Position numbers and translations under genes: made by a program. The notes below the pieces were generated by a model. The model was not told the DNA's origin, searched no databases, and was given only the letters and a program-made list of their open reading frames with translations. Source: Candidatus Omnitrophota bacterium (GTDB lineage: Bacteria; Omnitrophota; Gorgyraeia; Gygaellales; Gygaellaceae). From it: a stretch of 64,000 nt of DNA. The DNA lies in contig JAGYNB010000002.1 in NCBI GenBank assembly GCA_018400015.1, positions 180,555 through 244,554 on the forward strand, in the 5' to 3' direction. Shown here one piece after another: positions 1 through 64,000 of this stretch (positions are counted from its first letter, which is position 1; every line of letters begins with the position of its first letter).

Positions 1-435
1 TTAGGTGAAAGCGTCACTGCTATTAAAAAGGGTATTTTTGCCAGTAAAATTGATACGAGGCTGGTAAAGAACATATTTGAAAAGGTTGGTTCTGTTATTG
101 AAGTAAAGCGCGATGCGGATATTGATATAGTAACAGCCCTTTCCGGAAGCGGACCGGCGTATTTCTTTTATATAGTTGCTAGTTTTATGGCTGTTGGTAA
201 AGAGAGGGGAATGGATCAGAAAAAAACCAATGAGCTTCTTTTTAAGACTTTGATTGGTTCAGCTGAATTATTGAAAGAAAATAAATTTGATACTAAAAAA
301 CTTATTGCCAAGGTTGCTTCAAAAGGCGGTACAACCGAAGCTGCCCTAAAGGTGTTTGATGATAATAATCTGAAGACAATTATTGCTAAAGGAATTTTAG
401 CTGCTTATAAACGCGCAAAGCAGTTATCTCGTTAG
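1..435 (+). CDS. proC: pyrroline-5-carboxylate reductase, C-terminal part (5' end lies upstream of window)
   Basis: Frame 1 is open from base 1 and reads ...ALSGSGPAYFFYIVASF...VASKGGTTEAALKVF, the P5CR dimerisation-domain signature; stop at 433-435. Confidence 0.85.
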   Translation, partial: LGESVTAIKKGIFASKIDTRLVKNIFEKVGSVIEVKRDADIDIVTALSGSGPAYFFYIVASFMAVGKERGMDQKKTNELLFKTLIGSAELLKENKFDTKKLIAKVASKGGTTEAALKVFDDNNLKTIIAKGILAAYKRAKQLSR

Positions 436-443
436 GAGGAATA

Positions 444-1304
444 ATGATTAAAGTTGGTATTATCGGAGGAAGCGGGCTTTATAATATAGAAGGGTTAGAG
501 GATATTAAAGAGGTCGAAGTTAACACTCCTTTTGGAAAGCCATCGGATAAGTTTATTGCCGGCAAATTAGAAGGTAAAGATGTTGTGTTTTTGCCGCGTC
601 ACGCTCGGGGCCATATTCATTCGCCTACCAATATTAATTACCGCGCCAATATTTTCGGTATGAAAAAACTGGGTGTAGAGTGTATTATTTCCGTGACTGC
701 CTGCGGAAGTCTTAAAGAAGAGCTTAAGCCAATGGATTTTGTCGTAGTGGATCAGTTTGTCGATAGGACCAATCATTCGCGCGGTATGAGTTTTTTTGAT
801 ACGGGGATAGTTGCGCATATTATGTTTGCGCACCCGGTATGTAAAGATTTAAGCTCTTTAATTTATAAAAGCGGTAAAGACTTAGGTATTACAATGCATG
901 AAAAAGGTACTTATATTAATATGGAAGGCCCGGCTTTTTCTACATTGGCTGAATCAAAGCTTTACCGTAGCTGGGGTATGGATATAATCGGTATGACCAA
1001 TATGCCTGAGGCAAAACTGGCTCGCGAGGCTGAGATTTGCTATGCCACATTGGCTGCTGTTACCGATTATGACTGCTGGCATCCTGGACATGAGAGCGTT
1101 ACCACGGAAATGGTAATAAGTAATCTTGTAAAGAATATCGAGAATGCAAAAAAAATTTTAAAACAGGTTCTTAAGGCTATGCCGGATACAAGAACATGCG
1201 CATGTAAAGATTCACTTCAAAATGCGATAATTACAGACAAAAAGAAAATCCCCGCATCTGTTAAGAAGGACTTATCGATTTTGATTGGAAAGTATGTAAA
1301 ATAA
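444..1304 (+). CDS. mtnP: S-methyl-5'-thioadenosine phosphorylase (purine nucleoside phosphorylase family 2)
   Basis: GIIGGSGLY N-terminus and LPRHARGH phosphate-binding motif typical of MTAP/PNP-II; AGGAGG RBS 6 nt upstream of ATG. Confidence 0.8.
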   Translation: MIKVGIIGGSGLYNIEGLEDIKEVEVNTPFGKPSDKFIAGKLEGKDVVFLPRHARGHIHSPTNINYRANIFGMKKLGVECIISVTACGSLKEELKPMDFVVVDQFVDRTNHSRGMSFFDTGIVAHIMFAHPVCKDLSSLIYKSGKDLGITMHEKGTYINMEGPAFSTLAESKLYRSWGMDIIGMTNMPEAKLAREAEICYATLAAVTDYDCWHPGHESVTTEMVISNLVKNIENAKKILKQVLKAMPDTRTCACKDSLQNAIITDKKKIPASVKKDLSILIGKYVK

Positions 1305-4144
1305 TGGATTATAAAAAAACTCTAAACTTACCGAATACAAAATTTCCCATGAAGGCAGGTCTTCCGGTATCAGAGCCGAAAACTTTAAAATACTGGCAGG
1401 AGATAGGTATTTTTTCACTTATCAGCAATAAAAAAACAAAAAAAGATAAGTATATCTTACATGACGGCCCGCCTTATGCAAACGGCAATATCCATTTGGG
1501 ACACGCCCTTAATAAGACCTTAAAAGATATGATTGTGAAATTTAAGACGATGAAAGGCGCAAATACGTATTATGTCCCCGGATGGGATTGCCATGGGCTA
1601 CCAATAGAACATCAGCTTTTTAAGGAGCTGGGAATAAAAAAAGGTGAAATCAGTCAGTTAAAATTCCGCAAAAAGGCATATCGCTTTGCGCAAAAATACG
1701 TAAATTTACAAAAAGAACAATTTGAACGCCTGGCTGTTTTTGCAGATTGGGATAATCCTTATCTTACTATGGCACCGACTTACGAAGAGGCGATCATATC
1801 CAGTTTTGCCAAGATCGCTAAAGATGGGTATATTTACCGTGGGTTAAAACCGGTTAACTGGTGTAAGAGTTGTGAAACTGCCCTTGCTGAGGCAGAGGTA
1901 GAGTATAGTGATGTGATTTCATCATCTGTATACGTAAAATTCAAGATTGAAGAGAATGCCAAATTTAAAAAGAATTCTTATCTACTTATCTGGACCACAA
2001 CTCCTTGGACGCTTCTTGCAAATGTTGCTGTTGCCGCGCATAAAGATCTAGTTTATGTTTACGCACAAATTGGCGATGAATTTTTGGTCTTGGCTAAGGA
2101 TTTACTGGCTAGGGTTATGGAAAAGTCGGGTATCACTGATTATAAAATATTAAATGAATTTAAAGGAAGTGATCTGGAAGGTTCAATATACCAGCATCCT
2201 TTTATAGAGAGAAAAGGCAAAGTCGTTAATGCTGATTATGTTTCCAAAGAAGACGGCACGGGTCTAGTGCATATTGCCCCCGGGCATGGCGCAGAGGATT
2301 ATCTTGTGGGCTTAAGGCATAAACTTGAGATGATTATGCCGGTTGATGAAAAGGGTTATTTTGATAATACGGCTGGTGAGTTTTCCGGTCTAAATGTACA
2401 TAAGGCAAATCCAGCGATTATCCAAAAATTAAAGGATTTAAATAAATTATTCATGCATGAGGAGATTACGCATTCTTATCCTCATTGCTGGCGTTGTAAA
2501 CAGCCGATAATCTTTCGTGCGACAAAACAGTGGTTTTTGTCTTTAGAAAAAGACTCTTTAAGGGATAAGCTTATTGATATTGTAGAAACACAAGTTAACT
2601 GGGTTCCCGCATCAGGCAAAGAGAGAATAAAATCAATGTTAGAATTGCGCCCTGACTGGTGTCTATCTAGGCAAAGGTACTGGGGGGTTCCCATACCGTC
2701 TTTGGTATGCACAAAATGCAAAGAAGAGTTTTTAGATGATGAATTTATCAAGAAGTTTGCGAAGATAGTTGCAAAGGAAGGAACTGATTCTTGGTTTGAG
2801 AAGGATTTGATAGATATATTACCTAAAGAGACTAAGTGTCCTTCTTGCGCTAATAAAGATTTTACCAAGGGAGCTGATATTTTGGATGTCTGGTTTGATT
2901 CCGGTGTAAGCCATCAGGCGGTTCTGAAAAAAAGAAAGGAATTGGAAGGTACCCCTTGTGAGCTTTACCTTGAGGGGTCTGACCAGCATCGGGGATGGTT
3001 TCAGTCTTCTTTGATTGTTTCCAGCTGTATTGATAATGCCGCTCCGTATAAAAACGTATTAACTCATGGTTTTGTCGTTGACGGTCAGGGCAGGAAGATG
3101 TCCAAATCCTTAGGTAATGTGGTTTCACCATTTGATATTATCAAGGATTACGGAGTGGATATCTTAAGGCTTTGGGTCTGTTCCAGCGATTATAACGAGG
3201 ATATAAGGATTTCGCCTGAGATCTTAAAAAGATTGTCCGAAGCCTATAGAAAAATACGCAACACCGCGAGGTTTATCCTAAGCAACCTTTATGATTTTAA
3301 TCCTAGTGAACAAATAATTGATTATAGTCAGTTTTCTAAGATAGATAAGTGGATTTTGTTTAAGCTGTCGCAGTTAATTGAGAAGACCCATAATTATTAC
3401 GAGCTGTTTGAATTTCATAAAGTATATAAAGAGATTTACAATTTTTGCAATGAGGATTTATCCATGTTTTATCTGGATATGGTAAAAGGAAGACTTTATA
3501 CCTACGCCTATGATTCTTTCAAGCGCCGTATGACCCAGAGCGTGATTTTCCAGGTGCTTAATACTCTTGTGCGTCTGGTTGCGCCCATTTTAAGTTTTAC
3601 CGCAGAGGAGATCTGGCAGCATATGCCGAAGCCAGAAGATAATAAACAAATGAAAAGCGTACATCTTCTTGATTGGCCTGAGCGTATTTTCGATAAAAAA
3701 CTAAGCGATGTGTCAAATGAGTTAAAAACTTTAGAAACCGATTTAGGGATAATTTTGCAGATATTACCTGAAGTAGCCCTGGGTTTGGAAGAAAAAAGAA
3801 GCGCTGGCGCAATCGGTAGTTCATTCGATGCAAAAATAAAACTATTGACAAATGATGAAATTCGTTATAAATATTTAACAACTATAAAGGATGACTTGAG
3901 CGAGATTTTCAAAGTTTCTCAAGTTGAGGTAAAAAAAGTAGATTCAGGCGCAGAAGAATTAAAATCTTTGGGAAAACAAAGTGTTTTTAAAGATATTGTT
4001 TTTAACGTAGATAAAGCAGACGGTAAAAAATGTGTACGTTGCTGGAACTACACGCTGGATATCGGAAATGACCCTGAATATAAAGAAATTTGTACTAATT
4101 GTATAACGGCAATAAAAAAGGTGGAAAAAAATGAAACAATTTAA
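1304..4144 (+). CDS. ileS: isoleucyl-tRNA synthetase (type 1, with C-terminal zinc finger)
   Basis: Class I HIGH motif (NGNIHLGHALN), KMSKS motif (KMSKSLGN), editing domain, C-terminal CVRCWNY...CTNC Zn finger; 946 aa; start overlaps mtnP stop (TAATG). Confidence 0.95.
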   Translation: MDYKKTLNLPNTKFPMKAGLPVSEPKTLKYWQEIGIFSLISNKKTKKDKYILHDGPPYANGNIHLGHALNKTLKDMIVKFKTMKGANTYYVPGWDCHGLPIEHQLFKELGIKKGEISQLKFRKKAYRFAQKYVNLQKEQFERLAVFADWDNPYLTMAPTYEEAIISSFAKIAKDGYIYRGLKPVNWCKSCETALAEAEVEYSDVISSSVYVKFKIEENAKFKKNSYLLIWTTTPWTLLANVAVAAHKDLVYVYAQIGDEFLVLAKDLLARVMEKSGITDYKILNEFKGSDLEGSIYQHPFIERKGKVVNADYVSKEDGTGLVHIAPGHGAEDYLVGLRHKLEMIMPVDEKGYFDNTAGEFSGLNVHKANPAIIQKLKDLNKLFMHEEITHSYPHCWRCKQPIIFRATKQWFLSLEKDSLRDKLIDIVETQVNWVPASGKERIKSMLELRPDWCLSRQRYWGVPIPSLVCTKCKEEFLDDEFIKKFAKIVAKEGTDSWFEKDLIDILPKETKCPSCANKDFTKGADILDVWFDSGVSHQAVLKKRKELEGTPCELYLEGSDQHRGWFQSSLIVSSCIDNAAPYKNVLTHGFVVDGQGRKMSKSLGNVVSPFDIIKDYGVDILRLWVCSSDYNEDIRISPEILKRLSEAYRKIRNTARFILSNLYDFNPSEQIIDYSQFSKIDKWILFKLSQLIEKTHNYYELFEFHKVYKEIYNFCNEDLSMFYLDMVKGRLYTYAYDSFKRRMTQSVIFQVLNTLVRLVAPILSFTAEEIWQHMPKPEDNKQMKSVHLLDWPERIFDKKLSDVSNELKTLETDLGIILQILPEVALGLEEKRSAGAIGSSFDAKIKLLTNDEIRYKYLTTIKDDLSEIFKVSQVEVKKVDSGAEELKSLGKQSVFKDIVFNVDKADGKKCVRCWNYTLDIGNDPEYKEICTNCITAIKKVEKNETI

Positions 4145-4517
4145 AATGAGTAAAACAGACCTTAAAAGATACAAAGAAGTACTTCTTAAAAGAAAAGAAG
4201 AGATTGTTGAACAAATTGAGCATATTTCTCGTGATACTCTTAAACGTTCACAAAAAGATGCTTCTGGCGATATTTCTGGTTATGCATATCATATGGCTGA
4301 TTTGGCAACGGATTCTTTCGATAGAGAATTCTCTTTAGGATTGGCTTCTAACGAAAGACAGATACTTTATGAGATTGACGATGCATTACGTAGGGTTGAA
4401 GACGGTTCTTATGGTAAATGCAGCGCGTGCGATAAGCCGATTCCTAAAACTAGGCTAAAAGCAATTCCTTATAGCAGGCTTTGTTTGAAATGCCAGAAGC
4501 TACAAGAAAAATCATAA
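4131..4517 (+). CDS. DksA/TraR family C4-type zinc-finger protein
   Basis: Coiled-coil N-terminus and C-terminal CSACDKPI...CLKCQ four-Cys finger characteristic of DksA/TraR; AAGGTGG RBS. Confidence 0.8.
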   Translation: MKQFKMSKTDLKRYKEVLLKRKEEIVEQIEHISRDTLKRSQKDASGDISGYAYHMADLATDSFDREFSLGLASNERQILYEIDDALRRVEDGSYGKCSACDKPIPKTRLKAIPYSRLCLKCQKLQEKS

Positions 4518-4981
4518 AGAAATATTTTTCTAAGAATTTTTTTCTTGTTTTTCTTTGCGTATTGATAGTTTTAATTGATCAATACACTAAATCCCTTGCT
4601 TTAAAATACCTATCCTTATTAAAGCCTCAGGCAGTTATCAATAGCATATTTTATCTAACGCTTAGTTTTAATACCGGAGCCGCATTCGGCATGTTTAAAA
4701 ATCAGGCCGTATTTTTTGTGATTGTTTCTATCTTTGCGGCAATAATTATCATTATAAACATTTCTCGCAGTAAAAATCTTATTGAGAATTTAGGTTTTAC
4801 TTTTATACTTGCTGGCGCAATAGGTAATCTTATTGATCGCTTAAGATTTGGTTTTGTAGTTGATTTTATCGATTTTGTCGTATGGCCTGTTTTTAATATA
4901 GCAGATTCTTTTATAACCGTAGGGGCTTTCATAATTATTTTTGCAGCATTTTTTCTTAAACCTAAGAAAATAAACAAATGA
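4490..4981 (+). CDS. lspA: lipoprotein signal peptidase (signal peptidase II)
   Basis: NTGAAFGMF and FNIADSFI motifs of LspA, four TM segments; ORF track start at 4481 is TTG, first ATG at 4490; overlaps the dksA-like 3' end. Confidence 0.85.
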   Translation: MPEATRKIIKKYFSKNFFLVFLCVLIVLIDQYTKSLALKYLSLLKPQAVINSIFYLTLSFNTGAAFGMFKNQAVFFVIVSIFAAIIIIINISRSKNLIENLGFTFILAGAIGNLIDRLRFGFVVDFIDFVVWPVFNIADSFITVGAFIIIFAAFFLKPKKINK

Positions 4982-5889
4982 AACGCTTTGAATTATTCGT
5001 TGAATCGATAGATAAAGATAAAAGGATAGACGTTTATCTAAGCGACGCCTTGGATAAATACGGTGTCTCAAGAAATCTTATCAAGGAGTTAATAAAAGAT
5101 AATAAAGTTATTTTGAATAACAACAAATCATTCAAGGTTCATTATAAGGTTAGAGAAAATGACAGGATTCTTGTTGACGTCCCGGATAAAAGCAAGTTGG
5201 AAATTAAGCCGCAGGAGATTTCTTTAGATATCGTTTACGAAGACGACAATCTATTGGTAGTCAATAAGCCAACTGGCCTGGTGGTTCATCCGGCTCCCGG
5301 CAATAAAGATAAAACTTTGGTTAATGCGCTATTATTTCATACTAAACAGCTTTCCGATATAAATCCCGAAAGGCCGGGTATCGTGCATAGATTGGATAAG
5401 GATACTTCCGGGCTAATAGTTGTCGCCAAGGATAACAATACCCATCTTCAGCTGTCGCGGCAGTTTGCAGAAAGAAAGATAGAAAAGGTGTATGTTGCTG
5501 TAGTTGAAGGAGAAGTTGAGTTTACAGAAGGGGTAATTGATATTCCTGTTGGTAGAAATCCTAAGGATTTTAAAAAGATGCGTGCTTTTTTTCATGAGGA
5601 CGCAAGAATGGCAAAAACATTTTATAAAGTTCTTTGTACAAATAAGAAATTCAGTTTGCTGGAATTGAAACCCGTAACAGGCAGGACTCATCAGTTACGC
5701 GTGCATTTAAATTATCTGGGACATCCTATTCTTGGTGATAAAAAATATTCCAGTAAAAATGATTATTCCCGGCTTTTTCTTCATGCAAAATATTTAAAGT
5801 TTATGCATCCTATGAAAAATAAGGTTATGGAATTCAATCTTAAGGTTCCCAATGAGTTTAGGGCATTTTTTGATAATAAAATATCTTGA
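4978..5889 (+). CDS. rluD: RluA-family 23S rRNA pseudouridine synthase (RluD-like)
   Basis: N-terminal S4-like domain (RIDVYLSDAL) and catalytic HRLDKDTSGLIVVAK motif; ATGA overlap with lspA stop. Confidence 0.85.
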   Translation: MKRFELFVESIDKDKRIDVYLSDALDKYGVSRNLIKELIKDNKVILNNNKSFKVHYKVRENDRILVDVPDKSKLEIKPQEISLDIVYEDDNLLVVNKPTGLVVHPAPGNKDKTLVNALLFHTKQLSDINPERPGIVHRLDKDTSGLIVVAKDNNTHLQLSRQFAERKIEKVYVAVVEGEVEFTEGVIDIPVGRNPKDFKKMRAFFHEDARMAKTFYKVLCTNKKFSLLELKPVTGRTHQLRVHLNYLGHPILGDKKYSSKNDYSRLFLHAKYLKFMHPMKNKVMEFNLKVPNEFRAFFDNKIS

Positions 5890-5937
5890 AATTTCAATAC
5901 CCAGTTGTTATAATATTTTAAATACAAGGAGGCTTTG

Positions 5938-6678
5938 ATGAATAAATCCGGAAAGATCTCAGGAATTATTTTTATAATACTTATTGTTGCTTTAGCAGCT
6001 GGTAGTGGTTATCTATTTTTACAGTGGCAGCAGGAAAAGCAGCGTGCAGACACTTTAGAAGCAAAAGTTTTCTCATTAGAAACAGAAAAAAAAGAGTTGG
6101 ATGCTAGGTATAAAACAACTGTGATTAAGCTTGAGGAGCTTGACTCTCAGCTGAAGGATAAGGATTTGCAAGTTAAGGCATTAGAGAATAACCTGCGTAA
6201 TGCAGAAGAGCTTAGAATAAAAGCCATAGAAGACGTAAATTCGATTCGTCAGCAAATGATAGAAACTGAGAACGCAAGAAAAGAGCTTGAGATTAATCTT
6301 GATCAAACAAAAGAGGAATTAGATTCTTTAAAATCTAAGATGAACGTTATTCATGAATCAAGCAAAATTGATACTCAAGACCAGATGTTTTCTTCCGCAG
6401 ATAACGTTGATTTAGACAAAATCGTGGTCTCTCCTAATGAAAGCCAAAAGATAAAAGACGCTCGGGTTTTGGTGGTTAATAAAGAGTATGATTTTGTAGT
6501 TTTAAATCTTGGCAAGTATGATAATATTGTCGTAGGAGATATTGTTCAGGTAATAAGAGATAATTCAATTATCGGTTCTTTGGAAGTAGAAGAAGTTAGA
6601 GAGACAATGTCTGTTGCTAGGTTCTCGACCGAAGGTTTAAAAGATCAGATAAAAGAAGGCGATTTACTAGCTTTATAA
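5938..6678 (+). CDS. membrane-anchored coiled-coil protein with C-terminal beta-rich domain (hypothetical)
   Basis: One N-terminal TM helix (ISGIIFIILIVALAAG), about 120 aa of heptad-like coiled coil, then a conserved-looking C-terminal domain (VLVVNKEYDFVVLNLGKYDNIVVGDIVQV); AAGGAGG RBS; ATG 5938 follows a TTG at 5935. Confidence 0.5.
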   Translation: MNKSGKISGIIFIILIVALAAGSGYLFLQWQQEKQRADTLEAKVFSLETEKKELDARYKTTVIKLEELDSQLKDKDLQVKALENNLRNAEELRIKAIEDVNSIRQQMIETENARKELEINLDQTKEELDSLKSKMNVIHESSKIDTQDQMFSSADNVDLDKIVVSPNESQKIKDARVLVVNKEYDFVVLNLGKYDNIVVGDIVQVIRDNSIIGSLEVEEVRETMSVARFSTEGLKDQIKEGDLLAL

Positions 6679-6685
6679 ATTTATA

Positions 6686-7993
6686 GTGTCGTTTCCAATC
6701 CCAACGTTAAAAAAGCTTAAAGGTTGTGTTATTGTTCCTGGCGATAAGTCTATAGCCCATCGCGCAATTATAATTAGTTCCCTATCAAAAGGAAAATGTG
6801 TTATAAGGCATTTTCCCTTCAATGAAGATTGCTTGAATACTATCGATATTTTCAAATCCCTCGGAGTAAAGATTAAAATTAATAAGAAAAAAGATGAGGT
6901 TACAGTTTTTGGTAATGGAATTAGGAGTTTAAAAAAACCAAAAGACTGTTTATATTGTAATTCTTCCGGAACCACAATAAGACTTCTTGCCGGAATTTTG
7001 TCTGCCCAGGAATTCGATAGCACTTTAACTGCCAGTAAGGCATTGTCCAAGAGGCCTATGTCGCGTATTACAAAGCCATTAAGAAAGATGGCTGCTTGTA
7101 TTGAAGGAATTTCAAAAGGTAAAGAAGAATATCCTCCTTTAAAGATTAAAGGTAGACCACTTGTAGGCATAAATTATAAGTTGCCTGTTGCCAGTGCACA
7201 GGTAAAGTCAGCTATCTTATTTGCTGGCTTGTACGCCGTTGGGAGAACTATTTTAGAGGAAGAGGTTATTTGCCGTGATCACACAGAGCGTATGCTTAAA
7301 TCTTTTGGTGTGGATATCCGTAGAAAAAATAAAAGAATTATCTTATTTGAAACTAATCAGATGTCGGCAGTTAAGAGTTTATTGATTCCGGGAGATATCT
7401 CATCAGCCAGCTTTTTTATCGTGGGAAGCTGTATTTTACCGGGTTCGAGCATAAAAATACGCAATATAGGAATCAATCCTACGCGCGGCGGTATTTTGAA
7501 AGTGTTAAAAAGAATGAATGCAGATATCAGGATAGTTAATAAGAAAGATTTGGTTGAACCTGTTGCAGATATAGAGGTGCGTTATTCAATGCTAAAAGCA
7601 ACCATTGTAAGTTGTAAAGAGATACCTTTGTTAATAGATGAAGTGCCGATATTGATGGTAGCTGCATGTTTTGCAAGAGGAACTACTGTGATAAAAGGAG
7701 TGAATGAACTTCGTGTTAAAGAAACAGATAGATTAAAGTCTATGGTTGATAATTTAACCAAGATGGGTGCAGATATAAAAATCTTCCGTAAGCAAAAAAA
7801 ACAGGATGTGGTTATAAAAGGTGTAAAATGCTTAAAACCAGCCAGGTTAAAGAGTTTTCAGGACCATAGAACTGCCATGAGCTTAATAATCGCTTCCTTG
7901 GGTTTAAACAAACCAGCAAAAATAGATAATTTAAGCTGTATTGATAAGTCTTTTCCTGAGTTTATTAATATTCTAAATAAGCTTAAATGTTAA
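6686..7993 (+). CDS. aroA: 3-phosphoshikimate 1-carboxyvinyltransferase (EPSP synthase)
   Basis: VPGDKSIAHRAIIISSL N-terminal motif and LRVKETDRL motif of EPSPS (distinguishes it from MurA); GTG start is inferred, so the exact start is uncertain. Confidence 0.85.
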   Translation: MSFPIPTLKKLKGCVIVPGDKSIAHRAIIISSLSKGKCVIRHFPFNEDCLNTIDIFKSLGVKIKINKKKDEVTVFGNGIRSLKKPKDCLYCNSSGTTIRLLAGILSAQEFDSTLTASKALSKRPMSRITKPLRKMAACIEGISKGKEEYPPLKIKGRPLVGINYKLPVASAQVKSAILFAGLYAVGRTILEEEVICRDHTERMLKSFGVDIRRKNKRIILFETNQMSAVKSLLIPGDISSASFFIVGSCILPGSSIKIRNIGINPTRGGILKVLKRMNADIRIVNKKDLVEPVADIEVRYSMLKATIVSCKEIPLLIDEVPILMVAACFARGTTVIKGVNELRVKETDRLKSMVDNLTKMGADIKIFRKQKKQDVVIKGVKCLKPARLKSFQDHRTAMSLIIASLGLNKPAKIDNLSCIDKSFPEFINILNKLKC

Positions 7994-8004
7994 TAAAATT
8001 ATGA

Positions 8005-8033
8005 TTGACAACAGGTTTTGACTCTGATATATT
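8005..8033 (+). promoter_or_regulatory. sigma70-type promoter upstream of mreB (TTGACA-17-TATATT)
   Basis: TTGACA at 8005-8010, 17-nt spacer, TATATT at 8028-8033, about 28 nt upstream of the mreB ATG. Confidence 0.55.
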
Positions 8034-8060
8034 TAACACATTAAACAATTGGAGTTAAAA

Positions 8061-9146
8061 ATGGTAAGAAGATTCAGAAATTTCAAGATACTGGAAAGAG
8101 CCAAAGATCTTCTTAATTATATTTTGGGGCTTTTTTCCAATGATATGGGTATCGATTTAGGTACTGCTACGACTTTGGTTTATGCAAAAGGCGAAGGAGT
8201 TGTTTTGTGTGAGCCTTCTGTAGTCGCTGTAGAAAAAGGGAAAAGCCATGTTTTAGCAGTTGGCCAGGAAGGAAAGCGTATGTTAGGCCGTACTCCCGGT
8301 AACATCATTGCTATCAGACCAATGAAAGATGGAGTAATCGCTGATTTTGAGATAACCGAGGCAATGCTGCGTTATTTTATAAAAAAGGTTCATAATCGCC
8401 AGGTTCTTGTTAGGCCAAGGATGGTTATTGCAATACCTTCTGGTATTACAGAAGTAGAAAAGAGAGCGGTTAAAGATTCTGCTGAACGGGCTGGTGCACG
8501 TGAAGTGTATCTGGTAGAAGAGCCTGTAGCAGCAGCTATTGGTGTAGGGTTGCCCATATCAGAACCGACTGCCAGTATGATTATCGATATCGGCGGCGGT
8601 ACAAGTGAGATCGCAGTTATATCTTTAGGTGGGATAGTTTATGCTAAGTCAATTCGCATTGGCGGTGACGAAATGGATCAATCAATAAGCGAATATTTGA
8701 AGAAAACTTATAATCTTATGGTTGGAGAGCGAACGGCAGAAGAAATTAAGATGAAAATTGGCTCGGCGTTTTCTTTAGATGAAGAAAAAAGCATGGAAGT
8801 AAGAGGGCGCGATCTTATAGTAGGTTTACCTAAAACCGTTACGATCACATCAGAAGAAATCCGAGATGCGCTAAAAGAGACCATAAGAGCGATAATTGAT
8901 GCCGTTAAGATGGTTTTAGAAAGGACTCCGCCGGAATTGTCTTCTGATTTGATAGAATTAGGTATTATTATGGCCGGAGGAGGATCTCTTTTAAAAGGTT
9001 TAGACAAGATCATTTCTGACGAAACTGGTTTACCCGTTCATATAGCGGATGATCCTATAACCGCAGTCGCTCTAGGAACGGGGAAAATACTAAATGAGAT
9101 ACGTTATTTAAAGCGCGTTACCGTTCCCTCACGTATTGAAATATAA
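8061..9146 (+). CDS. mreB: rod shape-determining protein MreB
   Basis: [18 protein letters not shown] actin-fold phosphate-1 motif and [13 protein letters not shown] phosphate-2 motif; GGAG RBS; ORF track start at 8049 is TTG, ATG at 8061. Confidence 0.9.
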
Positions 9147-9155
9147 AAAAATGTA

Positions 9156-9938
9156 GTGAAATTAAAGAAAAAGAAATTAGCCGTTTTTTTTGTTATTTTA
9201 TTTTTAGCTATTTTTATCCTTCCTATTTTTTCGTTTTTAAGAACCCCCACGCAAATTATCAGTAAGTATCCTTTATATGTGGTTAAGTTTTTTCAGGAGG
9301 AGTTAAAAGCTCTTTTTTTCTTCCATGCGAATATGCAGGAAAATAAACAATTAAAACAGCAACAGAAGAAACTTATTCATAAAATAATAATGCTTAGAGA
9401 GCTTGAAGCGGAGAATAAGAGATTAAAGGCGCTATTCGAATTTTCTAAACGTGAAAAGGGAGAATTTGTTTTTGCCAGAGTGATTGCCCGAGATACTTCT
9501 AATCTGGTTTCAAGTATGCTGATTGATAAAGGTACTTTTCACGGCGTGAAAATCAATATGCCGGTAGTTAATGAACTTGGACTTGTAGGTCGTATTACTC
9601 AGGCAGGAGTTTTTACTAGCCGGATAGTTCTTATTAATGATACTAGACTTTTTGTTCCTGCTTTAGTGCAGCGTAGTCGTGTTCAAGGCTTGGTATCAGG
9701 AAGGCTCCATGGCAATCTGGTTATGGGTTATATAGATAAAGATAGCGATATTGCCATAAAAGATATTGTGGTTACTTCTGGATTAATCGAAGCCAATACC
9801 AAAAGCATATACCCCAAAGGTATTCCTATCGGAGCAGTTGCTCAGATAACCAAGGAAGCAAAAGGTCAAATGCTTACCGCGCATATAAAACCCTTCGTTG
9901 ATACTAATTCTCTTGAAGAAGTATTGATAATAAAATAG
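9156..9938 (+). CDS. mreC: rod shape-determining protein MreC
   Basis: N-terminal TM segment, coiled coil, C-terminal beta domain with GLVGRITQ...LVQRSRVQGLV; position directly after mreB; GTG start. Confidence 0.85.
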   Translation: MKLKKKKLAVFFVILFLAIFILPIFSFLRTPTQIISKYPLYVVKFFQEELKALFFFHANMQENKQLKQQQKKLIHKIIMLRELEAENKRLKALFEFSKREKGEFVFARVIARDTSNLVSSMLIDKGTFHGVKINMPVVNELGLVGRITQAGVFTSRIVLINDTRLFVPALVQRSRVQGLVSGRLHGNLVMGYIDKDSDIAIKDIVVTSGLIEANTKSIYPKGIPIGAVAQITKEAKGQMLTAHIKPFVDTNSLEEVLIIK

Positions 9939-9943
9939 TTATT

Positions 9944-10507
9944 ATGCGAGTTATTGAACAATCAATAAATGATTTTAAAAGAATTATAAGAAAAAGCGGT
10001 TTTGATTTTTCTCTTATCGATAAAAATAAACTGTTAACAGTTTCTATCGTTGCTGTTTCGTTATTATTATTTGAGAGTAGTTTTTTGGAGTGGTTTAAGA
10101 TTTTTGGCGTGAGGCCTAATTTGGCTGTATGTTTTATTGTTTTATTAAGTTTTACCCAAAAACCCGCAGTTAGTTTATCAATGGTATTGTTGGCAGGTAT
10201 TATTAAAGACAGTTTTTCCGGATTTGTTTTCGGAATGAACACGGTTAGTTTTTTTATCACAATGATCCTTTGTCTTGAGGTAAAGAAAAAACTTTTTGCG
10301 CAGAAAATCGGTATATTTATTTTTATGGCTTTTCTGGGTATATGGATTTCTTTTTTGTTTTTTTGTTTTTATTCTTTGATTTATGAGTTAGATTGCAACT
10401 TTACTAGATTTTTTTGGGTTGTTTTTGTCGAATCGTTGTATAGCTCGCTGATATTTTTTCCGATATTGAAATATTTAAAAAAATGCGTACCCGAAATGTT
10501 TACTTAA
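9944..10507 (+). CDS. mreD: rod shape-determining protein MreD
   Basis: Small polytopic membrane protein following mreC; hydrophobic profile typical of MreD. Confidence 0.7.
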   Translation: MRVIEQSINDFKRIIRKSGFDFSLIDKNKLLTVSIVAVSLLLFESSFLEWFKIFGVRPNLAVCFIVLLSFTQKPAVSLSMVLLAGIIKDSFSGFVFGMNTVSFFITMILCLEVKKKLFAQKIGIFIFMAFLGIWISFLFFCFYSLIYELDCNFTRFFWVVFVESLYSSLIFFPILKYLKKCVPEMFT

Positions 10508-12183
10508 TATTCTTGGGAATTTTTTCTTTTATTGCTTTAGGGCTTTTTTATGTCCAGGTTATAAAGGGAAATTATTATTCGCGCTTAAGCTATAGCAATT
10601 ATATCCGTGTTTTTCCCGAGGAGGGTATTAGGGGAAGGATTTTTGATAAGGATAATCGTTTAATTGCCGATAACCAAGTGAGTTTCGATTGTTATGTCAA
10701 TCTCAGACAGGCAGACGAAAAAGTAATGTCATTTTTAAGTTTGCATTTGGGGATCTCAAGAGCCGAAATAAGAAAAAACATAAAGAGAAATCTTAAGACC
10801 AGAGACCTTCCTGTTTTGGTTTATAAGGGCTTGACGAAAGAAAAAGCTTTTCTCATAAAAGAACACGCCTTGAACAACTCGGCTGTAATAGTAAAGCTTA
10901 ATCATTCCCGTTTTTATCCTTACGCTGAATCTACTAGCCATGTTACAGGATATTTAAGCCAGATTAGTAAAAGTTTAATTACCAAATTGAAGGATTATGG
11001 TTATAGTACTCAAGATGTTATTGGCTATGGCGGAGTCGAGCAGGCAATCGATAAGTTTTTAAGGTCAGAATCTGGAGGTAGCCAGATTCAGGTAGATGCA
11101 CGCGGCAGACAAATTGCGCTATTGGGTTTTAAGGCAGCTAAAGACGGGCTTGATGTAAAATTGACTTTGGATATAAAAATGCAGGTGGCTGCATTTAATG
11201 CCTTAAAAAAATATAAAGGTTCGATCGTAATACTTGAACCTGATACGGGGAAGGTTTTGACAATGGTTAGCAGCCCAGGTTTTGATGCAAACATACTTAC
11301 TCAGGGCAAGGATATCCAAAAGATCAGCCAGATTTTAACAGATAAGAATGCACGACTATTGAATCGTGCAATCAGCGCTTCCTATCCTCCGGCATCTACC
11401 TTTAAGCTTGTTGTAGGAACTTGTGCTTTGGATAACAATAAAATAAGCCTTGAGGAGACGTTTAATTGCACAGGTAGTTTAAAAATAGGAAACAGAAATT
11501 TCAATTGTGCGGGTGTTCACGGAGTGCAAAATCTTGAAGATGCAATTGCAAATTCCTGCAATGTATTTTTTTACAATCTTGGTCTAAGAGTTGGAGCGAG
11601 GGCAATAATCGAAGCAGCGCATAGATTCAGGTTTGGCGAAAGAACTGGTATAGACCTACCTTATGAGGTGAGTGGCTTTTTGCCCAGTCTTTTATCGAAC
11701 AAATTGCTTTTTAAGAAATGGTACCCAGGAGATACAGCGAATATTTCAATTGGTCAAGGTGAATTGTTAGTTTCGCCTTTGCAAGCAGCGCGAATGGTTT
11801 CTATCTTTGCCAATAATGGGAAATTGGTCAAGCCTTATATAATTGAAGAGATTTTGGGTATGGATAAGACATCGCCCAATGTTACAAAATTGGATTTTGG
11901 AAATGCTGCTATTTTAACTGTAAGGTCGGCAATGCGTAGAGCCGTAACTGACCCAACAGGAACGGCAAGAGTTTTAAATATGAAAAATCTTTCCGTTGCT
12001 GGAAAGACCGGGACTGCTCAGGTGGGCAGCAAGCGGTCCCACGGATGGATTGTGGGTTTTGCGCCGTACGATAAACCGAAGATAGCATTTTGCGTATTTT
12101 TAGAAAATGTCGGTTCAAGCTATTGGGCAACTCAGGTGGCGCACCAGATGCTGGTATCATTTTTAAAAGAAGGCTTGTTATGA
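10483..12183 (+). CDS. mrdA: penicillin-binding protein 2 (peptidoglycan D,D-transpeptidase)
   Basis: N-terminal TM anchor, PBP dimerisation domain, transpeptidase motifs STFK (SxxK), SCN (SxN) and KTGTA. Confidence 0.85.
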   Translation: MRTRNVYLIFLGIFSFIALGLFYVQVIKGNYYSRLSYSNYIRVFPEEGIRGRIFDKDNRLIADNQVSFDCYVNLRQADEKVMSFLSLHLGISRAEIRKNIKRNLKTRDLPVLVYKGLTKEKAFLIKEHALNNSAVIVKLNHSRFYPYAESTSHVTGYLSQISKSLITKLKDYGYSTQDVIGYGGVEQAIDKFLRSESGGSQIQVDARGRQIALLGFKAAKDGLDVKLTLDIKMQVAAFNALKKYKGSIVILEPDTGKVLTMVSSPGFDANILTQGKDIQKISQILTDKNARLLNRAISASYPPASTFKLVVGTCALDNNKISLEETFNCTGSLKIGNRNFNCAGVHGVQNLEDAIANSCNVFFYNLGLRVGARAIIEAAHRFRFGERTGIDLPYEVSGFLPSLLSNKLLFKKWYPGDTANISIGQGELLVSPLQAARMVSIFANNGKLVKPYIIEEILGMDKTSPNVTKLDFGNAAILTVRSAMRRAVTDPTGTARVLNMKNLSVAGKTGTAQVGSKRSHGWIVGFAPYDKPKIAFCVFLENVGSSYWATQVAHQMLVSFLKEGLL

Positions 12184-13304
12184 AAAAGAGTTTGTCTATA
12201 GTGTTTATTCCGGTAATTATCTGTCTCATAGGGATATTTTCTATTTATACAAATACATATCTTAATAATGGTTTTGATTCAAGATCGTTATCATTGATAG
12301 AGAAAATCAGTAGTTTTTTTGGTACCTTAGTTGGCAAACAGGTTATTTGGCTTTTGGTGAGTTTGTCTGCGTACTGGTTGGTTAGTCTTATTTATTATCG
12401 TCGGCTATATGATGCTGCTTATTTTTTGTATGGTTTTTTGTTAATTTTGCTTATATTCGTGTTTGTTTTAGGTATTGTCAGGTTGGGTGCTCAAAGGTGG
12501 TTGAAGATGGGATTTTTGAATTTTCAGCCTTCTGAATTTGCCAAGCTTTGCATTGTTTTAGTTATGGCAAGATATTTTGATTATCGAAAGCTTGGCAATG
12601 TTCAGTTGTTTGAATTAGATTTTGTAAATGGTTTTATATTGCCTTTTATCATTGTGATAATACCATGTTTTTTAATTGCCAAACAGCCTGATTTGGGTTC
12701 GGCGATTATTGTGTTTTTGGTATTTATTTCGATAATTTATGCAAAAGATTTTCCCATGAAGTGGTTTTTATTATTTGCAGGTTTATTTTTGCTTGTTTTT
12801 CCTTTTGTCTGGAGTTTGCTTGAGGAATACCAAAGACAACGTTTGCTTGTGTTTGTAAATCCTAATATCGATCCTTTAGGTGCCGGATATACCGTTATTC
12901 AATCTAAGATTGCCGTTGGTTCAGGAGGTTTATTCGGTAAGGGTTGGCTTTCAGGCACACAGAGCCAGTTACATTTTTTGCCTGAAGCCCATACGGATTT
13001 CATATTCGCAACCTGGGCAGAGGAAAGAGGTTTTTTCGGATCGACGATTTTAATTTTATTTTACGCATTGTTAATTAAAAGCATTGTTGATGTAGCTGTA
13101 AGGTCAAGAGACAGTTTTGCAAAGTTAATTTGTATAGGAATTGCCAGTATGTTTGGTTTCCAGATTGGTATTAATATTCTTATGACTATTGGGTTGTCTC
13201 CGGTTGTTGGCCTGCCTTTACCGTTTATGAGCTACGGCGGATCATCTCTTTTGATAAGTTTTATTTCTTTGGGTATTGTTTCTAATATTAAAAGTAACCT
13301 TTAA
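12180..13304 (+). CDS. rodA: peptidoglycan glycosyltransferase RodA (SEDS family)
   Basis: FtsW/RodA/SpoVE polytopic profile with QPSEFAKL and HTDFIFA motifs; ATG at 12180 overlaps the mrdA stop (ATGA); the track's 12090 start is an in-frame upstream extension. Confidence 0.85.
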   Translation: MKKSLSIVFIPVIICLIGIFSIYTNTYLNNGFDSRSLSLIEKISSFFGTLVGKQVIWLLVSLSAYWLVSLIYYRRLYDAAYFLYGFLLILLIFVFVLGIVRLGAQRWLKMGFLNFQPSEFAKLCIVLVMARYFDYRKLGNVQLFELDFVNGFILPFIIVIIPCFLIAKQPDLGSAIIVFLVFISIIYAKDFPMKWFLLFAGLFLLVFPFVWSLLEEYQRQRLLVFVNPNIDPLGAGYTVIQSKIAVGSGGLFGKGWLSGTQSQLHFLPEAHTDFIFATWAEERGFFGSTILILFYALLIKSIVDVAVRSRDSFAKLICIGIASMFGFQIGINILMTIGLSPVVGLPLPFMSYGGSSLLISFISLGIVSNIKSNL

Positions 13305-15035
13305 ATGAATTTAGATATCGTCAGAAAACCGGCAAGATATATCGGCAAGGAATGGAATCTGGCCTGTAAAAATGTGGCAAACTCTAAAGTTAAGATAGCG
13401 CTTTGTTATCCGGATATGTATGAATTGGGTATGAGCAATCTGGGTTTTAGAATTCTTTACGGGTTGCTGAATAAGCAAAGGGCTGTTTTTTGCGATAGGG
13501 TTTTTGCTCCTGCAGATGATTATTTGAATTATTTGAAAGAGCATGACATTAAATTATCCGGTCTTGATTCAAGAATACCCTTAAGTAAATTTGATATAAT
13601 TGGTTTTTCTCTGGGATATGAACTTACCTTTACTAATGTTTTAAGTATTCTTTCCTTTGCAGGATTGCCGTTAAGAAGCCGCGAAAGAATCGATAAACAT
13701 CCTTTAGTTATTGCCGGAGGGCCGTGTGTTGTAAATCCTGAACCGATGAGCGAATTTATCGACGCTTTTGTTATTGGTGAATCTGAAGAGGCGATTATTG
13801 AATTAATTAATTGTTTTAAGAAAACTTCTCCTAGAAATGAATTGTTAAAAAAATTGTCTAGAATAGAAGGGGTTTACGTGCCCTCGCTTTATGATGTCAA
13901 TTATAAAGAAGATTTTTCTATTAATGAGATTATTCCTAATGAAAAAGGCGTTCCTTCAAGCATAAATAAACGCATCGTAAAAGAATTTGATAGGAGTTTT
14001 TTTCCGGTTGATTGGCTAGTGCCTTTTATCCAGGTTGTGCACGATAGGATTTCATTGGAAATCATGCGTGGTTGTCCTAATAGTTGCCGTTTTTGTCAAG
14101 CAAGGAATATTTACTATCCCTACAGAATAAGAAAACTAAATACAATATTAAAGTATGCTAAGCAGACACTTAAACGCACAGGCTATGAAGAGCTTGGATT
14201 ATGTGGGTTATCCGTAAGTGATCATTATCAGATACGCGCAATGATAAAAAAGTTAACCTCTTTATTAAAAGGAAGAGGGATTTCACTTTCATTATCCAGT
14301 ATGCGCGCAGATATTCTTCTTGAAGGTGCATTTGGAGATATTTCCAGTATAAAGAAAACTGGTCTTACCTTTGCTTTGGAAGCCGGTAGTAGCAGGTTAC
14401 AGAAAAAAATAAATAAAAATATCGATATGGATAAGTTCTTCTTCCTGGCCAGCCAAAGTCTTGAAAAAGGGTGGCGCAAGATAAAATTGTATTTTATGGT
14501 TGGTTTTCCTGACGAGACAGAAGATGATTTAGCAGAGATAATTTTGATCGTAGATAAGTTACTTAAACTGAGATCTTCATCAGGAAACAAATTTCTTAAA
14601 ATTAATTTAAGCGTTAATCCTTTTATTCCTAAGCCGCATACGCCGTTTCAGTGGGTCAATATGGAGAGTATAGAAAATTTAAAAAGGAAAAAATATTATC
14701 TGTTAGATAGATTAAATAGTTTCCCAGGGAACAGGATTAATTTTAGTTTTCATAATATTGAATCAAGTTTTTTGGAAGCGGTTCTTTCGCGTGGCGATAG
14801 AAGACTTTCTGAAGTTATATCCATAGCCTGGAATAAAGGAGCAAAGTTTGACGCCTGGAGCGAGTTTTTTGATTTTAAAATCTGGCAGCAGGCTTTTAAA
14901 GAGGCCAATCTTGACCCAAACTTTTTTGTCAACCGCAATATAGCATTAAGTGAAAAACTCCCCTGGGACCATATCAAAATATCACCTGAAAAGGCCTATT
15001 TGTTTAAAGAGTTCGAACAGAGCCAGAAATACTGA
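13305..15035 (+). CDS. B12-binding-domain radical SAM protein (uncharacterised rSAM family)
   Basis: N-terminal B12-binding-like domain and radical SAM core with CPNSCRFCQA (CxxxCxxC); 576 aa. Confidence 0.75.
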   Translation: MNLDIVRKPARYIGKEWNLACKNVANSKVKIALCYPDMYELGMSNLGFRILYGLLNKQRAVFCDRVFAPADDYLNYLKEHDIKLSGLDSRIPLSKFDIIGFSLGYELTFTNVLSILSFAGLPLRSRERIDKHPLVIAGGPCVVNPEPMSEFIDAFVIGESEEAIIELINCFKKTSPRNELLKKLSRIEGVYVPSLYDVNYKEDFSINEIIPNEKGVPSSINKRIVKEFDRSFFPVDWLVPFIQVVHDRISLEIMRGCPNSCRFCQARNIYYPYRIRKLNTILKYAKQTLKRTGYEELGLCGLSVSDHYQIRAMIKKLTSLLKGRGISLSLSSMRADILLEGAFGDISSIKKTGLTFALEAGSSRLQKKINKNIDMDKFFFLASQSLEKGWRKIKLYFMVGFPDETEDDLAEIILIVDKLLKLRSSSGNKFLKINLSVNPFIPKPHTPFQWVNMESIENLKRKKYYLLDRLNSFPGNRINFSFHNIESSFLEAVLSRGDRRLSEVISIAWNKGAKFDAWSEFFDFKIWQQAFKEANLDPNFFVNRNIALSEKLPWDHIKISPEKAYLFKEFEQSQKY

Positions 15036-15063
15036 AAACCATCTCAAAAAACGCTAAAACCTG

Positions 15064-15092
15064 TTGACAAATAATAGATTATGAAATATAGT
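15064..15092 (+). promoter_or_regulatory. sigma70-type promoter heading the pilus/c-di-GMP locus (TTGACA-17-TATAGT)
   Basis: TTGACA 15064-15069, 17-nt spacer, TATAGT 15087-15092 (alternative TATAAT at 15093-15098); AAGGAGG RBS at 15114-15120; ATG at 15129. Confidence 0.6.
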
Positions 15093-15128
15093 ATAATTAT
15101 ATAATCATAATTTTAAGGAGGCATTTAT

Positions 15129-16529
15129 ATGATTAAGCTATTTAAGAAAACGTCTATTTCTTCCAGGGGATTGCGTAGCAAGTTAGCCGTTGCTTTTGCG
15201 TTAACCTCGACCATTCCAATTCTTATAAGCGTTTATCTGATTTCACAAATTACCGATGTTTCCACTTTGGATTTACGTATCGGTTCATTTTTGATTTTGA
15301 GCCTTCTTATTGCTGTTTTTGGTTATTTTGTCTTAAACAACATAATCAATTCCATTATAAAAACTAGCAAAAAAGCTAATGCTTATATACAAGGCCAGAC
15401 TTTTGGTGGAATAAAGATTTCAACCGATGATGAGATTTCCGATTTGAATAAGGCTATTGATAAACTTAATGACCGTATAAGGGAAAATATGGAAAAGTTA
15501 AGTTTTTATGATAAGCAAACTAAGCTAGTCGGTATGGATTTGAATAAGAAAGTAATCGCTCTTTCAAGTCTATTGCAAATCGGTAGTTTTATTTCTTCGA
15601 GCAATAAAATTGATGATATTTTTTCTTTGGTTGTAGGAAAACTTTCGAATATTGAGCCAAGTTTTGAAGTATTCTTGTTTTTGGAGAATAAAAATAATGA
15701 GTTTTCTCTCGATTTTGCTTCGAATCAGGAAAAGATTAAATCTAATGTATTTACTTTATCCAGCGATTCAAAAAGAATTGTTCAGGCAATAACCAGCAAC
15801 GAACCTTTAAGATTGGATATTTCTCATTCTGAGTCTAAGACTTTAGAGCGTTTAGGAGAAATATTCAACATCAGTAGTATAGTTATTTTTCCTATTTTTG
15901 CTTGCGAACAGACAAAAGGGCTCCTAATTGTCGCTAGCACAAAAAACGATTATGCTTTTGAGGCAGGCGATATTGAACTTATAAGGTTATTTGCCCGTCA
16001 GCTTGCAATAGCTTTGGAGAAGAACCAGCTTTTTAACAAAGCGAAGAAATTGGAGACAAAAGATGAATTAACTGGTTTATACAACGAAAGTTTTATTCGA
16101 GATCGTCTAAATGAAGAGATAAAACGCGCTTTTGTTTCCCAGAGGCCGTGTTCTTTTGTTCTTTTCGGAGTGGATAAATTCCAGAATTACCTGCAGCGAA
16201 AAGGTCAGGACGGGGCGGAAGTTTCTTTAAAACATATTGCTTCTTTATTGAAAGAGTCTTCTCGGGAAATTGACAAGCCTGGTCGTTTTGGGTATTCTGA
16301 CTTTGCATTGTTATTGCCGGAAATGAATAAAAAGGAAGCGATTAATCTTGCGGAAGAGATCAGGAACAAGGTTGCTTTTGTTTTTAAAGAAGAAGACGCT
16401 GGTCTTCGTCTGACAATTTCAGCTGCTGTCAGTGAAAATCCGATTGATGGGATAAAAGCCGAAGAATTGATTTCCCATGCAAGAAATCTTTTATCGAATA
16501 AAGATTCAGACAATAAGGTTTTTCGCTAA
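15129..16529 (+). CDS. membrane-anchored GAF-like + degenerate GGDEF domain protein (PelD-like c-di-GMP receptor candidate)
   Basis: Two N-terminal TM helices and a HAMP-like linker; GGDEF-domain start LTGLYNESF; signature degenerated to GYSDF; RxxD I-site retained (REIDKPGRFGYSDF). Confidence 0.6.
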   Translation: MIKLFKKTSISSRGLRSKLAVAFALTSTIPILISVYLISQITDVSTLDLRIGSFLILSLLIAVFGYFVLNNIINSIIKTSKKANAYIQGQTFGGIKISTDDEISDLNKAIDKLNDRIRENMEKLSFYDKQTKLVGMDLNKKVIALSSLLQIGSFISSSNKIDDIFSLVVGKLSNIEPSFEVFLFLENKNNEFSLDFASNQEKIKSNVFTLSSDSKRIVQAITSNEPLRLDISHSESKTLERLGEIFNISSIVIFPIFACEQTKGLLIVASTKNDYAFEAGDIELIRLFARQLAIALEKNQLFNKAKKLETKDELTGLYNESFIRDRLNEEIKRAFVSQRPCSFVLFGVDKFQNYLQRKGQDGAEVSLKHIASLLKESSREIDKPGRFGYSDFALLLPEMNKKEAINLAEEIRNKVAFVFKEEDAGLRLTISAAVSENPIDGIKAEELISHARNLLSNKDSDNKVFR

Positions 16530-16531
16530 TA

Positions 16532-16981
16532 ATGTTTTCTCCTTTTAGGAAGGTTGTAAATAAACAATTAGGTGAATTGCTGGTTGAGCATAAAATTATC
16601 AGTGAGGCGCAATTAAAAAAAGCCCTTGTGTTGCAAAGCCAGCGTAGCGGCGCTTTAATCGGAGAATTGATAGTAGAGCTTGGTTATGCAAAGGAAGAGG
16701 ATATTGCCAATACTCTGGCAGCCCAGTACGGTTTTCCTTATTTGCCTTTGGATAATTATTCGGTCGACGATAGTATTATAAAATTGATACCGAAGAACGT
16801 TGCGAGTCAGTACTGTTTATTGGCAATAGATAAGCTTGCCAATTCAATTGTCGTAGCCACAAGCAATCCTTTGAACACCCAGGCAATCGAAGACGTTGAA
16901 TATATTACTAATTGTGATGTTCGTGTTTTTATCTCTACGGCAACGAGCATTAGAAAGAAAATCAAAGAGTACTACCAATAG
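16532..16981 (+). CDS. stand-alone MshEN / T2SS-E N-terminal domain protein (putative c-di-GMP binding)
   Basis: 149 aa; tandem MshEN-type motifs KQLGELLVEHKIISEAQLKKALVLQ and ALIGELIVELGYAKEEDIANTLAAQ followed by the GspE_N fold (YGFPYLPL). Confidence 0.7.
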   Translation: MFSPFRKVVNKQLGELLVEHKIISEAQLKKALVLQSQRSGALIGELIVELGYAKEEDIANTLAAQYGFPYLPLDNYSVDDSIIKLIPKNVASQYCLLAIDKLANSIVVATSNPLNTQAIEDVEYITNCDVRVFISTATSIRKKIKEYYQ

Positions 16982-16984
16982 TAA

Positions 16985-18715
16985 ATGGCAACATTAAAAG
17001 AAAACTTAACCAATATTCTTATCGATAATAACCTTATTACGCGTGAGAATTTGGAAAAGGCTATTACTACACAAAAAAAACAAGGTGGTAGTCTTAGTCA
17101 GATACTTATAGATTCTGGTTTCGTAAAAGAAAAAGATTTGGTTATTGCCTTAAGCCAAGGTTTAGGAATCCCACCGATAAATTTAAATAAGATAAAAATA
17201 GATAAACAAGTTGTAAAACTTATTTCTCAAGAAGTAGCGCAGCGTTATCTTATTTTGCCTATTTCTCAAGTCGGCGCGACTTTAACCGTTGCCATGGCAG
17301 ATCCTTTGAATGTTTTTACTTTGGACGATTTGAAAACCCTTACGAGTATGAAGATCAATCCTGTTATAACTACTGCTAATGATATTAAGGATGCGATTAA
17401 GAATTATTATGTAGACGATCAAAAGCAGGAAGATGCAAAAATCGACGATATCATCAAGGATATTTCTACTGCGGATATAGAGCTGGTTAAAGAGTCCGAG
17501 GATAAGGAAGAGAACATAAGTTTTATGCATATGGTCGATGATGCACCTATTGTAAAAATCACCAATAGGTTCCTTAGCGATGCAGTTAAGCTCAATGCAA
17601 GCGATGTTTTGTTCGAACCGTTTGAAAAGACAACGCGTGTAAGATGTCGCGTTGACGGCGCATTAAGAGAAATAGAAACTCTTCCCAAATATATGCATGA
17701 AGCAATAGTGTCTCGTACTAAAGTTATTTCTGGGCTTGATATCTCAGAACATAGGCTTCCTCAGGACGGGCGTTTTAAGATAAAATTCCAGTCTCGAGAG
17801 GTTGATTTTAGAATTTCTATTCTGCCGTCGGTTTTCGGAGAAAAAGTTGCTTTGCGTGTTTTGGATAAAACAACCGCAATGCTTGATATTGAGAAACTTA
17901 ATTTTTCAGAGCATAATCTTAATATCCTCAAACACTGTTCTTCTTTTCCGCACGGTATGATGCTTGTTTGCGGTCCTACTGGTTCAGGTAAGACCACTAC
18001 ACTTTATTCCATTCTTAAATATGTGGATAGCCCTGAAAAAAATATTGTTACCGTAGAAGACCCTGTTGAATATCAGCTTCATGGAGTAAATCAAGTGACT
18101 TGTCGGCCTGATATCGGCCTGACATTTGCTGCAGCACTGCGTTCCATATTAAGGCAAGACCCCGATATAATAATGGTTGGTGAAATTAGGGATTTTGAGA
18201 CTTTGGATATTTCCATAAAATCAGCTCTTACCGGACACATGGTTTTAAGTACGCTTCATACGACGACAGCTCCCGGTTCAATTATCAGAATGTTGAATAT
18301 GGGCGCGGAACCTTTTTTGGTTACGTCCTGTGTAGTTGGTGTTATTGCTCAAAGGTTAGTGCGCAAGTTGTGTCCAAAATGTAAAGAAGCATATAAACCT
18401 TCTAAGGCAGTCTTAGATACTTTAAGTGTTGCCGGGGATATTAAAGAAAGCGTTACTTTTTATCGGGCAAAAGGTTGTCCGGAATGTTTTAATATAGGTT
18501 TTCGCGGAAGGCTGGCAATATGCGAAGTGCTTGTTTTGACACACGAAGTTAAAAATTTGATTTTAAAACGGGCGCAGGAGCATCAGATTAAGAAGATGGC
18601 TCGTTCGCAGAGCATGCGAACTTTAAGAGAAGACGGTATTGATAAAATAATTGCTGGTTTAACCACACCGGAAGAGGTATTAAAGGTTACCGCTTCTGAC
18701 GTAAAGGCAGAATAG
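16985..18715 (+). CDS. pilB: type IV pilus assembly ATPase PilB/GspE family (paralog 1)
   Basis: GspE_N domains, Walker A GPTGSGKTT, Asp box, Walker B, His box, tetracysteine CPKC...CPEC zinc site; 576 aa. Confidence 0.85.
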   Translation: MATLKENLTNILIDNNLITRENLEKAITTQKKQGGSLSQILIDSGFVKEKDLVIALSQGLGIPPINLNKIKIDKQVVKLISQEVAQRYLILPISQVGATLTVAMADPLNVFTLDDLKTLTSMKINPVITTANDIKDAIKNYYVDDQKQEDAKIDDIIKDISTADIELVKESEDKEENISFMHMVDDAPIVKITNRFLSDAVKLNASDVLFEPFEKTTRVRCRVDGALREIETLPKYMHEAIVSRTKVISGLDISEHRLPQDGRFKIKFQSREVDFRISILPSVFGEKVALRVLDKTTAMLDIEKLNFSEHNLNILKHCSSFPHGMMLVCGPTGSGKTTTLYSILKYVDSPEKNIVTVEDPVEYQLHGVNQVTCRPDIGLTFAAALRSILRQDPDIIMVGEIRDFETLDISIKSALTGHMVLSTLHTTTAPGSIIRMLNMGAEPFLVTSCVVGVIAQRLVRKLCPKCKEAYKPSKAVLDTLSVAGDIKESVTFYRAKGCPECFNIGFRGRLAICEVLVLTHEVKNLILKRAQEHQIKKMARSQSMRTLREDGIDKIIAGLTTPEEVLKVTASDVKAE

Positions 18716-18717
18716 TT

Positions 18718-20439
18718 ATGGTTAAGTCTTTAAGGGACAAGATTCTTGATTATTTATTGGAAGAAAAGAGGATTAGCAAAAGCGATATCGAACGGTTTTC
18801 TAAACTTCAGGAAAAGAGTAATCTTAAGATGGAAACTATTCTTATCGATAATGGTATTATTTCTGCCCAGGAGTATTTATCCATGCTGGCAAGGGAAACC
18901 AATACACCTGTAGTTTGTCTTGAGAGGATTGAGTGTGATCCGGAGATTTTAAATATTATACCGGAAAGAATATGCCAACAGTATAGTATTTTTCCTGTTG
19001 CCAAACTGGGGAATTTACTTACTTTGGCTATGTCTGACCCGATGAATATTTTTGCCATGGACGATATTAAGTCTTTAACATCTTTTGAAATTAATACGGT
19101 TTTAGCCAGCGAAGAAGATATTAAGAAAAACATACAGTTTTGGTATGAGGAATCAAAGAATAAAGATATATCCGAGTTGATTGGAGAGGTCAGCGAAGAA
19201 GAGATCAACGTTGTTGGTGAAATTAAGAAAAGGGAAATTGAAGGACAGTTTGATCTTGACAGGGCAATGTTTGAAGCTGAAGAATCTCCTGTTATCAAGC
19301 TGGTTAACCTTATGCTTAGTGAATCTTACCAGAAAAGGGCTTCGGATATTCATATTGAACCAGAAGAAGATTTTTTAAGGGTGCGCTATAGAATTGACGG
19401 TATGCTGCATGACGCTTACCAGATTCCCAAAGAAAAGCAGAATGCTGTAATCACGCGTATAAAGATAATGTCCAATCTGGATATTACTGAGTTTAGAATT
19501 CCTCAGGATGGCCGTTTTAAGATCCGTTTAGGGCAAAACGAAGTTGATTTCCGTGTATCAATTTTACCGATTAGTTTTGGGGAAAAGGTAGTTATGCGTT
19601 TGTTGGATAAACGTAATCTTTCTATTGGTCTGGAGAAATTAGGATTTTTAGCTGAGCCAATGCAGAAATTCAAAGATTGTATTAGTAAGCCATACGGAAT
19701 GATTCTTGTAACAGGGCCTACAGGGTCGGGAAAATCAACTACGCTTTATTCAATTATTAACCAGCTTAACACGTCCGCAACTCATATAATTACCGTAGAA
19801 GACCCTGTTGAGTATCAGATTGAAGGTATAGCGCAGATTCCGGTTAAGGCGGATATCGGTCTTACGTTCTCTGCTGGGCTTCGGGCGCTTTTGCGTCAAA
19901 GCCCTGATATTATCTTAATCGGTGAGATCAGGGATTCCGAAACTGCCGATATTGCCGTTAAGGCATCTCTCACCGGGCAGATGGTTTTATCGACGCTTCA
20001 TACCAACGATGCTGCAGGAGCAATAACCAGACTTATCGATATGGGCGTTGAACCGTTTTTGGTTTCTTCGAGTTTAATCATGACTTGTGCTCAGCGATTA
20101 AGTAGAAAAATATGTTCAAACTGTAAAGAAGAATATACGCCCGATCCAACGGTAGTAAAAAATCTTGGAATAAAATTGGAAAAAGACTCTGTTTTTTATC
20201 ACGGAAGAGGATGTTCTCATTGCAATAATACGGGTTATCGTGGTAGAATAGGGACAATAGAGGTTTTGGTAATTGATGATAAGATCAGAGAGATGATAAT
20301 CAAAAGAGTCTCATCTGATGAAGTCAGAGAATATGCCGTAACTCAAGGCATGGAGACATTAAGGGATAATGGCCTGCGTCAGGCAGCAATTGGTCTTACG
20401 ACCTTAGAAGAGGTTTTAAGAATCACTTCAGAGGAATAG
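18718..20439 (+). CDS. type IV pilus assembly ATPase PilB/GspE family (paralog 2)
   Basis: Same architecture as paralog 1: Walker A GPTGSGKSTT and CSNC...CSHC zinc site; 573 aa; has an N-terminal domain, so not PilT-like. Confidence 0.85.
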   Translation: MVKSLRDKILDYLLEEKRISKSDIERFSKLQEKSNLKMETILIDNGIISAQEYLSMLARETNTPVVCLERIECDPEILNIIPERICQQYSIFPVAKLGNLLTLAMSDPMNIFAMDDIKSLTSFEINTVLASEEDIKKNIQFWYEESKNKDISELIGEVSEEEINVVGEIKKREIEGQFDLDRAMFEAEESPVIKLVNLMLSESYQKRASDIHIEPEEDFLRVRYRIDGMLHDAYQIPKEKQNAVITRIKIMSNLDITEFRIPQDGRFKIRLGQNEVDFRVSILPISFGEKVVMRLLDKRNLSIGLEKLGFLAEPMQKFKDCISKPYGMILVTGPTGSGKSTTLYSIINQLNTSATHIITVEDPVEYQIEGIAQIPVKADIGLTFSAGLRALLRQSPDIILIGEIRDSETADIAVKASLTGQMVLSTLHTNDAAGAITRLIDMGVEPFLVSSSLIMTCAQRLSRKICSNCKEEYTPDPTVVKNLGIKLEKDSVFYHGRGCSHCNNTGYRGRIGTIEVLVIDDKIREMIIKRVSSDEVREYAVTQGMETLRDNGLRQAAIGLTTLEEVLRITSEE

Positions 20440-20440
20440 A

Positions 20441-23400
20441 ATGCAAAAAGATCTAATTATCTATATAGATGAGTTAACCGACCTTTACAATAGAAGATAC
20501 CTTTCCCAGGTTTTCCCCAAAGAAATTAAAAAAGCACAAGAAAAAAATTATAACCTTTGGTTTTTCATGATGGATTTGGATAACTTTAAAGGTATTAATG
20601 ATACATTAGGCCATTTAGCCGGAGATGATGCTTTAAAAAATCTAGCTGACATCCTAAAGAAGAATATGCGTGAGCAGGATATACTCTTTAGGTACGCCGG
20701 AGACGAATTTTCCGCAATTATTCCCGGAGGTACGCTTAATGATGTTTTGGCCGTTGCTAAAAGAATCTTAGAAAATGTCGCCAAATCTTCTTTTGGGTCT
20801 AATCCTATGCAGCCGGCAATAAAATTCACCGTGAGTATCGGAGTGTCTTGTTTTCCTGAAGATGCTGTTGAGCCCTTACGGTTAATCGATTTGGCTGACA
20901 AGGCGCTTTATGTATCAAAGCGAAAAGGCAAGAATCATATTTCCGTAGTAAGCGATGTTCCTCCAGAAGTATTAAGTCTTTATCAGACCCTAGAAAAGTT
21001 TCCTTGTCCTGTTTTTATTGATAGAGTCGAGGAATTAAACCGGCTTCTCAAATCCAGCGATGAACTTGCTAATCAAAAAAATAAAAAGAATATTTTCTTA
21101 TTTGGCAATTCCGGCATTGGAAAAACAAGGATATTACAGGAATACGGGAAAAGACTTTCCAGCAAAAACTTAAATTTGATCATTACCCGTGCAAGCGAAA
21201 AAGATCTTTTTACAAATTACCATATTTTTATAGAAGGGATATCCGGATACTTTAAAACCCATAGTTTTCAGATGGAGTTGTTGGAAGGTTTAGACGAAAG
21301 ACATAAATCCATACTTGTAGGTTTTATTCCGGAATTAAAAAGGTTTATTTCTGTTTCCGACGATGAGCTTAAAAATCTTTCCGGCAAGGCGATAAAAGAT
21401 GAAGACATAAAGATAATTTTTAAGAAATTCATTTCAAATATTACCAGAAGAAATTCTTCGGTTCTCGTAGTAGATGATTTGCAGTGGGCAGACAAAGCCA
21501 GCTTAGATCTAATAAAAGAATTTCAATCCAGCAATGATACTTTGATGGTTATTGCATCTATTTCCAGCGATTATATTGCCCAAAAAGAAACCCCGTTAGT
21601 GTTAAACGAATATATAACCAAAAATTTTCTTTCTTTTGAGAGGATTGATGTTGAGCCTTTCAATAAAGAAGAGATCGGCAAAATGGTCAATGCTGTTTTT
21701 GGTTCCCTTGAGAATTTGAATGAGTTTATTGCTTTGGTGTATTCGGTTACAAAAGGATCACCTTTATTTGTCGAAGAATTATTAAAATATTTTATTAATC
21801 GTGGGTTTGTATTTTATCGTAAGGGTAAATGGGGCTGGCTGGATATAAGAAGAGAAGATATCCCGTCAAGTATTGAAGAAGTTGTTGCTCAGCGTATCAA
21901 ATCGTTAAGCTCGGAATTAAAAGAAGTTATTACCCAGGCCTCTGTAATCGGTGAGGATTTTGAAGTAAATCTTTTGCAGAAGTTAGGCAAAAAGAATCAG
22001 GGTTATGTTATGGACTTGATTGAAACTGCCAAAAAATCCGGTCTCATACGAGAGGAAAAAGGTGCCGAAGGGGTAAGGTTCGTATTTACCAGTGCTAAAG
22101 TAAGGGATGTTTTATACGGCCTGGCTGATAAAAACCAGGTTAAGAATTTGAACCGCCAGATCGGCCAGATAAAAGAAGAGATTTACAAAGGTAATGAGGA
22201 TCAGGTGGCCGGCGAGCTGTACTACCGATTTAAAAAAGCAGAAGATGGCAAAAAAGCCTCTCGTTATGCAAAGATGGTTAAAGAAGGCCGATCTTTTGTT
22301 TATGAAAAAAGTATTCACTTCGCCAAGGGTCTTCTAGAAGAGGTTCAGGTTAGCGAACAGGAAATTCCCGATAAGGCAATTGATGTTGTTTCAGATATTA
22401 TTCGTCTTATTTACGTTTCGCAGATAAACAGCAGTCTTTACCCTAAAGGAAGCTCGATGCGCACTCAGCCATTGGCGGATTTGATAGCAAAAATGAAAAG
22501 TATTTTTGAATATGTGTTGGTGGTAAGTTTTAGTCATTTTAACGAATTTTTGGTTATTAATAATAGAATTTATGACAAGGAAAGTTTAAAAGAGACGTTT
22601 AAAAATGCTTTTATCGGGTTATTGAGGCAGAATAAAATCGAAAAAATCTCTTTTACTCCCAGTTTAAGCGTTGAAGAACTGGAAGATTTCTTGGAGTTAT
22701 TTGAAACCAGCGAAAAGGAAGGATTTAAGAATAAATTTCATCAGGAATCATTTCCTAATATCAAGGTTGAATTTATAAGTTATGAGAATTATCTTTCCAA
22801 AAGAACTAAAGACAGAGAGCAATTACAGGATATAATGCTTCTTGATTATCTTTTAGGCAAAGTTCCCGGAGAAGGTTTACAAGACAAAATGAGTATTCTT
22901 GATAAGATCCAGACGCATAGCCAGGATATTGCTTCAGCGTTAACACAGATGGCGGATAAAGTAAGTAAACAAAAAGGAGTGGATAAGGATTCCGCTCGAG
23001 CGGATATTCTTTCCGATAATTTTAAAAAGATCGCCCAGCATATTTTTAATAAAGGTGAAGGCGCTTGGGATAAATATAAAAAGGGTCTTGCTAAGACAAT
23101 ACTTTCACTTGAGCCTAATCTGCGTGAAGAATTTTTTCATAAACAGTTAAAAGAAGAGCAGGTAAAACAAGATGATATTGTTGAAGATGAGGTTGTTTCA
23201 GAAGTTTCAGAAGATGATGTTTCTGCACAGGAGGATGTTTCAACCGATGAATTAAGAGAAAAGACCCAAGAAGAAGAGCCTCGGCAGGATATTATCAAGG
23301 CTTTAGCTGGTGAATTTCCAGAAGACGTTGTTCTGGACCTTATAAAAAAAGAATACAAAGAGGGAAATAACAGCCCCGAACAATTTAAAGAGATAGTTTC

Positions 23401-24607
23401 TAAGTTTTTACCAGAAGATAAAGAACAAAAGAAAGCACTTTTAGACAAAATTATCAATACGTTAAAAGAAAACGGTGCGAAAGAAGAAGAATTGAAATTC
23501 CTTACCCAGGAAGAATCTTGGCCAAACCTTAGTTTTAGCGAAAAAATCATAGATTTTCTGAATATGAACGCTGATCGGTATGTTTATATCTCAAAGCAGT
23601 ATGGTTTTGCTTCGGTAATGGAATTCGCGCTCTCTTCCGATACAGAACAGGTTAAGAAAATACTGGAAAGGTTGGTTTATTTTATAGAGTCAGATACTCC
23701 CGAAGCGGTAAATATCGCAAAACAGGATCTTTTGGCGTTGATCGATTTAGTGTTTACTTTTAAAAAGGGTGAATTCTTGGAGTTGTTGCTTAATACATTT
23801 TTGTCTGAATTACATAAAGAACACAATAAAGAAACTATATCAATTTTTATCAATAATATCGAAAAACTCACCTATGTAGTTTTTTCAATGTCCGCATTTG
23901 ATTTGTTTACCAAGGTAATTAATGAATTAAGAAAGCTTATTAATGAAACTGACACCTTAGCTGATATAAAAGCCAATATCAATTTGGTTTTGTCTCATAT
24001 TTGTTCAGAGGAAATAATCCAGCGTCTTATTGAGCGGTTATTCAATTATGTTGATAATAATGAGGATTACGCACAGATTGCTCATGTTTTTGTCGCAATC
24101 GGGAAATCCGCAGCAAATAAGCTGATTGACGAGGCAATGTTCGAGAAAAATATAAATATCGTAGGTTATTTCGGGGGATATCTTAGAAGAAAAGCAGTGG
24201 GTAATATTTTAAACATGATGGATAAAAATGAAGTTATGGAGTTTATCAAGGATAGGCTTCAAAATGAAAAGTGGTTTATTGTACGTAATACCATTGATCT
24301 GATCATGCATATAGATAATCCTGAATATATTTCTTTGCTTGATATAGTAAAAGATAACAATGATTCCCGAGTGAGAAGAAAATTGCTTTTTGTCTTGGGT
24401 AGATTTAAGAGTAAACAGGCACTGGATATTTGTTATTCTCTTGCAAACGATAGAGATGATGCTATTGCCATGGGAGCGATAAAATTAATTGCTTCAATCG
24501 GAGAGAAAGACTCTGTTGAGTTCTTAAATAATTTAAGTGTAAAACATTCTTTACGCGATGAAAAGAATAAAGCTATTGAAGAATTAAAACAGAGATTAAA
24601 TAAATAA
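20441..24607 (+). CDS. 1388-aa multidomain signalling protein: GGDEF domain (AGDEF variant, with I-site) + AAA_16/STAND-type P-loop NTPase + C-terminal HEAT-repeat array
   Basis: N-terminal LTDLYNRRYL...REQDILFRYAGDEF (20696-20710) with RxxD I-site; P-loop LFGNSGIGKT (about 21103-21126) and hhhhDDLQWAD Walker B typical of AAA_16; acidic linker; HEAT/PBS-lyase-like repeats near the C-terminus (RVRRKLLFVLGRF...AIAMGAIKLIASIG). Confidence 0.7.
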   Translation: MQKDLIIYIDELTDLYNRRYLSQVFPKEIKKAQEKNYNLWFFMMDLDNFKGINDTLGHLAGDDALKNLADILKKNMREQDILFRYAGDEFSAIIPGGTLNDVLAVAKRILENVAKSSFGSNPMQPAIKFTVSIGVSCFPEDAVEPLRLIDLADKALYVSKRKGKNHISVVSDVPPEVLSLYQTLEKFPCPVFIDRVEELNRLLKSSDELANQKNKKNIFLFGNSGIGKTRILQEYGKRLSSKNLNLIITRASEKDLFTNYHIFIEGISGYFKTHSFQMELLEGLDERHKSILVGFIPELKRFISVSDDELKNLSGKAIKDEDIKIIFKKFISNITRRNSSVLVVDDLQWADKASLDLIKEFQSSNDTLMVIASISSDYIAQKETPLVLNEYITKNFLSFERIDVEPFNKEEIGKMVNAVFGSLENLNEFIALVYSVTKGSPLFVEELLKYFINRGFVFYRKGKWGWLDIRREDIPSSIEEVVAQRIKSLSSELKEVITQASVIGEDFEVNLLQKLGKKNQGYVMDLIETAKKSGLIREEKGAEGVRFVFTSAKVRDVLYGLADKNQVKNLNRQIGQIKEEIYKGNEDQVAGELYYRFKKAEDGKKASRYAKMVKEGRSFVYEKSIHFAKGLLEEVQVSEQEIPDKAIDVVSDIIRLIYVSQINSSLYPKGSSMRTQPLADLIAKMKSIFEYVLVVSFSHFNEFLVINNRIYDKESLKETFKNAFIGLLRQNKIEKISFTPSLSVEELEDFLELFETSEKEGFKNKFHQESFPNIKVEFISYENYLSKRTKDREQLQDIMLLDYLLGKVPGEGLQDKMSILDKIQTHSQDIASALTQMADKVSKQKGVDKDSARADILSDNFKKIAQHIFNKGEGAWDKYKKGLAKTILSLEPNLREEFFHKQLKEEQVKQDDIVEDEVVSEVSEDDVSAQEDVSTDELREKTQEEEPRQDIIKALAGEFPEDVVLDLIKKEYKEGNNSPEQFKEIVSKFLPEDKEQKKALLDKIINTLKENGAKEEELKFLTQEESWPNLSFSEKIIDFLNMNADRYVYISKQYGFASVMEFALSSDTEQVKKILERLVYFIESDTPEAVNIAKQDLLALIDLVFTFKKGEFLELLLNTFLSELHKEHNKETISIFINNIEKLTYVVFSMSAFDLFTKVINELRKLINETDTLADIKANINLVLSHICSEEIIQRLIERLFNYVDNNEDYAQIAHVFVAIGKSAANKLIDEAMFEKNINIVGYFGGYLRRKAVGNILNMMDKNEVMEFIKDRLQNEKWFIVRNTIDLIMHIDNPEYISLLDIVKDNNDSRVRRKLLFVLGRFKSKQALDICYSLANDRDDAIAMGAIKLIASIGEKDSVEFLNNLSVKHSLRDEKNKAIEELKQRLNK

Positions 24608-25077
24608 TGCCATTTAAAAGACAACCCATTTACAAAAAGCAGTTGCTGGGCCAGATTTTCTTAAAAAGCGGAATTATTTCCAAAGAGCAACTTAAGGAAG
24701 CGCTTGAATCACAAAAGAAAGAAGGCGGTTTTTTAGGCGGCGTATTGATAAAATTAGGTTATCTTACGGAGATGGATTTGGTTATGGGGCTTTCCAGTCA
24801 GTGTAGCATACCGTATCTGCCGCCCTTAAGGTACAAGATTCCTAAAAATGTTTCTGAAAATTTAAGCGAAGAATTGTTGCGTAAAAATAGCTTTGTTCCG
24901 ATTGATAAATTTCATGATACATTAACTGTTTGTATGGTTAATCCTTTGGACGATCGCTCAATAACAGAGATTACAAATATTACTAATCTTGAAGTTCTTG
25001 TCTGCATTGCCACCAGAGATGAAATTGAGAAAGCGATTAATAACCTATATAAAAAATCTGGTAAAAATGCGTTGTAA
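24607..25077 (+). CDS. stand-alone MshEN / T2SS-E N-terminal domain protein (putative c-di-GMP binding), second copy
   Basis: 156 aa; both 24-residue motifs intact (QLLGQIFLKSGIISKEQLKEALESQ and FLGGVLIKLGYLTEMDLVMGLSSQ) followed by GspE_N fold; ATG overlaps the stop of the giant gene. Confidence 0.7.
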   Translation: MPFKRQPIYKKQLLGQIFLKSGIISKEQLKEALESQKKEGGFLGGVLIKLGYLTEMDLVMGLSSQCSIPYLPPLRYKIPKNVSENLSEELLRKNSFVPIDKFHDTLTVCMVNPLDDRSITEITNITNLEVLVCIATRDEIEKAINNLYKKSGKNAL

Positions 25078-25145
25078 TTTGAGTTTTTATAGTATAAAAT
25101 AATAATAATATTTAAATTATTTAATATTAGAGAAAGGATTTTTAA

Positions 25146-26351
25146 ATGGCTCAGTTTAAATATTATGCAAAAGATAAAAAAGGAGCTTCTGTTAATGGTG
25201 TTTTGGAAGCAGAGAATAAGAATGTTGTTATCGAAGAGTTAAGGCGCAGACAGTTAACGATAATTTCCTTAAAGGAAGCAAAAAAAGCATTCAGTATCGG
25301 AGGTCCAAAGAAAGTCAGCGCTGATGATCTGGTAATTTTCTCTAGACAATTATCCACAATGGTAAATTCCGGTATTCCTTTGGTGCAGTCATTGGATATT
25401 TTAGGTGAACAGCTTGAGAATAAAGAGTTTCGTTCGATAATTATGACCATAAGAGACGATATCCAGACTGGCCTCAGTCTTTCCGGTGCGTTTGCAAAAC
25501 ACCCCAAGGTTTTTTCAACACTTTATATCAATATGGTCAAAGCCGGCGAGACTTCCGGTATGCTCGATGAAATATTAGACAGGCTGGCAATATATCTGGA
25601 AAAATCCAATTCTTTGAAGAAGAAAATAAAATCGGCCATGATTTATCCTGCTTTGGTTTTTAGCATGGCGATTATTATTACTTCAGGATTGTTGATTTTC
25701 GTTGTTCCTCAGTTTAAATCTATTTTTAGCTCTTTTGGAGGTAAACTTCCGTTGCCAACACAGATTTTGATTGCCATAAGCGATAATTTCTCAAAGATAG
25801 TACCTGCTTTGATTGTAATGTTGATCCTTGCCGCAGTTATATTTTCGCGTGTTATTAAAACGCCTAAAGGAAGATATAAGTTTGATCAGTTCAAATTAAA
25901 GGTATTTATTTTTGGCAAGATGTTTCAGATGGTTGCGGTCAGTAGATTCTCTAGAACGCTTTCGACTTTGGTAAGAAGCGGTGTTTCCATTCTTACAGCT
26001 TTAGATATCGTTTCCAAGACAACGGGGAATAAAGTTATTGAGCAGGCGTTAGATAACGTAGGTACTAATATAAAAGAAGGTAAATCTATTGCGTTGCCGT
26101 TAGCGGAAGCAAAGATATTTCCTCCTATGGTTGTAAGGATGATTTCCGTAGGCGAACAGTCCGGAGAACTGGAGAAGATGTTGTCAAAAATCAGTGATTT
26201 TTATGATGAACAGGTGGATATTGCCGTATCGGGCTTATCCAGTGTAATCGAGCCTGTAATTATTATATTCTTGGGTGTTGTGATCGGTTCTATCGTTATC
26301 GCTATATTTTTGCCGATTTTGAAGATGTCTTCTCTTGTTGGGGGCATGTAA
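25146..26351 (+). CDS. pilC: type IV pilus inner-membrane platform protein PilC (GspF family)
   Basis: Two T2SSF repeats and three TM segments; 401 aa; RBS GAGAAAGGA. Confidence 0.85.
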   Translation: MAQFKYYAKDKKGASVNGVLEAENKNVVIEELRRRQLTIISLKEAKKAFSIGGPKKVSADDLVIFSRQLSTMVNSGIPLVQSLDILGEQLENKEFRSIIMTIRDDIQTGLSLSGAFAKHPKVFSTLYINMVKAGETSGMLDEILDRLAIYLEKSNSLKKKIKSAMIYPALVFSMAIIITSGLLIFVVPQFKSIFSSFGGKLPLPTQILIAISDNFSKIVPALIVMLILAAVIFSRVIKTPKGRYKFDQFKLKVFIFGKMFQMVAVSRFSRTLSTLVRSGVSILTALDIVSKTTGNKVIEQALDNVGTNIKEGKSIALPLAEAKIFPPMVVRMISVGEQSGELEKMLSKISDFYDEQVDIAVSGLSSVIEPVIIIFLGVVIGSIVIAIFLPILKMSSLVGGM

Positions 26352-26356
26352 GAGGC

Positions 26357-26824
26357 ATGAGAAAAAGTTTTTCTCTAATTGAGTTAGTGTTTGCTCTTGG
26401 AATATTGGGTCTTGTAGCAGCGACTTTCATGATGAGTTTTGCCAATTATTCTAATCTTAATGAGACCAATATTAATGTTAACCTAGCATATATAAAGGCC
26501 CGTTCGGTTGTTGAAGAATTGCGTTCCATCGATGATTCAGATGAAGGAGATTTAAAGACTGCGAAGGATAGCTGTGGTACTGAAAAATTAGTAGAAAACG
26601 GTCTTTTGGAAGGAGTTGGCCAGCCTGACACAGGGATTTATTCAGTGTATCTGAAGTGTCTAAGGGATGCAGGCGGGTCGTGTCTTGACAGGACATTTGA
26701 TGTAACGGTATCATTGTGTTGGGTGCAGTCAAACGGAAGAGTAATTGGCGAAAGGGATTCTGATAACGAAGAATGCGAAGATTCTATCTATGAATATACC
26801 AGCAGTTTTACCACTGCTAAATAA
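26357..26824 (+). CDS. type IV pilin-like protein (major pilin candidate; atypical Ser at position -1)
   Basis: N-terminus MRKS/FSLIELVFALGILGLVAA with Glu+5, hydrophobic alpha1-N helix, Cys-rich C-terminal region; 155 aa. Confidence 0.6.
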   Translation: MRKSFSLIELVFALGILGLVAATFMMSFANYSNLNETNINVNLAYIKARSVVEELRSIDDSDEGDLKTAKDSCGTEKLVENGLLEGVGQPDTGIYSVYLKCLRDAGGSCLDRTFDVTVSLCWVQSNGRVIGERDSDNEECEDSIYEYTSSFTTAK

Positions 26825-26827
26825 AAG

Positions 26828-27445
26828 ATGATTTCTAAAATTAAGCTTTTTTCCAGAAAAGGTTTCAGCATACTGGAGTTGATTACGGCGATTGGGATTT
26901 TTTCGTTTTTGACCATATTTTTATTTTCCGGGATTATTACCGTGCGCAATATCTGGCTTAAGTCTTCTGCAAAGATAAAATTGGTTGATGAAGGGATGAA
27001 TGCTTTAAGCGTTATGAAATCAGAATTAGCCCAGTCAGGCAGGGATTATTTTAAGATTACGAATTCAGCTAGCGATTATTGCGCCAACAATGATACTAAT
27101 ACCGGGAGTTTGATTATTTTTCCTGTACCGATTTTAATTAGTGGTAAATATCATGATATCAACGGATCAATTAATTGGGGATATGACGGCGATACGAATA
27201 AAAAAATTCGCTATAGAGTCTATGATAATAAGCTTTTTCGTGAGATAGCAGATACGTCTTCAAGCTCTTGCGATACTATCGAGAGCAAAGTATTAGCTTA
27301 CAATATGGATAGCGACTCGCCTGTTACTTTTGAGTATGATACCGGCAGTCACACGATAGCACTAACTATTAATTTAGAAGATAGGGATTTTGCGAGTAAT
27401 GAAGTTGATTTAAGCCTGGAAGAGATTATTTACCCGGAAAATTAA
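26828..27445 (+). CDS. prepilin-type N-terminal cleavage/methylation domain protein (minor pilin or pseudopilin)
   Basis: Canonical G/FSILELITAIGIFS prepilin motif with Glu+5; 205 aa. Confidence 0.65.
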   Translation: MISKIKLFSRKGFSILELITAIGIFSFLTIFLFSGIITVRNIWLKSSAKIKLVDEGMNALSVMKSELAQSGRDYFKITNSASDYCANNDTNTGSLIIFPVPILISGKYHDINGSINWGYDGDTNKKIRYRVYDNKLFREIADTSSSSCDTIESKVLAYNMDSDSPVTFEYDTGSHTIALTINLEDRDFASNEVDLSLEEIIYPEN

Positions 27446-27458
27446 GAAGGTGTGACCT

Positions 27459-29906
27459 ATGAAAAATAAAAAAGGAATTGCAATAATCGTGACATATTCT
27501 ATATTGGTGCTTTTGTTGATTTTATCCGTTGCGTTTATGTACCAAAGTATTAATGCTAATTATTTGAGCAAAAGAAGAGTTTCAAATAACAAAGCGCGCG
27601 CCAATGCAGAAAAAGGCATTGCGCTCATAAAAAGAGAGCTTGGTTTTAGAAGCCAGAGCAATCCGTTGATCACGCATTCAGTTAACGCTTCCACAGACGC
27701 CTTAGAAAGTAATAATATCAATCCTTCATTACATGTACCAGGTGTTTCCATATTTAATGACGACAGCCAGCCTGATATAGACGGTTGTTTCAATGGCTAT
27801 GATGACGATTCAAATCTTATTTTTAGGGTTAAAACATTCAATAAAGAAAGTTCTTCAGGGGATGTGGTTATTATCAGTCAGGGCATTGACGCAGATAGCA
27901 AAGCATATTTGGCTTCCACGCTTAGTTCTTCCAGTCTTTACCAATATTTTATGTTTTATGAAGGTAAGACATATTTTTTTGGTTCAACTAATATAGACGG
28001 TAAAGGTATAGGAAAGATATTTGTCAATGGTGATGCGGGTTTTACCAGTCCCCAGCTTAAAGATTTGGCTAGTTTTGAAGTTGCCGGAGACATGAGCAAT
28101 TATTATTACGGGTATCTTAATCCCTCTATTTTGGATAGTTTAGCTGCAGACGGCCCTGGTATCACTAACGGTGCTCCCACCCCTTGTCTTTATGTGGATA
28201 CATCTGTTGCCGACCCTGATTATGACTATAGCGATCCCGCTAATCCCGCCAAGCATGATTTTAATGGCGATGGAGTGGTTAATTATAAGGATTGGATATA
28301 TTCTCCTGCTGACCCTCAACCGTGGAACGATAATTCAAGTGCTTATGCCCGGTTTCAGCCGTATACAAGCACTCCTTATGAATGGCGTGACATAGATACG
28401 CATTTTTATAATCCGTCTGGTTTCGGTGACCAGTTTATTTTTACTTCAGAAAGCGGAGCAGTTTCTGATTATGGTTTTAATCTTCCCGGCAACGGAGACG
28501 AATCTGCACTATCAACTTCTTGGGACTTTAATTTATTTGGCAGTGCTTCCAGTTATGATGATATAACCTGGCAGTATTATGATTACCAGACCGGTACGAT
28601 TAAAGCTGCGGACAGTGACTATTGGGATTTTGTAGAGGATAGGTATGGTTTGGAAATTCCTGATTATTTAAGGAATTTAGGTAGTGTTGAAACGCAGTCT
28701 GTCAATTATCTGAATACGGAAAAGCAGCCTGAGTGGCAGTCTTGGCTTGACGGTAAATCAATATCAATGGATGACGGTAGTACTAAAACCTTAGGTGAAA
28801 TAATTAAAACCGACCAGGATTCGATCACCCAGCCCGAGGTAAGCACTTATTATTATGATTTGGCTAATGATCCGGCAACAGGAATATATATAAATCCTGC
28901 GCAGTTGATTAATGGAACTGTTACCGATGAAAAAGTCCAGAAATTAATCGATGAGCAATGTATTACAGTCACGCAGTTTTATAATAATGTTTATCCGGCT
29001 TATGATAAAAAAGGAACAACCAATAATCCAGAAGACGATATTACTTATCCTGAGAAGTCAGTAAAAATTGATGTTGCCTGCGTAAAGGCTTTATCTGATG
29101 ACGCTTCAGATTCAGTGAAAGCTAATATTATTTATGTCGAAGGGGTAAAAACTTCCGTACAGGGCCAGGAATGGGATAATACGCCCGCCGCCGGAGAATA
29201 TAAAAATCTTCCTGTTTCTACGCTGTTGGTTAATGGCGAAAGCGTTCCCGAAGGGGGCTTAACTGTAGTTGCCCCTTATCAGGTATATGTAAAAGGAAAT
29301 TTTAATACTGTTGATCCCCAGTCGTCATCGGTTATCACAAATTCATATTATTATGCAATTTCTGATAATTATCAGGATTATGGAACTGACAGGGAGAGTA
29401 TTGCCTCGACATGCAGTGGGGATTTTTATGATTCCAATTGCGACGGCCCGCAGCATTTGCCAGGACTTTATGATTATTATACAGACATATACGGGAAAGT
29501 AGGCGCTTTGGAATATCCCTATGAAGCAAATGAGGCAGTGAATTATCCGGGTAAAAATAATCCTGAAGTCAATGGCGGTAACTATGACGGTAATTTTACT
29601 CAAAGAATATCTTTAGTCAGTCCTAATCCGTCAGTTTATTTTATTGGCAGAGGCTCAGGCACTTTGAATCGGATTGGTTCGATTATTGAGTCTAAAAGTT
29701 GGGGAGCTTATTATACTCCAGGTGCGTATGATCGCGGCAGGGTCAATTACGGTAATCCTATTGGTAGGTACAGTTCACTTGGATTAAAACAAGCTTACGA
29801 TACAATGCTGGAAACAGACAAACCTCCGGGTGATTACAGCGGCACCTCTAGCGGTTTGTTTGTTGAGGTATCGGAAAATGATTTTTTAGTTAATACTAAA
29901 TTTTAA
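27459..29906 (+). CDS. large PilX_N-domain pilus-associated protein (putative tip or adhesin protein, PilY1-like role)
   Basis: N-terminus KKGIAIIVTYSILVLLLILSVAF resembles PilX_N; 815 aa rich in D/N/Y/G/S; contains an EF-hand-like loop DFNGDGVVNYKD (about 28257-28292). Confidence 0.55.
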   Translation: MKNKKGIAIIVTYSILVLLLILSVAFMYQSINANYLSKRRVSNNKARANAEKGIALIKRELGFRSQSNPLITHSVNASTDALESNNINPSLHVPGVSIFNDDSQPDIDGCFNGYDDDSNLIFRVKTFNKESSSGDVVIISQGIDADSKAYLASTLSSSSLYQYFMFYEGKTYFFGSTNIDGKGIGKIFVNGDAGFTSPQLKDLASFEVAGDMSNYYYGYLNPSILDSLAADGPGITNGAPTPCLYVDTSVADPDYDYSDPANPAKHDFNGDGVVNYKDWIYSPADPQPWNDNSSAYARFQPYTSTPYEWRDIDTHFYNPSGFGDQFIFTSESGAVSDYGFNLPGNGDESALSTSWDFNLFGSASSYDDITWQYYDYQTGTIKAADSDYWDFVEDRYGLEIPDYLRNLGSVETQSVNYLNTEKQPEWQSWLDGKSISMDDGSTKTLGEIIKTDQDSITQPEVSTYYYDLANDPATGIYINPAQLINGTVTDEKVQKLIDEQCITVTQFYNNVYPAYDKKGTTNNPEDDITYPEKSVKIDVACVKALSDDASDSVKANIIYVEGVKTSVQGQEWDNTPAAGEYKNLPVSTLLVNGESVPEGGLTVVAPYQVYVKGNFNTVDPQSSSVITNSYYYAISDNYQDYGTDRESIASTCSGDFYDSNCDGPQHLPGLYDYYTDIYGKVGALEYPYEANEAVNYPGKNNPEVNGGNYDGNFTQRISLVSPNPSVYFIGRGSGTLNRIGSIIESKSWGAYYTPGAYDRGRVNYGNPIGRYSSLGLKQAYDTMLETDKPPGDYSGTSSGLFVEVSENDFLVNTKF

Positions 29907-29917
29907 ATAGGCATTTA

Positions 29918-30571
29918 ATGGCGCAAATAAATTTACTACAGACGAGAGCGGTTTTAAAAACTAAAAAAGCAAAGGCGGATAAAGGTGCTGCCAGCGCTAA
30001 GAAGTTTTCTTTTGACTTTAAAATTGACTTTCGCAGGATGCCCAGGTGGTTTTTTGCCATTGCCATAGGCTGGATTGTTTTTTTGGCACTTGGTGAAACG
30101 ATAATGATTTTAAAGTTAAATGATTCCAAGCGAAAACTAAAGATCCTTGAAACAGAAGGCAGTTTTTTTTCAAAAAGCCCCAAAGAGATAGAGGATTTAA
30201 AAAAGAAGAAAAAAAGCCTTCAGGACGCCTTAGGAATTATCGAAGGATTTCTGATTACCAAAACGCCTTTTTCACAGGCGCTTAATATTATAAGTGATCA
30301 GATAATTGACGGGGTTTGGCTTGAGAAGATATTTTTTAATTCCAAGAAAATCGGTAAAGACAAAGAAGAGATCACTATAAAAATAAACGGTAAAGTTTAC
30401 TCGGCAATCTCGCAAGAGCAGATAGATATATTGGGACAGTTTTCCAATGGTTTAAAAAATAATCCTTATTTTGAATTATTGTTTAGCAGTTTGCAGGTTG
30501 GTAATCTTAAAAATGTAGATTATATGGGATTTGATGTTTTGGATTTTGAAATGGAGGTATCTTTAAGATAA
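29918..30571 (+). CDS. pilN: type IV pilus assembly protein PilN-like
   Basis: N-terminal INLLQTR (INLLP-type) motif, single TM segment, periplasmic coiled-coil plus ferredoxin-like region; 217 aa. Confidence 0.7.
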   Translation: MAQINLLQTRAVLKTKKAKADKGAASAKKFSFDFKIDFRRMPRWFFAIAIGWIVFLALGETIMILKLNDSKRKLKILETEGSFFSKSPKEIEDLKKKKKSLQDALGIIEGFLITKTPFSQALNIISDQIIDGVWLEKIFFNSKKIGKDKEEITIKINGKVYSAISQEQIDILGQFSNGLKNNPYFELLFSSLQVGNLKNVDYMGFDVLDFEMEVSLR

Positions 30572-30575
30572 TATT

Positions 30576-31157
30576 ATGGACTTTGATATTAAAAGAATTA
30601 TAGAATGGGTTAAGTTTAGGAAAGTGGAAGTTTCTATTCTTGCGGGGTTATTTGTTATTGGCCTAATATTATCATTTTTGCTATTTCAACCACAGGCGAG
30701 AAAAATCCAGGAATACAATAATTCCTTAATCTCAAGCTCTAAGGATACAAGCAATCTGCGTACAGCGCAAGTAGAATTAAACGAGTTAAAAAAAGAAATT
30801 ACTGTTATTGAAGAGACTTTAGCAGAACATGAAAAAAAACTCTTTTCTCAGGAAGATACTCAGGCATTTTTAAATTATATAAACAGGCTCGCGAAGTTTT
30901 ATAACGTGCGCATTCTAAAGATCAATCCTTTATCACAGGTTGAAAACGAAGTTAAGTCTTTGGATAAGGTGTATCTGGCAATGCCTTATCGGTTGAGTTT
31001 AACCTGTAGCTATCATAATCTAGGGAAATTCCTGAATAAACTTGAGCAGTCAAAGGATAGTTTTGTAAGGGTTGATAGTTTGTCTATACAGGCCGACAAC
31101 AGCAATATGAGAGAGCATAAAGTGGAGTTAGGGATAACTATTTTTTCCATTAAATAA
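30576..31157 (+). CDS. pilO: type IV pilus assembly protein PilO-like
   Basis: Single N-terminal TM segment then coiled coil; size and position between pilN and pilP. Confidence 0.6.
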   Translation: MDFDIKRIIEWVKFRKVEVSILAGLFVIGLILSFLLFQPQARKIQEYNNSLISSSKDTSNLRTAQVELNELKKEITVIEETLAEHEKKLFSQEDTQAFLNYINRLAKFYNVRILKINPLSQVENEVKSLDKVYLAMPYRLSLTCSYHNLGKFLNKLEQSKDSFVRVDSLSIQADNSNMREHKVELGITIFSIK

Positions 31158-31158
31158 T

Positions 31159-31545
31159 ATGAAAAAGATAATTTTATTAATTATGTTTTTGAGTTTCTCA
31201 ATAATTGCTAGTGCCAGTGAAAATGATTTTGAACAAAGGCTTAATTTTGTGTATAATGATAATAATAAGCGCGATCCGTTTATCCCTTTACTTGATAAAG
31301 ACGGGTTGCGACCAAGATCGGATTTATTTGAGAAAGCTGAACTTCCGATAAAAATTGATCTATCAGGTATTGTCTGGAATAAACAAGTGCAATTTGCTAT
31401 AATTAATGGTAAAATAGTGAAAGAAAATGAAGAAGTTACAAGAGGTCTTACTTTAGAAAAAATTAATTCTGATAACGTGGTTTTAGAGTATGGAGGAAGA
31501 AGTACTAAGGTGTATATAGGAGGCCCTAAGAAGGATGATAAGTAG
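31159..31545 (+). CDS. pilP: type IV pilus assembly protein PilP-like
   Basis: Signal peptide, conserved RDPF motif (NKRDPFIPLL), C-terminal beta domain; 128 aa. Confidence 0.6.
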   Translation: MKKIILLIMFLSFSIIASASENDFEQRLNFVYNDNNKRDPFIPLLDKDGLRPRSDLFEKAELPIKIDLSGIVWNKQVQFAIINGKIVKENEEVTRGLTLEKINSDNVVLEYGGRSTKVYIGGPKKDDK

Positions 31546-33100
31546 TAAAAGAATAAAGTTTATATTTGTTTTTTTATTGTGCTTAGGTGTTTGTATATAT
31601 ACACTTAACGCAGAAGAGTTTAATCCTGCTGAGTTTGGCCAGGAAGGATTTGATCCTGCTTTTCAGGCAGTGCCACCTATTCAAACCGCACAAGTTATCA
31701 AAAAAGATAGCGTTCAAAAGCAGGAAGAGGAAATTCCAGCCAAAGAACAAGCTTTTGAGGCAGGTGGGGTTTACAACAATGAGGATTTTGTGAATTTGGC
31801 TTTTGACAATGCCGATATCCGCGATGTTATAAAAGTTTTAGCTGCAAGAAGCGATATGAATATTATTGTCGGTGAGGGTGTTCAAGCAAATGTTACCATG
31901 AAGCTAAAAGATGTAATTTGGGAGTCAGCCCTGGAATTAATCCTAAATACGTATAATCTTACCTATCAAAAAGAAGGCAATCTTATTAGAGTTATGACGC
32001 TTACTGAATCTGAAGAGGAAGCGAAGAAAATTCCAATGATAACTAAGATCATTCCGCTTAATTTCGCACAAACTCCTGAAATGTCCGCTTCCATTGCCAA
32101 GATGCTTTCTGCAAGAGGGTCTGTACAGGAAAATGTACGTACGAATACATTGATTATCACCGATATCCCTTCGCGCGTTAAGATGATAGAAGAGACGATT
32201 ACGAAACTTGATACACCTACACCCCAGGTTTTAATCGATGTTTTGATTATGGATATCACCTTAACCGATAGCGATGATCTGGGTGTTGACTGGCAGGCAA
32301 TCACGACAAACCAGTTATCAGATTTAAGCAGTGCCAATAGAACAAAGTCGGTCACTTTAGAGCAGCCATCAGGCATGTCTACAACAGGCGGTATTGCAGG
32401 AGATCCGGCATTTACGCTGGCTCTTGTTAAAAAGTTTGGTGAAGCTAATTTTACTGCTAACCTGCAGGCATGGATAGAAAATAAAGAAGCCAAGGTTTTG
32501 GCAAATCCGAAGATTTTAACGCTTGATAATCAGGAAGCTAAAATCGAAATAATAAATCAGTTTCCATATCTGCAGACTTCAAGTTCGACTGACGGCGGCA
32601 GCACTAGCGGAACAGAATATAAAAATATAGGAACTAGCCTTAGCGTAACAGCGCATATTACTAATGACGGACATATTACTTTAAATTTAAAACCGGAACA
32701 GGATATAAATGCCGGAACCGACTCTACAACCGGTGCGCCTATTGTTGATACCCGTTCTGCCGAGACCAATGTTTTGGTAAAAGATGGCCAGACCGTTGCC
32801 TTGGGCGGTTTAAGGCGTGTTGATAAGTCTACTACTATAAGCAAAGTACCTATTTTGGGGGATATTCCGTTTATCGGCAAGATATTCCAGAATAGGCAAA
32901 TTGACGACAAGGACGTTGAACTTGTAATGTTTGTTACTCCTCATATCATAAAGGATGCTGGCATAACTGATAAAGAAAGAATGTACATAAAAGAAAATCT
33001 TCCTGGTCCACAAAGGCCTTTTTTGCGCAACAAGCCCTTTGTTTTAGAGGAAAAATACGATTTAAGGTCCCCTTCATATAAAACTAAAGGGAGTAAATAA
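31535..33100 (+). CDS. pilQ: type IV pilus secretin PilQ (short form, no AMIN domains)
   Basis: Signal peptide, N0/N1-type domains, C-terminal secretin domain (VLANPKILTLDNQEAKIEI...GGLRRVDKSTTISKVPILGDIPFIGKIFQ). Confidence 0.85.
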   Translation: MISSKRIKFIFVFLLCLGVCIYTLNAEEFNPAEFGQEGFDPAFQAVPPIQTAQVIKKDSVQKQEEEIPAKEQAFEAGGVYNNEDFVNLAFDNADIRDVIKVLAARSDMNIIVGEGVQANVTMKLKDVIWESALELILNTYNLTYQKEGNLIRVMTLTESEEEAKKIPMITKIIPLNFAQTPEMSASIAKMLSARGSVQENVRTNTLIITDIPSRVKMIEETITKLDTPTPQVLIDVLIMDITLTDSDDLGVDWQAITTNQLSDLSSANRTKSVTLEQPSGMSTTGGIAGDPAFTLALVKKFGEANFTANLQAWIENKEAKVLANPKILTLDNQEAKIEIINQFPYLQTSSSTDGGSTSGTEYKNIGTSLSVTAHITNDGHITLNLKPEQDINAGTDSTTGAPIVDTRSAETNVLVKDGQTVALGGLRRVDKSTTISKVPILGDIPFIGKIFQNRQIDDKDVELVMFVTPHIIKDAGITDKERMYIKENLPGPQRPFLRNKPFVLEEKYDLRSPSYKTKGSK

Positions 33101-34980
33101 TGAGGAAAAAGTTCTTATTAATTTTTACTTTTTTTATTTTAAGTTTTTCTTTGAATTATTCCTTTGCCCAAGATCAAAATCCTCTTCTTGGTGAAGAAGA
33201 ATTGATATGGCAAAAAAACGTTAGCGGCATAAAAGATGCAGTGAAAGATTTAATTAACGAAAACAAGAACTTAAAGCAGCAAATTGAGTTAAGGTCTTTA
33301 GAGATGCACAAACTTAATGAAATCATGAAGACCTTGCAGGAAAAGAACGAAACACTTCAGCAAAAAATCGAATCAACTGACCTTAAAGTTAATTTAAACA
33401 GCAAAGTAAAGTCTCTCGTCCAGCGCGCTGATTCATTAGAAAGCGTGAAAGCCTCGCTTGATGAAGAGGTAAAACAGCTCAGAGAGGAAAATAAAACTTT
33501 AAAAAGAGACTCCGCGGCATTTGAAAAAGAGCTCAACACGTTAAGAAAAAAACTTGAAGCTACGGAAGATGAACTTAAACAAATGAATGATTCTTATGGC
33601 AATTTTAAGCAAAAATCTCTTGATTACGAAAAAGAGCTTGAGGGCAAACTTGTTAAATTAGAGTCTGATAATAAAAGATTTAGCGCGGCAGCTGAAGAAA
33701 ATGAGAAGTTGTCAACTCAGCTTAATGAAATAAAACAAGATCTTGAAAGTTCTCAGAAAGAAATCGGTGAATTAAAAAAATCTTTAGCGGCCAAGGACAA
33801 GATAATTGGATTCAGTAAGGATGAGCTTAAAAAAATCGAGCTTTTATCCAGCGAGTTAGGAAAAAGTGAAAAAGAAGTAGTTGATTTGAGAAAACAGTTG
33901 AATGAGTCCAATAAAAATTTAGAGATTGCCAATAAAGAGATTGGATTGCTTAATGAATCGTTCAATAAATTCAAAGAAAAATCAGCTGAATATCAGGAAA
34001 AACTGATCAAAGCCCAGAAAGAGAATATAGATTTAGAAAGCAGGATCGCTCCTTTGCAAGACGACTTAAAAAAAAAGATTTTAGAGATTGAAAATGTTAA
34101 GTCTGGTTATGAAAACCAGATTTCATTGTTAAAGACTCAAAATTCCGCATTAGAAGACAGAATCGCATTTTTTTCTCAAGAGATTACCCAGTTAACGGCT
34201 GAAAAAAGAGAATTAGAATCCTCGATGGCCAAGTTAAAGTCTAGAATCGAACCTCTAGTGAGCCCTTTTAAAGAAGAGATTCGTCAAAAAGACTACGAGC
34301 TCGATAGAATCAAGTCTAATTACGAAAAAGATTTAAGTAAGATTAAGGAAAATAATTCTTCTTTGAATGATAGAATAGATTCTTTGAGCGGTTTTATCGC
34401 TCAGGCAAATGCTGAAAAAAGACTTCTTGAACAAGAGTTTTTAAATATGCAGGACAAGCTTAAGTCTCTGGAGCAGGAAAAAGATCTTGCCTTAAGAAGA
34501 TCTGTTATGGTCAGCGATGCCCGTAAAACAAAACAAATTAGAACTGCTTCTGTTTATTCTGATTCCAAACAGAAGGATAATGGTTTTCAAATACCTGAAA
34601 GCGTAAAATTAAGGGCATTAAAACAGGCAGAGAATAAATTAGGCAGTTTTACAAAACAGGATTCGACAGCTATAGGGGCGATGCTTGAAACTGCTTATGA
34701 TTATGCGTTTGGTGGTCAGATTAAATTGGCAATAAAAGAATATGCCAATGTTTTAGAGATTGATCCCGGGAACAAAGACGCCTTGTTTAACCAGGGGGTA
34801 ATTTATCTTAATGCCAATGATTCTAGACGTGCAGTTGTTAACTTTGAGAAGCTCATAGAATTAGATCCCAATGACGAACAGGCATTATATAATTTGGCTT
34901 TATGTTACAGTAAGCTTCATAATAAAAAACAGATGGAATATTATTATTTAAAATATTTGGAATTGGAAAATGGCTCTTGA
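33100..34980 (+). CDS. secreted coiled-coil protein with C-terminal TPR repeats (pilus-associated; PilF/FimV-like role possible)
   Basis: Signal peptide MRKKFLLIFTFFILSFSLNYSFAQ, about 450 aa of continuous coiled coil, 3-4 C-terminal TPR motifs. Confidence 0.55.
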   Translation: MRKKFLLIFTFFILSFSLNYSFAQDQNPLLGEEELIWQKNVSGIKDAVKDLINENKNLKQQIELRSLEMHKLNEIMKTLQEKNETLQQKIESTDLKVNLNSKVKSLVQRADSLESVKASLDEEVKQLREENKTLKRDSAAFEKELNTLRKKLEATEDELKQMNDSYGNFKQKSLDYEKELEGKLVKLESDNKRFSAAAEENEKLSTQLNEIKQDLESSQKEIGELKKSLAAKDKIIGFSKDELKKIELLSSELGKSEKEVVDLRKQLNESNKNLEIANKEIGLLNESFNKFKEKSAEYQEKLIKAQKENIDLESRIAPLQDDLKKKILEIENVKSGYENQISLLKTQNSALEDRIAFFSQEITQLTAEKRELESSMAKLKSRIEPLVSPFKEEIRQKDYELDRIKSNYEKDLSKIKENNSSLNDRIDSLSGFIAQANAEKRLLEQEFLNMQDKLKSLEQEKDLALRRSVMVSDARKTKQIRTASVYSDSKQKDNGFQIPESVKLRALKQAENKLGSFTKQDSTAIGAMLETAYDYAFGGQIKLAIKEYANVLEIDPGNKDALFNQGVIYLNANDSRRAVVNFEKLIELDPNDEQALYNLALCYSKLHNKKQMEYYYLKYLELENGS

Positions 34981-36046
34981 TCAAAAAGGTTTTTTAGGCA
35001 TAGGCAGTAGTCTTTTCAAGCAAAAAGAAAAGAATTTTGTAGGTATTGATATCGGTTCATCAAGCATTAAGATTGTAAGGCTTGTTCCGAATAGAGATAA
35101 TAAGAAAATGCAGTTAAGTGATTTTGCCGATATTGCTTTTGAAGAACAGGTCAGCACCGATCAAATAAAACGCGCGGTTGATGAAGCTTTAAAGCAAACC
35201 AATATTCCTAAAGATAGCGAAGCAGTTTTTAATATCCCCAATAATTCTGCCATAACCCGTTTTATAGTAATGCCGAAGATGAATCATGACGACCTGAGAA
35301 AAGCCATTGGTTATGAACTTGAAAAATACATTGCTTTTGATACAAAAGAGGCTGTTTATGATTTTCGTATTTTGGATGACCTGCAGACTAAAGAAGGCCA
35401 TTTAAAAGTTCTTTTGGTTATTACAAAGAAAGAGACTGTTGATGAAAGGGTAAAGGCGATCGAAGATGCAGGGCTTATTCCTAAAGTGGTAAGTATTGAT
35501 TCTGTTGTTATTCCTAATACATTTTATCTTAATCATATAGATAAAAAAGATAAGAATATCGCCATAGTAAACCTTGGATCTCGGCTATGCAGTATCAGTG
35601 TTGTTAAAGGCGGAATATCCAACTTTATGCGTGATATAGCAATTGGAATAGAAAATATAGTAAGTTTGGTTTCGGAAAAACTGGAAATGAACAAAACTGA
35701 TATTATTAATTCTATTATGAAACCTGAATTGCAGTCTAATGATTTTAAAGATATTATTAATTCAGTTTTGTCTAATTTGTTGAACGAACTTTACCTTTCG
35801 TTCGATTATTACGAGACGCAGTTCGAAACTTCTATTGACGAGATTTATATTACCGGCGGACTTTCTCAGCAGCCGGGTTTGATTGACTTTTTATCCAGTA
35901 ATTTAGGTATATCAGTTAATAAACTTAATCCCCTATTGAATCTTGAAGTTGCTGCCGAATTGAAGTCCAAGATTGATTCAAAGAAGGATATTATGGCTGT
36001 AAGCATAGGTCTTGCCTTAGAGGAATCCGATCTAAAATATTTTTAA
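34970..36046 (+). CDS. pilM: type IV pilus assembly protein PilM (actin-like ATPase fold)
   Basis: FVGIDIGSSSIKIVRL N-terminal ASKHA phosphate-1 motif, PilM_2 domain organisation; 358 aa. Confidence 0.8.
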   Translation: MALDQKGFLGIGSSLFKQKEKNFVGIDIGSSSIKIVRLVPNRDNKKMQLSDFADIAFEEQVSTDQIKRAVDEALKQTNIPKDSEAVFNIPNNSAITRFIVMPKMNHDDLRKAIGYELEKYIAFDTKEAVYDFRILDDLQTKEGHLKVLLVITKKETVDERVKAIEDAGLIPKVVSIDSVVIPNTFYLNHIDKKDKNIAIVNLGSRLCSISVVKGGISNFMRDIAIGIENIVSLVSEKLEMNKTDIINSIMKPELQSNDFKDIINSVLSNLLNELYLSFDYYETQFETSIDEIYITGGLSQQPGLIDFLSSNLGISVNKLNPLLNLEVAAELKSKIDSKKDIMAVSIGLALEESDLKYF

Positions 36047-36055
36047 AGATTTGTT

Positions 36056-36442
36056 ATGAAGAAAGAACTTATCATAGTTGGAGATAAAGTGCTGGTTTCT
36101 GTTTGTGAAGGTAGTGATAAGACGGAGTTTGGTCTTTATTTGCCTCAAGGCATCAGGGAAAAAGAAAAAGTTGCTGCAGGTTTAATTGTTAAATCCGGTC
36201 CAGGTTATCCTGTATGGCAGGCCAATTCGCTAGATAGTGAAGATTGGAAACAATCTTGTGGTCAAGAAACCGCTAGTTATATTCCCCTTCAGGCAAAAGA
36301 GGGAGATTATTGTATTTTTTTAAGGGATCCTGCCGTTGAAGTCCGATATGAGAAGAAAAAATATGTCGTTGTTCCTCATTCAGCAATACTTCTTTTGGTT
36401 AGAGGAGACATTGATAAAGCAATAAATCTTCTGGAAAAGTAA
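36056..36442 (+). CDS. Cpn10/GroES-like domain protein (divergent, with insertion)
   Basis: LIIVGDKVLVSV...EFGLYLPQGIREKEKVAAGLIVKSGPG parallels GroES (RPLxDRVLV...GGIxLPxxAKEKPxxGxVVAVGPG); 128 aa with a 40-aa insertion; no groEL adjacent. Confidence 0.5.
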   Translation: MKKELIIVGDKVLVSVCEGSDKTEFGLYLPQGIREKEKVAAGLIVKSGPGYPVWQANSLDSEDWKQSCGQETASYIPLQAKEGDYCIFLRDPAVEVRYEKKKYVVVPHSAILLLVRGDIDKAINLLEK

Positions 36443-36443
36443 C

Positions 36444-37532
36444 ATGAAAAAAGTTTTTATCGCTGCAACCAAACAAAATGACGGAAAGACAACTGTAAGT
36501 TTGGGTCTTATATCGAACTTGAACAATCATTTTAAGAGTATTGGTTTTATAAAGCCTATTGGGCAAAGATATCTAGAGGAAGAGGGTTTTAAGGTCGACG
36601 AGGATTCCATACTTATTGAAGAAGTTTTTGGTATAAAATGCGGCCTTAAGGATATGAATCCTATTGCCGTAGAAAGAGGTTTTACAGAGAAATACATCAT
36701 TAATCCTAATGGAAAAAAACTCACTGCTCAGATTAAAAGTGCATTTAAGCATGTTTCTAAAAATAATGATTTTGTGGTTATCGAAGGTACCGGCCATGCT
36801 GGTGTCGGGTCTGTATTTGATCTTTCCAATGCTTCAGTCGCAAAACTTTTAAAGGCAAAAGTAATTATAATATCTTCCGGAGGGATTGGCCGGCCGGTTG
36901 ATGAAATCATGCTTAACAAAGCGCTATTTGATAAATTAGGAGTAAAGGTTTTAGGTGTTATTATAAATAAGGTTTTGCCTGAAAAAGCGCCGAAGATAGA
37001 AAAATTGTTAAAAAAAAGGCTTTCTCAGTTAAAGGTTGATGTTTTGGGGGTATTGCCTTACCGGCCTTTTCTTTCATATCCAAACATGTCCAGGATCTCA
37101 GAAGAGCTGGATTTTAAGTTTTTCTCTGGCAAGGAAAATGCCCACGCGGTGGTCAAGAAAATCGTTATCGGAGCAATGCATTCTCACGATGCGGTTTCTT
37201 ATATCGAAGATGGTTCTTTGGTGATTACCCCAGGAGATAGGGGAGATATGATTTTGACTGTTTTAAGCTGCCATTATGTGCAGACAAAAAGAGAGATAAA
37301 AATTTCCGGTTTGATTCTTACTGGTGGTATAATGCCTAATAAACGAATCCAGGAGCTTCTTAAAAAATCCGGTATTCCTGTTTTAATATCGCAAAAAGAC
37401 ACTTATGGGGTTGCATCGCTTGTGCATGATCTTGTAGTAAAGATAAGACCAGATGATAAGGAAAAAATTGCAATGGTTCATGATATGTTTAAGGAGAATA
37501 TCGATATCGATAAAATTATTGGAGGAATTTAA
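36444..37532 (+). CDS. phosphotransacetylase N-terminal domain protein (BioD-like AAA_26 + DRTGG), encoded separately
   Basis: KKVFIAATKQNDGKTTVSLGL P-loop-like N-terminus and DRTGG-type region; corresponds to the N-terminal half of PtaII; stop overlaps the ATG of pta (TAATG). Confidence 0.7.
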   Translation: MKKVFIAATKQNDGKTTVSLGLISNLNNHFKSIGFIKPIGQRYLEEEGFKVDEDSILIEEVFGIKCGLKDMNPIAVERGFTEKYIINPNGKKLTAQIKSAFKHVSKNNDFVVIEGTGHAGVGSVFDLSNASVAKLLKAKVIIISSGGIGRPVDEIMLNKALFDKLGVKVLGVIINKVLPEKAPKIEKLLKKRLSQLKVDVLGVLPYRPFLSYPNMSRISEELDFKFFSGKENAHAVVKKIVIGAMHSHDAVSYIEDGSLVITPGDRGDMILTVLSCHYVQTKREIKISGLILTGGIMPNKRIQELLKKSGIPVLISQKDTYGVASLVHDLVVKIRPDDKEKIAMVHDMFKENIDIDKIIGGI

Positions 37533-38464
37533 TGCAGATAGTAGAAAAAATTAGAAACAGAGCCAAACTGAATAAGAAAAAAATCGTTCTTCCGGAAAAC
37601 GAGGACGAGAGAATAAAACAGGCATGCGATATTATTAATAAAGAGGGTATTGCCGAAGCAGTTTTACTTTCAAAAGACAGATTAGATCAGGATTTGATAA
37701 AAAAATATTCTCATGAGTATTTTTGTCTTCGTAAGCATAAAGGTATAACTGAAAAAGAAGCTTTGGAAAAAGTAAATAATCCTCTTTATTATGCAGCGAT
37801 GATGACGCGTTTTGGTGATTGTGACGGTTTTGTCGCAGGGGCGGTAAACACTACTCCAAATGTAATTCGCGCTTCCATACATTGCCTTGATTTGGATAAG
37901 ACAATCGGTGCGGTTTCCAGTTGTTTTATTATGGCCGTACCTGACTGTGTCTATGGAGATAACGGTGTTTTTGTATTTGCGGATTGCGGGGTAATGCCTG
38001 AACCATCTGCTAAACAGCTGGCTAAGATTGCGATTTCCAATGCGCTTTTAGCTAAAAAAGTTCTTGGAATCGAGCCTAAGGTGGCAATGTTAAGCTATTC
38101 TACCAAAGGTTCTGCTGCCGGTAAATTCGTAGAAAAAGTTCAGGAAGCGACAAGACTTGCCAATGAATTAAGGCCGGATTTGATCATTGACGGCGAGTTA
38201 CAGCTAGATGCGGCGATTGTTCCTGAAGTTGCGAAAATAAAACAATCCGATAATGGCATCAAAGGAGATGCTAATGTACTTATTTTTCCTGATTTGGAAG
38301 CGGGGAATATCGGTTATAAGCTTGCTCAGAGACTAGCTAAGGCAAGAGCAATTGGCCCGATACTGGAGGGTTTTACTAAGCCGTGTTCTGATCTTTCTAG
38401 AGGATGTGAAGTAGACGATATTATTGATTGCGTTGCAGTGACAGCGATAAGGGCAGGAAAATGA
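37532..38464 (+). CDS. pta: phosphate acetyltransferase (catalytic PTA_PTB domain)
   Basis: 310-aa PTA_PTB domain with GAVNTTPNVIRA and SDLSRGCEVDDI motifs; GGAGG RBS. Confidence 0.9.
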   Translation: MQIVEKIRNRAKLNKKKIVLPENEDERIKQACDIINKEGIAEAVLLSKDRLDQDLIKKYSHEYFCLRKHKGITEKEALEKVNNPLYYAAMMTRFGDCDGFVAGAVNTTPNVIRASIHCLDLDKTIGAVSSCFIMAVPDCVYGDNGVFVFADCGVMPEPSAKQLAKIAISNALLAKKVLGIEPKVAMLSYSTKGSAAGKFVEKVQEATRLANELRPDLIIDGELQLDAAIVPEVAKIKQSDNGIKGDANVLIFPDLEAGNIGYKLAQRLAKARAIGPILEGFTKPCSDLSRGCEVDDIIDCVAVTAIRAGK

Positions 38465-39525
38465 AAATTCTTGTTATAAACTCGGGTAGCTCATCGATAA
38501 AATACCGTTTGTATGATATGCCTGAGGAAAAATTGTTCTTAAAGGGCATGATCGATAAGATTGCAGAAAAGGGCTCTTCTGTAAAAAACCATCATGAGGG
38601 TTTCAAGTTAATACTGGATAAAATCAATGGTGTAGATGCTGTTGGTCATCGTGTCGTGCATGGTGCCGAGGAATTCCAGAAACCGACATTAATAGACGAT
38701 AGCATTATTAGGCGTCTAAAAAAATATAATATTCTGGCGCCGCTGCATAATCCTGCAAATCTATCCGGCATTGTTGCCTGCAAGAATTTACTGAAGAATA
38801 TTTGTCAAGCTGCGGTTTTTGATACATCTTTTCATCATAGCCTGCCTGACTATGCATATACTTACGGTTTGCCGTTTAGTTTTTACAAAAAATATAAGAT
38901 TAGAAGATATGGTTTTCACGGTACAAGTCATCATTATGTAGCGCAAGAGTCTGCCAAGTTATTAAAAAGACCTTTAACCGCGTTAAAAATTGTTACTTGT
39001 CATTTAGGCAATGGTTGCAGCATGGCAGCAGTAAAAAAAGGTAAGTGTATTGATACCACTATGGGTTTTACGCCTCAAGAAGGGCTCCTCATGGGTACGC
39101 GTGCCGGTGATATGGATACAGCAGTAATCGTTTACCTTGTAGAAAAATTAAACAAGAGCATAGAAGAGGTTAATCGGATAATTAATAAAGACAGCGGCTT
39201 AAAAGGCATATCCGGAGTAAGCAATGATATGCGAAAAATAGAAGATGCAATAAAAAAAGGCAATAAAAGAGCAAGGCTGGCTAGAGATATTTTTATTTAT
39301 CGCATTAGAAAATATATTGGTTCATATGCTGCGATAATGGGCGGAATTGATGCGGTTGTCTTTACTGCTGGGATTGGCGAAAATCAAGTTCAGTTAAGGT
39401 CCGATGTTACTAAAGGACTGTTTGATTATCTGAAGAATAAGCCAAAGGTAATGGTTGTTCCCACCAATGAAGAGTTGATGATCGCTAGGCAGACTTACGG
39501 CCTAATAAAGAAAGGCAAGAAATGA
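38461..39525 (+). CDS. ackA: acetate kinase
   Basis: MKILVINSGSSSIKY N-terminus, HLGNGCS and VHGGG-type motifs; ATG 38461 overlaps the pta stop; the track's 38428 start is an upstream extension. Confidence 0.9.
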   Translation: MKILVINSGSSSIKYRLYDMPEEKLFLKGMIDKIAEKGSSVKNHHEGFKLILDKINGVDAVGHRVVHGAEEFQKPTLIDDSIIRRLKKYNILAPLHNPANLSGIVACKNLLKNICQAAVFDTSFHHSLPDYAYTYGLPFSFYKKYKIRRYGFHGTSHHYVAQESAKLLKRPLTALKIVTCHLGNGCSMAAVKKGKCIDTTMGFTPQEGLLMGTRAGDMDTAVIVYLVEKLNKSIEEVNRIINKDSGLKGISGVSNDMRKIEDAIKKGNKRARLARDIFIYRIRKYIGSYAAIMGGIDAVVFTAGIGENQVQLRSDVTKGLFDYLKNKPKVMVVPTNEELMIARQTYGLIKKGKK

Positions 39526-39875
39526 GAACAATGCTTAAATCAAAATTAAAGAATTTAAAAGTAACCCAGACGGAACTTTTTTATGAAGGTAGTATTACTA
39601 TCGATGAAGCCTTACTGGAAGTAGCTGATATTCTGCCGGGAGAGAAAGTAGAGGTTCTGGATGTGAATAATGGAGTGCGCATTGAGACCTATGCAATCAA
39701 GGGTGAGCGCGACAGCGGCATAGTCTGTATGAACGGCCCCTCAGCAAGGCTCATTTATAAAGGCGATACGATCATGGTTTTAAGCTATGTTCAGCTTGAA
39801 GATGAACAAGCAAGATTACTTAAACCGGTTATTGTCGATATAGATGAACCGAATAGATTAAAAAACCGAAAATAG
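39522..39875 (+). CDS. panD: aspartate 1-decarboxylase (pyruvoyl-dependent)
   Basis: MLKSKLKNLKVTQTELFYEGSITID with the Gly-Ser self-cleavage site; 117 aa. Confidence 0.9.
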   Translation: MRTMLKSKLKNLKVTQTELFYEGSITIDEALLEVADILPGEKVEVLDVNNGVRIETYAIKGERDSGIVCMNGPSARLIYKGDTIMVLSYVQLEDEQARLLKPVIVDIDEPNRLKNRK

Positions 39876-39876
39876 C

Positions 39877-40827
39877 TTGAAAAAAATTCTTATTATACTA
39901 TTAAAGATGGCAATAAGTTTTTCTTTATTGCTATTTTTATTTAATAAAATCGATACCGAAAGCGTATTTGTTCTACTGAAGAGTTTTGATAATTTTGTTG
40001 TCGTAAGTACATTTTTATTATTTTGTTTTGCCTATTTTCTTGCTATTATTCGCTGGTCAATTTTACTTTATATAAGCGAAGTTAGTTTTACCATAAAAAA
40101 AGTTGCCGTAACTTTTTTGGGTTCGCAGTTTTTCAACCTTATTTTTCCTTCTACGATTGGCTCGGACGTAGCCAGAAGCATTGATTTAGGCAAACATTCA
40201 AACAATTTTAAAAAAGTAGCGGTGACTGTATTTTTAGACCGATTAAGCGGATGCATCGGGCTTGTTTTGGTCGCAGTTGTGTCATTATTATTAGGTAAGA
40301 ACATAATCGATAATTTTTATGTACATGTAATAGTTTATTTTTTTGTTATCGGTATTATGTTTATATTGGTTTTGTTGTTCAATAACCGTATATTCGAATT
40401 CTTTTCAAGATTTATTCAAGGTAAAGGCAGATTTTGGGAAAGATTTTTTTTGATTCACAAAGAGATATATTTCTTTAAAAAACATAAAACCTTAATCATT
40501 CTAAATATTGCGATCTCAGTATTGATACAGTTAGTAGTTCCGGTAATGTTTTGGGTTCTTGCCGGCAGTTTATATGACGGTATTTCTATATTTCCTTTTT
40601 TGGTAATTGTTCCAATCGTAACCGTAGTTGTCTCAATTCCTATAACTATTGGCGGTCTGGGCGTAAGAGAATGGGCTATGGTTTTATTTTTGTCCCAATT
40701 AGGTTTAGAAAAAAGCCTATCTGCAAGTCTTTCGCTTTTACAGTTTATATATCTGGTTATCGTTGGGGTTATTGGCGGAATTATCTATGTCCTTACATTT
40801 CATACTAGACGGATACAATATAACTAA
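39877..40827 (+). CDS. flippase-like / lysylphosphatidylglycerol-synthase-TM-region family membrane protein (UPF0104)
   Basis: Eight predicted TM helices; N-terminal KKILIILLKMAISFSLLLFLF typical of the family; TTG start at 39877 (alternative ATG at 39907). Confidence 0.6.
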   Translation: MKKILIILLKMAISFSLLLFLFNKIDTESVFVLLKSFDNFVVVSTFLLFCFAYFLAIIRWSILLYISEVSFTIKKVAVTFLGSQFFNLIFPSTIGSDVARSIDLGKHSNNFKKVAVTVFLDRLSGCIGLVLVAVVSLLLGKNIIDNFYVHVIVYFFVIGIMFILVLLFNNRIFEFFSRFIQGKGRFWERFFLIHKEIYFFKKHKTLIILNIAISVLIQLVVPVMFWVLAGSLYDGISIFPFLVIVPIVTVVVSIPITIGGLGVREWAMVLFLSQLGLEKSLSASLSLLQFIYLVIVGVIGGIIYVLTFHTRRIQYN

Positions 40828-41254
40828 TAAATTCAGGAATAAACCTGCGGTTGATTTGCGTAATTCCAGGTTCGAACTGTATAAATTTATCCATGAAAAC
40901 AATCCTAAAGGATCACAGAATAATAGTCTGACTATTGTATTTGATGGTAAAGTAGATGTCATATCAAATGAAGCTGCCGAAGGGATAAATATAGTTTTCT
41001 CGAAAAATAAAAGCGCCGATAGCGTGATTAAAGAGTTGATTGAAAGTAGTATTCAGCCAAAAAATATTGTTTTGGTTACTGATGATAAAGAGCTGGTTAT
41101 GTTTGCACGGTCAAAAAGAGTAGGAATTATGAGCGTAAAAGAACTTCTTGCAAAGAAAAAGTATCCTTTTTTTAAAAAGAAAATGAGGATATCAGCCGAA
41201 GAAGCATTGAAGATTGATAAAGAGTTGCGTAAGATTTGGCTAAATGAAAAGTAA
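40787..41254 (+). CDS. NYN/YacP-like PIN-domain predicted RNA-binding protein
   Basis: HFILDGYNI...IVFDG...VLVTDDKEL pattern of YacP/NYN ribonuclease-like proteins; ATG 40787 (the track's 40763 is a TTG extension). Confidence 0.6.
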   Translation: MSLHFILDGYNITNKFRNKPAVDLRNSRFELYKFIHENNPKGSQNNSLTIVFDGKVDVISNEAAEGINIVFSKNKSADSVIKELIESSIQPKNIVLVTDDKELVMFARSKRVGIMSVKELLAKKKYPFFKKKMRISAEEALKIDKELRKIWLNEK

Positions 41255-42014
41255 TAACTTTATTAAGTTTTTAGGTACTGCCGGTGCGCGTTTTGTTACC
41301 ATAAATCAACTTCGTGCCTCTGGAGGTATATGGATCAGGTATAAAAATACGAACATATTAGTAGACCCGGGTCCAGGAAGTCTGGTAAGGGTAAAGCAGT
41401 CTTATCCTAAGCTTGATCCTGCTAATCTTGATGCAATAGTCTTAACGCATAGACACTTAGATCATTCAGGAGATTTAAATATTATGACCGAGGCAATGAC
41501 TGAAGGTGCGCGTAAAAAAAGAGGTGTGTTGATAATACCTAAAGACAGCTTAGGCCGTGAACCCGTAGTATTGTCTTTTCTAAGACAGGCTGTTAGAAAA
41601 GTACATTTTTTAAGAGAAAAAGCGAGTTTTAAGATTAAGGATATTCGATTGTCTTCGCCTTGCCGTCTTGATCACAGCGTCGAGAATTATGTCTTAAAGT
41701 TTAATTTTGGTAAAACAAGACTATGTCTGGTAAGCGATACCAAGTTTTTTCCTCACTTGGCAAAGAAAATCAATAAATGCGATATTTTAATAATTAATGT
41801 AGTTTTTTATAATCCTTGTCCTGGAATCAAACACCTTGATTATTTTTCAGCATTAAAGCTTATTGAGCAGGTTAGGCCTAAGAAAGCGATTATCACCCAT
41901 TTTGGGATACCGATGTTAAGGAAAAATCCCAAACGACTTGCAAAACTAGCTAAACTTAAGTTAAAAATCGACGTTTTGGCAGCTGAAGATTCGATGTTGG
42001 TAGCGATTAAATAG
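41244..42014 (+). CDS. MBL-fold metallo-hydrolase
   Basis: THRHLDHSGD (HxHxDH) motif, beta-lactamase-fold order of motifs; 256 aa. Confidence 0.75.
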   Translation: MKSNNFIKFLGTAGARFVTINQLRASGGIWIRYKNTNILVDPGPGSLVRVKQSYPKLDPANLDAIVLTHRHLDHSGDLNIMTEAMTEGARKKRGVLIIPKDSLGREPVVLSFLRQAVRKVHFLREKASFKIKDIRLSSPCRLDHSVENYVLKFNFGKTRLCLVSDTKFFPHLAKKINKCDILIINVVFYNPCPGIKHLDYFSALKLIEQVRPKKAIITHFGIPMLRKNPKRLAKLAKLKLKIDVLAAEDSMLVAIK

Positions 42015-42015
42015 G

Positions 42016-42044
42016 TTGACAGTTTATAAAGCCTTTTTTATAAT
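42016..42044 (+). promoter_or_regulatory. consensus sigma70 promoter (TTGACA-17-TATAAT)
   Basis: TTGACA 42016-42021, 17-nt spacer, TATAAT 42039-42044; AAGGAGG RBS and ATG 42069 downstream. Confidence 0.65.
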
Positions 42045-42068
42045 AAACATAGGAAAAAGGAGGTGTAT

Positions 42069-42737
42069 ATGTCAATTTTTATAGAACCTGCAAAAACAGT
42101 GCTTTTACAAATTGGCGCTTTTTTGCCAAAGCTGATTGCTGCGATTATTGTTTTTGTTGTTGGTTGGCTTTTGGCAAAAGTGATCAGAGAGCTTATGAAA
42201 AGATTCTTAAAAATCATTAAGCTTGAACAGCTTGCGGATAACGTAGGGATTAACCAGTTTTTAACTAAAGGCGGGATAAAGTATTCTTTTTGTGAATTGT
42301 TAGGATTTTTGGTGTATTGGTTGGTTGTTTTAGTTGTTTTGGTAGTTGCAGTGGATATTTTAGGCCTTACTGTAGCAGGGAACATAATTGAAAAGGTTGT
42401 TTCCTATATACCTAATGTTATTGCAGCTTTATTTATTTTGATTTTAGGTATTTTTGCATCGAGTTTTTCCGGTTCTACCATAACGGCGGCTTTGACTAAT
42501 GCTGGTATAGAGCAAGCTAGACTTTTGGGTAAGGTTGCCGAGATAATCATAATTGTTTTTACGATTTTCGTTGCTATTGAGCAACTTGGAATTGCCGGTC
42601 AGGTTATTGTCTTGGCAATAACGATTACCTTTGCATCCATTGGTTTGGCAGTGGGCCTTGCTTTTGGAATAGGCTGCAAGGATATTGCCGCTGATTTTTT
42701 GAAGAATTTTCTAGCTAAAATAAAGTCTAAGAAATAA
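42069..42737 (+). CDS. membrane protein with two conserved-TM-helix repeats (MscS N-terminal-like)
   Basis: Two repeats of a TM helix followed by an amphipathic segment (IIVFVVGWLLAKVIRELMKRF / VAEIIIIVFTIFVAIEQLGIAGQ), resembling the TM_helix repeat found N-terminal to MscS channels. Confidence 0.5.
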   Translation: MSIFIEPAKTVLLQIGAFLPKLIAAIIVFVVGWLLAKVIRELMKRFLKIIKLEQLADNVGINQFLTKGGIKYSFCELLGFLVYWLVVLVVLVVAVDILGLTVAGNIIEKVVSYIPNVIAALFILILGIFASSFSGSTITAALTNAGIEQARLLGKVAEIIIIVFTIFVAIEQLGIAGQVIVLAITITFASIGLAVGLAFGIGCKDIAADFLKNFLAKIKSKK

Positions 42738-42743
42738 TTTTTA

Positions 42744-43142
42744 ATGTACAAGATTTTAATTGCCGACGATGAGCCTGATGTAGTTAATAGTTTAAGCAAA
42801 AGGCTTAAAAGGGATGGTTTTATTGTTTCAACTGCCAGAGACGGCCAGGAAGCACTTGAGTTAGCTCTGGCAGTTGATACACCTGATATTTTGGTTTTGG
42901 ATATTCAGATGCCCAAAAAAAACGGTTTTGAGGTTTTAAGAGAACTTCGCGAAAATAACCTCAAAACTGATATATGGCAGCCGGTAATAATACTCTCAGC
43001 AAAAAGTGATTTTGACGATATTAAAAAGGGTTATGATTTAGAAGCTGATTTTTATCTTACCAAGCCGTTTAGTTATCAACAGTTATTAAAAGGAATAGAG
43101 ACGATGATTACGCTTCTATCCGTTAAAAGGATTCAGAAATGA
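42744..43142 (+). CDS. stand-alone response regulator receiver (CheY-like)
   Basis: ILIADDEPDV (DD pair), phospho-acceptor Asp in LVLDIQMP, T/S and K positions (ILSAKSD...KPF); 132 aa, no output domain. Confidence 0.8.
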   Translation: MYKILIADDEPDVVNSLSKRLKRDGFIVSTARDGQEALELALAVDTPDILVLDIQMPKKNGFEVLRELRENNLKTDIWQPVIILSAKSDFDDIKKGYDLEADFYLTKPFSYQQLLKGIETMITLLSVKRIQK

Positions 43143-43795
43143 TCGCACTTTTTATAACAGTATTTATTTTTATACTTCTTGCCGTGATAGTTGAGGTGGC
43201 AACGACTGCTTTGCGTATGACCGGTCTAGATATTCGTACAGCTAGATTTCAGGCAATGTCTGCTTTAACCGGAACCGGTTTTACCACCAAAGAGAGTGAG
43301 CTTATTACAGATGATAGACAGCGCAGAATCATCGTGATGAGTTTAATGATAATCGGGCCCATTGGTTTTGTTACGATTCTTACTTCAATTTTATTGTCTG
43401 CGAGAGAACATGTTATGCTTTATCAACTTCTCGCTTTGGCAATACTTGCTTTTTTGCTGTTGAAACTATCCAAAAGCCGTAAGCTGATGAGTATTTTTCA
43501 TAAGGCGATAGAGGCTAGTCTGAAGAAACGTCATTATCCTAGAAAAATCGTTCTGGAAGAGGTCCTGCAGCTTGATGAGAATTTTGGTGTATGCGAGATA
43601 AAAGTCGATAAGCATTCAAAGATAGCCGATAAGACTTTAGCGCAAAGCGACATAAAAGAAAAGGGTTTTATTGTTTTGGCGATTCAAAGAGGTGAAGAAT
43701 TAATTAGTGTTCCGCACGCAAACGATAAGATTCTTATTGATGATATTTTAGTTATTTTTGGAAATCTTAAGCATTTAAGAGACTTTGCGAGGTAG
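43139..43795 (+). CDS. ion-channel-like membrane protein with C-terminal TrkA-C (RCK_C) domain
   Basis: Two TM helices flanking a pore-loop-like MSALTGTGFTT segment; C-terminal TrkA_C-like domain (VCEIKVDKHSKIADKTLAQSDIKEKGFIVLAIQRGEE). Confidence 0.5.
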   Translation: MIALFITVFIFILLAVIVEVATTALRMTGLDIRTARFQAMSALTGTGFTTKESELITDDRQRRIIVMSLMIIGPIGFVTILTSILLSAREHVMLYQLLALAILAFLLLKLSKSRKLMSIFHKAIEASLKKRHYPRKIVLEEVLQLDENFGVCEIKVDKHSKIADKTLAQSDIKEKGFIVLAIQRGEELISVPHANDKILIDDILVIFGNLKHLRDFAR

Positions 43796-43801
43796 CATCA
43801 A

Positions 43802-44197
43802 TTGAAACTTTATTTAATTGTTATAATTGGAGTTTTTGGTTTGTTTTTGTTGTTTAACGGCTGCAGGAAGAAAACTGTTGTTGAGACATTTGAGTCTCCA
43901 TATGAATTGATAGACGAGATGGAGTCTTTAAATCTTCTGGAATCTGAAAATCAGAATCAAATTGTTACTGCGGCATATGAGCCTTCGCCGCAGATTGAAC
44001 AAGATTTTGATTTAGAAGCAAAGCAGATCCAGACAGCTTTAAAAGAAGCCGGATTTTATCATGGTAATATCGATGGTAAGATCGGTCCGAAATCAACGCA
44101 GGCAGTGAAGGATTTTCAGGCAGCGAACGATTTGAAAGTCGATGGCGTTATTGGTAATAATACCAAAGAAGCCCTTCGAAGATATTTGCCGCAGTAG
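43802..44197 (+). CDS. lipoprotein with C-terminal peptidoglycan-binding domain (PG_binding_1)
   Basis: Signal peptide with lipobox LFNGC; C-terminal LKEAGFYHGNIDGKIGPKSTQAVKDFQAANDLKVDGVIGNNT PG-binding repeat; TTG start. Confidence 0.65.
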   Translation: MKLYLIVIIGVFGLFLLFNGCRKKTVVETFESPYELIDEMESLNLLESENQNQIVTAAYEPSPQIEQDFDLEAKQIQTALKEAGFYHGNIDGKIGPKSTQAVKDFQAANDLKVDGVIGNNTKEALRRYLPQ

Positions 44198-44220
44198 TCT
44201 TAAAACTTTTTTATAAACAG

Positions 44221-45015
44221 ATGAAGAAAAAAATAACCGATATTATTATTCATATCGGAAAATATATTCTTGGTATAGTTCAGGAAACCGGTTCAATTTT
44301 AATGTTTTTGATCAAGGTTTTTAGTTTTATTGCCAAAGGTAAGGTAAGGTTTTTTGATGTGTTAAGGCAGATTTACGAACAGGGTTTTGAGTCTATAGTT
44401 ATAGTCTCTATTACTTCACTTACCACGGGTATGGTTTTAGGCCTTCAAGGTTACTTTGCGCTTGTGCGTTTTGGCGCCAAGGAGTTCGTTGCAGCTTTGG
44501 TGGCGATTTCGCTTTTAAGAGAATTGAGCCCTGTGTTGACTTCTATTGTTTTCTCTGGTAAGGTTGGTGCGAAGATAACTTCAGAGCTTAGTACGATGAA
44601 CGTTTCCGAACAGATCTTGGCGACCCGTACCATGGGAGTTGATCCTTTGGAATATTTTGTTGTTTCAAGGATTATTGCTTGTGTTATAGTTTTGCCTATT
44701 CTGGTTGTGATCTCAGGCGTAATAGGTATATTCGGAGGTTACTTGGCAGTTTCCTGGGAAGGCGCGACCAATGCTATTTATTATTTTCATAACACGTTAG
44801 ATATAGTCGCATTAAGAGATTTTTTAAGCGGGATTATAAAGGCGTTTGTTTTTTCAGTGATAATCGGAATTATCTGTTGCTATCAAGGCTTTAAGGCAGA
44901 AGGAGGCTCTTTAGGTGTAGGAAAATTCACTACAAAGGCAGTCGCCTATTGTTATATTATGATAATTGTATTTAATTTTGTACTGACGAAAATTCTTTTA
45001 AGGCTGGGATTTTAA
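44221..45015 (+). CDS. mlaE: ABC transporter permease MlaE
   Basis: MlaE/YrbE family profile (FFDVLRQIYEQGFESIVIVSITSLTTGMVLGLQGY), six TM helices. Confidence 0.8.
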   Translation: MKKKITDIIIHIGKYILGIVQETGSILMFLIKVFSFIAKGKVRFFDVLRQIYEQGFESIVIVSITSLTTGMVLGLQGYFALVRFGAKEFVAALVAISLLRELSPVLTSIVFSGKVGAKITSELSTMNVSEQILATRTMGVDPLEYFVVSRIIACVIVLPILVVISGVIGIFGGYLAVSWEGATNAIYYFHNTLDIVALRDFLSGIIKAFVFSVIIGIICCYQGFKAEGGSLGVGKFTTKAVAYCYIMIIVFNFVLTKILLRLGF

Positions 45016-45030
45016 AAAGGAGATTTCAAA

Positions 45031-45351
45031 ATGTTCAGAAAAATTATTTATTTTGTAGTATTCTTATCAATTGCTTTTTCAATAGGATGTAGTCTTAACG
45101 GCGGGCTTATAAGTTATTATCATGTGAATGAAGCTTCATGGATAAGAAATGGAGAGCCGATTGAATTTGAAGGGCAGCTTTGGTATCCTTCAGATAATGT
45201 GGAAAACCTTTTGCAGAAAGAAATGCTTCCTATGGGAACATATAAGGGAGTGCAGTTTTTTACAGAACGTAAAGACATACGTCCGTTTAGGTACCTTTAT
45301 ACTAAATTTGGTGAAAACCAGTTTAGGACATACGAGCAGAACAATGATTGA
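45031..45351 (+). CDS. small lipoprotein (hypothetical) between mlaE and mlaF
   Basis: Strong RBS AAAGGAG, signal peptide with lipobox FSIGC; 106 aa; 3' end overlaps the mlaF start. Confidence 0.5.
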   Translation: MFRKIIYFVVFLSIAFSIGCSLNGGLISYYHVNEASWIRNGEPIEFEGQLWYPSDNVENLLQKEMLPMGTYKGVQFFTERKDIRPFRYLYTKFGENQFRTYEQNND

Positions 45352-46093
45352 GACGGTTGCATTAAATAAATCATTTAATGGCGTTGAGGTTTTAAAGGAT
45401 ATAAATGTCATCTTCAAAGCCAATGAGATTACCTGTATCTTAGGCGAAAGCGGAAGCGGTAAAAGCGTATTCTTGCAGACCTTGGCAGCTTTGCATGAAC
45501 CTGATTCGGGCAAAATATTTATCAATAAAGAGAACATCCTGCAGAAAAGCGAGGAGGAGTTGCTCGAATTAAGGAAGAAGATTGGGTATCTTTTTCAGTC
45601 AAGTGCGCTTTTCGATTTTATGAATATATATGATAATCTGGCTTTTCCTTTGAGAGAGAATACAGCGCTTTCTGAAAGCGAGATTTCTAAAAAAATTAAG
45701 GAAATTTTACAAGAAGTGAATCTTTCCGGGGTGGAAGAAAAGTTTCCTAATGAATTATCTGGCGGAATGCAGAAAAGGGCATCTTTGGCGAGGTCTGTAA
45801 TCTTACAGCCGCAGTTTTTGTTTTGTGATGAGCCTACTTCAGGGCTTGACCCTGAACATGCGCGAATAATCGCGCGTTTGATTGCCAAGATTTCTAAGGT
45901 TTATAAGGCTACGACAATTATAACCAGTCATGATATTCCTAATTCTTTGGCTATTGCCGACAGGATTGTTTTTATTTTCGACGGTCAGTTTACAGAGGTG
46001 GGCGCTCCCAGTAATTTAATAGAAAATCAAGATAGGCGCATTAACAGTTTTTTAGGTCCTTATGCGGAGGTTAAAAAATGCATGATAGAATAA
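45344..46093 (+). CDS. mlaF: ABC transporter ATP-binding protein MlaF
   Basis: Walker A GESGSGKS, ABC signature LSGGMQKR, Walker B FLFCDEPTSGLD; ATG 45344 (the track's 45149 start is a spurious upstream extension overlapping the lipoprotein ORF). Confidence 0.85.
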   Translation: MIETVALNKSFNGVEVLKDINVIFKANEITCILGESGSGKSVFLQTLAALHEPDSGKIFINKENILQKSEEELLELRKKIGYLFQSSALFDFMNIYDNLAFPLRENTALSESEISKKIKEILQEVNLSGVEEKFPNELSGGMQKRASLARSVILQPQFLFCDEPTSGLDPEHARIIARLIAKISKVYKATTIITSHDIPNSLAIADRIVFIFDGQFTEVGAPSNLIENQDRRINSFLGPYAEVKKCMIE

Positions 46094-46671
46094 AAGAATT
46101 TATTGCCGGTTTATTTTTTGTCTTTGGCGTTGTAGTTTTTTTGATTACTTTTTTTATTATCGGCAATGACAAAGGAATTACTTCTCTAAAATTCAAGAAA
46201 AAGGTGATTTTTTCCGATGTCGGCGGTTTAAGTATCGGTGCTCCTGTACGCATTTCAGGGGTTAATGTTGGAATTGTCGAATCGGTAGATTTTACCAAAG
46301 ATGAGATAATAAAGAATAAGAATATTGTTGTTGTTTTAAGTATTCTTTCTAAATATAGCCCGCAGCTTAAAGGATGTCTGGACTATTCTATTCGTACAGA
46401 GGGTGTTTTAGGCGGTAAGCTTATCGAGATTAAGCCGTCTAAAAGTTATCAGAACTGCCAGGAGGCTGAATTTGCCATTGGGGAAGATCCTTTGGATATT
46501 CAGGATTTGACGGTTTCGTTTGATAATACGGCAAAATCTCTGACTAGTCTTTCCCAGAAAATAGAGGATTACTTAAAACAGCTTAGTAAAATTTCATTCA
46601 CCATAAAAAGGACTATCGATAGATTAGAAAAACGTATTATCGAAGGTACCTTATTTAACATTTTTAAATAA
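46078..46671 (+). CDS. mlaD: MCE-domain protein MlaD
   Basis: N-terminal TM anchor then MCE domain (GAPVRISGVNVGIVESV); 197 aa. Confidence 0.75.
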   Translation: MHDRIKEFIAGLFFVFGVVVFLITFFIIGNDKGITSLKFKKKVIFSDVGGLSIGAPVRISGVNVGIVESVDFTKDEIIKNKNIVVVLSILSKYSPQLKGCLDYSIRTEGVLGGKLIEIKPSKSYQNCQEAEFAIGEDPLDIQDLTVSFDNTAKSLTSLSQKIEDYLKQLSKISFTIKRTIDRLEKRIIEGTLFNIFK

Positions 46672-46676
46672 TAAAA

Positions 46677-48521
46677 GTGAAACACCTCGAAAGACAACTA
46701 AGCCTTTTGGATGTTTTTTGCGTTGCCACCGGGGCAATGATCAGTTCCGGAATATTCATATTACCCGGACTTGCCTTTGCTAAGGCAGGGCCGGCTGTAA
46801 TCTTATCTTATATTTTGGCAGCTTTGATTTGTATTCCTACGCTTTTTTCTCAGGCTGAGCTTACCACTGCCATGCCTAAAGCAGGAGGAGATTATTTTTA
46901 TATTATGCGCGGCTTTGGTCCGTTATTAGGGACAGTTGCCGGTTTTAGTTCCTGGTTTGCCTTAAGTTTTAAAGGGGCGTTTGCGCTTTTGGGTATGGGT
47001 GCTTTTTTAAGCATGTTTAGTCCGCTGCCGTTACATATTGTTGCTTTAATTCTTTGTGTGTTTTTTGTAATTATTAACCTACTGGGGGTAAAATTCGCCG
47101 GTAAATTTCAAGTTTATCTGGTTATTTGGCTTTTGGCAATACTTGTTATTTATATTATTTTTGGCGTTCAAAGAGTAAATGTAAGTAATTTTAATCCTTT
47201 TTTTGCCAAAGGTTATGCGAGCGTATTTGCCACAGCGAGTTTTGTGTTTATTTCATACGGGGGTCTTACTAAAGTTGCTTCGCTTGCAGAAGAGGTGCAT
47301 GATCCAGGCAGGAATTTGCCTTTAGGGATGTTTTTATCTTTAGCGGTCACTACAATTATTTATGCTTTAGCAGTATTCGTTACTATCGGAATTATGAATC
47401 CTGAAATTTTAAAGTCTACATTAACTCCGATTAGCGATGCTTCAGCAATTTTAGGAGGCAGTGTTTTTAAAATATTGGTAAGCGTTGCAGCGTTTTTTGC
47501 ATTTATTTCTACGGCCAATGCTGCAATTATGTCAGCATCTCGTTATCCCCTGAGCATGAGTAGAGACAAGATCCTGCCGGAATTATTCCAGAAGGTCCAC
47601 AGAAGATTTAATACGCCTCACGTATCTATTATTCTTACGGGCGTTTTTATGATTACAGTTATTGCTTTCTTAAGGCTTGAATCTTTGGTAAAGGTGGCTT
47701 CAAGCATTTTGATCATTCTTTATATCCTGGCGAATTTTTCCGTGATTTTATTCAGAGAAAGCAGAATCCAGAGTTACAGGCCAAAGTTTATTTCACCAAT
47801 GTATCCGGTTATTCAGATAACCGGCATTTTAGCCGGATTATTTTTATTGATTGAAATGGGCAGTTTTATCATATTTTTGACGCTTATTATTTTAGGTCTT
47901 GAAATATTTTGGTACGGCGTTTATTCAAAAAAACACACATCGCGCGATTCAGCGCTGATATATTTATTGGAAAGGCTTGTGGCACAGGATAAGGGTTTGG
48001 TGTCGGATAATCTTCTTACGGAATTAAAGGATATTGTTATAAAGCGTGACGATATTATCGAAGATAAGATTCATAAAGTTATCGATAACAGTATTGTTTT
48101 GGATATAAATGATCCCTTGTTGATGGAGAGTTTTTTCGCTTTCGTGTCGCATAAGCTCAGCGTGCAATTAAACATAAATGAAAATATCTTAAATGACAAG
48201 TTTTTAGAGCGCGAGAAAGCCTCGAGTACGCTTTTGGCTCCCAGGCTGGCCATACCGCATATAATCGTTGAAGGAGAAAATATTTTTCAGCTTGTTATCG
48301 TAAGATCTGCTCCGGGAGTAATTTTTCCAGAGGATAAACTGGCCCATATGGTTTTTGTGATAGTTGCCTCAGACGATTTGCGCAATCTTCATTTAAAGAT
48401 GCTTGCGGCAATTGCTCAAATTACACAGAATAAAGATTTTGACCAGAATTGGATGTCTGCAAAAAATATTGATGAATTAAGAAATCTAGTGCTGCTAGCA
48501 GAGCGGAAAAGGAGTCATTAG
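46677..48521 (+). CDS. APC-family amino acid permease fused to a C-terminal PTS EIIA(Ntr)-type domain
   Basis: About 430 aa of 12-TM APC permease (LSLLDVFCVATGAMISSGIF) followed by a roughly 150-aa PTS_EIIA_2-like domain (AIPHIIVEGENIFQLVIVRS...HMVFVIVAS); GTG start. Confidence 0.7.
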   Translation: MKHLERQLSLLDVFCVATGAMISSGIFILPGLAFAKAGPAVILSYILAALICIPTLFSQAELTTAMPKAGGDYFYIMRGFGPLLGTVAGFSSWFALSFKGAFALLGMGAFLSMFSPLPLHIVALILCVFFVIINLLGVKFAGKFQVYLVIWLLAILVIYIIFGVQRVNVSNFNPFFAKGYASVFATASFVFISYGGLTKVASLAEEVHDPGRNLPLGMFLSLAVTTIIYALAVFVTIGIMNPEILKSTLTPISDASAILGGSVFKILVSVAAFFAFISTANAAIMSASRYPLSMSRDKILPELFQKVHRRFNTPHVSIILTGVFMITVIAFLRLESLVKVASSILIILYILANFSVILFRESRIQSYRPKFISPMYPVIQITGILAGLFLLIEMGSFIIFLTLIILGLEIFWYGVYSKKHTSRDSALIYLLERLVAQDKGLVSDNLLTELKDIVIKRDDIIEDKIHKVIDNSIVLDINDPLLMESFFAFVSHKLSVQLNINENILNDKFLEREKASSTLLAPRLAIPHIIVEGENIFQLVIVRSAPGVIFPEDKLAHMVFVIVASDDLRNLHLKMLAAIAQITQNKDFDQNWMSAKNIDELRNLVLLAERKRSH

Positions 48522-48526
48522 TATAA

Positions 48527-50203
48527 ATGAGCATTATTGAGAATATATTAACAAGTATTCAAGTGTACCATTTGAATATTTTAGTTCTTTTGGGTCTTGC
48601 TTTATTCGGCGGAGTTTTAGGTGGCAGGATATTCCAAAAACTTAAAGTTCCCCAGGTTGTCGGTTATATTGCTATTGGTATCTTAATTGGCGAATCAGGG
48701 ATAAAAATTGTCGATGAAAAGCTTATTGCTATGCTCGAACCTTTAAACTATTTTGCTTTAGGTTTAATTGGCTTTATGGTGGGGGGGGAATTACACCGCA
48801 GTATTTTCACCAAATACGGCAGGCAGTTTATGACGATTTTGTTTTGCGAGGGGATTACGCCGTTTTTGCTGGTTACTCTTTTTGTAGGGTTTTTTGGTTC
48901 TTTTTTCTTTGATTGGCATATTGCTTGGAGTTTAGGGTTGCTTTTTGGTGCGGTTGCATCAGCCACTGACCCTGCGACCACAACAGAAGTATTAAGAGAA
49001 TATAGGACCAGAGGTCCGTTAAGTAAAACTGTTATGGGGATAGTTGCTTTAGACGATGGTTTGGCTTTGATACTTTTTGCTATAGCTTGCAGTGTTGCAG
49101 GTTCTTTAAGCGGCACGACTCACGATAGTTTATTGAAGACATTTATTCATCCGATTTACGATATTGGCGGATCAATAATTCTAGGAACTGTTCTGGGGTT
49201 TACGTTAAGCAAGATACTTAATAGATATTCGGAAAAAGAGCGTCTCTTGGCTTTTACTATTGGTATAGTTTTGCTTGTTGTGGGGCTTTCTCTTACTTTA
49301 AATGTGGAAATGCTTCTTACAGCAATGACCGTAGGGGTAATCGTAGTGAATCTAAGCCCGCAAAAAAGTAAGGATGTATTTAAACTTGTGGGTGGCTTTA
49401 CTCCGCCGATATATGTACTTTTTTTTGTTTTAATCGGAGCAAAGCTTAACCTTTCGCATTTGGGTTTATCAACAAGCGTACTGGTAGTGATTTATTTATT
49501 TGGTACGATGTTTGGTAAAGTCGTGGGTTCAAGATTCGGCGCACGCTTAGCTGGTTCACCGATCAGCGTACAAAAGTATCTGCCTTTAGCGCTTTTTAGT
49601 CAGGCGGGCGTGGCAATCGGTTTATCTATTTTGGCAGCCCAGTATTTTCCCGGAGCCATAGGTAATACTATAATCATCGTTATAACCGCAACCACGTTTA
49701 TCTTGCAACTTGTGGGTCCGTATTTTACCAAAATTGCCGTAACGAAAGCAAAAGAGGTCGGCCTTAATGTTACAGAAGAAGACCTTATTTATAATACAAA
49801 AGCAAAAGATGTTATGGATGCCAACCCTCCTTTGATTTTAAACAATATGCCATTGTCTAAGATATTAAATATATTTTCAACTGATTCCAATCTTTATTAC
49901 CCGGTTGTGGATAGCGAGAATAAGGTTTTGGGGATAATTACCGTAGATAACTTGAAGAATATTTTTATGGAGACAGACCTTAATGATTTGCTTTTGGCTG
50001 TTGATGTTATGGAGCCGGTTTTAGCGACCGTAACGATCGATTCGCCAGTTCAAAGCGTAAAAGAATCATTGAATAGATTTAATCTTGAATATATCCCAGT
50101 AACGGATAACGAAAACAAACTTATCGGTTTTATTGAAGAAAGGATGCTTGATAGAATAATATCCACCAAGCTTATGGAGCTTCAAAGAGAAGTGGATATG
50201 TAA
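48527..50203 (+). CDS. monovalent cation:proton antiporter (CPA family) with C-terminal CBS-domain pair
   Basis: Na_H exchanger TM domain (10-12 helices, IAIGILIGESG) and two C-terminal CBS motifs; 558 aa. Confidence 0.75.
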   Translation: MSIIENILTSIQVYHLNILVLLGLALFGGVLGGRIFQKLKVPQVVGYIAIGILIGESGIKIVDEKLIAMLEPLNYFALGLIGFMVGGELHRSIFTKYGRQFMTILFCEGITPFLLVTLFVGFFGSFFFDWHIAWSLGLLFGAVASATDPATTTEVLREYRTRGPLSKTVMGIVALDDGLALILFAIACSVAGSLSGTTHDSLLKTFIHPIYDIGGSIILGTVLGFTLSKILNRYSEKERLLAFTIGIVLLVVGLSLTLNVEMLLTAMTVGVIVVNLSPQKSKDVFKLVGGFTPPIYVLFFVLIGAKLNLSHLGLSTSVLVVIYLFGTMFGKVVGSRFGARLAGSPISVQKYLPLALFSQAGVAIGLSILAAQYFPGAIGNTIIIVITATTFILQLVGPYFTKIAVTKAKEVGLNVTEEDLIYNTKAKDVMDANPPLILNNMPLSKILNIFSTDSNLYYPVVDSENKVLGIITVDNLKNIFMETDLNDLLLAVDVMEPVLATVTIDSPVQSVKESLNRFNLEYIPVTDNENKLIGFIEERMLDRIISTKLMELQREVDM

Positions 50204-50292
50204 GCTTAGCATGTTGAAAATAGCTTTCGGTTATGGTTATGGTACTGGCAATATATAGACATAATAAAAAATAAAAGTTTTTCTTATTGTTG

Positions 50293-51375
50293 ATGAATTT
50301 AAAATTAACCCCTTTAGCTGAAGTTCACGAAACGTTAGGCGCTAAAACCGCATCTTTTGGCGGCTGGCTTATGCCTATAGAGTATAATGGTATAATCCAG
50401 GAACATAACTGGACGAGAAAAAACGCTTCGGTTTTTGATATTTGTCATATGGGTGAGTTTGAATTTAAAGGAGATTTGAAAACATCCGGATTTGATAATG
50501 TAGTTACTGCAGATTTAGAATCAATGCCTGTAAAAACCTGCCGTTATGGGTTTTTGCTTAATGAAACTGGCAATATCTTAGACGATGCGGTTACGTATAG
50601 AAAAGGCATTGATCAATGGATGCTGGTAGTAAACGCTGCTACGACAGAAGATGATTTTAAGCATATTAAAAGTAATTTAAGATCAAGTAATTTTAGAAAT
50701 ATGTCTGATCAAACCGCAAAGCTTGATTTGCAGGGGCCGTTATCGCGCGATGTGTTGGTTAGTTTAGGCTGTAAAGGTATTGAGAATCTCGCTTATTACA
50801 CTTTTGATTACTTTGAACTATTTGAAAACAAAGTGTTAATCAGCAGAACTGGTTATACCGGAGAATTGGGTTTTGAAATCTATATTGATTCTATCCATGC
50901 GGTTGAACTTTGGAATTTGTTGTTAAAAGAAGACAGGGTGCGTCCTGCAGGTCTTGGCGCTAGAGATACCCTTAGGCTTGAGATGAGCTATCCTTTATAT
51001 GGTCAGGATATAACCGGGGAAAATAACCCGATCGAAGCAGGGTTTGGCAAATTTATCGATTTTGATAAAGAGTTTATCGGTAAAGAAAAGCTATTAAAAA
51101 AGAAAACTAATGTTGAGAAAAAATTAGTTTGCTTTGTGTGTGACTCCCGCCGTGCCCCCAGGCATAACGACAGGATATTAAAAGATAAAAAGACTATCGG
51201 TGTAGTTACCAGCGGATCATTCTCGCCAAGTCTGGGTGTGGGAATTGGCATGGGTTATGTTGAGAGTCATGAAGCGGTTGTTGATAACCAGATCATAATA
51301 AGCGATGATAAGAAAGAATTAAGTGCCAAAATAGTTAAGAGACCTTTTTATAAAAATGGATCTTTAAAAGGATGA
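50293..51375 (+). CDS. gcvT: glycine cleavage system T protein (aminomethyltransferase)
   Basis: TPLAEVHETLGAKTASFGGWLMPIEY N-terminus and GYTGELGFEI motif; ATG 50293 preferred over the two TTG codons at 50287. Confidence 0.9.
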   Translation: MNLKLTPLAEVHETLGAKTASFGGWLMPIEYNGIIQEHNWTRKNASVFDICHMGEFEFKGDLKTSGFDNVVTADLESMPVKTCRYGFLLNETGNILDDAVTYRKGIDQWMLVVNAATTEDDFKHIKSNLRSSNFRNMSDQTAKLDLQGPLSRDVLVSLGCKGIENLAYYTFDYFELFENKVLISRTGYTGELGFEIYIDSIHAVELWNLLLKEDRVRPAGLGARDTLRLEMSYPLYGQDITGENNPIEAGFGKFIDFDKEFIGKEKLLKKKTNVEKKLVCFVCDSRRAPRHNDRILKDKKTIGVVTSGSFSPSLGVGIGMGYVESHEAVVDNQIIISDDKKELSAKIVKRPFYKNGSLKG

Positions 51376-51387
51376 AAGGAGTTTTTT

Positions 51388-51777
51388 ATGGATGTTAGAG
51401 AAGGTTTATTTTATACAAAAGAGCACGAATGGGTCAAGATAGACGGCAAGATTGCAACTGTCGGGATAACCGATTATGCACAGTCGGCTTTGGGGGATGT
51501 CACGTTTGTTGAACTTCCCAAGAAAGCAGATGTATTTAAGCAGGCAGATCAGATCGCTACAGTTGAATCAGTTAAGGCAGCTTCTGATATCTATGCTCCT
51601 TTAAGCGGCGCAGTAGAAGAGATTAATCCAGAGCTAGATAATGTGCCGGAATTAGTCAATCAATCATGCTATGAAAAAGGTTTTTTCTTAAAGATGCAAA
51701 TAGAAGATGAAGCGGAAATTAAGAACCTGATGGATGCTAAAAGCTATAAAGCGTACCTGGAAAGTTTAGCTAAATGA
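51388..51777 (+). CDS. gcvH: glycine cleavage system H protein
   Basis: Lipoyl-lysine motif VESVKAASDIYAPLSG; 129 aa; AAAGGAG RBS. Confidence 0.9.
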   Translation: MDVREGLFYTKEHEWVKIDGKIATVGITDYAQSALGDVTFVELPKKADVFKQADQIATVESVKAASDIYAPLSGAVEEINPELDNVPELVNQSCYEKGFFLKMQIEDEAEIKNLMDAKSYKAYLESLAK

Positions 51778-53105
51778 ATTTTATTCCCCATACAGACAAA
51801 GAACGCCGTGAAATGTGTAAAGCCATCGGTGTATCCAGTATAGATGAATTGTTTAAGGATATTACTCCGGATTTAAAAGCTAAATCGTTCGAGTTGCCAA
51901 ATGGTAAATCCGAGTTTGAGGTAATGCGCTTCTTTAAAGGTTTGGCTAATAAAAATAATGTCAGCCTCACGAGTTTTTTAGGGGCAGGATTTTACGATCA
52001 TTATATACCCTCAGCAGTTGAAAGTCTGTCTTCGAAGCCAGAGTTTTATACAGCCTATACGCCTTATCAGCCAGAATGTTCGCAAGGCTGGCTGCAGTCG
52101 ATATTTGAATTTCAGACTGCTATATGTGAGCTGACTTCACTTGATGTTGCCAATGCCTCGCTTTATGACGGTGGGACTGCGCTTTATGAAGCAGCGATGA
52201 TGGCCATTCGTATAACCGGCAGGAAAAAGATTATTGTCGACAGCGGTGTTAATCTTCTTTATCGCAGTATGCTTTATACATACACAACTAATTTGGAAAT
52301 TGAGTTTAAGGAAACTCCAGTCGTACACGGCCAGAGTTCGCGTAAGGATATATCCTCGGTAATAGACAAAGATACTGCAGCGATAATTTTGCAGAATCCT
52401 AATTTTTTTGGTGCTATAGATGATCATTCGGATATTGTAAAAAAAGCGCATGAATTAGGCGTTTTGGTGATTCAGTCGGTTTATCCTGTTGCTTTAGGAT
52501 TAATAAAGCCGCCCGGGGAGATGGATGTTGACATTGCAACCGGAGAAGGGCAAAGCCTGGGCTTAAATTTGAATTTTGGCGGTCCTTACCTTGGTTTTAT
52601 GGCAGCAAAAAAACAATATATGCGTAAGATGCCTGGCAGGATTGTCGGAGAAACTGTTGATAAACAAAATAAAAGAGGTTTTGTTCTCACTTTACAGACA
52701 AGAGAACAGCATATCAGGCGCGAGAAAGCAACTTCTAATATCTGTTCCAATGAAGCATTATGTGCTTTGCGTGCAGTGATCTATCTGTCTTTATTAGGCA
52801 AGCACGGTTTTAAGGAACTTGCTTTATTAAATCATAAAAAGGCAGAATTTGCCAAAGGCTTGTTTGATAAGATAAAAGGTGTTGAAGTTAAGAAAAACTC
52901 ACCTACGTTTAATGAGTTTACGCTAATGCTGCCAAAGCGTGCGGATGAGATCGTGTGTAAATTAATTGAAAAAGGGTTTATCTGCGGTTTTCCTTTGGGC
53001 AGGTTTTATAAGGGTTTGGATAATTATTTATTAGTAAGTGTTACGGAAAAGCGCTCCAAAGAGGAGATTGCAAAATTAGCCGATACCTTGGAGGCAGCGT
53101 TATGA
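51774..53105 (+). CDS. gcvPA: glycine dehydrogenase (decarboxylating) subunit 1
   Basis: GcvP alpha-subunit profile (YTPYQPECSQGWLQSIFEFQT); ATGA overlap with gcvH. Confidence 0.9.
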   Translation: MNFIPHTDKERREMCKAIGVSSIDELFKDITPDLKAKSFELPNGKSEFEVMRFFKGLANKNNVSLTSFLGAGFYDHYIPSAVESLSSKPEFYTAYTPYQPECSQGWLQSIFEFQTAICELTSLDVANASLYDGGTALYEAAMMAIRITGRKKIIVDSGVNLLYRSMLYTYTTNLEIEFKETPVVHGQSSRKDISSVIDKDTAAIILQNPNFFGAIDDHSDIVKKAHELGVLVIQSVYPVALGLIKPPGEMDVDIATGEGQSLGLNLNFGGPYLGFMAAKKQYMRKMPGRIVGETVDKQNKRGFVLTLQTREQHIRREKATSNICSNEALCALRAVIYLSLLGKHGFKELALLNHKKAEFAKGLFDKIKGVEVKKNSPTFNEFTLMLPKRADEIVCKLIEKGFICGFPLGRFYKGLDNYLLVSVTEKRSKEEIAKLADTLEAAL

Positions 53106-54550
53106 AGCTGATTTTTGAAAAAAGTATAGATAGTAGAACCGGGTTTAAACTTCCAGAGTGCGATGTGGATATAAAATTTAATTTGAGTGAGAAGTATCTT
53201 AGGAAATCTCAAGCAGAACTTCCTGAAGTTTCGGAATTGGACGTGGTCAGGCATTTTAGCGAGCTGGCCAAAAGGAATTTTTCCGTTGATAGTAATTTTT
53301 ATCCTTTGGGTTCATGTACGATGAAGTATAATCCGAAATTTACGGAAAGAGTTGCTAATTTTGAAGGTTTTACTGATTTGCACGGTCTCCTGCCGCAGGT
53401 TTTGGGTGCAAGTATGCTTTGCCAGGGTGCTTTGCAGGTTGTTTATGATGTACAGAAATTACTCTGTGAGATAACCGGAATGAAGGCTTTTACCACGCAG
53501 CCATTAGCCGGCGCGCATGGTGAATTGACCGGCGCAATGCTTATTGCTGCCTATCACAAGGATAAAAAACATAAGCGTAAATATGTGATTGTGCCTGATT
53601 CTTCACACGGTACTAATCCCGCCAGTGCAGCAATCGCAGGTTATGAGATTATTACTGTTCCTACTGATAAAACCGGCTGCATGGATTTTGAAGAGTTTAA
53701 AAGTAAACTTAATGAAAATGTTGCGGCAGTAATGCTTACATGTCCAAATACTTTAGGGATATTCAATTTCCGCATAAAAGATATTTGTGACGAGGCGCAC
53801 AAAGTCGATGCCTTGGTTTATTATGATGGAGCTAATCTTAATGCGATATTAGGTAAAGCCAGACCAGGAGATATCGGTTTTGATATCGTGCATATTAATC
53901 TGCATAAGACATTTGCTACGCCTCATGGCGGAGGAGGCCCGGGTGCAGGGCCTGTGGGCGTAAGTGAAAAGCTAGTTGGGTATTTACCTATCCCACGCGT
54001 AGTCAAGCGCAGTGATGCAACTTATGCTTTAAGTTACAACCGGTCTAAATCATTAGGTTATATGGCTGCGTTTTTTGGTAATTTTAGCGTAATACTTAAA
54101 ACCTACGCCTATATTATGATGTTGGGCAAAGATGGCCTGACAGAAGTGAGTGAAACCGCAGTTTTAAACGCAAATTACCTAAAAGAAAAGCTAAAGAAAT
54201 ATTTTCAGCTGGATTATGACAGGATCTGTATGCATGAATTCGTAATATCTGCTGTTAGTCAGTTAAAGAATAATATCCATGCAATTGATATTGCCAAATA
54301 CTTAATTGATAAAGGCATTCATCCGCCCACGGTGTATTTCCCTTTGATTGTTAAAGAGGCGATGATGGTTGAGCCCACGGAAACCGAGAGCAAACAAACC
54401 CTGGATGAGTTTATCGATGTTATGGTTGAAATTGCCGAGTTGGCTGAACATAACCCGCAAGCGTTAAAAGATGCTCCTGTTACAACCTGTGTAGGCAGGC
54501 TTGATGAAGCAAAGGCAGCAAGAGATTTGAATCTACGCTGGCAAAAATAA
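53102..54550 (+). CDS. gcvPB: glycine dehydrogenase (decarboxylating) subunit 2
   Basis: PLP-binding region HINLHKTFATPHGGGGPGAGP (Lys in NLHKTF); ATGA overlap with gcvPA. Confidence 0.9.
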   Translation: MKLIFEKSIDSRTGFKLPECDVDIKFNLSEKYLRKSQAELPEVSELDVVRHFSELAKRNFSVDSNFYPLGSCTMKYNPKFTERVANFEGFTDLHGLLPQVLGASMLCQGALQVVYDVQKLLCEITGMKAFTTQPLAGAHGELTGAMLIAAYHKDKKHKRKYVIVPDSSHGTNPASAAIAGYEIITVPTDKTGCMDFEEFKSKLNENVAAVMLTCPNTLGIFNFRIKDICDEAHKVDALVYYDGANLNAILGKARPGDIGFDIVHINLHKTFATPHGGGGPGAGPVGVSEKLVGYLPIPRVVKRSDATYALSYNRSKSLGYMAAFFGNFSVILKTYAYIMMLGKDGLTEVSETAVLNANYLKEKLKKYFQLDYDRICMHEFVISAVSQLKNNIHAIDIAKYLIDKGIHPPTVYFPLIVKEAMMVEPTETESKQTLDEFIDVMVEIAELAEHNPQALKDAPVTTCVGRLDEAKAARDLNLRWQK

Positions 54551-54552
54551 TC

Positions 54553-55410
54553 ATGAGTAGAATAGTTTTTGAAAAACCTTCCTGGCTTAAGAAAAAAATC
54601 ATTCTTAAGGACTGCGTAAGATTGAATAACCTTTTTGGGAAATTAAAACTACATACAGTTTGCCATGAGGCAATGTGCCCTAATATATCCGAGTGTTTTA
54701 AAAAAGGTGTTGCCACTTTTTTGATTATGGGTGATACCTGTACCCGCCGCTGCGGGTTTTGCAATGTGAAAAAAGGCATTCCCAGGGATTTAGACGAAGA
54801 CGAACCGCAGAGAGTCCTAGAGGCTGTAAAGGAACTGAAATTAAAGCATGTTGTTATAACAAGCGTCACAAGAGATGATTTGGAAGATAAGGGAGCGGAG
54901 CATTTTGCCAAAACAATAAAGACCATAAAAGATTTTGATAAGAATATAGCTGTTGAGGTTCTCGTGCCGGATTTTCTTGCAAAAAAAGATTTAATCAAGA
55001 TTGTTTTAGACGAAAATCCGGATATTTTTGCCCATAATGTGGAGATGGTGCCCTTACTTTATGAGGAAATCAGGCCTGATTCAGACTATAGGCTATGTTT
55101 GGAAGTCTTAAAGATAGCCAAGACAATAAAAAAAGATATTTATACAAAGTCCGGCATTATGTTGGGTTTAGGTGAAGATGATAATGAGATAATAGAAGTT
55201 TTAAAAGATTTAAGAAGCGTTGGTTGTGATTTCTTAAGCGTAGGCCAGTATTTATCCCCATCAAAAAGCCATTACCCGGTAAAAGAATTTAAAAAACCTG
55301 AAGTTTTTGATAGGATTAAGGAAAGTGCGCTTGGTATGGGATTTTTACACGTTGAGAGCGCTCCTTATGTAAGAAGTTCTTACATCGCCAGCGAATACTT
55401 AAAAAAATAA
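54553..55410 (+). CDS. lipA: lipoyl synthase
   Basis: Auxiliary cluster CHEAMCPNISEC and radical SAM CTRRCGFC motifs. Confidence 0.9.
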   Translation: MSRIVFEKPSWLKKKIILKDCVRLNNLFGKLKLHTVCHEAMCPNISECFKKGVATFLIMGDTCTRRCGFCNVKKGIPRDLDEDEPQRVLEAVKELKLKHVVITSVTRDDLEDKGAEHFAKTIKTIKDFDKNIAVEVLVPDFLAKKDLIKIVLDENPDIFAHNVEMVPLLYEEIRPDSDYRLCLEVLKIAKTIKKDIYTKSGIMLGLGEDDNEIIEVLKDLRSVGCDFLSVGQYLSPSKSHYPVKEFKKPEVFDRIKESALGMGFLHVESAPYVRSSYIASEYLKK

Positions 55411-55414
55411 GTCT

Positions 55415-56143
55415 GTGAATAAAAAAATACAATTTAATAAAAGATTGCTTAGGAGCTGGTCCAGCCAGTTTGATAAGACTTTAGGAAGCATGGGGTTCCA
55501 TAAAGGCTTATTAAGGCTGATGGTGGAAGTTTCTAAAGTGCACAATGGCAGCAAGGTGCTTGATATTGGTTGTGGTACAGGTTTGTTGAGCGCCAGGTTT
55601 TTAAGTAAAAATAACTGTTTTATAACCGGAATAGATAATTCACGTGAAATGCTTTCTATATTGAATAAGAAAATAAGAAAGTTTAAAATAGCGGATAATT
55701 TAAAAGTCAAATATATGGACATAGTAAAGTTAAGGCTGAAATCGAATAGCTTTGATATTGCAGCATGTTCTATGGTACTGCATCATTTTGATAAAGATAA
55801 ATTAAAGGTTTTAAGAAAAATAAAAGACGTGTTAAAGCCAGAAGGGCTATTTATTTTAGGTGATATTGATATGGAAACGCGCGGGAGCCATACCGATATC
55901 AAAAGGCTTAAAAGAATAGTTGATGTTTTATTAAGCGAATGGGTGTGTGCTTTAAAGGATACAGGAATAGAAGGGTTTAAAAGGCAGTATGATAGCGGTA
56001 AAAGGCATATACTTAATTTGGGAGAGTATTGCGTAAGCTTTAAAGAATGGTCCCAGCTTTGTAAGAAGGCTGGATTAAAAATAGTCAAGATAATACCGGT
56101 AAAGGAAAACAAAAATTTCAAGGTATTGGTAGCTAGAAAATAA
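55415..56143 (+). CDS. class I SAM-dependent methyltransferase
   Basis: Motif I VLDIGCGTGLL; GTG start; 242 aa. Confidence 0.7.
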   Translation: MNKKIQFNKRLLRSWSSQFDKTLGSMGFHKGLLRLMVEVSKVHNGSKVLDIGCGTGLLSARFLSKNNCFITGIDNSREMLSILNKKIRKFKIADNLKVKYMDIVKLRLKSNSFDIAACSMVLHHFDKDKLKVLRKIKDVLKPEGLFILGDIDMETRGSHTDIKRLKRIVDVLLSEWVCALKDTGIEGFKRQYDSGKRHILNLGEYCVSFKEWSQLCKKAGLKIVKIIPVKENKNFKVLVARK

Positions 56144-56151
56144 AAAAGTCT

Positions 56152-56529
56152 ATGAAAAACACATTTGCAACCTGTATTAACTGTATAGATGGAAGGGTGC
56201 AGCTTCCGGCAATCAATTTTATAAAAAAAAGTTTTAAAGCGGACTTTGTGGATATGGTTACTTATCCAGGAGTAGATAAGATACTTTCCGGGAAAAATAG
56301 CAAAGATATTATTTCTATTAAAAAAAAGGTAAAACTTTCGGTTAAAGTTCATAATCCTGAGGTTGTTATTATTGTCGGTCATTATGATTGCCTGGCTAAT
56401 CCTGTTACCAAAGCTGTACACATCAAACAGATTAAATCCTCAATAAAAACTATCCAGAAATGGAATCTTGACGTAAATGTAAAAGGATTATGGATAGATA
56501 GTTCATGGCAGGCGCACAGGTTAAAATAA
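56152..56529 (+). CDS. small beta-carbonic-anhydrase-like metal-binding protein (hypothetical)
   Basis: CINCIDGRV (CxDxR-like) and IIVGHYDCLA (HxxC-like) spaced as in beta-CA zinc sites, but only 125 aa. Confidence 0.4.
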   Translation: MKNTFATCINCIDGRVQLPAINFIKKSFKADFVDMVTYPGVDKILSGKNSKDIISIKKKVKLSVKVHNPEVVIIVGHYDCLANPVTKAVHIKQIKSSIKTIQKWNLDVNVKGLWIDSSWQAHRLK

Positions 56530-56654
56530 GAAACTGTATATATAAAGGCTTGTTTTATAAAGAATTTAGGAATATCATAGAGATGGTAGTTTTTTATTCC
56601 CTGTAGTCAGCTTTGTCAGATAGATATTCATAACACAAAAACAAGGAGGGGAAA

Positions 56655-56822
56655 ATGCAAGGTCTGTTAGGTCTTATTGTTATTGTGTTGGATGTTATTG
56701 CTATATTAGATGTAATCAAGAGCTCAAAAGATACTGCGGGAAAAGCACTCTGGATTATTTTGATTGTGATACTGCCTGTTATAGGTTTGGTGCTTTATTA
56801 TTTATTGGGTAAGAAGAAATAA
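56655..56822 (+). CDS. PLDc_N-type small membrane protein (55 aa; not in the ORF track)
   Basis: ATG preceded by AAGGAGGGG RBS; translation MQGLLGLIVIVLDVIAILDVIKSSKDTAGKALWIILIVILPVIGLVLYYLLGKKK matches the YxlE/PLD-N-terminal small-protein family; intrinsic terminator follows. Confidence 0.6.
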   Translation: MQGLLGLIVIVLDVIAILDVIKSSKDTAGKALWIILIVILPVIGLVLYYLLGKKK

Positions 56823-56850
56823 TTCATAGCCTGGGATCGTTTTAGTTCTA

Positions 56851-56887
56851 AAAACCCTCAAAGATATCCTAATGAGGGTTTTTTATT
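56851..56887 (+). terminator. rho-independent terminator
   Basis: AAAACCCTCA-(12-nt loop)-TGAGGGTTTT followed by a T-run. Confidence 0.7.
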
Positions 56888-56965
56888 AATTGCAGCTTGG
56901 GGTATTTGATATATAATATTTGTTACGGGATCATTAATTTTTATAAGGATCAAGCTATCCATATT

Positions 56966-58375
56966 ATGAACAATAAACGCTTACGCAAAGTAAATAACCA
57001 TACAATTTCCGGCAGCATAAGAACTTCCATCTGGAAACTTGCCATTCCGATGATGGGCGGAGCTATTTTGCATGATTTATTCTCTCTTGCGGATATGTTT
57101 TTTGTAGGGCGTTTGGGGCATGAAGCAGTGGCGGCTTTGACCATATCAGGCTTTATTATATCGGTTATTATGATGGCGATTATCGGCATTGCCACAGGCA
57201 CAACTGCATTGATTGCCCATTTTACCGGTAAAAAGGATTATGATTCAGCTGATCTGGTATTGTTCCAGACAGTGGTAGTAAGCGTTGTTGGCTCAATAAT
57301 TATGGTGTTTATCGGATTATTTTCTACAGAGTTTTTGCTTAAGCTTTTTGGTGCAACTGCTGAGATAATCCCCGCAGCGGCAGAGTATTTAAAAATTGGG
57401 TTTATCTGGTCGATATTTATATTTTTGTTTATCGGGTTTAATCAGGCCTTAAGAGGTTCAGGCGATGTTGATGTTCCTCTAAAGGTGCTTATTCTAGCCA
57501 ATGTGATAAATATTATTATTGACCCTATGTTTATATTCGGTTTTGGAATAATACCTTCGATGGGTGTTGCCGGTTCTGCTATAGCCACTGTATTAAGCCG
57601 CGGTATAGGCGTAGTGATACTTTTTATGCATTTTATGTTTGGTCATTCCAGTCTGCATTTTCACAAAAAAGTATTTAAGATTAATTTTACGATTATCGGC
57701 AGGATGATTAAAATCGGTTTTTTTGCTTCGTTTGAGGTATTGTTAAGACAGATTTCCATACTTTTATTGGCGCGAATCGTGGCATCATTTGGTGCAGTAT
57801 CTTTGGCAGCATTTGGTATTGCCATGAGGTTGCGCTTATCGATTATTATGCTTGGTATGGGCATGGCTGATACGGCTTCAGTGTTGATAGGACAGAATAT
57901 GGGGGCAGGCAATGCAGAACGTGCAACAAAATTAGGCATGAAGATATTAAAATATTTTGAATTGATGATTATACCGGTTGCAATTGTGTTTTTTGTTTTT
58001 TCTCAAGCGATAATAACAATATTCAATAATCATCCCGAAGTTGTTAGAACCGGTAGTATGTTTTTAAGGCTGGTTGCGGTTACCTTGCCGTTTTTGGCTG
58101 TTGCGCTTATTTTAGGCAGAGGCGTTACCGGAGCAGGAGATACGATTGCGCCTGCTGTGATGACAGGCATTTCACAACTGGGTTTGCGTGTCCCCGTGGC
58201 TTATGTTATGAGCATCGTATTTGGTTTTGGTATAATCGGCGTATGGCTGGGGATTAATGCATCTGATATCCTGCAGGGTTTGGCGATGCTGTGGTATTTT
58301 AAAAAAGGATACTGGCAGAAGAGGTATCACAAGCACAGGGTTATTTTAGAACAGGGCGGGTTTGCAGGCATTTGA
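56966..58375 (+). CDS. MATE family efflux transporter
   Basis: 12-TM MATE profile with two MatE repeats; ATG 56966 lies downstream of the terminator (the track's 56897 start runs through the terminator). Confidence 0.85.
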   Translation: MNNKRLRKVNNHTISGSIRTSIWKLAIPMMGGAILHDLFSLADMFFVGRLGHEAVAALTISGFIISVIMMAIIGIATGTTALIAHFTGKKDYDSADLVLFQTVVVSVVGSIIMVFIGLFSTEFLLKLFGATAEIIPAAAEYLKIGFIWSIFIFLFIGFNQALRGSGDVDVPLKVLILANVINIIIDPMFIFGFGIIPSMGVAGSAIATVLSRGIGVVILFMHFMFGHSSLHFHKKVFKINFTIIGRMIKIGFFASFEVLLRQISILLLARIVASFGAVSLAAFGIAMRLRLSIIMLGMGMADTASVLIGQNMGAGNAERATKLGMKILKYFELMIIPVAIVFFVFSQAIITIFNNHPEVVRTGSMFLRLVAVTLPFLAVALILGRGVTGAGDTIAPAVMTGISQLGLRVPVAYVMSIVFGFGIIGVWLGINASDILQGLAMLWYFKKGYWQKRYHKHRVILEQGGFAGI

Positions 58376-58376
58376 T

Positions 58377-59354
58377 ATGAAACTCAAATACAAAGTAGTC
58401 AATAATAAGCTTATTATTTTAAAGAATAAAGCCACCTTGCAGCCTAAAGGTGAATTTACCATTGGTACCGGTAATAATTTAGTTTATCTGGTAAAAGAGC
58501 CTGATAATTGGTTAAAAGTCAATAGTGTCCCCAGGCGCATTGTATTAAAGGGTAAGTTTAGCTTGGATTTAGAGCATGACCTTACTTTTACGCTTGATAA
58601 GACCAAAACCCAGGCCGGTAATGACAGGTTATTATTAAAAACTGATTTAGTAAGCGCTAAAGCAAGGTCGTTGGTGTTTTCTCTTGGTGCAAAAGAAAAT
58701 AACGGAGCTTATAGGTTAAGATTACTGCAGTTAAAAGGCAGGTGGCGCTCGGATAAATATAATCGGCTTAGTTTTTTAGTAAAGAAGCTAAAATCAACCG
58801 ATACATTGACCTTACAAGGCGAGTGGGAATTAAAGAATAACACGCTTATTTATACTTATAAACGCACTCCTTTAAAGACAAAGACAAAAAAAGAGCATAG
58901 TTTAACCTTTAAAGGCTATTGGCAGATAAATAAGAAAAACCGCCTTACGTACATATTCGATAAAAAAAGTGGTTCATTTTTTGAGTTTAAGGTTTTAGTT
59001 GAGACGCCTAACTTAATCGGTAAAGATGGAGAGATTAAGTATAGAGTTGGTATTGGGTTAAACTCAAGTAAAGTCATTACTTTATATGGGGTTTGGAAGT
59101 TAAACAGAAAAACCGGCCTTTCATTTGAAGTAGATTACGGCAATAATAGGGTAGAACAGATAAAGTTTACTGCGTTTGTAAGGCTAAGGAGTAAAGATAA
59201 GCTTAGCTTTAGTTTAAAAACAAAGAATGGCAAAGATTTAGGTTTGGGTGTAGAATTTAAAAAGAGCTTCTTTAAACATAGCGAGTGGTTCTTAAAAGCG
59301 CGTAGAACTAATGCAGTAAAGAGGTTTGATTGCGGAGTTACTCTTCGGTGGTAG
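58377..59354 (+). CDS. hypothetical protein with four or more internal 55-60-aa beta-strand repeats
   Basis: Recurrent motif KG[KRY][FW]..[DN]...[LRT]L[TS]F at roughly regular spacing (KGKFSLDLEHDLTFTLDK / KGRWRSDKYNRLSFLVKK / KGYWQINKKNRLTYIFDK / GVWKLNRKTGLSFEVDY); no signal peptide. Confidence 0.45.
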   Translation: MKLKYKVVNNKLIILKNKATLQPKGEFTIGTGNNLVYLVKEPDNWLKVNSVPRRIVLKGKFSLDLEHDLTFTLDKTKTQAGNDRLLLKTDLVSAKARSLVFSLGAKENNGAYRLRLLQLKGRWRSDKYNRLSFLVKKLKSTDTLTLQGEWELKNNTLIYTYKRTPLKTKTKKEHSLTFKGYWQINKKNRLTYIFDKKSGSFFEFKVLVETPNLIGKDGEIKYRVGIGLNSSKVITLYGVWKLNRKTGLSFEVDYGNNRVEQIKFTAFVRLRSKDKLSFSLKTKNGKDLGLGVEFKKSFFKHSEWFLKARRTNAVKRFDCGVTLRW

Positions 59355-59501
59355 TAGAGAGTAATGATATTTAAGTAATAAATCGATAAAATTAAAATTA
59401 TCATACGTTATAACATATTAAGCTGCCTGTATGGTAACTTTTTGTTTGACAAAGGAAAAAAGAAGTCTTAAGTATATTAAGATAGTTAATTTAAATGCAT
59501 T

Positions 59502-59885
59502 ATGCAGGAATTGATTAAAGATTTTTTAAAACAGAAGAAAATAGCAGTTGCAGGCTCATTTAGGAATGAGACCAAGTTTGCCTATAAGATATTCAAGGCA
59601 TTAAGGTCAAAAGGCTATGAGGTGTATCCTGTTAACCCAGGCCTTGATCAGGTAGATGGAGTAAAGTGTTATAAAAGCATAAAAGACATCCCGTTTGATA
59701 TCGATGCTGTAAATCTGGTGGTGCCGCCAAAGGTATCACAAGAGATGATAAAAGACTCACTTGAGAGATCCATTAAAAAAATCTGGCTGCAGCCCGGGGC
59801 TGAGGATGAGGCTGTTTTAGAATTCTGCCAGGATAATAATATCAAGCCAATCCACGGGCTTTGTATAATGCTTGAGGCTTTGTAA
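59502..59885 (+). CDS. CoA-binding domain protein (YccU-like)
   Basis: KKIAVAGSFRNETKFAYKIFKALRSKGYEVYPVNP Rossmann-like CoA-binding motif; 127 aa. Confidence 0.75.
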   Translation: MQELIKDFLKQKKIAVAGSFRNETKFAYKIFKALRSKGYEVYPVNPGLDQVDGVKCYKSIKDIPFDIDAVNLVVPPKVSQEMIKDSLERSIKKIWLQPGAEDEAVLEFCQDNNIKPIHGLCIMLEAL

Positions 59886-59910
59886 TAAAGAATATAAGGG
59901 GATTATTGTC

Positions 59911-60672
59911 ATGAAACAATGGTATGAACAGTTATTTGAAAACTACGCTCATAAATACGATCAGGAGCCTTTTGTGCAGGGCACTGTTGGTGAGTGTGAT
60001 TTTATTGAAACTGAGATAAACCGCGATAAAAGTAAAAGGATTATAGATATCGGCTGCGGTACAGGACGCCACGCGATAGAACTTACCAAAAGAGGCTATA
60101 AGGTTACTGGTATTGATTTTTCCGTTTCCCAGATCAACAGGGCAAAAGAAAAAGCTAAAGAGCAAGGATTGACTATAGACTTTCAAATGCAAGACGCGCG
60201 TAATCTTACCTTTAAAGAGGAATTTGACTTAGCGATTATGATTTGCGAAGGGGGTTTCTCTTTAATGGAGACAGACGAGATGAACTTTGCAATACTTAAA
60301 AGCGCTACAAGAGCGTTAAAAGATAAGGGAAAACTAATATTTACTGCTTTAAACGGGCTTTTCCCGCTATTGCATTCGGTTAAAGATTTTTATGAGTCTA
60401 AAGCTAAAGAAGGCCAGTCCCAGTGCAAGGATTGTTCCTTTGACCTGATGACTTTCAGAGATCATAATACTGTTGTGTTTGAAGATGATTCTGGCAATAA
60501 AAAAGAGCTAAAATGCAATGAGCGCTATTACCTGCCCAGTGAGATAACCTGGCTTCTTAAAAGCCTTGGGTATAAGCAAATCGATATCTTCGGCGCAAAA
60601 CTTGGGGCTTTTTCAAGGGAAGAGAAGCTCACTAGCGAACACTTTGAGATGCTTGTGTCGGCGCAGAGGTAG
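59911..60672 (+). CDS. class I SAM-dependent methyltransferase
   Basis: Motif I IIDIGCGTGRHAIEL; ATG 59911 with AAGGGG RBS (the track's 59872 start is an upstream extension). Confidence 0.75.
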   Translation: MKQWYEQLFENYAHKYDQEPFVQGTVGECDFIETEINRDKSKRIIDIGCGTGRHAIELTKRGYKVTGIDFSVSQINRAKEKAKEQGLTIDFQMQDARNLTFKEEFDLAIMICEGGFSLMETDEMNFAILKSATRALKDKGKLIFTALNGLFPLLHSVKDFYESKAKEGQSQCKDCSFDLMTFRDHNTVVFEDDSGNKKELKCNERYYLPSEITWLLKSLGYKQIDIFGAKLGAFSREEKLTSEHFEMLVSAQR

Positions 60673-60750
60673 TTTGATTTATTAGCGAACAATCCGCGTA
60701 GGGAAAATTAAAACAACAGCTAAATTAATAGTAAAATTCATCCCAAAGTA

Positions 60751-60778
60751 TTCATAAAAAATATTATTTTTTTATGAA
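60751..60778. repeat. AT-only inverted repeat upstream of the OMP promoter
   Basis: TTCATAAAAAA-tatta-TTTTTTTATGAA; arms of about 11 bp, centred about 40 bp upstream of the -35 box. Confidence 0.5.
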
Positions 60779-60802
60779 TTTATTTTTTTCTTTGTACAAA
60801 CG

Positions 60803-60831
60803 TTGACAAATATATTATGCATGTGTATAAT
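60803..60831 (+). promoter_or_regulatory. consensus sigma70 promoter (TTGACA-17-TATAAT) for the OMP gene
   Basis: TTGACA 60803-60808, 17-nt spacer, TATAAT 60826-60831; GAGAGGAGAAAAAA RBS then GTG 60873. Confidence 0.65.
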
Positions 60832-60872
60832 AACAAAACTATTAAAAAAAATGCTAACGAGAGGAGAAAAAA

Positions 60873-61655
60873 GTGCGAAAGTTAATTTGTTTTTTCTGTA
60901 TAAGTGTTTTATTTGTTCCTTTAATGAATGTTCATGCGGCTATGATAGGCGCAGCTCAAACCCAAGGGCAGAGTAAGATATCTTTTGCTTTAGAACAAGA
61001 TATAGTTTTTGATAGGGATATGAAAATAATAAGTATAAGCCCTGATGTAGGGACAGTTATTAGCGATATGAAATTTGACGAAATGTATCGAACAGATATA
61101 AAGGTTAGTTATGGTTTGCTGGAGAATTTGGATGCATATATTAAACTAGGAATTGCTGATTTTAAGATGTCGGAAAATTGGAGATCAACAACACCTGAAG
61201 TGGGAACAATAAAGGATAAAGCAAAAAATGACTTGTTGTGGGGCCTTGGGTTAAAAGGTACTATGCAATTGGAAGATGATTGGTTATTAGGAATCGATAC
61301 GCAGTATTTATCTCATCGAAATAAATTTGAGGGACAAATTAACAATATAAGTAGTCCAGCTGATAGTGAGGATTATTCAGGTAAAATGAAAATTAAAGAA
61401 TGGCATGTAGCTCCGTATGTTGCAAAGAAGTTCGATAATCTTATTCCCTATTTGGGAATAAAATATTCAGATCTTAGGATAAAAAATGAGTTTAGCACAT
61501 CCAGCAACGATACAGAAGAAAAAAGGAAAGCTGAAGATAATTTCGGTATTTTTGTAGGAACGGATTATAAAATTGACGATGACTGGAAGCTGAATATAGA
61601 AGGCAGATTTTTAGATGAGACGGCAATGAGCCTGGGAGCTTCTTGTAAATTTTAA
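60873..61655 (+). CDS. outer-membrane beta-barrel protein (porin/MOMP-like)
   Basis: Signal peptide MRKLICFFCISVLFVPLMNVHA; alternating amphipathic beta-strands; C-terminal ...GASCKF ending in Phe (BAM recognition). Confidence 0.6.
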   Translation: MRKLICFFCISVLFVPLMNVHAAMIGAAQTQGQSKISFALEQDIVFDRDMKIISISPDVGTVISDMKFDEMYRTDIKVSYGLLENLDAYIKLGIADFKMSENWRSTTPEVGTIKDKAKNDLLWGLGLKGTMQLEDDWLLGIDTQYLSHRNKFEGQINNISSPADSEDYSGKMKIKEWHVAPYVAKKFDNLIPYLGIKYSDLRIKNEFSTSSNDTEEKRKAEDNFGIFVGTDYKIDDDWKLNIEGRFLDETAMSLGASCKF

Positions 61656-61698
61656 AATATGACAATATAAAAAAGAAATTTTTATTGATTCATTGTAT

Positions 61699-61738
61699 AC
61701 CCGCAGAGGATAATTTATCTTTTGCGGGTGTTTTTTTA
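61699..61738 (+). terminator. rho-independent terminator
   Basis: ACCCGCAG...TTGCGGGTG hairpin followed by TTTTTTT. Confidence 0.65.
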
Positions 61739-61807
61739 CGTAATTCTCTCTTTAGCTCCTGCGTCAATAGCCGATTTTCCTAAAAAAATATAAACCTCGT
61801 TTTATTA

Positions 61808-61836
61808 TTGACACGGGCGCGTTATTATTTTATAAT
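61808..61836 (+). promoter_or_regulatory. consensus sigma70 promoter (TTGACA-17-TATAAT) for the DUF134-arsP-arsM operon
   Basis: TTGACA 61808-61813, 17-nt spacer, TATAAT 61831-61836. Confidence 0.7.
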
Positions 61837-61848
61837 GCACATATGTGC
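61837..61848. promoter_or_regulatory. perfect 12-bp palindrome GCACATATGTGC immediately downstream of the -10 (candidate operator)
   Basis: GCACAT/ATGTGC directly abutting TATAAT and overlapping the expected +1; AGGAGCAATAAG RBS and ATG 61866 follow. Confidence 0.55.
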
Positions 61849-61865
61849 GAAATAGGAGCAATAAG

Positions 61866-62183
61866 ATGAGGCCTAAGAAAACTAGATGGGTTAAGTGTGA
61901 ACCGGGGGAGAGGTGTTTTCGTCCTCAGTGCAAGCCTTTGAATAAATTAGAAGGTGTTTATATGACTATAGATGAGTTTGAGGCGATAAGGCTCTCATAT
62001 CTCGAAGGTTTAACCCAAGAGCAAGTTGCAAAGAAAATGAAAATCCACCGTTCGACCGTATCCCGCATATTGGAGTCAGGAAATAAAAAAGTAGCCGATG
62101 CTCTTGTGAATATCAAGTCTATAAAAATTGAAGGTGGCTGTTGTAAGATTGTAGGAGATAAAAAACATGAAAGAAAAAAATAA
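61866..62183 (+). CDS. DUF134-family predicted DNA-binding protein (HTH, Cys-containing)
   Basis: EGVYMTIDEFEAIRLSYLEGLTQEQVAKKMKIHRSTVSRIL (sigma-70 region-4-like HTH), N-terminal CEPGERCFRPQC and C-terminal GGCC cysteines; ATG 61866 preferred (the track's start at 61845 lies inside the operator). Confidence 0.65.
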   Translation: MRPKKTRWVKCEPGERCFRPQCKPLNKLEGVYMTIDEFEAIRLSYLEGLTQEQVAKKMKIHRSTVSRILESGNKKVADALVNIKSIKIEGGCCKIVGDKKHERKK

Positions 62184-63339
62184 ATTTTTATTAATGTTTG
62201 CTGTGTTTTTAGCATTCTTCTATCTGCCTGTTGAGTTGCTGTCTTTTCGCAATCCCGTTTTTGAGTCTCTTGCGTTGGTTCGTTGGTACGCCAGAGAACA
62301 TGTTTTGCTTTGCCTCGTTCCGGCTTTTTTTATCGCCGGAGCAATATCGGTTTTTGTATCTCAGGCGTCTGTTATTAAATACTTCGGAGCAAAAGCGAAT
62401 AAATTTCTTGCTTATAGCGTTGCGTCTGTTTCCGGAACAATTTTGGCAGTTTGTTCATGCACTGTCTTGCCTTTATTTTCTGGAATTTACAAAAGAGGCG
62501 CGGGGTTAGGGCCGGCTACTGCATTTCTTTATTCAGGTCCGGCAATTAACGTGCTTGCGATTATTATGACAGCCAGAATTCTTGGCTGGGAGTTAGGCTT
62601 GGCTAGGGCAGTTGGAGCGGTTATATTTAGTGTTGTAGTAGGGTTATTGATGCATCTAATATTTATAAAGGAAGAAAGAGCCAGGCAAACGAACGGCGAT
62701 TTTCAGCTGGGGGAAGCTGAAGAAGCCAGGCCGTTATGGAAAAACGCGGTTTATTTTATTTCCATGGTAGGTATCCTTGTATTCGCTAACTGGGGAAAGC
62801 CTCAGGATGGCGATACAGGGCTTTGGGCGGCAATCTTTAATCTCAAGTGGATAATAACTCTTGGTTTTCTTGTTTTATTAATCATAATGCTCATAGCATG
62901 GTTTAAGAAGCAGGAGTTAAAAAACTGGACGAGCGCTTCCTGGACTTTTGCCAAACAGATAATGCCTTTACTTCTTGCCGGTGTAGTTGTGGCAGGATTG
63001 TTATTGGGCCGGCCGGGACATGAAGGTTTTATTCCATCGTGGATAATCGAAAAAGCTGTTGGTGGCAATTCACTGCTATCGAATTTCTTCGCTTCAATTG
63101 TGGGGGCATTCATGTATTTTGCCACCCTTACTGAGGTACCCATTTTGCAGGGCTTGATCGGTGCGGGTATGGGCAAAGGGCCTGCATTAGCTCTGCTTTT
63201 GGCTGGCCCGGCTTTAAGTTTGCCGAATATGTTGGTTATCCGTGGTGTTATCGGCACCAAGAAAACAGTTGTTTATGTCAGCCTTGTCGTGGTCATGGCG
63301 ACAATAAGCGGGATTGTTTTTGGAATGATCGTATCTTAA
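62167..63339 (+). CDS. arsP: DUF318/ArsP-family permease (putative organoarsenical efflux permease)
   Basis: 8-TM permease with a CSC motif inside a TM helix (ILAVCSCTVLPLF), as in ArsP-type permeases; overlaps the DUF134 gene end. Confidence 0.6.
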   Translation: MKEKNKFLLMFAVFLAFFYLPVELLSFRNPVFESLALVRWYAREHVLLCLVPAFFIAGAISVFVSQASVIKYFGAKANKFLAYSVASVSGTILAVCSCTVLPLFSGIYKRGAGLGPATAFLYSGPAINVLAIIMTARILGWELGLARAVGAVIFSVVVGLLMHLIFIKEERARQTNGDFQLGEAEEARPLWKNAVYFISMVGILVFANWGKPQDGDTGLWAAIFNLKWIITLGFLVLLIIMLIAWFKKQELKNWTSASWTFAKQIMPLLLAGVVVAGLLLGRPGHEGFIPSWIIEKAVGGNSLLSNFFASIVGAFMYFATLTEVPILQGLIGAGMGKGPALALLLAGPALSLPNMLVIRGVIGTKKTVVYVSLVVVMATISGIVFGMIVS

Positions 63340-63350
63340 AGGAGATGTTT

Positions 63351-64000
63351 ATGGAAAAAGATATCAAGAAGTTAGTTAAAGAAGGTTATGCTAAGGTTGC
63401 CAAGAAAGGGACATCCTGTTGTTCTTCCGGATCGTGCTGTTCATCATCAGACAACGCCCGGGATATCAGTAAGAGCGTTGGCTATAGCGATGATGAGATA
63501 AAAACTGTTCCTGACGGGGCGAACTTAGGGCTTGGCTGCGGTAATCCGGTGGCCATAGCTTCGTTAAAAGAGGGTGATGTTGTGCTTGATTTAGGCAGCG
63601 GTGCAGGATTTGATGCTTTTCTTGCGGCTAAGAAAGTAGGCAAGACAGGGCGTGTTATCGGCGTGGATATGACTGCGGAAATGCTGGAGAGAGCACGGGC
63701 GAACGCTAAAAAAGGCGGGTTTGATAACGTGGAGTTCCGCTCAGGCGAGATAGAGAAACTTCCTGTGGAGGATAATATGATTGATGTAGTTATCTCTAAC
63801 TGCGTTATAAACCTATCACCGGATAAACAGACGGTGTTTAAGGAAGCGTTCAGGGTGCTTAAGCCAGGAGGCAGGCTGATGGTTTCCGATCTGGTCCTGG
63901 TCAAAGAGTTGCCAGAACAGATTAAGGAATCGGTCGAAGCGTATGTGGGTTGTCTTACCGGAGCGATTAAGAAAGATATATATCTTGGGTTCATCAAGCA
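63351..64000 (+). CDS. arsM: arsenite S-adenosylmethionine methyltransferase (ArsM), N-terminal about 216 aa; 3' end beyond window
   Basis: Translation MEKDIKKLVKEGYAKVAKKGTSCCSSGSCCSS...VLDLGSGAGFD...VISNCVINL...YVGCLTGA shows the N-terminal Cys pairs, SAM motif I and the two catalytic Cys contexts of ArsM; AAGGAG RBS; no stop before the window end. Confidence 0.8.
   Translation, partial: MEKDIKKLVKEGYAKVAKKGTSCCSSGSCCSSSDNARDISKSVGYSDDEIKTVPDGANLGLGCGNPVAIASLKEGDVVLDLGSGAGFDAFLAAKKVGKTGRVIGVDMTAEMLERARANAKKGGFDNVEFRSGEIEKLPVEDNMIDVVISNCVINLSPDKQTVFKEAFRVLKPGGRLMVSDLVLVKELPEQIKESVEAYVGCLTGAIKKDIYLGFIK

What the first reader, a model, noticed from the sequence alone, without database searches (positions are those of the whole stretch)
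15064..36046. Type IV pilus locus with an embedded c-di-GMP signalling layer
A 21-kb co-directional locus starts at a strong promoter and encodes, in order, a PelD-like degenerate-GGDEF receptor, a stand-alone MshEN protein, two PilB-type ATPases, a 1388-aa GGDEF-NTPase-HEAT protein, a second stand-alone MshEN protein, PilC, two pilins, a large PilX_N tip-like protein, PilN/O/P/Q, a coiled-coil TPR protein and PilM. Four proteins with c-di-GMP-related domains interleaved among core pilus genes is not a standard T4aP, T4bP, Tad or MSHA arrangement. It suggests c-di-GMP control of pilus assembly is hard-wired into the operon. No PilT-type retraction ATPase and no prepilin peptidase are present in the window.
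Basis: partly seen in the sequence, partly recalled or inferred. Interest (0 to 1): 0.85.

Follow-up and report, generated by a model that had tools for sequence, protein, structure and literature searches.

The report
Omnitrophota pilus operon with built-in c-di-GMP module
This is a real type IV pilus gene cluster from an uncultured Omnitrophota bacterium in which a probable maker of the signal molecule c-di-GMP and small stand-alone sensors for it are conserved parts of the operon, while the pilus motor proteins have lost the sensor signature they carry in other bacteria.

Summary
Window 15129-36046 carries 16 tightly packed + strand genes with the reported domain content. The organism is an Omnitrophota relative of Ca. 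Gygaella obscura (82-85% protein identity).

The c-di-GMP genes are not incidental.
- All 13 related Omnitrophota loci with the 1388-aa GGDEF-STAND-HEAT gene have a ~150-aa stand-alone MshEN gene directly downstream, inside a PilB/PilC cluster.
- 57 of 88 related loci have a stand-alone MshEN gene directly upstream of a PilB gene.
- The glycine at position 3 of both c-di-GMP-binding motifs is kept in 83/90 stand-alone MshEN proteins, against 5/89 PilB N-termini from the same loci.
- The MshEN2 model superposes on MshE bound to c-di-GMP (TM 0.76-0.85).
- The cyclase family carries a fixed AGDEF motif (118/120) with the other catalytic residues intact.

Corrections:
- The first gene is a dead GGDEF protein. 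Its RxxD site is not conserved in its family (5/120), so "PelD-like receptor" is only an architectural analogy.
- PilX_N has no HMM support.
- Relatives carry PilT exactly where this lineage lacks it.

Best reading: a T4aP-like machine under local, trans-acting c-di-GMP control. I found no description of it in the searched literature. It is a new variant of a known kind. All biochemistry is inferred.

The parts
15064..15092 (+). Sigma-70-like promoter match, TTGACA-17-TATAGT. An AAGGAGG ribosome-binding site follows at 15116-15122.
   Evidence: scores it 11/12, the joint best in 20 kb. One search shows the sequence. The site count in the region is not above shuffles, so function is unproven.
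15129..16529 (+). Membrane protein of 466 aa: two N-terminal TM helices, a coiled/HAMP-like linker, GAF, and a catalytically dead GGDEF domain (GYSDF). RxxD is present as REID.
   Evidence: Pfam GAF_2 and GGDEF. Alignment to active cyclases shows loss of the first metal Asp, the Asn and the GD. In the family of 120, the signature is variable and RxxD occurs in 5/120. It is the first gene of the locus in 35 related loci.
16532..16981 (+). Stand-alone MshEN protein 1 (149 aa), 3 nt upstream of PilB1.
   Evidence: Pfam MshEN. NCBIfam c-di-GMP_motif 52.7 bits against a cut-off of 38. It spans the whole PilB N-terminal region of M. xanthus and Geobacter PilB. Motif I deviates at positions 1 (Q) and 10 (K), as read from the translation (one search shows the aligned motif).
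16985..18715 (+). PilB-type assembly ATPase 1 (576 aa). Walker A/B, Asp box, His box and the tetracysteine motif are intact. The N-terminal MshEN domain lacks the motif glycines.
   Evidence: Pfam T2SSE 442 bits. TIGR02538 641 bits, below its cut-off of 675. Motif residues.
18718..20439 (+). PilB-type assembly ATPase 2 (573 aa), 43% identical to PilB1. Its N-terminal MshEN domain is degenerate.
   Evidence: c-di-GMP_motif scores 27.4 bits, below the cut-off of 38. Motif residues.
20441..24607 (+). 1388-aa protein: N-terminal GGDEF domain (AGDEF, RxxD = REQD), a STAND P-loop NTPase module (AAA_16), an alpha-solenoid, and C-terminal HEAT repeats.
   Evidence: Pfam. AGDEF in 118/120 homologues with the DxD, N and D catalytic residues conserved. 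AF2 pLDDT 80.6, with top Foldseek hits a STAND-TPR protein (6MFV), Apaf-1 and Cdc6/Orc1, followed by HEAT/ARM solenoids.
24607..25077 (+). Stand-alone MshEN protein 2 (156 aa). Its start overlaps the cyclase stop by 1 nt. It is the best c-di-GMP receptor candidate.
   Evidence: c-di-GMP_motif 55.9 bits. Both 24-aa motifs match at every position except position 1, which is L in motif I and F in motif II. Invariant columns in 19 orthologues include G15, L33, Q36, G44, L47, L62 and Q65. AF2 pLDDT 85.7, with 5HTL as top hit at TM 0.76-0.85.
25146..26351 (+). PilC/GspF-type platform protein (401 aa).
   Evidence: Pfam T2SSF x2. NCBIfam PilC and GspF models are both below cut-off.
26357..26824 (+). 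Type IV pilin-like protein (155 aa) with leader MRKS|FSLIEL: Ser at -1 and Glu at +5.
   Evidence: N_methyl 18.9 bits, below cut-off. Orthologues carry G/S-F-T/S-L-x-E leaders.
26828..27445 (+). Second pilin-like protein (205 aa) with leader ...RKG|FSILEL.
   Evidence: N_methyl 16.5 bits, below cut-off. A weak GspJ hit. Orthologues.
27459..29906 (+). Large (815 aa) pilin-like protein with a KKG-hydrophobic N-terminus lacking Glu5. Possibly a GspK/PilX-like tip subunit or adhesin.
   Evidence: No Pfam or NCBIfam hit. Orthologues of 761-862 aa in L002, L006, L007 and L099 share the A..AE(K/R)G motif.
29918..30571 (+). PilN-like bitopic protein (217 aa) with an N-terminal INLL motif.
   Evidence: No Pfam hit. 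INLL is conserved in 13 orthologues. It holds the gene-order position before PilO.
30576..31157 (+). PilO (193 aa).
   Evidence: Pfam PilO 43.5 bits.
31159..31545 (+). Small periplasmic protein (128 aa) in the PilP position, with a GspB/GspC-HR-like C-terminus.
   Evidence: Pfam T2SSB 35.1 bits (cut-off 28.4) and T2SSC weak. It precedes the secretin gene in L001, L002, L007-L009 and several metagenome loci.
31535..33100 (+). Secretin (521 aa) with N0/STN, Secretin_N and Secretin domains.
   Evidence: Pfam.
33100..34980 (+). Exported coiled-coil protein with C-terminal TPR repeats (626 aa). Possibly a secretin-associated scaffold or pilotin-like factor.
   Evidence: Pfam TPR families and coiled-coil families. 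It follows the secretin gene in L001, L002, L007, L008, L092, L093 and L098.
34970..36046 (+). PilM actin-like protein (358 aa).
   Evidence: Pfam PilM_2 145 bits.

Best explanation
The locus encodes a type IVa-like pilus machine of an Omnitrophota bacterium, with a dedicated local c-di-GMP circuit encoded inside the operon.

Machine components:
- two PilB motors and PilC
- pilins and a large tip-like pilin
- PilM, PilN, PilO, a PilP-like protein, a secretin and a TPR protein

Proposed mechanism (inferred):
1. The 1388-aa protein is a STAND-type switch. A signal or partner bound by its HEAT/solenoid arm drives nucleotide-dependent oligomerisation of the P-loop module.
2. Oligomerisation brings the N-terminal AGDEF GGDEF domains together, so that they make c-di-GMP. 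The RxxD site limits output.
3. The translationally coupled 156-aa MshEN2 protein, and the paralogous MshEN1 encoded just before PilB1, capture c-di-GMP with the four-helix-bundle motifs known from MshE and PilF.
4. They then act in trans on the PilB ATPases, or on their PilM/PilC docking site, to switch pilus extension on. In effect they replace the cis-acting sensor domain that PilB proteins of other bacteria carry. That domain is degenerate in both PilB paralogues here.
5. The first gene, a membrane GAF-dead-GGDEF protein, is a conserved accessory regulator of unknown input.

What is shown: domain content, conservation of gene linkage, residue conservation and predicted folds.
What is inferred: cyclase activity, c-di-GMP binding, the target of the MshEN proteins, and the direction of regulation.
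For: Machine identity:
- Pfam and NCBIfam hits for PilB, PilC, PilO, secretin and PilM.
- INLL motif in the PilN-like protein and class III leaders in the pilins.
- A genuine PilT (TIGR01420, 473-482 bits) at the orthologous locus of relatives.

Gene linkage:
- The cyclase gene is followed by a stand-alone MshEN gene, with spacing from -1 to +89 nt, in 13 of 13 Omnitrophota loci (8 cyclase-MshEN-PilC, 5 cyclase-MshEN-PilB'-PilB-PilC).
- A stand-alone MshEN gene lies directly before a PilB gene in 57 of 88 loci.

Receptor signature:
- Gly3 of both motifs is present in 83/90 stand-alone MshEN proteins against 5/89 PilB proteins. Gln24 of motif II is present in 85/90 against 8/89.
- The relaxed Wang motif matches twice in 43/90 against 2/89.
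- The invariant columns of the MshEN2 family fall on motif positions.
- NCBIfam c-di-GMP_motif is above cut-off for both stand-alone proteins.
- The predicted fold matches MshE with c-di-GMP at TM 0.76-0.85, rmsd 2.0-2.3 A.
- Hydrophobic or Lys residues at motif position 1 are compatible with, and even favour, high affinity (PMC11731258).
- In type B loci PilB1 lacks the N-terminal domain altogether and PilB2 lacks the helical bundle.

Cyclase:
- The DxD, N, D and (A)GDEF residues are conserved in 118/120 homologues.
- An AGDEF cyclase is active in V. cholerae (PMC3974145, title and abstract).
- Walker A/B residues are invariant.
- Foldseek finds STAND-like matches.

Precedents:
- Local DGC-MshEN signalling by DgcJ and NfrB (PMC8669469).
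- Trans control of PilB through its N-domain: PilZ-PilB N-domain complex, PDB 7LKM.
Against: - There is no experimental data of any kind, and the organism is uncultured.
- The cyclase has AGDEF, not GG(D/E)EF. An AGDEF domain in P. aeruginosa NbdA is described as degenerate (abstract).
- MshEN1 of this window deviates from the consensus at positions 1 (Q) and 10 (K) of motif I.
- Only 43/90 stand-alone proteins pass the relaxed two-motif regex.
- Many related loci have the MshEN-PilB-PilB-PilC backbone without the STAND cyclase (types C and B-E-C). The cyclase is therefore an add-on in some lineages, not a universal part.
- The GAF-GGDEF family lacks a conserved I-site.
- No phosphodiesterase, PilT or prepilin peptidase is in the window.
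- The metagenome loci were selected by MshEN similarity and the first loci by cyclase similarity, so the frequencies are not unbiased.
- The target of the MshEN proteins is a guess.
Confidence: 0.55

Rival explanations
1. The stand-alone MshEN proteins are structural adaptors, not c-di-GMP sensors. They would be detached PilB N-terminal domains that dock ATPases to PilM/PilC or chaperone PilB. The GGDEF proteins would feed a cell-wide c-di-GMP pool unrelated to the pilus.
For: - MshEN1 sits 3 nt before PilB1 and covers exactly the PilB N-terminal region, like a split gene.
- In type B loci PilB1 lacks that domain.
- The C-terminal subdomain resembles the GspE N1 domain that binds GspL (weak hits 2BH1 and 4PHT).
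- Many loci have MshEN but no cyclase.
- XpsE-type N-domains are known not to bind c-di-GMP (PMC12943098).
Against: - Purifying selection falls precisely on the c-di-GMP-contacting residues (Gly3, Leu17, Leu21, Gln24 of both motifs) in the stand-alone proteins. In the PilB-fused copies from the same loci, Gly3 of both motifs and Gln24 of motif II are largely lost.
- The cyclase gene is always directly followed by an MshEN gene in the Omnitrophota loci examined (13/13), in this window with a 1-nt overlap.
Confidence: 0.2
2. The machine is a type II secretion-like system or other non-pilus type IV filament device, for example one that exports or presents large surface proteins used in predation. 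It would not be a surface pilus. c-di-GMP would then gate secretion.
For: - PilB and PilC score almost equally on GspE and GspF models, all below cut-off.
- The protein in the PilP position hits T2SSB and T2SSC.
- The large E5-less pilin resembles GspK.
- There is no PilT in the window.
- T2SS-like loci are reported as conserved in Omnitrophota near giant genes (preprint 10.1101/2023.11.21.568195).
- c-di-GMP-binding ATPases associated with type II secretion systems are known (PMC4624772, title and abstract).
Against: - PilM_2, a PilN with the INLL motif and PilO are T4aP alignment-complex parts. No GspL, GspM or GspC family passes its Pfam cut-off.
- Orthologous loci of relatives encode a bona fide PilT inside the cluster.
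- The locus described near giant genes has rcpC and a rotamase gene, which are absent here.
- No giant gene lies in this window.
Confidence: 0.15
3. The AGDEF-STAND-HEAT protein is not a cyclase but a nucleotide-sensing scaffold or receptor. In that case the locus responds to c-di-GMP or GTP made elsewhere, or the MshEN proteins act as inhibitors or buffers that hold the pilus off.
For: - The first Gly of the signature is replaced in 118/120 family members.
- An RxxD site is present here.
- AGDEF in NbdA is regarded as degenerate.
- Degenerate GGDEF receptors are common, for example PelD (PMC12448109).
Against: - All other catalytic and substrate-binding residues are conserved across the family at 19-34% identity. 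That is expected for an enzyme rather than an I-site receptor.
- The I-site is lost in large subclades while the A-site stays fixed.
- AGDEF is catalytically competent in VCA0965.
Confidence: 0.1

Closest known systems
Vibrio cholerae MSHA pilus operon (mshH...mshE)
   Same: - It is a T4a-type pilus operon whose first gene encodes a membrane HAMP-linked protein with poorly conserved GGDEF(-EAL) domains (PMC3509428).
- Its assembly is controlled by c-di-GMP through an MshEN domain (PMC5013675).
- From general knowledge, not tested here: it also contains an AAA-type NTPase (MshM) and a TPR protein (MshN).
   Different: - In MSHA the MshEN sensor is fused to the single ATPase MshE and carries RLG motifs.
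- Here the fused copies are degenerate and the intact motifs sit on two separate ~150-aa proteins.
- Here there are two PilB paralogues and an operon-encoded STAND-type GGDEF protein.
- MshH has EAL and a periplasmic domain. The protein here has GAF and no EAL.
Thermus thermophilus PilF (three tandem GSPII/MshEN domains on one ATPase)
   Same: - There are several MshEN-type domains per motor.
[quoted passage not shown]
- The MshEN2 model matches the GSPII-B structures at TM about 0.7-0.79.
   Different: In PilF the domains are covalently fused. Here one domain per motor is a separate gene product, conserved as such in 57 loci, and a second stand-alone copy is coupled to a cyclase.
E. coli DgcJ-NfrB local c-di-GMP module
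   Same: A specific diguanylate cyclase supplies c-di-GMP locally to an MshEN domain that activates an envelope machine. The two proteins interact directly (PMC8669469).
   Different: - The target there is a glycosyltransferase with a fused MshEN domain.
- The cyclase is not a STAND protein.
- The genes are not translationally coupled.
Xanthomonas FimX-PilZ-PilB complex
   Same: c-di-GMP control of PilB is delivered in trans by a small adaptor bound to the PilB N-terminal domain (PDB 7LKM/7LKO, among the fold-search hits; PMC8389850). A degenerate GGDEF protein takes part.
   Different: The adaptor there is a PilZ-fold protein and the receptor is an EAL domain. Here the adaptor candidate is itself an MshEN fold.
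STAND NTPases with N-terminal nucleotide cyclase effectors (AAA_16 plus TPR or HTH, for example actinobacterial adenylate cyclase-ATPase proteins)
   Same: - The layout is effector domain, then AAA_16 P-loop module, then repeat sensor.
- The FPCPxFIDR and DDLQWADK motifs are shared with hundreds of AAA_16 proteins in Actinomycetota and other phyla.
- Fold hits include the STAND protein 6MFV and Apaf-1.
   Different: - The effector is an AGDEF GGDEF domain and the sensor arm is a HEAT/ARM solenoid.
- The gene is embedded in a pilus operon with a dedicated receptor gene.
- The comparison with actinobacterial cyclases rests on general knowledge, not on a test here.
PelD (Pseudomonas aeruginosa)
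   Same: The architecture is TM helices, GAF and a degenerate GGDEF domain with an RxxD motif (sequence).
   Different: - There is no detectable sequence relation to PelD in a PDB search at E<=0.01.
- RxxD occurs in only 5/120 family members.
- There is no pel operon context.

Membership tests
Type IVa pilus machinery | PilB-type hexameric assembly ATPase and PilC platform protein | tested here: met
   T2SSE scores 442 and 452 bits and T2SSF 226 bits. The NCBIfam PilB and PilC equivalog cut-offs are not reached: 641 and 633 bits against 675, and 428 against 700.
Type IVa pilus machinery | PilM-PilN-PilO-PilP alignment complex and PilQ secretin | tested here: inconclusive
   PilM_2, PilO and Secretin pass Pfam cut-offs. 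PilN is supported only by the INLL motif and its position. The protein in the PilP position hits T2SSB and T2SSC, not PilP.
Type IVa pilus machinery | Prepilins with a class III signal peptide, plus a prepilin peptidase | tested here: inconclusive
   Leaders with F+1 and E+5 are visible. N_methyl scores are below cut-off. No Peptidase_A24 was found among the window's + strand ORFs of 150 aa or more. The rest of the genome is not available.
Type IVa pilus machinery | PilT retraction ATPase | tested here: not met
   None in the window. Relatives have PilT (TIGR01420, 473-482 bits) between the GAF-GGDEF and MshEN genes. It may lie elsewhere in this genome.
MshEN c-di-GMP receptor domain | Two 24-residue motifs, (R/K/L)LGxx(L/V/I)(L/V/I)xxG(L/V/I)(L/V/I)xxxxLxxxLxxQ, forming a four-helix bundle | tested here: met
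   MshEN2 matches all positions of both motifs except position 1, which is L in motif I (allowed by the extended consensus) and F in motif II. MshEN1 has Q at position 1 and K at position 10 of motif I. Family invariants fall on motif positions. PilB1 and PilB2 fail at Gly3 of both motifs.
MshEN c-di-GMP receptor domain | Curated model hit and fold | tested here: met
   NF053729 scores 52.7 and 55.9 bits against a cut-off of 38; PilB2 scores 27.4 and fails. Foldseek top hit is 5HTL at TM 0.76-0.85.
MshEN c-di-GMP receptor domain | Measured c-di-GMP binding | not testable with these tools
   Needs DRaCALA or ITC.
Active GGDEF diguanylate cyclase | GG(D/E)EF A-site | tested here: not met
   The motif is AGDEF here and in 118/120 homologues. 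AGDEF is active in VCA0965 (PMC3974145), so failing the strict motif does not exclude activity.
Active GGDEF diguanylate cyclase | Metal- and GTP-binding residues (DxD, N, D of GD) and the wide-turn NR | tested here: met
   The pattern MDLDNFKGINDTLGHLAGD is conserved across the family.
STAND NTPase | P-loop NOD with Walker A/B followed by helical/winged-helix modules and a repeat sensor arm | tested here: met
   AAA_16 scores 56 bits and HEAT_2 48 bits. Invariant GxGK and DD residues. Foldseek hits are 6MFV, Apaf-1 and Cdc6/Orc1, then HEAT/ARM proteins. E-values are around 1e-6 but TM scores are low because the model is multi-domain.
PelD-type degenerate-GGDEF c-di-GMP receptor | I-site RxxD conserved as the ligand site; homology to PelD | tested here: not met
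   RxxD is present in this protein but in only 5/120 family members. PelD is not among 46 PDB hits at E<=0.01.
Type II secretion system | GspC, GspL and GspM assembly platform and GspE/F equivalogs | tested here: not met
   No GspL, GspM or GspC family passes its cut-off. GspE scores 577 and 609 bits against 630. GspF scores 417 against 424.

The most novel reading that the evidence does not exclude
Omnitrophota have re-wired pilus control. An Apaf-1-like, oligomerising STAND diguanylate cyclase acts as a contact or prey sensor through its HEAT arm. It fires a local c-di-GMP burst that is read by dedicated trans-acting MshEN adaptor proteins. These choose which of two PilB motors (and, in relatives, PilT) engages the platform. 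That would be a split, modular motor-selection switch not described for any type IV filament system, and possibly tied to the epibiotic or predatory lifestyle of the phylum.
Probability: 0.15. Interest if true: 0.8.

Novelty: new variant of a known kind. Interest (0 to 1): 0.6.

Why it matters
c-di-GMP control of type IV pili through the MshEN domain is established, but only with the sensor fused to the motor ATPase.

Here a whole phylum appears to have detached the sensor. Stand-alone MshEN proteins keep the binding signature, while the PilB-fused copies decay or are lost. In some lineages the detached sensor is also coupled translationally to a STAND-type cyclase.

If confirmed, this would provide:
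- a natural system for asking how an MshEN domain activates a PilB hexamer, in trans and titratable;
- a first functional context for the large AGDEF-AAA_16 cyclase family;
- a regulatory handle on surface appendages of Omnitrophota, an uncultured phylum of ultra-small, possibly predatory bacteria in which attachment machinery is thought to be central.

All proposed steps can be tested with recombinant proteins, without culturing the organism.

Tried and rejected
1. Genome-contig scan with an alignment of the NOD-HEAT region. The second worked, but its two patterns (FPCPxFIDR, DDLQWADK) are generic to AAA_16. Loci L012-L086 are therefore unrelated STAND proteins, mostly from Actinomycetota, and were ignored. 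Only L007-L011 were useful.

2. PelD homology. A phmmer search of the first protein against PDB found only ordinary GGDEF proteins. Rejected as membership.

3. PilX_N for the 815-aa protein. There was no Pfam hit even at E<=10.

4. c-di-GMP riboswitch or other RNA elements. There were no Rfam matches in the window.

5. The Planctomycetota homologue of the cyclase (L004/L005). The 156-aa ORF downstream is not MshEN by phmmer or NCBIfam, and no pilus genes lie nearby. The cyclase-MshEN-pilus linkage was therefore seen only in the Omnitrophota-type loci.

6. Identity with the 'T2SS-like locus upstream of giant genes' in the West-Roberts preprint. That locus is described with rcpC and a rotamase, and there is no giant gene here. 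Rejected.

7. The 408-421-aa ATPase of type B loci as PilT. It scores as a PilB/GspE core (510-525 bits) and falls below the PilT cut-off (163-171 against 319). Rejected.

8. A homologue search with MshEN2 returned only 19 proteins because of word-index sensitivity. That was enough for a structure alignment but not for a census.

9. I did not use the representative-protein search, because its output has no taxonomy or context.

Full report
**1. What is in the window**

The 64-kb window has about 37% G+C. Every sizeable ORF lies on the + strand, and GC skew is positive throughout.

The 1388-aa protein is 83% identical to a 'diguanylate cyclase' of Candidatus Gygaella obscura. More distant homologues are labelled Omnitrophota/Omnitrophica. 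The species belongs to phylum Candidatus Omnitrophota in the PVC group.

Gaps between them run from -11 to +68 nt.

Pfam confirms these assignments:
- GAF+GGDEF
- MshEN alone, twice
- T2SSE+MshEN, twice
- GGDEF+AAA_16+HEAT_2
- T2SSF
- PilO
- Secretin with its N-domains
- TPR plus coiled coil
- PilM_2

Four assignments are weaker:
- The two pilin-like ORFs score below the N_methyl cut-off. They do show F+1...E+5 leaders, which are conserved in orthologues.
- The 'PilN' ORF is supported by a conserved N-terminal INLL motif and by its position.
- The 'PilP' ORF hits T2SSB and T2SSC.
- The 815-aa ORF has no family hit at all. Its orthologues share a KKG-hydrophobic N-terminus without Glu5 and an A..AE(K/R)G motif, so it is GspK/PilX-like at motif level only.

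**2. Boundaries and transcription signals**

The best sigma-70-like match in 20 kb is TTGACA-17-TATAGT at 15064-15092. It sits in the 93-nt gap before the first gene and is followed by AAGGAGG. Such matches are not enriched over shuffles, and Omnitrophota promoters are uncharacterised.

No terminator-like site is intergenic. The tight co-directional packing continues through a Cpn10-like gene, a split pta and ackA to 39525.

In relatives, PilM is followed by unrelated genes (hisG in L001). The functional unit therefore ends at PilM, even if transcription does not.

No PilT and no prepilin peptidase is encoded among the + strand ORFs of 150 aa or more in the window. No Rfam family, including c-di-GMP riboswitches, is present.

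**3. Is the arrangement conserved?**

Yes. I read gene neighbourhoods by three routes:
- contigs carrying homologues of the cyclase
- contigs carrying homologues of the first gene
- a metagenome scan with the MshEN2 family

All were annotated with the window's proteins as queries. Three related layouts recur.

| Layout | Gene order | Seen in |
|---|---|---|
| Type A (this window) | GAF-GGDEF, MshEN1, PilB1, PilB2, cyclase, MshEN2, PilC, pilins, PilN/O/P-like, secretin, TPR protein, PilM | L007/L089 (Gygaella), L001, L008, L093, L098, L141 and partial contigs, down to 29-34% cyclase identity |
| Type B | cyclase, MshEN, a 408-421-aa PilB core without N-terminal domain, a second PilB that retains only the C-terminal half of the MshEN region, PilC, pilins | L002, L006, L009-L011 |
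| Type C | GAF-GGDEF, PilT, MshEN, PilB, PilB, PilC, pilins, PilM/N/O..., with no cyclase | L087, L088 and ten metagenome loci |

In type C the PilT is genuine (TIGR01420, 473-482 bits against a cut-off of 319).

Counts over 88 non-redundant loci:
- 80 have a stand-alone MshEN gene.
- 57 have it directly before a PilB gene.
- 35 have the GAF-GGDEF gene directly upstream, 12 of them with PilT in between.
- All 13 with the STAND cyclase have MshEN as the next gene.
- 4 have a second MshEN between PilB2 and PilC without a cyclase.

The locus also keeps its chromosomal address, downstream of lspA, rluD, a murA-like gene, mreBCD, pbp2 and rodA. A radical SAM gene follows rodA in the window and in L088.

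A Planctomycetota homologue of the cyclase has neither MshEN nor pilus neighbours.

These frequencies come from similarity-selected loci. They show recurrence, not unbiased prevalence.

**4. Where the c-di-GMP sensor sits**

The MshEN domain binds c-di-GMP through two 24-residue motifs. Several features are critical: the backbone of Gly3, the Leu clusters and Gln24. Position 1 may be R, K or L, and hydrophobic residues there give the tightest binding (PMC5013675; PMC11731258).

In this window:
- MshEN2 fits both motifs at every position except position 1 of motif II (LLGQIFLKSGIISKEQLKEALESQ and FLGGVLIKLGYLTEMDLVMGLSSQ).
- MshEN1 fits, except for Q at position 1 and K at position 10 of motif I.
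- PilB1 has Thr and Ser in place of the two Gly3 residues.
- PilB2 has Leu and Glu in those places.

NCBIfam's c-di-GMP_motif model passes for both stand-alone proteins and for PilB1, but not for PilB2.

Across the related loci:

| Feature | Stand-alone MshEN | PilB of 520 aa or more |
|---|---|---|
| Gly3 in both motifs | 83/90 | 5/89 |
| Gln24 of motif II | 85/90 | 8/89 |

The relaxed two-motif pattern of Wang et al. matches 43/90 stand-alone proteins against 2/89 PilB proteins.

In 19 MshEN2 orthologues the invariant columns include G15, L33, Q36, G44, L47, L62 and Q65, which are motif positions.

An AlphaFold model of MshEN2 (pLDDT 85.7) has MshE bound to c-di-GMP (5HTL) as its best PDB match, at TM 0.76-0.85 and rmsd 2.0-2.3 A. 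The PilF GSPII domains and the Xanthomonas PilB N-domain in complex with PilZ follow.

The simplest reading is that c-di-GMP sensing has moved in this phylum from the ATPase to separately encoded MshEN proteins. MshEN1 plus PilB1 looks like a split, PilF-like multi-GSPII ATPase.

**5. The two GGDEF proteins**

*The 1388-aa protein.* Its N-terminal GGDEF domain has every catalytic and substrate-binding residue except the first glycine (RYAGDEF). AGDEF is fixed in 118 of 120 homologues, including TPR-armed relatives from other phyla. The RxxD inhibitory site (REQD here) is kept only in some subclades.

AGDEF is catalytically active in V. cholerae VCA0965 (PMC3974145). It is regarded as degenerate in NbdA.

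After the GGDEF domain come an AAA_16 P-loop module with invariant Walker residues and a long helical solenoid ending in HEAT repeats. The model of residues 189-1388 (pLDDT 80.6) best matches a STAND-TPR protein (6MFV), Apaf-1 and Cdc6/Orc1, then karyopherin- and PP2A-like solenoids.

GGDEF domains must pair up to make c-di-GMP (general knowledge). A STAND switch that oligomerises on ligand binding would be a natural activator. This step is inferred.

*The first gene.* It belongs to a large Omnitrophota family (at least 120 members at E<1e-74) with the layout TM, HAMP, GAF, GGDEF. In its GGDEF domain the first metal-binding Asp, the Asn and the GD are lost, and the signature varies (SGDEF, GGDEF, GDDEF, GYSDF and others). 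RxxD is present in only 5 of 120 members. QRPC and LPEKNK motifs are conserved.

It is therefore catalytically dead and not a family-wide I-site receptor. PelD is not detectably related. I treat it as a conserved accessory regulator of unknown input, analogous in position and architecture to MshH of the MSHA operon. [quoted passage not shown]

**6. Mechanism proposed**

Shown:
- a T4aP-like gene set
- conserved linkage of the cyclase, MshEN and PilB genes
- selective conservation of c-di-GMP-binding residues on the stand-alone MshEN proteins
- predicted folds

Inferred:
1. The STAND cyclase produces c-di-GMP locally when its HEAT arm is engaged.
2. MshEN2, translationally coupled by a 1-nt overlap, and MshEN1 bind it.
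3. They act in trans on PilB1 and/or PilB2, or on the PilM/PilC docking site, to license pilus extension.

Both PilB paralogues (43% identical) have intact Walker A/B, Asp and His boxes and the tetracysteine motif. Both are therefore probably active motors. Why there are two is open.

Precedents for the individual steps:
- DgcJ-NfrB local signalling to an MshEN domain (PMC8669469)
- trans control of PilB through its N-domain by PilZ-FimX (PMC8389850, listed)

Rivals, weighed in the structured fields:
- MshEN as a purely structural split domain
- a T2SS-like rather than pilus function
- a non-catalytic AGDEF protein

**7. Comparison with known systems, and novelty**

The components are known kinds: T4aP parts, an MshEN receptor, a GGDEF cyclase, a STAND NTPase and a degenerate GGDEF protein. 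Three things were not found described:
- stand-alone MshEN proteins as conserved pilus-operon members that hold the binding signature the motors have lost
- a STAND/HEAT AGDEF cyclase translationally coupled to such a receptor inside the operon
- the paired PilB paralogues as a phylum-wide backbone

Full-text searches on Omnitrophota pili and c-di-GMP, Gygaella, stand-alone MshEN, and STAND plus GGDEF found no description. The T2SS-like locus reported near Omnitrophota giant genes is a different cluster. The library lacks many subscription papers, for example the main Omnitrophota comparative study, so absence of evidence is limited.

I rate this a new variant of a known kind, with interest about 0.6. 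It is a clear, testable and phylum-wide rewiring of a well-studied control principle, but it rests entirely on sequence inference in an uncultured lineage.

Noticed in passing
L087:11428-12498 and L088:11488-12555 (orthologous position in the window: between 16529 and 16532): Relatives encode a genuine PilT (TIGR01420, 473-482 bits) between the GAF-GGDEF gene and the MshEN gene. This window and the other type A loci with this junction resolved (L001, L007, L008, L093, L098, L141) lack it at that place. So either retraction is lost or PilT has moved elsewhere in the lineages that acquired the STAND cyclase.
   Followed up: partly
window 4481-15035; L001:1-4470; L087:220-9888; L088:1-9924: The pilus locus keeps the same chromosomal address across distant Omnitrophota, directly downstream of lspA, rluD, a murA-like gene, mreB, mreC, mreD, pbp2 and rodA. 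A radical SAM gene follows rodA in the window and in L088.
   Followed up: partly
P0001-P0120 (homologues of window 20441-24607): The whole GGDEF-AAA_16 family has R[YF]AGDEF instead of GGDEF in 118 of 120 members. This includes TPR-armed members labelled only 'diguanylate cyclase'. All other catalytic residues are kept, making this a family-wide A-site variant.
   Followed up: partly
P0140-P0259 (homologues of window 15129-16529): The TM-HAMP-GAF-dead-GGDEF family has strongly conserved QRPC and LPEKNK motifs of unknown meaning inside the degenerate GGDEF domain.
   Followed up: no
L002:1185-3635: In a type B locus a CHASE2-GGDEF(weak)-HD-GYP protein is encoded directly upstream of the pilN/O/P-like/secretin genes. 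This would supply a phosphodiesterase to the same locus. No phosphodiesterase is in the window.
   Followed up: no
L105, L101, L129, L135 (metagenome loci): Some loci have a second stand-alone MshEN gene between PilB2 and PilC but no STAND cyclase. The MshEN duplication and the cyclase insertion may therefore be separate events.
   Followed up: no
window 36056-39525: Right after pilM (9-nt gap) come a 128-aa Cpn10-like protein and a split phosphotransacetylase (AAA_26+DRTGG at 36444-37532, then PTA_PTB at 37532-38464). Acetate kinase follows. All are tightly packed with the pilus genes but are not conserved next to them in relatives.
   Followed up: partly
window 1-64000: Every ORF of 150 aa or more that has a family hit is on the + strand. 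GC skew is positive in every 2-kb bin. No Rfam family reaches its gathering score in 64 kb.
   Followed up: no
window 46677-48521: An amino-acid permease is fused to a C-terminal PTS EIIA_2 domain (614 aa).
   Followed up: no
window 26685-26714: A second 11/12 promoter-like match (TTGACA-18-TATCAT) lies inside the first pilin gene, upstream of the second pilin gene. It may be chance.
   Followed up: no
window 22500-22800 (residues ~690-780 of the 1388-aa protein): The AlphaFold model shows a small alpha/beta insert (model residues ~507-590) between the STAND module and the solenoid. An acidic disordered linker lies at model residues 725-760. Neither has a family assignment.
   Followed up: no

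Follow-up and report, generated by a model that had tools for sequence, protein, structure and literature searches.

A conserved pseudo-diguanylate cyclase whose gene opens the Omnitrophota type IVa-like pilus cluster: a candidate sensory adaptor of the pilus motor

Proteins with a degenerate GGDEF domain form a recognised class among c-di-GMP effectors, and their function is usually guessed from survival of the RxxD motif of the inhibitory site (I-site). The phylum Omnitrophota consists of ultra-small bacteria, some of them predators or parasites, and pili are considered central to their contact with hosts. Binding by PelD depends no less on a third arginine of the I-site (R402 of P. aeruginosa, R395 of B. 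cereus) than on the RxxD motif (PMC7112168). FimX, a multidomain protein whose GGDEF domain is dead (GDSIF), controls the extension ATPase PilB via a small adaptor on the PilB N-terminal domain (PMC8389850, PMC11656802), and the MshEN domain is the established route of c-di-GMP control over type IV pilus extension (PMC5013675, PMC11656802). A 2024 review of PilB cofactors treats MshEN, PilZ and FimX, and a GAF-GGDEF protein is absent from it (PMC11656802).

We have analysed a window of 64,000 nt from a Candidatus Omnitrophota bacterium (contig JAGYNB010000002.1), in which a gene for a membrane-anchored GAF protein with a degenerate GGDEF domain, here called the pseudo-cyclase, precedes a set of pilus genes (Table 1). 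The nearest described proteins, by sequence and by fold, were cyclases of the sensor-coiled-coil-GGDEF type, namely PadC, Dcsbis, DgcR and PleD; the best Foldseek matches of the AF2 model were PadC, Dcsbis, DosP, WspR and DgcR, and the GAF and GGDEF domains of the query aligned with Dcsbis (4zmu) across 320 columns. The family to which the pseudo-cyclase belongs comprises 284 unique members across the Omnitrophota, about 430-490 aa in length and with a common TM-HAMP-GAF-GGDEF* layout, the asterisk denoting degeneracy. No published description of this family was found in the searchable literature, and it appears to be undescribed.

Table 1. Positions, in the window, of the pseudo-cyclase gene, its domains and signals, and the pilus genes that follow it
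Feature	Position	Strand	Basis
Sigma-70-like promoter match, TTGACA-17-TATAGT, 11/12	15064..15092	+	best match of region; 93-nt gap 5' of gene
Shine-Dalgarno sequence AAGGAGG, 7 nt 5' of ATG	15115..15121	+	direct sequence reading
Gene for the pseudo-diguanylate cyclase (466 aa; TM-TM-HAMP-like-GAF-coiled coil-degenerate GGDEF)	15129..16529	+	ATG start; ORF real
Two TM helices, residues ~19-40 and ~50-73, with ~10-residue outside loop	15183..15347	+	hydropathy; AF2 helices 13-40, 47-87
HAMP-like helix-loop-helix, residues ~76-125, diverged in query lineage	15354..15503	+	AF2 secondary structure; Pfam HAMP of homologues
GAF domain, residues 161-297	15609..16019	+	Pfam GAF_2 and GAF above cut-offs
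Degenerate GGDEF domain, residues 311-457	16059..16499	+	Pfam GGDEF; PleD alignment
REIDKPGRFGYSDF, residues 379-392: RxxD (R379, D382) and decayed GG[DE]EF, GYSDF (388-392)	16263..16304	+	
Stand-alone MshEN protein (MshEN1), 149 aa, 2 nt 3' of pseudo-cyclase; candidate c-di-GMP receptor/adaptor	16532..16981	+	Pfam MshEN; c-di-GMP_motif 52.7 bits
PilB-type assembly ATPase 1 (MshEN + T2SSE)	16985..18715	+	PilB 641 bits; c-di-GMP_motif 50.7 bits, above cut-off
PilB-type ATPase 2 (MshEN + T2SSE)	18718..20439	+	c-di-GMP_motif 27.4 bits, below 38
GGDEF(AGDEF)-STAND NTPase-HEAT protein, 1388 aa, predicted active cyclase	20441..24607	+	Pfam GGDEF 4e-43, AAA_16, HEAT_2
Second stand-alone MshEN protein (MshEN2), 156 aa	24607..25077	+	c-di-GMP_motif 55.9 bits
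PilC/GspF platform protein and two N-methyl (pre)pilin-like genes	25146..27445	+	
Remaining pilus cluster, in gene order: 815-aa protein of unknown function, PilN-like, PilO, T2SSB/C-like, PilQ secretin, coiled-coil/TPR protein, PilM	27459..36046	+	

Pfam, hydropathy and the AF2 model agreed on the architecture that an earlier note on this DNA had proposed, of two TM helices, a HAMP-like linker, a GAF-like middle domain and a GGDEF domain. The model (pLDDT 86) contained helix 13-40, helix 47-87, a loop and helix 102-156, so that, as modelled, a TM hairpin leads into a helix-loop-helix of HAMP-like form; helices 102-156 and 279-310 are long. Pfam HAMP gave no match in the query at E<=1, and is recorded for most of its ~35-40%-identical homologues. 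The pseudo-cyclase has no extracytoplasmic sensor domain. The middle domain exceeded the cut-offs of both Pfam GAF_2 (31.3 bits vs 28.6) and Pfam GAF (29.0 vs 22.4), and the family profile matched GAF structures of PDEs with E-values from 1e-12 to 1e-9; the GGDEF domain matched its Pfam family at E 1.6e-22 (80.5 bits vs 23.8). An antisense ORF at 16205-16513, which sits within the conserved coding region, is unsupported as a gene. The promoter scan of this region gave 7 matches where 7.1 were expected from shuffles, so the intergenic 11/12 match is suggestive only; no terminator-like site was found between the upstream gene and that of the pseudo-cyclase.

The assignment of this gene to the head of a pilus operon was likewise upheld: pilus genes are tightly packed over 15129-36046, with gaps of -11 to +13 nt save for one of 68 nt. 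A type IVa pilus set is present (PilB, PilC, PilM, PilO, PilQ and N-methyl pilins). PilQ scored 291.6 bits vs a TIGR02515 cut-off of 284.35, and the PilB paralogues, at 641 and 633 bits, fell slightly below the equivalog cut-off of 675. We found no PilT or prepilin peptidase gene within the operon; among 30 other loci, 13 have PilT-like genes to the 3' side of the family gene.

Several products of the operon are candidates for reading or making c-di-GMP. Using the NCBIfam model NF053729 (c-di-GMP_motif, cut-off 38 bits), we observed that three MshEN domains, those of MshEN1, PilB-1 and MshEN2, exceeded the cut-off and are candidate receptors of the nucleotide. MshEN1 has the conserved double 24-residue motif, which is kept across 75 orthologues; the first motif position in the MshEN domains of the operon is Q, L or F, not Arg. 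The AGDEF-STAND-HEAT protein has intact DxD, N and D residues and an RxxD of its own (REQD), its RYAGDEF motif is conserved among orthologues, and it is likely to be the active diguanylate cyclase of the operon. With three MshEN domains above the cut-off and an intact AGDEF protein, c-di-GMP control of the pilus is plausible, and such control is more likely to be exerted via the MshEN proteins and the AGDEF cyclase. The earlier note had suggested that a membrane receptor of c-di-GMP gates pilus biogenesis; the part of that suggestion by which c-di-GMP bears on the pilus stands, given the MshEN and AGDEF proteins of the operon, but its placing in the pseudo-cyclase is not supported, the I-site being no conserved feature and the other operon parts being better supported.

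To compare loci across the phylum, we scanned genome contigs with the pattern FAx[VIL]LPE[KR]NK; this gave 80 loci, the basis for family-wide counts of synteny and of sites, from which the query's own clade is missing because its LPEMNK mismatches the pattern. MshEN/T2SSE genes were located directly 3' of the family gene, within 3 kb, in every one of 63 loci from GTDB species (63/63). Among 30 species loci, MshEN1 was present in all, two ATPases of PilB size in 27 and PilC in 28, and the coupling to pilus genes was also observed in metagenome loci at 33-52% identity. These observations of gene order show the pseudo-cyclase to be encoded by the first gene of the type IVa-like pilus cluster, a position conserved throughout the Omnitrophota. 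The pilus cluster is always to the 3' side of mreBCD-pbp2-rodA; the upstream context (rodA/radical-SAM) recurred in 55/57 species loci, and the window has the same order. Gene order that is conserved within one phylum may in part reflect general synteny.

Residue equivalences with PleD were taken from an ungapped phmmer alignment. In the query, PleD D327, N335 and D344 are replaced by G347, L355 and E364, and GGEEF by GYSDF. Residues for metal binding and guanine binding and the GG[DE]EF signature itself are all lost, by which the GGDEF domain of the query is judged to be catalytically dead; the earlier note's reading of a decayed active site was therefore sound. The canonical D327/N335/D344 set was found in 0/284 family members and [GAS]G[DE]EF in only 47, the pentapeptide of the active site being very variable (about 60 variants), so that by alignment all 284 relatives have lost catalytic residues, in differing combinations. 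Position D344 is Glu in 265/284. The replacement of N335 by R or H, and of D344 by E, is seen family-wide, and could mean that the old active site holds some nucleotide ligand, instead of the domain having a pure protein-interaction role.

We infer for the conserved pseudo-cyclase the role of an adaptor that conveys sensory input to the pilus motor, a reading to which we give an even chance, and for which the output is suggested by gene order and by analogy. The protein would be a dimeric signal transducer that receives its cue via the membrane/HAMP module or as a small ligand of the GAF domain, and the signal would pass down the coiled coil and rearrange the two dead GGDEF domains. This pair of domains would serve as a protein-interaction output, recruiting or releasing the MshEN adaptor and/or the N-terminal MshEN domain of PilB at the membrane, and recruitment or release would gate pilus extension, making the system a functional analogue of FimX-PilZ-PilB. 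c-di-GMP would be read chiefly by the MshEN domains, with the AGDEF-STAND-HEAT cyclase as its putative local source in this type of operon. The RxxD of the query lineage would be a secondary gain, not the basis of family function, and might add sensitivity to c-di-GMP, for example through a cross-link between RxxD in one subunit and the invariant R333 in its partner.

A different reading, modelled on PelD, is that the dead GGDEF domain binds (dimeric) c-di-GMP at its RxxD I-site and so turns pilus biogenesis on; we regard this as rather unlikely. The REID of the query is, as had been claimed, at canonical spacing, in alignment with the RAID of PleD, and R333, the equivalent of R313 of the secondary I-site of PleD, is invariant in the family. 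The operon, with its probable cyclase, is a c-di-GMP-rich context, and the combination of membrane anchor, GAF domain and dead GGDEF domain resembles PelD (PMC7112168). The codon for R379, the Arg of the motif, is CGG. All members of the query clade (4/4, spanning ~42% identity) keep this Arg, as do all of a second clade (6/6), which is how selection on an I-site would look, so that binding of c-di-GMP in the query lineage is possible. On the other hand, RxxD is present in only 12/284 relatives (~4%), and all of them have their gene in the same place of the operon. The family consensus is [TS]xxD, and 228/284 have T or S where the query has its Arg. The Asp of the motif and its five-residue spacing are fold features, conserved family-wide, and the Arg is the sole informative residue.

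The distribution of this Arg within the family is also instructive. Members with RxxD fall into four separate groups, and on this count the Arg is a residue that arose at least 4 separate times. The query clade was nested within the family in every bootstrap (0/200 basal), so that its Arg has been gained there, not retained. Searching the database again with clade member P0004 as seed brought in the second RxxD clade and singletons, and no further members of the query clade, which in 5.8 billion proteins consists of P0001-P0004 only. Since the Asp and the spacing belong to the fold and the Arg is so rare, the statement that the query is "retaining" its I-site is unsupported. A further point against I-site binding concerns PleD R390, which we take to be the equivalent of PelD R402. 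It corresponds to Glu410 in the query, with Arg412 two residues on, and in RxxD-bearing members it is acidic or neutral, never Arg or Lys; the third Arg is essential in both PelDs tested. As RxxD occurs in about 4% of relatives, it is probably not the family's way of working, and binding at the I-site could be no more than an extra of particular lineages.

Nor does descent favour the PelD model. The affinity of the query to PelD, in sequence or fold, is no more than that of generic GGDEF and GAF domains: no PelD-specific family was among its Pfam matches, and PelD was absent from 46 PDB sequence matches, from the best 60 profile matches and from the top 50 Foldseek matches of the model. PleD (E 4e-31), DgcR, WspR, PadC, Dcsbis and even FimX ranked ahead of PelD. 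By these searches, the pseudo-cyclase is not a PelD relative.

A third reading makes the pseudo-cyclase a modulator of cyclase activity. GGDEF catalysis needs two GGDEF domains, and the dead domain, its fold intact and conserved, might pair with the GGDEF domain that the AGDEF-STAND-HEAT protein carries (or, in other genomes, with that of REC-GGDEF proteins), either poisoning it as a dominant-negative heterodimer or tethering it at the membrane close to the pilus base, and so set the local c-di-GMP level. The AGDEF-STAND gene does occur in the query operon type and in its nearest operon relatives (L003, L007, L011, L017, L024 and L089). However, among 30 species loci that extend 8 kb downstream, only 6 contain it, against all for the pseudo-cyclase, so modulation of this cyclase cannot be the family-wide role, and we hold the reading to be improbable.

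We consider it very improbable that the GGDEF domain is a functionless relic, with the RxxD a chance substitution and the protein working by its TM, HAMP and GAF parts only, or not at all. The loss of catalytic and I-site residues and the extreme variability of the active-site pentapeptide are what a relic would display, but the domain is conserved above the GAF domain, with a mean top-residue frequency over 284 sequences of 0.63 vs 0.43, and contains invariant, family-specific residues (R333, R339-P340-C341, R386, K401 and P438/D440/G441), all of which are in the query. No truncated members were seen among the family, for which lengths were 432-490 aa. This pattern of conservation shows the dead domain to be under strong purifying selection, and we reject a decaying relic on that ground. 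That the protein is an active sensor diguanylate cyclase that supplies c-di-GMP to the MshEN receptors, as source annotations, strong GGDEF-family scores and the active nature of the nearest structures would have it, is the least probable reading of all, contradicted by the missing catalytic residues and by scores far under the cut-off of every NCBIfam equivalog.

The query departs from the family at 17/95 conserved columns, mostly in HAMP (7/17 in the HAMP-like part) and GAF, and ranks 7/284 in divergence; since its clade is among the most divergent, the function of the query may differ from that of the family. A fuller picture, doubtful when taken as a whole, is of an ancient, phylum-wide pseudo-cyclase with neither catalytic site nor I-site that is still selected as a TM/GAF-sensing clutch on pilus motors, acting via stand-alone MshEN, that would form with the AGDEF-STAND-HEAT cyclase a self-contained, local c-di-GMP circuit within the pilus operon, and in which the I-site Arg re-evolved in the Gygaella lineage. 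If so, this Arg would be a natural regain of a lost allosteric nucleotide site. As an adaptor, the pseudo-cyclase would be a new type of PilB cofactor, and together with stand-alone MshEN and the STAND-type cyclase would form a compact c-di-GMP module, one amenable to in vitro reconstitution even with the organisms uncultured. In any event, the family is hard-wired to the pilus machinery of the Omnitrophota, and its role cannot hinge on RxxD. Judging a protein by this motif can mislead, as here, where the motif in the single sequence that was read is a sporadic secondary gain.

In comparison with known systems, the pseudo-cyclase shares with Dcsbis/PA2771 (GAF-GGDEF), PadC (phytochrome-GGDEF), DgcR, WspR and PleD a dimeric layout in which a sensor is connected by helical linkers to a GGDEF pair. 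Those proteins are active, with GG[DE]EF, D327, N335 and D344, which are missing in the pseudo-cyclase family. With PelD it has in common an inner-membrane anchor, a cytoplasmic GAF domain and a dead GGDEF domain with RxxD, and a gene within the operon of an envelope machine, of which its control is putative here. Yet PelD has a multi-TM region with directly attached GAF-GGDEF, whereas the pseudo-cyclase has 2 TM helices, HAMP and long coiled-coil linkers; PelD is encoded in the pel (pelA-G) operon, whereas the neighbours here are MshEN, two PilB, PilC, pilins, PilO, PilQ and PilM; the essential third I-site Arg of PelD is Glu by the PleD alignment; and, unlike PelD, 96% of the family lacks RxxD.

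The likeness to FimX-PilZ-PilB of Xanthomonas and Pseudomonas lies in the placing of a gene for a dead GGDEF domain beside a small MshEN gene and PilB paralogues, the interaction being one that we infer. FimX is a soluble REC-PAS-GGDEF*-EAL* protein that reads c-di-GMP by its EAL domain, whereas the pseudo-cyclase is membrane-anchored; the adaptor is PilZ in the FimX system and would be MshEN here, where EAL and PilZ are absent. MshE of V. cholerae, PilB of M. xanthus and PilF of T. thermophilus resemble the three MshEN domains of the operon that pass NF053729, the neighbours of the pseudo-cyclase. The operon differs from them in that two of its MshEN domains are stand-alone proteins of 149-156 aa and in the Q/L/F at the first motif position. 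Finally, DmxA of Myxococcus xanthus is reportedly an active membrane GAF-GGDEF cyclase with an effect on the polarity of pili, and CdgA/Bd3125, from Bdellovibrio, is said to be a soluble degenerate GGDEF protein that keeps its I-site and is needed for prey entry. Like the pseudo-cyclase, they are membrane or polar GGDEF proteins, with or without activity, that are linked to behaviour dependent on type IV pili, in their case that of predatory bacteria; unlike the dmxA and cdgA genes, that of the pseudo-cyclase stands at the head of a pilus operon.

The 466-aa protein encoded by the pseudo-cyclase gene, a real ORF, matched GAF and GGDEF in Pfam above the gathering cut-offs, and these matches, the hydrophobic helices preceding them and an AlphaFold2 model (pLDDT 86.1) agree with the TM, GAF-like and GGDEF architecture described in the earlier note. 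In the model, a TM hairpin is followed by a helix-loop-helix at the HAMP position, a long helix leading into the GAF domain, and another long helix (residues 279-310) leading into the GGDEF domain; Pfam gave no HAMP match for this protein, but HAMP is recorded in most homologues. The sigma-70-like sequence in the 93-nt gap behind the upstream radical-SAM gene is suggestive only as a promoter, since promoter-like matches in this AT-rich region (37% GC) were no more numerous than expected by chance. The gene does head a pilus operon, as had been claimed, in a compact order from 15129 to 36046 with gene gaps of -11 to +13 nt, the sole exception being 68 nt before pilC. After the pseudo-cyclase come the stand-alone MshEN protein MshEN1 and two PilB-type ATPases with MshEN N-domains, then the 1388-aa GGDEF-STAND-HEAT protein, a second stand-alone MshEN protein (MshEN2), PilC, two pilin-like genes and an 815-aa protein, and finally PilN-like, PilO, T2SSB/C-like, PilQ secretin, coiled-coil/TPR and PilM proteins. 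Neither Pfam nor NCBIfam matched the 815-aa protein; it is possibly a tip adhesin, or a minor pilin of large size. Elsewhere in the window, a phosphotransacetylase is apparently split between two adjoining genes, AAA_26/DRTGG (36444-37532) and PTA_PTB (37532-38464), with acetate kinase next.

Features of the pseudo-cyclase gene, its product and the operon (PleD equivalences are from an ungapped phmmer alignment; bits are scores against the NCBIfam c-di-GMP motif)
Feature	Position	Strand	Observation
Sigma-70-like TTGACA-17-TATAGT	15064-15092	+	best match of the region
Shine-Dalgarno-type AAGGAGG	15115-15121	+	precedes ATG start
Pseudo-cyclase gene	15129-16529	+	
Two hydrophobic helices	residues ~19-40, ~50-73		~10-residue loop between
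GAF domain	residues 161-297		Pfam
GGDEF domain	residues 311-457		Pfam
Segment REIDKPGRFGYSDF	residues 379-392		
PleD R313	R333		same residue
PleD D327	G347		replaced
PleD N335	L355		replaced
PleD D344	E364		replaced
PleD R390	E410		replaced
PleD RAID			REID, same RxxD
PleD GGEEF			GYSDF
MshEN1	16532-16981		149 aa; 52.7 bits, passes
PilB-1	16985-18715		50.7 bits, passes
PilB-2	18718-20439		27.4 bits, fails
1388-aa protein	20441-24607		N-terminal GGDEF, STAND/AAA_16 NTPase, C-terminal HEAT repeats
MshEN2	24607-25077		156 aa; 55.9 bits, passes
815-aa protein	27459-29906		N-terminal hydrophobic helix; between pilin-like and PilN/PilO-like genes

The earlier note also held that the protein mirrors PelD and has kept the inhibitory RxxD site, and neither point was borne out. 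No PelD-specific family occurred among its Pfam matches, and PelD was missing from the 46 PDB sequence matches, from the best 60 family-profile matches and, when the model was searched with Foldseek, from the top 50. The nearest structures were PadC (5llw), Dcsbis/PA2771 (4zmu; a GAF-GGDEF cyclase, with an alignment of 320 columns), DosP, WspR, DgcR and PleD, all of them common dimeric proteins of the sensor-coiled-coil-GGDEF type; our protein resembles PelD only by analogy, in the domains it contains. The RxxD itself is present, as reported. Relatives were collected by two database searches and by scanning GTDB species genomes; this yielded 284 unique full-length proteins (432-490 aa), the nearest at 85% identity from Candidatus Gygaella obscura (phylum Omnitrophota); those with a source label were all Omnitrophota MAGs, some TPA bins being titled Planctomycetes. 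The RxxD Arg position holds T in 168 relatives, S in 60, G in 15 and R in 13, and RxxD is complete in 12 (4%). In neighbour-joining trees (Kimura distances), the clade containing our protein (P0001-P0004) was monophyletic in 99/100 full-length and 154/200 GGDEF-domain bootstraps; with canonical GGDEF domains taken from the same operons as the root, it was sister to all other members in 0/200 bootstraps. The RxxD-bearing members fall into four separate groups on the trees: P0001-P0004, a second clade with six members (100/100), and two singletons lying nearest to members with S, T or I. We read the Arg as a state gained secondarily, more than once, at a site that evolves slowly, in preference to one that was retained; trees built from distances and rooted on distant outgroups are an imperfect basis for this reading. 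All members of both RxxD clades keep the Arg, a pattern that fits selection but fits slow change at the site in general as well. A third arginine was as essential as RxxD for c-di-GMP binding in both PelD proteins studied (PMC7112168); at the PleD R390 position, RxxD-bearing relatives always carry E, D, N, T, S or G (Glu410 here). We consider it unlikely that the pseudo-cyclase is a PelD-like c-di-GMP receptor.

The proposal that c-di-GMP gates the pilus stays plausible by virtue of the MshEN motif scores, the conserved MshEN1 motif and the residues of the 1388-aa protein, but the better-supported receptors would be the MshEN domains. Scored with the NCBIfam model (53 residues, cut-off 38 bits), PilB-1 and PilB-2 differ in a manner that suggests one c-di-GMP-responsive and one c-di-GMP-blind motor. 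The MshEN1 double motif, xLGxxLLxxGxIxxxxLxxxLxxQ-5-xIGxxLVxxGFAxxxxIxxxLxxQ, is kept across 75 orthologues, with Q/L in place of Arg at the first motif position; in MshEN binding, the hydrophobic, Gly and Gln positions matter most, and substituting the Arg at the first position shifted affinity by no more than fivefold (PMC5013675). MshEN1 and MshEN2, both small, are candidate c-di-GMP adaptors of the PilB motors. The 1388-aa protein, a fusion of unusual architecture for a cyclase, has DxD, N, D, RxxD (REQD) and AGDEF with all other catalytic residues intact, and its orthologues in other Omnitrophota operons are all RYAGDEF. Active AGDEF variants have been reported. This STAND cyclase was found in 6 of the 30 loci having 8 kb of downstream sequence, and it is quite improbable, in our judgment, that the pseudo-cyclase acts by modulating the operon's own cyclase.

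The decay of the pseudo-cyclase active site to GYSDF was confirmed, and the equivalents of D327, N335 and D344, whose functional roles we take to be those of established PleD work, are replaced as well; with these residues, the domain cannot be a canonical cyclase. None of the 284 relatives combines canonical D327, N335 and D344, and only 47 carry [GAS]G[DE]EF, so that the entire family, as judged from sequence, is one of pseudo-cyclases. The D344 equivalent is Glu in 265/284 relatives and the N335 equivalent Arg/His in 185/284; this guanine-binding pair is replaced fairly uniformly and not randomly, a pattern that might reflect another ligand in the former active site. Mean top-residue frequency is 0.63 in the dead GGDEF domain versus 0.43 in the GAF domain, and R333, R339-P340-C341, R386, K401, P438, D440 and G441 are invariant; on this evidence the domain is not decaying, and that it is a functionless relic seems very improbable. 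That the protein is an active cyclase is hardly credible. Its clade is among the most divergent of the family: at the 95 columns conserved to 85% or more it has 17 changes, most of them in HAMP and GAF, against a family median of 4.

MshEN/PilB genes lay downstream of the family gene in all 63 species loci with enough downstream sequence, and a rodA or radical-SAM gene upstream in 55 of 57. In the 30 loci with 8 kb of downstream sequence, MshEN1 was never missing, two PilB-size ATPases were encoded in 27 and PilC in 28, and a PilT-like gene stood directly 3' of the pseudo-cyclase in 13. Metagenome loci at 33-52% identity showed the same synteny, and the operon slot is the same whether or not an orthologue has RxxD. 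The pilus cluster lies directly 3' of mreB-mreC-mreD-pbp2-rodA (~8049-15035 in the window; also relatives' loci L003, L005, L007 and L089), a B12/radical-SAM gene often being next, and this fixed linkage of elongasome and pilus genes throughout the phylum, seen in 55 of 57 species loci, is striking. One relative, on the P0004 contig, has a 79-aa GIY-YIG nuclease-domain ORF between its two pilB paralogues (L088, 5433-5672). MAG SO_2017_LW3_121 has three contigs (L022, L047, L064), each with a family gene in the same context, which may reflect a mixed bin or true paralogous pilus clusters.

From gene order we propose, with confidence evenly poised, that the family serves as an adaptor. The pseudo-cyclase would be a dimeric transducer anchored in the membrane, whose dead GGDEF pair would provide a protein-interaction output directed at the neighbouring MshEN adaptor, the PilB N-domains or both; in the present lineage, the regained RxxD and invariant R333 might permit c-di-GMP to cross-link the two domains. 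The family is a tractable lead and a useful corrective to motif-based calling.

Degenerate GGDEF effectors on envelope machines are a known kind, exemplified by PelD, FimX, BcsE, PopA and CdgA. Unlike these, the present family has its own architecture, most members are without both nucleotide sites, and the gene has a fixed position, first in a pilus operon that also encodes stand-alone MshEN proteins. Literature on Omnitrophota with pili or GGDEF yielded nothing relevant and no description of the family, and a 2024 review of PilB cofactors (PMC11656802) makes no mention of such a protein. The arrangement proposed here for pseudo-cyclase, MshEN and PilB is functionally akin to that of FimX-PilZ-PilB (PMC8389850, PMC11656802).

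Follow-up and report, generated by a model that had tools for sequence, protein, structure and literature searches.

Gene organization of the pilus locus

The stretch of Omnitrophota DNA analysed here (64,000 nucleotides, hereafter the window), from a relative of Candidatus Gygaella obscura, carries a type IVa pilus locus with the following features:

15129..16529, plus strand: GAF-GGDEF-like protein, 466 aa (Pfam GGDEF 80.5 bits, and GAF)
16532..16981, plus strand: M149, free-standing complete MshEN domain, 149 aa (Pfam and NCBIfam matches)
16565..16636, plus strand: M149 half-site I, residues 12-35, QLG...Q (NF053729 register)
16655..16726, plus strand: M149 half-site II, residues 42-65, LIG...Q (NF053729 register)
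16985..18715, plus strand: PilB1, PilB/GspE-type extension ATPase, 576 aa (T2SSE 442 bits, TIGR02538 641 bits)
17003-17161, plus strand: PilB1 half-sites, residues 7-59, in its own MshEN domain
18718..20439, plus strand: PilB2, second PilB-type ATPase, 573 aa (T2SSE 452 bits)
18739-18897, plus strand: PilB2 half-sites, residues 8-60, in its own MshEN domain
20441..24607, plus strand: GGDEF-STAND NTPase-HEAT protein, 1388 aa (Pfam GGDEF 147 bits, AAA_16, HEAT_2)
24607..25077, plus strand: M156, second free-standing MshEN protein, 156 aa (Pfam and NCBIfam matches)
24643-24714 (residues 13-36) and 24730-24801 (residues 42-65), plus strand: M156 half-sites, with the canonical 5-residue spacer
25146..26351, plus strand: PilC/GspF platform protein (Pfam T2SSF 225.6 bits; NCBIfam PilC models ~420 bits)
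26357..36046, plus strand: remaining type IVa pilus machine genes (Pfam scan)

The last group comprises two pilin-like genes, genes for 815-aa and 217-aa products that fell outside known families in the Pfam scan, and those of PilO, a T2SSB/C-like protein, a secretin (31535-33100), a coiled-coil/TPR protein, and PilM (34970-36046). PilB1 and PilB2 were assigned as PilB/GspE extension ATPases by their T2SSE core and their operon with PilC, PilM, PilO, and the secretin. Each contains the Walker A motif GPTGSGK[TS]T and two CxxC motifs (tetracysteine), and their TIGR02538 scores (641 and 633 bits, respectively) lie slightly under the equivalog cutoff of 675.65. The GAF-GGDEF-like protein has a degenerate active site (GYSDF) and REID as its RxxD I-site, and its gene stops 2 nt ahead of the M149 start.

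Free-standing and fused MshEN domains

The whole 64-kb window holds four MshEN domains only: M149, M156, and those of PilB1 and PilB2. Their Pfam MshEN (PF05157) scores were 59.0, 56.3, 75.9, and 60.3 bits, respectively (cutoff 23.1), and M149 is 24-32% identical to the other three. The AlphaFold (AF2) models of M149 (pLDDT 86) and M156 (pLDDT 85) adopt the MshEN fold, with 5HTL (MshE with c-di-GMP) being the best PDB match of M149. Comparison of both models with 5HTL yielded target-normalised TM-scores of 0.78-0.83 and rmsd values of 2.3-2.7 Å. The predicted architecture, a four-helix N-subdomain and an alpha/beta C-subdomain, is common to V. cholerae MshE (5HTL), M. xanthus PilB, and C. perfringens PilB2. 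The M149 C-subdomain matches the EpsE/GspE N1E domains crystallised with the PilM paralogues EpsL/GspL. In the M156 model, helix alpha1 is predicted to stretch across the pocket, like in apo GSPII-A and GSPII-B. M149 has a predicted size of 17 kDa and more than 2000 homologues, nearly all of 145-151 aa, a length kept in hundreds of clusters. An exact-sequence look-up of the M149 and M156 of the window returned an identical protein on record for neither.

In the NF053729 register, the half-sites of M149 are QLGELLVEHKIISEAQLKKALVLQ and LIGELIVELGYAKEEDIANTLAAQ, separated by 6 residues (5 in most orthologues), and those of M156 are LLGQIFLKSGIISKEQLKEALESQ and FLGGVLIKLGYLTEMDLVMGLSSQ, separated by 5. 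The corresponding segments are NLTNILIDNNLITRENLEKAITTQ and SLSQILIDSGFVKEKDLVIALSQG in PilB1, and KILDYLLEEKRISKSDIERFSKLQ and KMETILIDNGIISAQEYLSMLARE in PilB2. All 4 half-sites of M149 and M156 carry Gly3, as opposed to 0/4 in the ATPases; for Gln24, the counts are 4/4 versus 2/4. These results bear out the sequence-only reading that the motif is well preserved in the 149- and 156-aa proteins: both are true MshEN domains over their full extent and keep the Gly and Gln that contact the ligand. That reading had the motif start with RLG, but Arg begins none of the half-sites: position 1 is Gln and Leu in M149, and Leu and Phe in M156. The Gln of M149 motif I is preceded by an invariant Lys. 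This Gln and the Phe of M156 motif II fall outside the published R/K/L set. Position 10 of M149 motif I is Lys in the window; in M. xanthus PilB, a reported binder, it is Asn.

PilB1 and PilB2 retain the whole MshEN domain, with Gly3 in no half-site and Gln24 missing from the second. In motifs I and II, position 3 is Thr and Ser in PilB1, and Leu and Glu in PilB2; at position 24, motif II has Gly in PilB1 and Glu in PilB2. These second half-sites, on which the sequence-only reading was silent, are likewise degenerate, yet Gly10 is kept. PilB1 motif I retains Arg/Lys1, Leu2, the hydrophobic positions, and Gln24. The degeneracy of the PilB N-termini had been noticed before and is upheld by the loss of Gly3 throughout, although the PilB2 segment quoted at that time spanned 28 residues and was out of register. 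The accompanying idea, that the sensing module had been split off from the ATPases, had to be given up. Because PilB1 and PilB2 still hold full two-subdomain MshEN domains, M149 is an additional ancient paralogue and not a detached piece.

Conservation and synteny across the phylum

Our survey covered 80 species genomes, with orthologues of M149 (n=80), PilB1 (n=79), and PilB2 (n=59). Gly3 of motifs I and II was present in 80/80 and 80/80 M149 sequences, in 0/79 and 1/79 PilB1 sequences, and in 0/59 and 4/59 PilB2 sequences. Further conserved M149 positions were L2 (80/80), L17 (80/80), and Q24 (77/80) in motif I, and L1 (80/80), G10 (78/80), and Q24 (80/80) in motif II. Among the PilB1 orthologues, motif II has Ser at position 3 in 74/79, and Gly at position 24 in 60/79 with Gln in 0/79; their motif I has conserved R/K1, L2, L17, L21, and Q24. 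The contrast between M149 and the PilBs is far beyond chance, since it is seen in 80 species genomes; it goes back to a few ancestral changes kept ever since, not to 80 independent ones. Across genomes, the N-subdomain is 72% identical in M149 (54 genomes), 58% in PilB1, and 42% in PilB2. The ATPase cores are 68-70% identical (70% for PilB2), and the M149 C-subdomain is 70% identical. Purifying selection on M149 equals that on the ATPase cores.

M149 lies immediately 5' of PilB1 in 78/78 loci. One small protein had been placed ahead of each ATPase-side gene block by the sequence-only reading, which is correct for M149; M156 instead precedes pilC. The M149-PilB1 gap ranges from -79 to +315 nt in 78 genomes, with the three frame offsets about equally frequent (22/23/33), and in the window M149 ends with TAG TAA, followed by the PilB1 ATG. 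The paired stop codons, together with a gap and frame that differ between genomes, ruled out readthrough, a frameshift, or a split gene. In 75/80 loci, the gene next to M149 on the 5' side encodes the GAF-GGDEF-like protein, whose A-site is degenerate phylum-wide (GDDEF, GDNEF, ADDEF, and others; canonical GGDEF in 2/80). Five loci have a PilT-like gene between these two genes, and one locus (L085) reads MshEN, PilB, PilB, HD-GYP, PilC without any GAF-GGDEF gene. A REC-HD-GYP gene was found in 41/80 loci.

In four further cases, a more divergent stand-alone MshEN gene precedes a PilB whose motifs are degenerate, and fusions of multiple MshEN domains with a T2SSE ATPase (Rosetta-stone proteins) are present in other lineages. 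Short MshEN representatives (130-200 aa) made up 55 of the best 150, which is an upper bound for stand-alone proteins, as at least one of them (P0269) is a contig-end fragment. A distance-matrix (mirror-tree) test for M149 partners did not discriminate among the candidates, all of which correlated (r 0.67-0.88, partial r 0.36-0.63), shared phylogeny being dominant; under the same dominance, partial r was 0.50 for the GAF region and 0.50-0.63 for the PilB N-domains.

Expected c-di-GMP binding

In MshE, the G11I/L and G40I substitutions abolish c-di-GMP binding (PMC5013675), and the Gly3 backbone amides contact the guanine. Gly3 is retained even in the relaxed published motif. The extended MshEN consensus has R, K, or L at position 1, where a hydrophobic residue predicts high affinity (PMC11731258). 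The MshE half-site spacer is 5 residues long, and that of the binder Thermus GSPII-C is 7 (PMC12002112). A double Gln-to-Glu mutant of PilF GSPII-B (Q190E and a change of Gln218) loses binding. The consensus motif is insufficient for binding: restoring it in Thermus GSPII-A did not yield a binder.

The NCBIfam NF053729 'c-di-GMP_motif' model (cutoff 38) scored M149 at 52.7, M156 at 55.9, PilB1 at 50.7, and PilB2 at 27.4 bits. Orthologues reached 55-58 bits for PilB1 and more than 38 bits in 3/4 cases for PilB2. On calibration, binders scored 61-86 bits and the proven non-binder PilF GSPII-A passed with 54.0 bits; the score was rejected as a discriminator. Profile alignment, proposed earlier as the refuting test, does not separate the two classes, and, as this model does not distinguish binders from non-binders, residue-level checks are needed. 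PilF GSPII-A was the best match of the PilB1 N-terminal fragment, and full-length M149 also scored highest on GSPII-A; the likeness of PilB1 to this non-binder was dropped as an argument, as M149 shares it. PilB1 and Thermus GSPII-A have similar second half-sites (SLS...G and SLA...R, respectively).

From the residues at the ligand-contacting positions, we infer that M149 binds c-di-GMP, and hydrophobic residues at position 1 may confer high affinity, as in Thermus GSPII-B. The N-domains of PilB1 and PilB2 would bind c-di-GMP poorly or not at all. Residual or altered binding by PilB1 is possible, because motif I is largely kept and Ser3 of motif II is conserved. Several features of the small proteins speak against binding, namely the Gln and Phe at position 1, Lys10 and the 6-residue spacer of M149, and the position of alpha1 over the M156 pocket.

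M156 and the 1388-aa GGDEF protein

M156 belongs to a small, lineage-restricted family of 19 proteins. G15, Q36, G44, and Q65 are invariant in the family alignment (17 sequences). The M156-type gene always lies 3' of the AGDEF GGDEF-STAND-HEAT gene (6/6). This 1388-aa protein type occurs in just a handful of loci, with the M156-type gene next to it each time, and its orthologues have an AGDEF A-site and an RxxD I-site in 6/6 cases. It is probably a diguanylate cyclase. AGDEF is reported as an active site in V. cholerae VCA0965 and as a degenerate one in NbdA. M156 would be a lineage-specific second receptor partnered with its own AGDEF cyclase, and the two would form a local source-and-sensor module inserted ahead of pilC. 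An analogous arrangement is E. coli NfrB-DgcJ, where a dedicated cyclase feeds an MshEN receptor. The NfrB domain is fused to a glycosyltransferase, whereas M156 is free-standing and resides in a pilus operon.

Comparison with known systems

M149 and M156 share the tandem 24-residue half-sites, Leu2, Gly3, the hydrophobic positions, and Gln24 with the MshE/PilB binders. The binders have Arg at position 1 (Q/L/L/F in M149/M156), and their domain is fused to the regulated ATPase, whereas the one in Omnitrophota forms a polypeptide of its own, alongside degenerate fused copies. Thermus thermophilus PilF consists of GSPII-A (non-binder), GSPII-B and GSPII-C (binders), and the ATPase. As presumed for Omnitrophota, there are several MshEN/GSPII domains per motor, part of them competent and part not, and GSPII-B binds with nanomolar affinity through an Arg-free site with a hydrophobic position 1. 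All PilF domains belong to one chain; in Omnitrophota, which has two ATPases, a separate gene with a double stop and variable spacing encodes the competent-looking domain. M149-PilB1 is not a multi-GSPII ATPase of the PilF type, with TAG TAA in between and varying spacing and frame in 78 genomes.

In the PilB-PilZ-FimX system of Xanthomonas/Pseudomonas, the MshEN-like N-domain of PilB likewise lacks the c-di-GMP motif, and separate proteins docked on this domain convey the signal in trans. FimX is a degenerate EAL receptor bridged by a non-binding PilZ, whereas the presumed receptor in Omnitrophota is an MshEN paralogue; no PilZ or EAL domain was matched among the locus proteins scanned. Acinetobacter baylyi also combines two extension ATPases (PilB/TfpB) with a small separate protein, CpiA, that targets one of them. 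CpiA is strain-specific and possibly prophage-derived, with no nucleotide sensing in the review describing it; M149 is phylum-wide.

Explanations for the putative separate sensor

We favour, at about even probability, the reading that the type IVa pilus of Omnitrophota has M149 as its dedicated c-di-GMP receptor, a separate protein beside two PilBs that have lost the ligand contacts. The main competing view is that c-di-GMP or a similar dinucleotide remains a ligand of PilB1, and perhaps of PilB2, with M149 as an extra sensor of different affinity, like PilF GSPII-B/GSPII-C but separately encoded. The NF053729 scores of PilB1 and its orthologues (50.7-58 bits) and of most PilB2 orthologues point that way, as do the conserved motif I of PilB1 and Ser3 of motif II, which indicates constraint and not drift. 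Against this stand the abolition of binding by Gly3 replacement, the motif II Gln24 replaced by Gly or Glu, the 54 bits of non-binding GSPII-A on the same model, and an N-subdomain of PilB2 conserved to just 42%; we regard continued binding by the ATPases as unlikely. It is rather more doubtful that M149 binds c-di-GMP and acts on something other than the PilBs, such as the degenerate GAF-GGDEF neighbour, a non-pilus output, or buffering. The GAF-GGDEF-like gene is directly upstream in nearly all loci, at a 2-nt gap in the window, and the partial correlation of its GAF region is similar to those of the PilB N-domains. Nevertheless, it is missing from L085 and parted from M149 by the PilT-like gene in five loci, while the M149-PilB1 adjacency is invariable and MshEN-ATPase fusions exist.

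M149 could also be a ligand-independent structural or adaptor subunit, either a decoy N-domain at the PilM/PilC dock or one completing the PilB ring, with the motif kept for fold or interface alone. The C-subdomain is conserved about as well as the N-subdomain (70% and 72%) and resembles the GspL-binding N1E domain, and an intact motif gave no binding in GSPII-A. However, PilB1 and PilB2 keep the domain without Gly3 or the motif II Gln24, showing that these residues are unneeded for folding, and yet Gly3 and the motif II Gln24 are invariant in M149 (80/80), as are Gly3 and Gln24 in M156 (17/17). With c-di-GMP enzymes all around the locus, we find a purely structural role improbable. As M149 and PilB1 share a frame in the window, one codon apart past the stop, a PilF-like multi-MshEN ATPase might have been cut in two by a nonsense mutation, an assembly error, or a recoded stop codon, with M149 as its N-terminal piece. 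The two consecutive stops, the gap and frame variation, and the length kept across hundreds of clusters make such an artefact almost inconceivable.

If M149 is the dedicated receptor, c-di-GMP would reach the pilus motors via a detachable sensor subunit, and ligand-bound M149 would act in trans. It might enter the ring of PilB1/PilB2 N-domains or reshape it, or its ND1/N1E-like C-subdomain might act at the PilM docking site, by competition or cooperation; both routes would gate pilus extension. The operon is rich in c-di-GMP enzymes (the AGDEF GGDEF protein here, REC-HD-GYP elsewhere), and Thermus PilF is a characterised multi-MshEN/ATPase fusion; both observations are in line with a receptor role.

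Significance

MshEN is one among the few widespread c-di-GMP receptor domains. In the characterised cases that we found in the literature, it is always fused to the controlled enzyme. Neither stand-alone MshEN proteins nor c-di-GMP in Omnitrophota turned up in the literature searched, whose coverage was incomplete, so that this absence is no proof. If our favoured reading is true, a phylum-wide free-standing MshEN domain next to two PilBs without key ligand contacts would represent a new type of wiring, equivalent for MshEN to what FimX-PilZ-PilB achieves. As a clonable, soluble protein of 149 residues, M149 offers an entry point to the second-messenger control of the pilus, which others have proposed to mediate host attachment in uncultivated Omnitrophota (PMC10066038). 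A bolder reading, which we consider speculative and unlikely, is that the dissociable MshEN protein, loaded with c-di-GMP, is a shared selector of which sensor-blind ATPase, PilB1 or PilB2, engages PilM/PilC. It would switch the pilus mode, for example between attachment and host attack, in the ultra-small, host-dependent Omnitrophota, and the same logic would recur in divergent uncultured lineages. If so, these proteins would represent a general type of free-standing c-di-GMP receptor that has been overlooked.

Operon organization

ORF listing combined with Pfam/NCBIfam scans revealed a single co-directional type IVa pilus operon in the window. Its genes are as follows.

15129-16529, + strand: GAF-GGDEF-like protein, first of the operon, 5' of M149
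16532-16981, + strand: M149, free-standing MshEN protein, 149 aa
16985-18715, + strand: PilB1
18718-20439, + strand: PilB2
20441-24607, + strand: GGDEF-STAND-HEAT protein, 1388 aa
24607-25077, + strand: M156, free-standing MshEN protein, 156 aa
25146-26351, + strand: PilC
3' of PilC, + strand, in order: two pilin-like genes, 815-aa protein (unknown family), 217-aa gene (unknown family), PilO
After PilO, + strand, to the operon end at 36046: T2SSB/C-like protein, secretin, coiled-coil/TPR protein, PilM

A profile built from M149 homologues and run against all six frames detected exactly four MshEN domains in the window. No PilT-type ATPase was found anywhere in it. The gene order at 31159-36046 is unusual, with pilM last, behind the T2SSB/C-like gene, the secretin and the 626-aa coiled-coil/TPR protein. 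The 815-aa protein (27459-29906) gave no Pfam match; it has an N-terminal hydrophobic segment, is preceded by the two pilin-like genes, and may be a candidate pilus tip or adhesin component.

The region 5' of the operon (6686-15035) encodes EPSP synthase, MreB, MreC, MreD, PBP2 and RodA, plus a radical-SAM gene. The divergent locus L085 shares this upstream synteny, without the radical-SAM and GAF-GGDEF-like genes. Every substantial ORF at 1-64000 lies on the + strand and the GC skew is positive in all 2-kb bins; the whole window is co-oriented and lies presumably on one replichore.

Half-site residues and profile scores

The published 24-residue half-site is RLGxx(L/V/I)(L/V/I)xxG(L/V/I)(L/V/I)xxxxLxxxLxxQ (PMC5013675). 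We set the register with NF053729, the 53-position NCBIfam 'c-di-GMP_motif' model. In M149 and M156, each of the four half-sites has Gly3 (G14 and G44 in M149, G15 and G44 in M156) and Gln24, with Leu or Ile as the second residue. Position 3 is Thr and Ser in the two half-sites of PilB1 (T9 and S38), and Leu and Glu in those of PilB2; position 24 of the second half-site is Gly in PilB1 (G59) and Glu in PilB2. The residues at positions 3 and 24 thus confirm the sequence-only reading, which held that the motif is intact in the small proteins and degenerate in the PilB N-termini. The degeneracy extends to half-sites that this reading had left unquoted, and the PilB2 segment it did quote proved to be out of register with NF053729. 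The AlphaFold models of M149 (pLDDT 86) and M156 (pLDDT 85) match c-di-GMP-bound MshE (5HTL) and the GSPII domains of Thermus PilF.

Published mutants indicate which of these positions matter. In MshE, binding was abolished by G11I/L and by G40I, and the authors' relaxed search motif keeps Gly at position 3 as a requirement (PMC5013675). In the GSPII-B domain of Thermus PilF, a double Gln-to-Glu mutant (Q190E plus a Gln218 change) lost binding, and Lys and Leu replacing Arg at position 1 raised the affinity; the missing Arg in M149 and M156 therefore need not argue against binding. Other variation occurs among binders: the tenth residue of motif I is Asn in M. xanthus PilB, a reported binder, and GSPII-C has a spacer of 7 residues. 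Restoring the consensus did not make GSPII-A bind, owing to contacts between its subdomains and to a helix that is extended and capped. Binding requires an intact motif but is not guaranteed by one.

Against the NF053729 cutoff of 38 bits, PilB1 scored 50.7 bits, its orthologues 55–58 bits, the PilB2 orthologues 33–46.5 bits and the M149 orthologues 64–72 bits. GSPII-A, a proven non-binder, reached 54.0 bits, and binders scored 61–86 bits. Since a non-binder exceeds the cutoff, the model detects the helical scaffold rather than binding competence. A pass is uninformative on binding for PilB1, and equally so for M149 and M156.

Conservation of M149 and its neighbors

Over 2000 proteins in the collection are homologous to M149. 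Nearly all of the top 120 measure 145–151 aa, and the source-named ones among these come from Omnitrophota/Omnitrophica. The closest genome, a Candidatus Gygaella obscura MAG, encodes an M149 with 95% identity, which places the source of the window in Candidatus Omnitrophota. Some relatives (P0005-P0010, P0056, P0059) are 212–221 aa long, one being source-labelled Omnitrophica; their N-subdomain is duplicated, giving up to four intact half-sites, and is followed by a single C-subdomain.

A species-genome scan yielded at least 491 loci, the best 80 of which were analyzed. The M149 orthologue of Velamenicoccus archaeovorus LiM is at locus L016. A GAF-GGDEF-like gene precedes M149 in all 80, with a PilT-like gene between the two in five. 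Wherever the contig continues (78/78), PilB1 comes next, followed by PilB2. The M149–PilB1 spacing ranges from -79 to +315 nt, with the three frame offsets roughly equal in frequency, and in the window the M149 gene ends in TAG TAA. These features show that M149 and PilB1 are independent genes.

Gly3 is present in both motifs of M149 in 80/80 loci, as compared with 0/79 and 1/79 for motifs I and II of PilB1 and 0/59 and 4/59 for those of PilB2. Position 3 of PilB1 motif II is Ser in 74/79. Gln24 of motif II is likewise invariant in M149 (80/80), absent from PilB1 (0/79, with Gly in 60/79) and found in 26/59 PilB2 sequences. Across 54 genomes, the mean pairwise identity of the N-subdomain was 72% for M149, 58% for PilB1 and 42% for PilB2, so the free copy is the most strongly constrained; the ATPase cores showed 68–70%. 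The sequences indicate that the PilB2 copy is drifting and the PilB1 copy is fixed in another state.

When 1.84 billion cluster representatives were searched exhaustively, 16,484 clusters matched at E<=0.001. Among the top 150, 55 are 130–200 aa long, at least one being a truncated PilB. Four complete, divergent stand-alone members with usable context share 35–42% identity with M149, and directly 3' of each lies a gene for a PilB-like protein with no Gly3 in its N-terminal half-sites. Long relatives include NfrB-like glycosyltransferases and Thermus PilF-like ATPases bearing two to four MshEN domains; these fusions lend support to the view that additional MshEN domains and PilB motors are functionally connected. 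Metagenomic relatives (P0168, P0162, P0144) combine MshEN with a DnaA-type AAA ATPase (454 aa) or with PilZ and DUF7305 (723 aa); others have three MshEN domains and nothing else (473 aa).

M156 and the putative c-di-GMP enzymes

The M156 family has only 19 members, the source-named ones being Omnitrophota, and its binding positions are invariant. In 6/6 loci examined, the M156-type gene lies behind a 1388-aa-type gene and before pilC. The AGDEF A-site and RxxD I-site of the 1388-aa protein are conserved in these six loci, where its length is kept at ~1380 aa. Its architecture is unusual: an N-terminal GGDEF domain (AGDEF, RxxD) is followed by a STAND/AAA_16 NTPase, and a long unassigned stretch separates this from HEAT repeats at the C-terminus. 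M156 and this AGDEF protein may form an accessory local module.

A REC-HD-GYP phosphodiesterase gene (~356 aa) occurs in the PilB–PilC region of 41/80 loci (L009, L010 and L015 among them), mostly between PilB2 and PilC. None is present in the window, whose lineage has the 1388-aa GGDEF-STAND-HEAT gene and M156 at that position. One locus, L081, combines REC-GGDEF, REC-HD-GYP, large GGDEF-STAND-HEAT and M156-type genes.

The GAF-GGDEF-like protein (15129-16529) has a degenerate A-site, GYSDF, with RxxD present. Its orthologues are degenerate phylum-wide (GDDEF, GDNEF, ADDEF and others), with canonical GGDEF in 2/80 and RxxD in a minority. The protein is probably not a cyclase.

Proposed mechanism

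The best-supported reading of these sequences is that M149 is the predicted c-di-GMP receptor of the pilus system and would act in trans on the motors PilB1 and PilB2. It may do so by associating with the PilB N-domain ring, or it could work via an ND1/N1E-like subdomain; in GspE/EpsE, this subdomain binds GspL/EpsL, a PilM paralogue. Three rival explanations have to be weighed. PilB1 may retain residual or altered binding. M149 may be a ligand-independent adaptor. Its target may also be something other than PilB; the invariant PilB1 neighborhood points to the motor, and a distance-correlation test for the M149 partner did not separate the candidates.

The arrangement differs from each of the closest known systems. 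MshE-type sensors have the sensor domain fused, Thermus PilF mixes competent and incompetent GSPII domains, and in FimX–PilZ–PilB the c-di-GMP signal is passed in trans to a PilB N-domain that lacks the motif. We found no mention of c-di-GMP or MshEN in the papers on Omnitrophota pili that were consulted, and no description of free-standing MshEN proteins in the literature searched. On purely inferential grounds, the novelty would lie in a known receptor domain placed in a conserved, trans-encoded arrangement.
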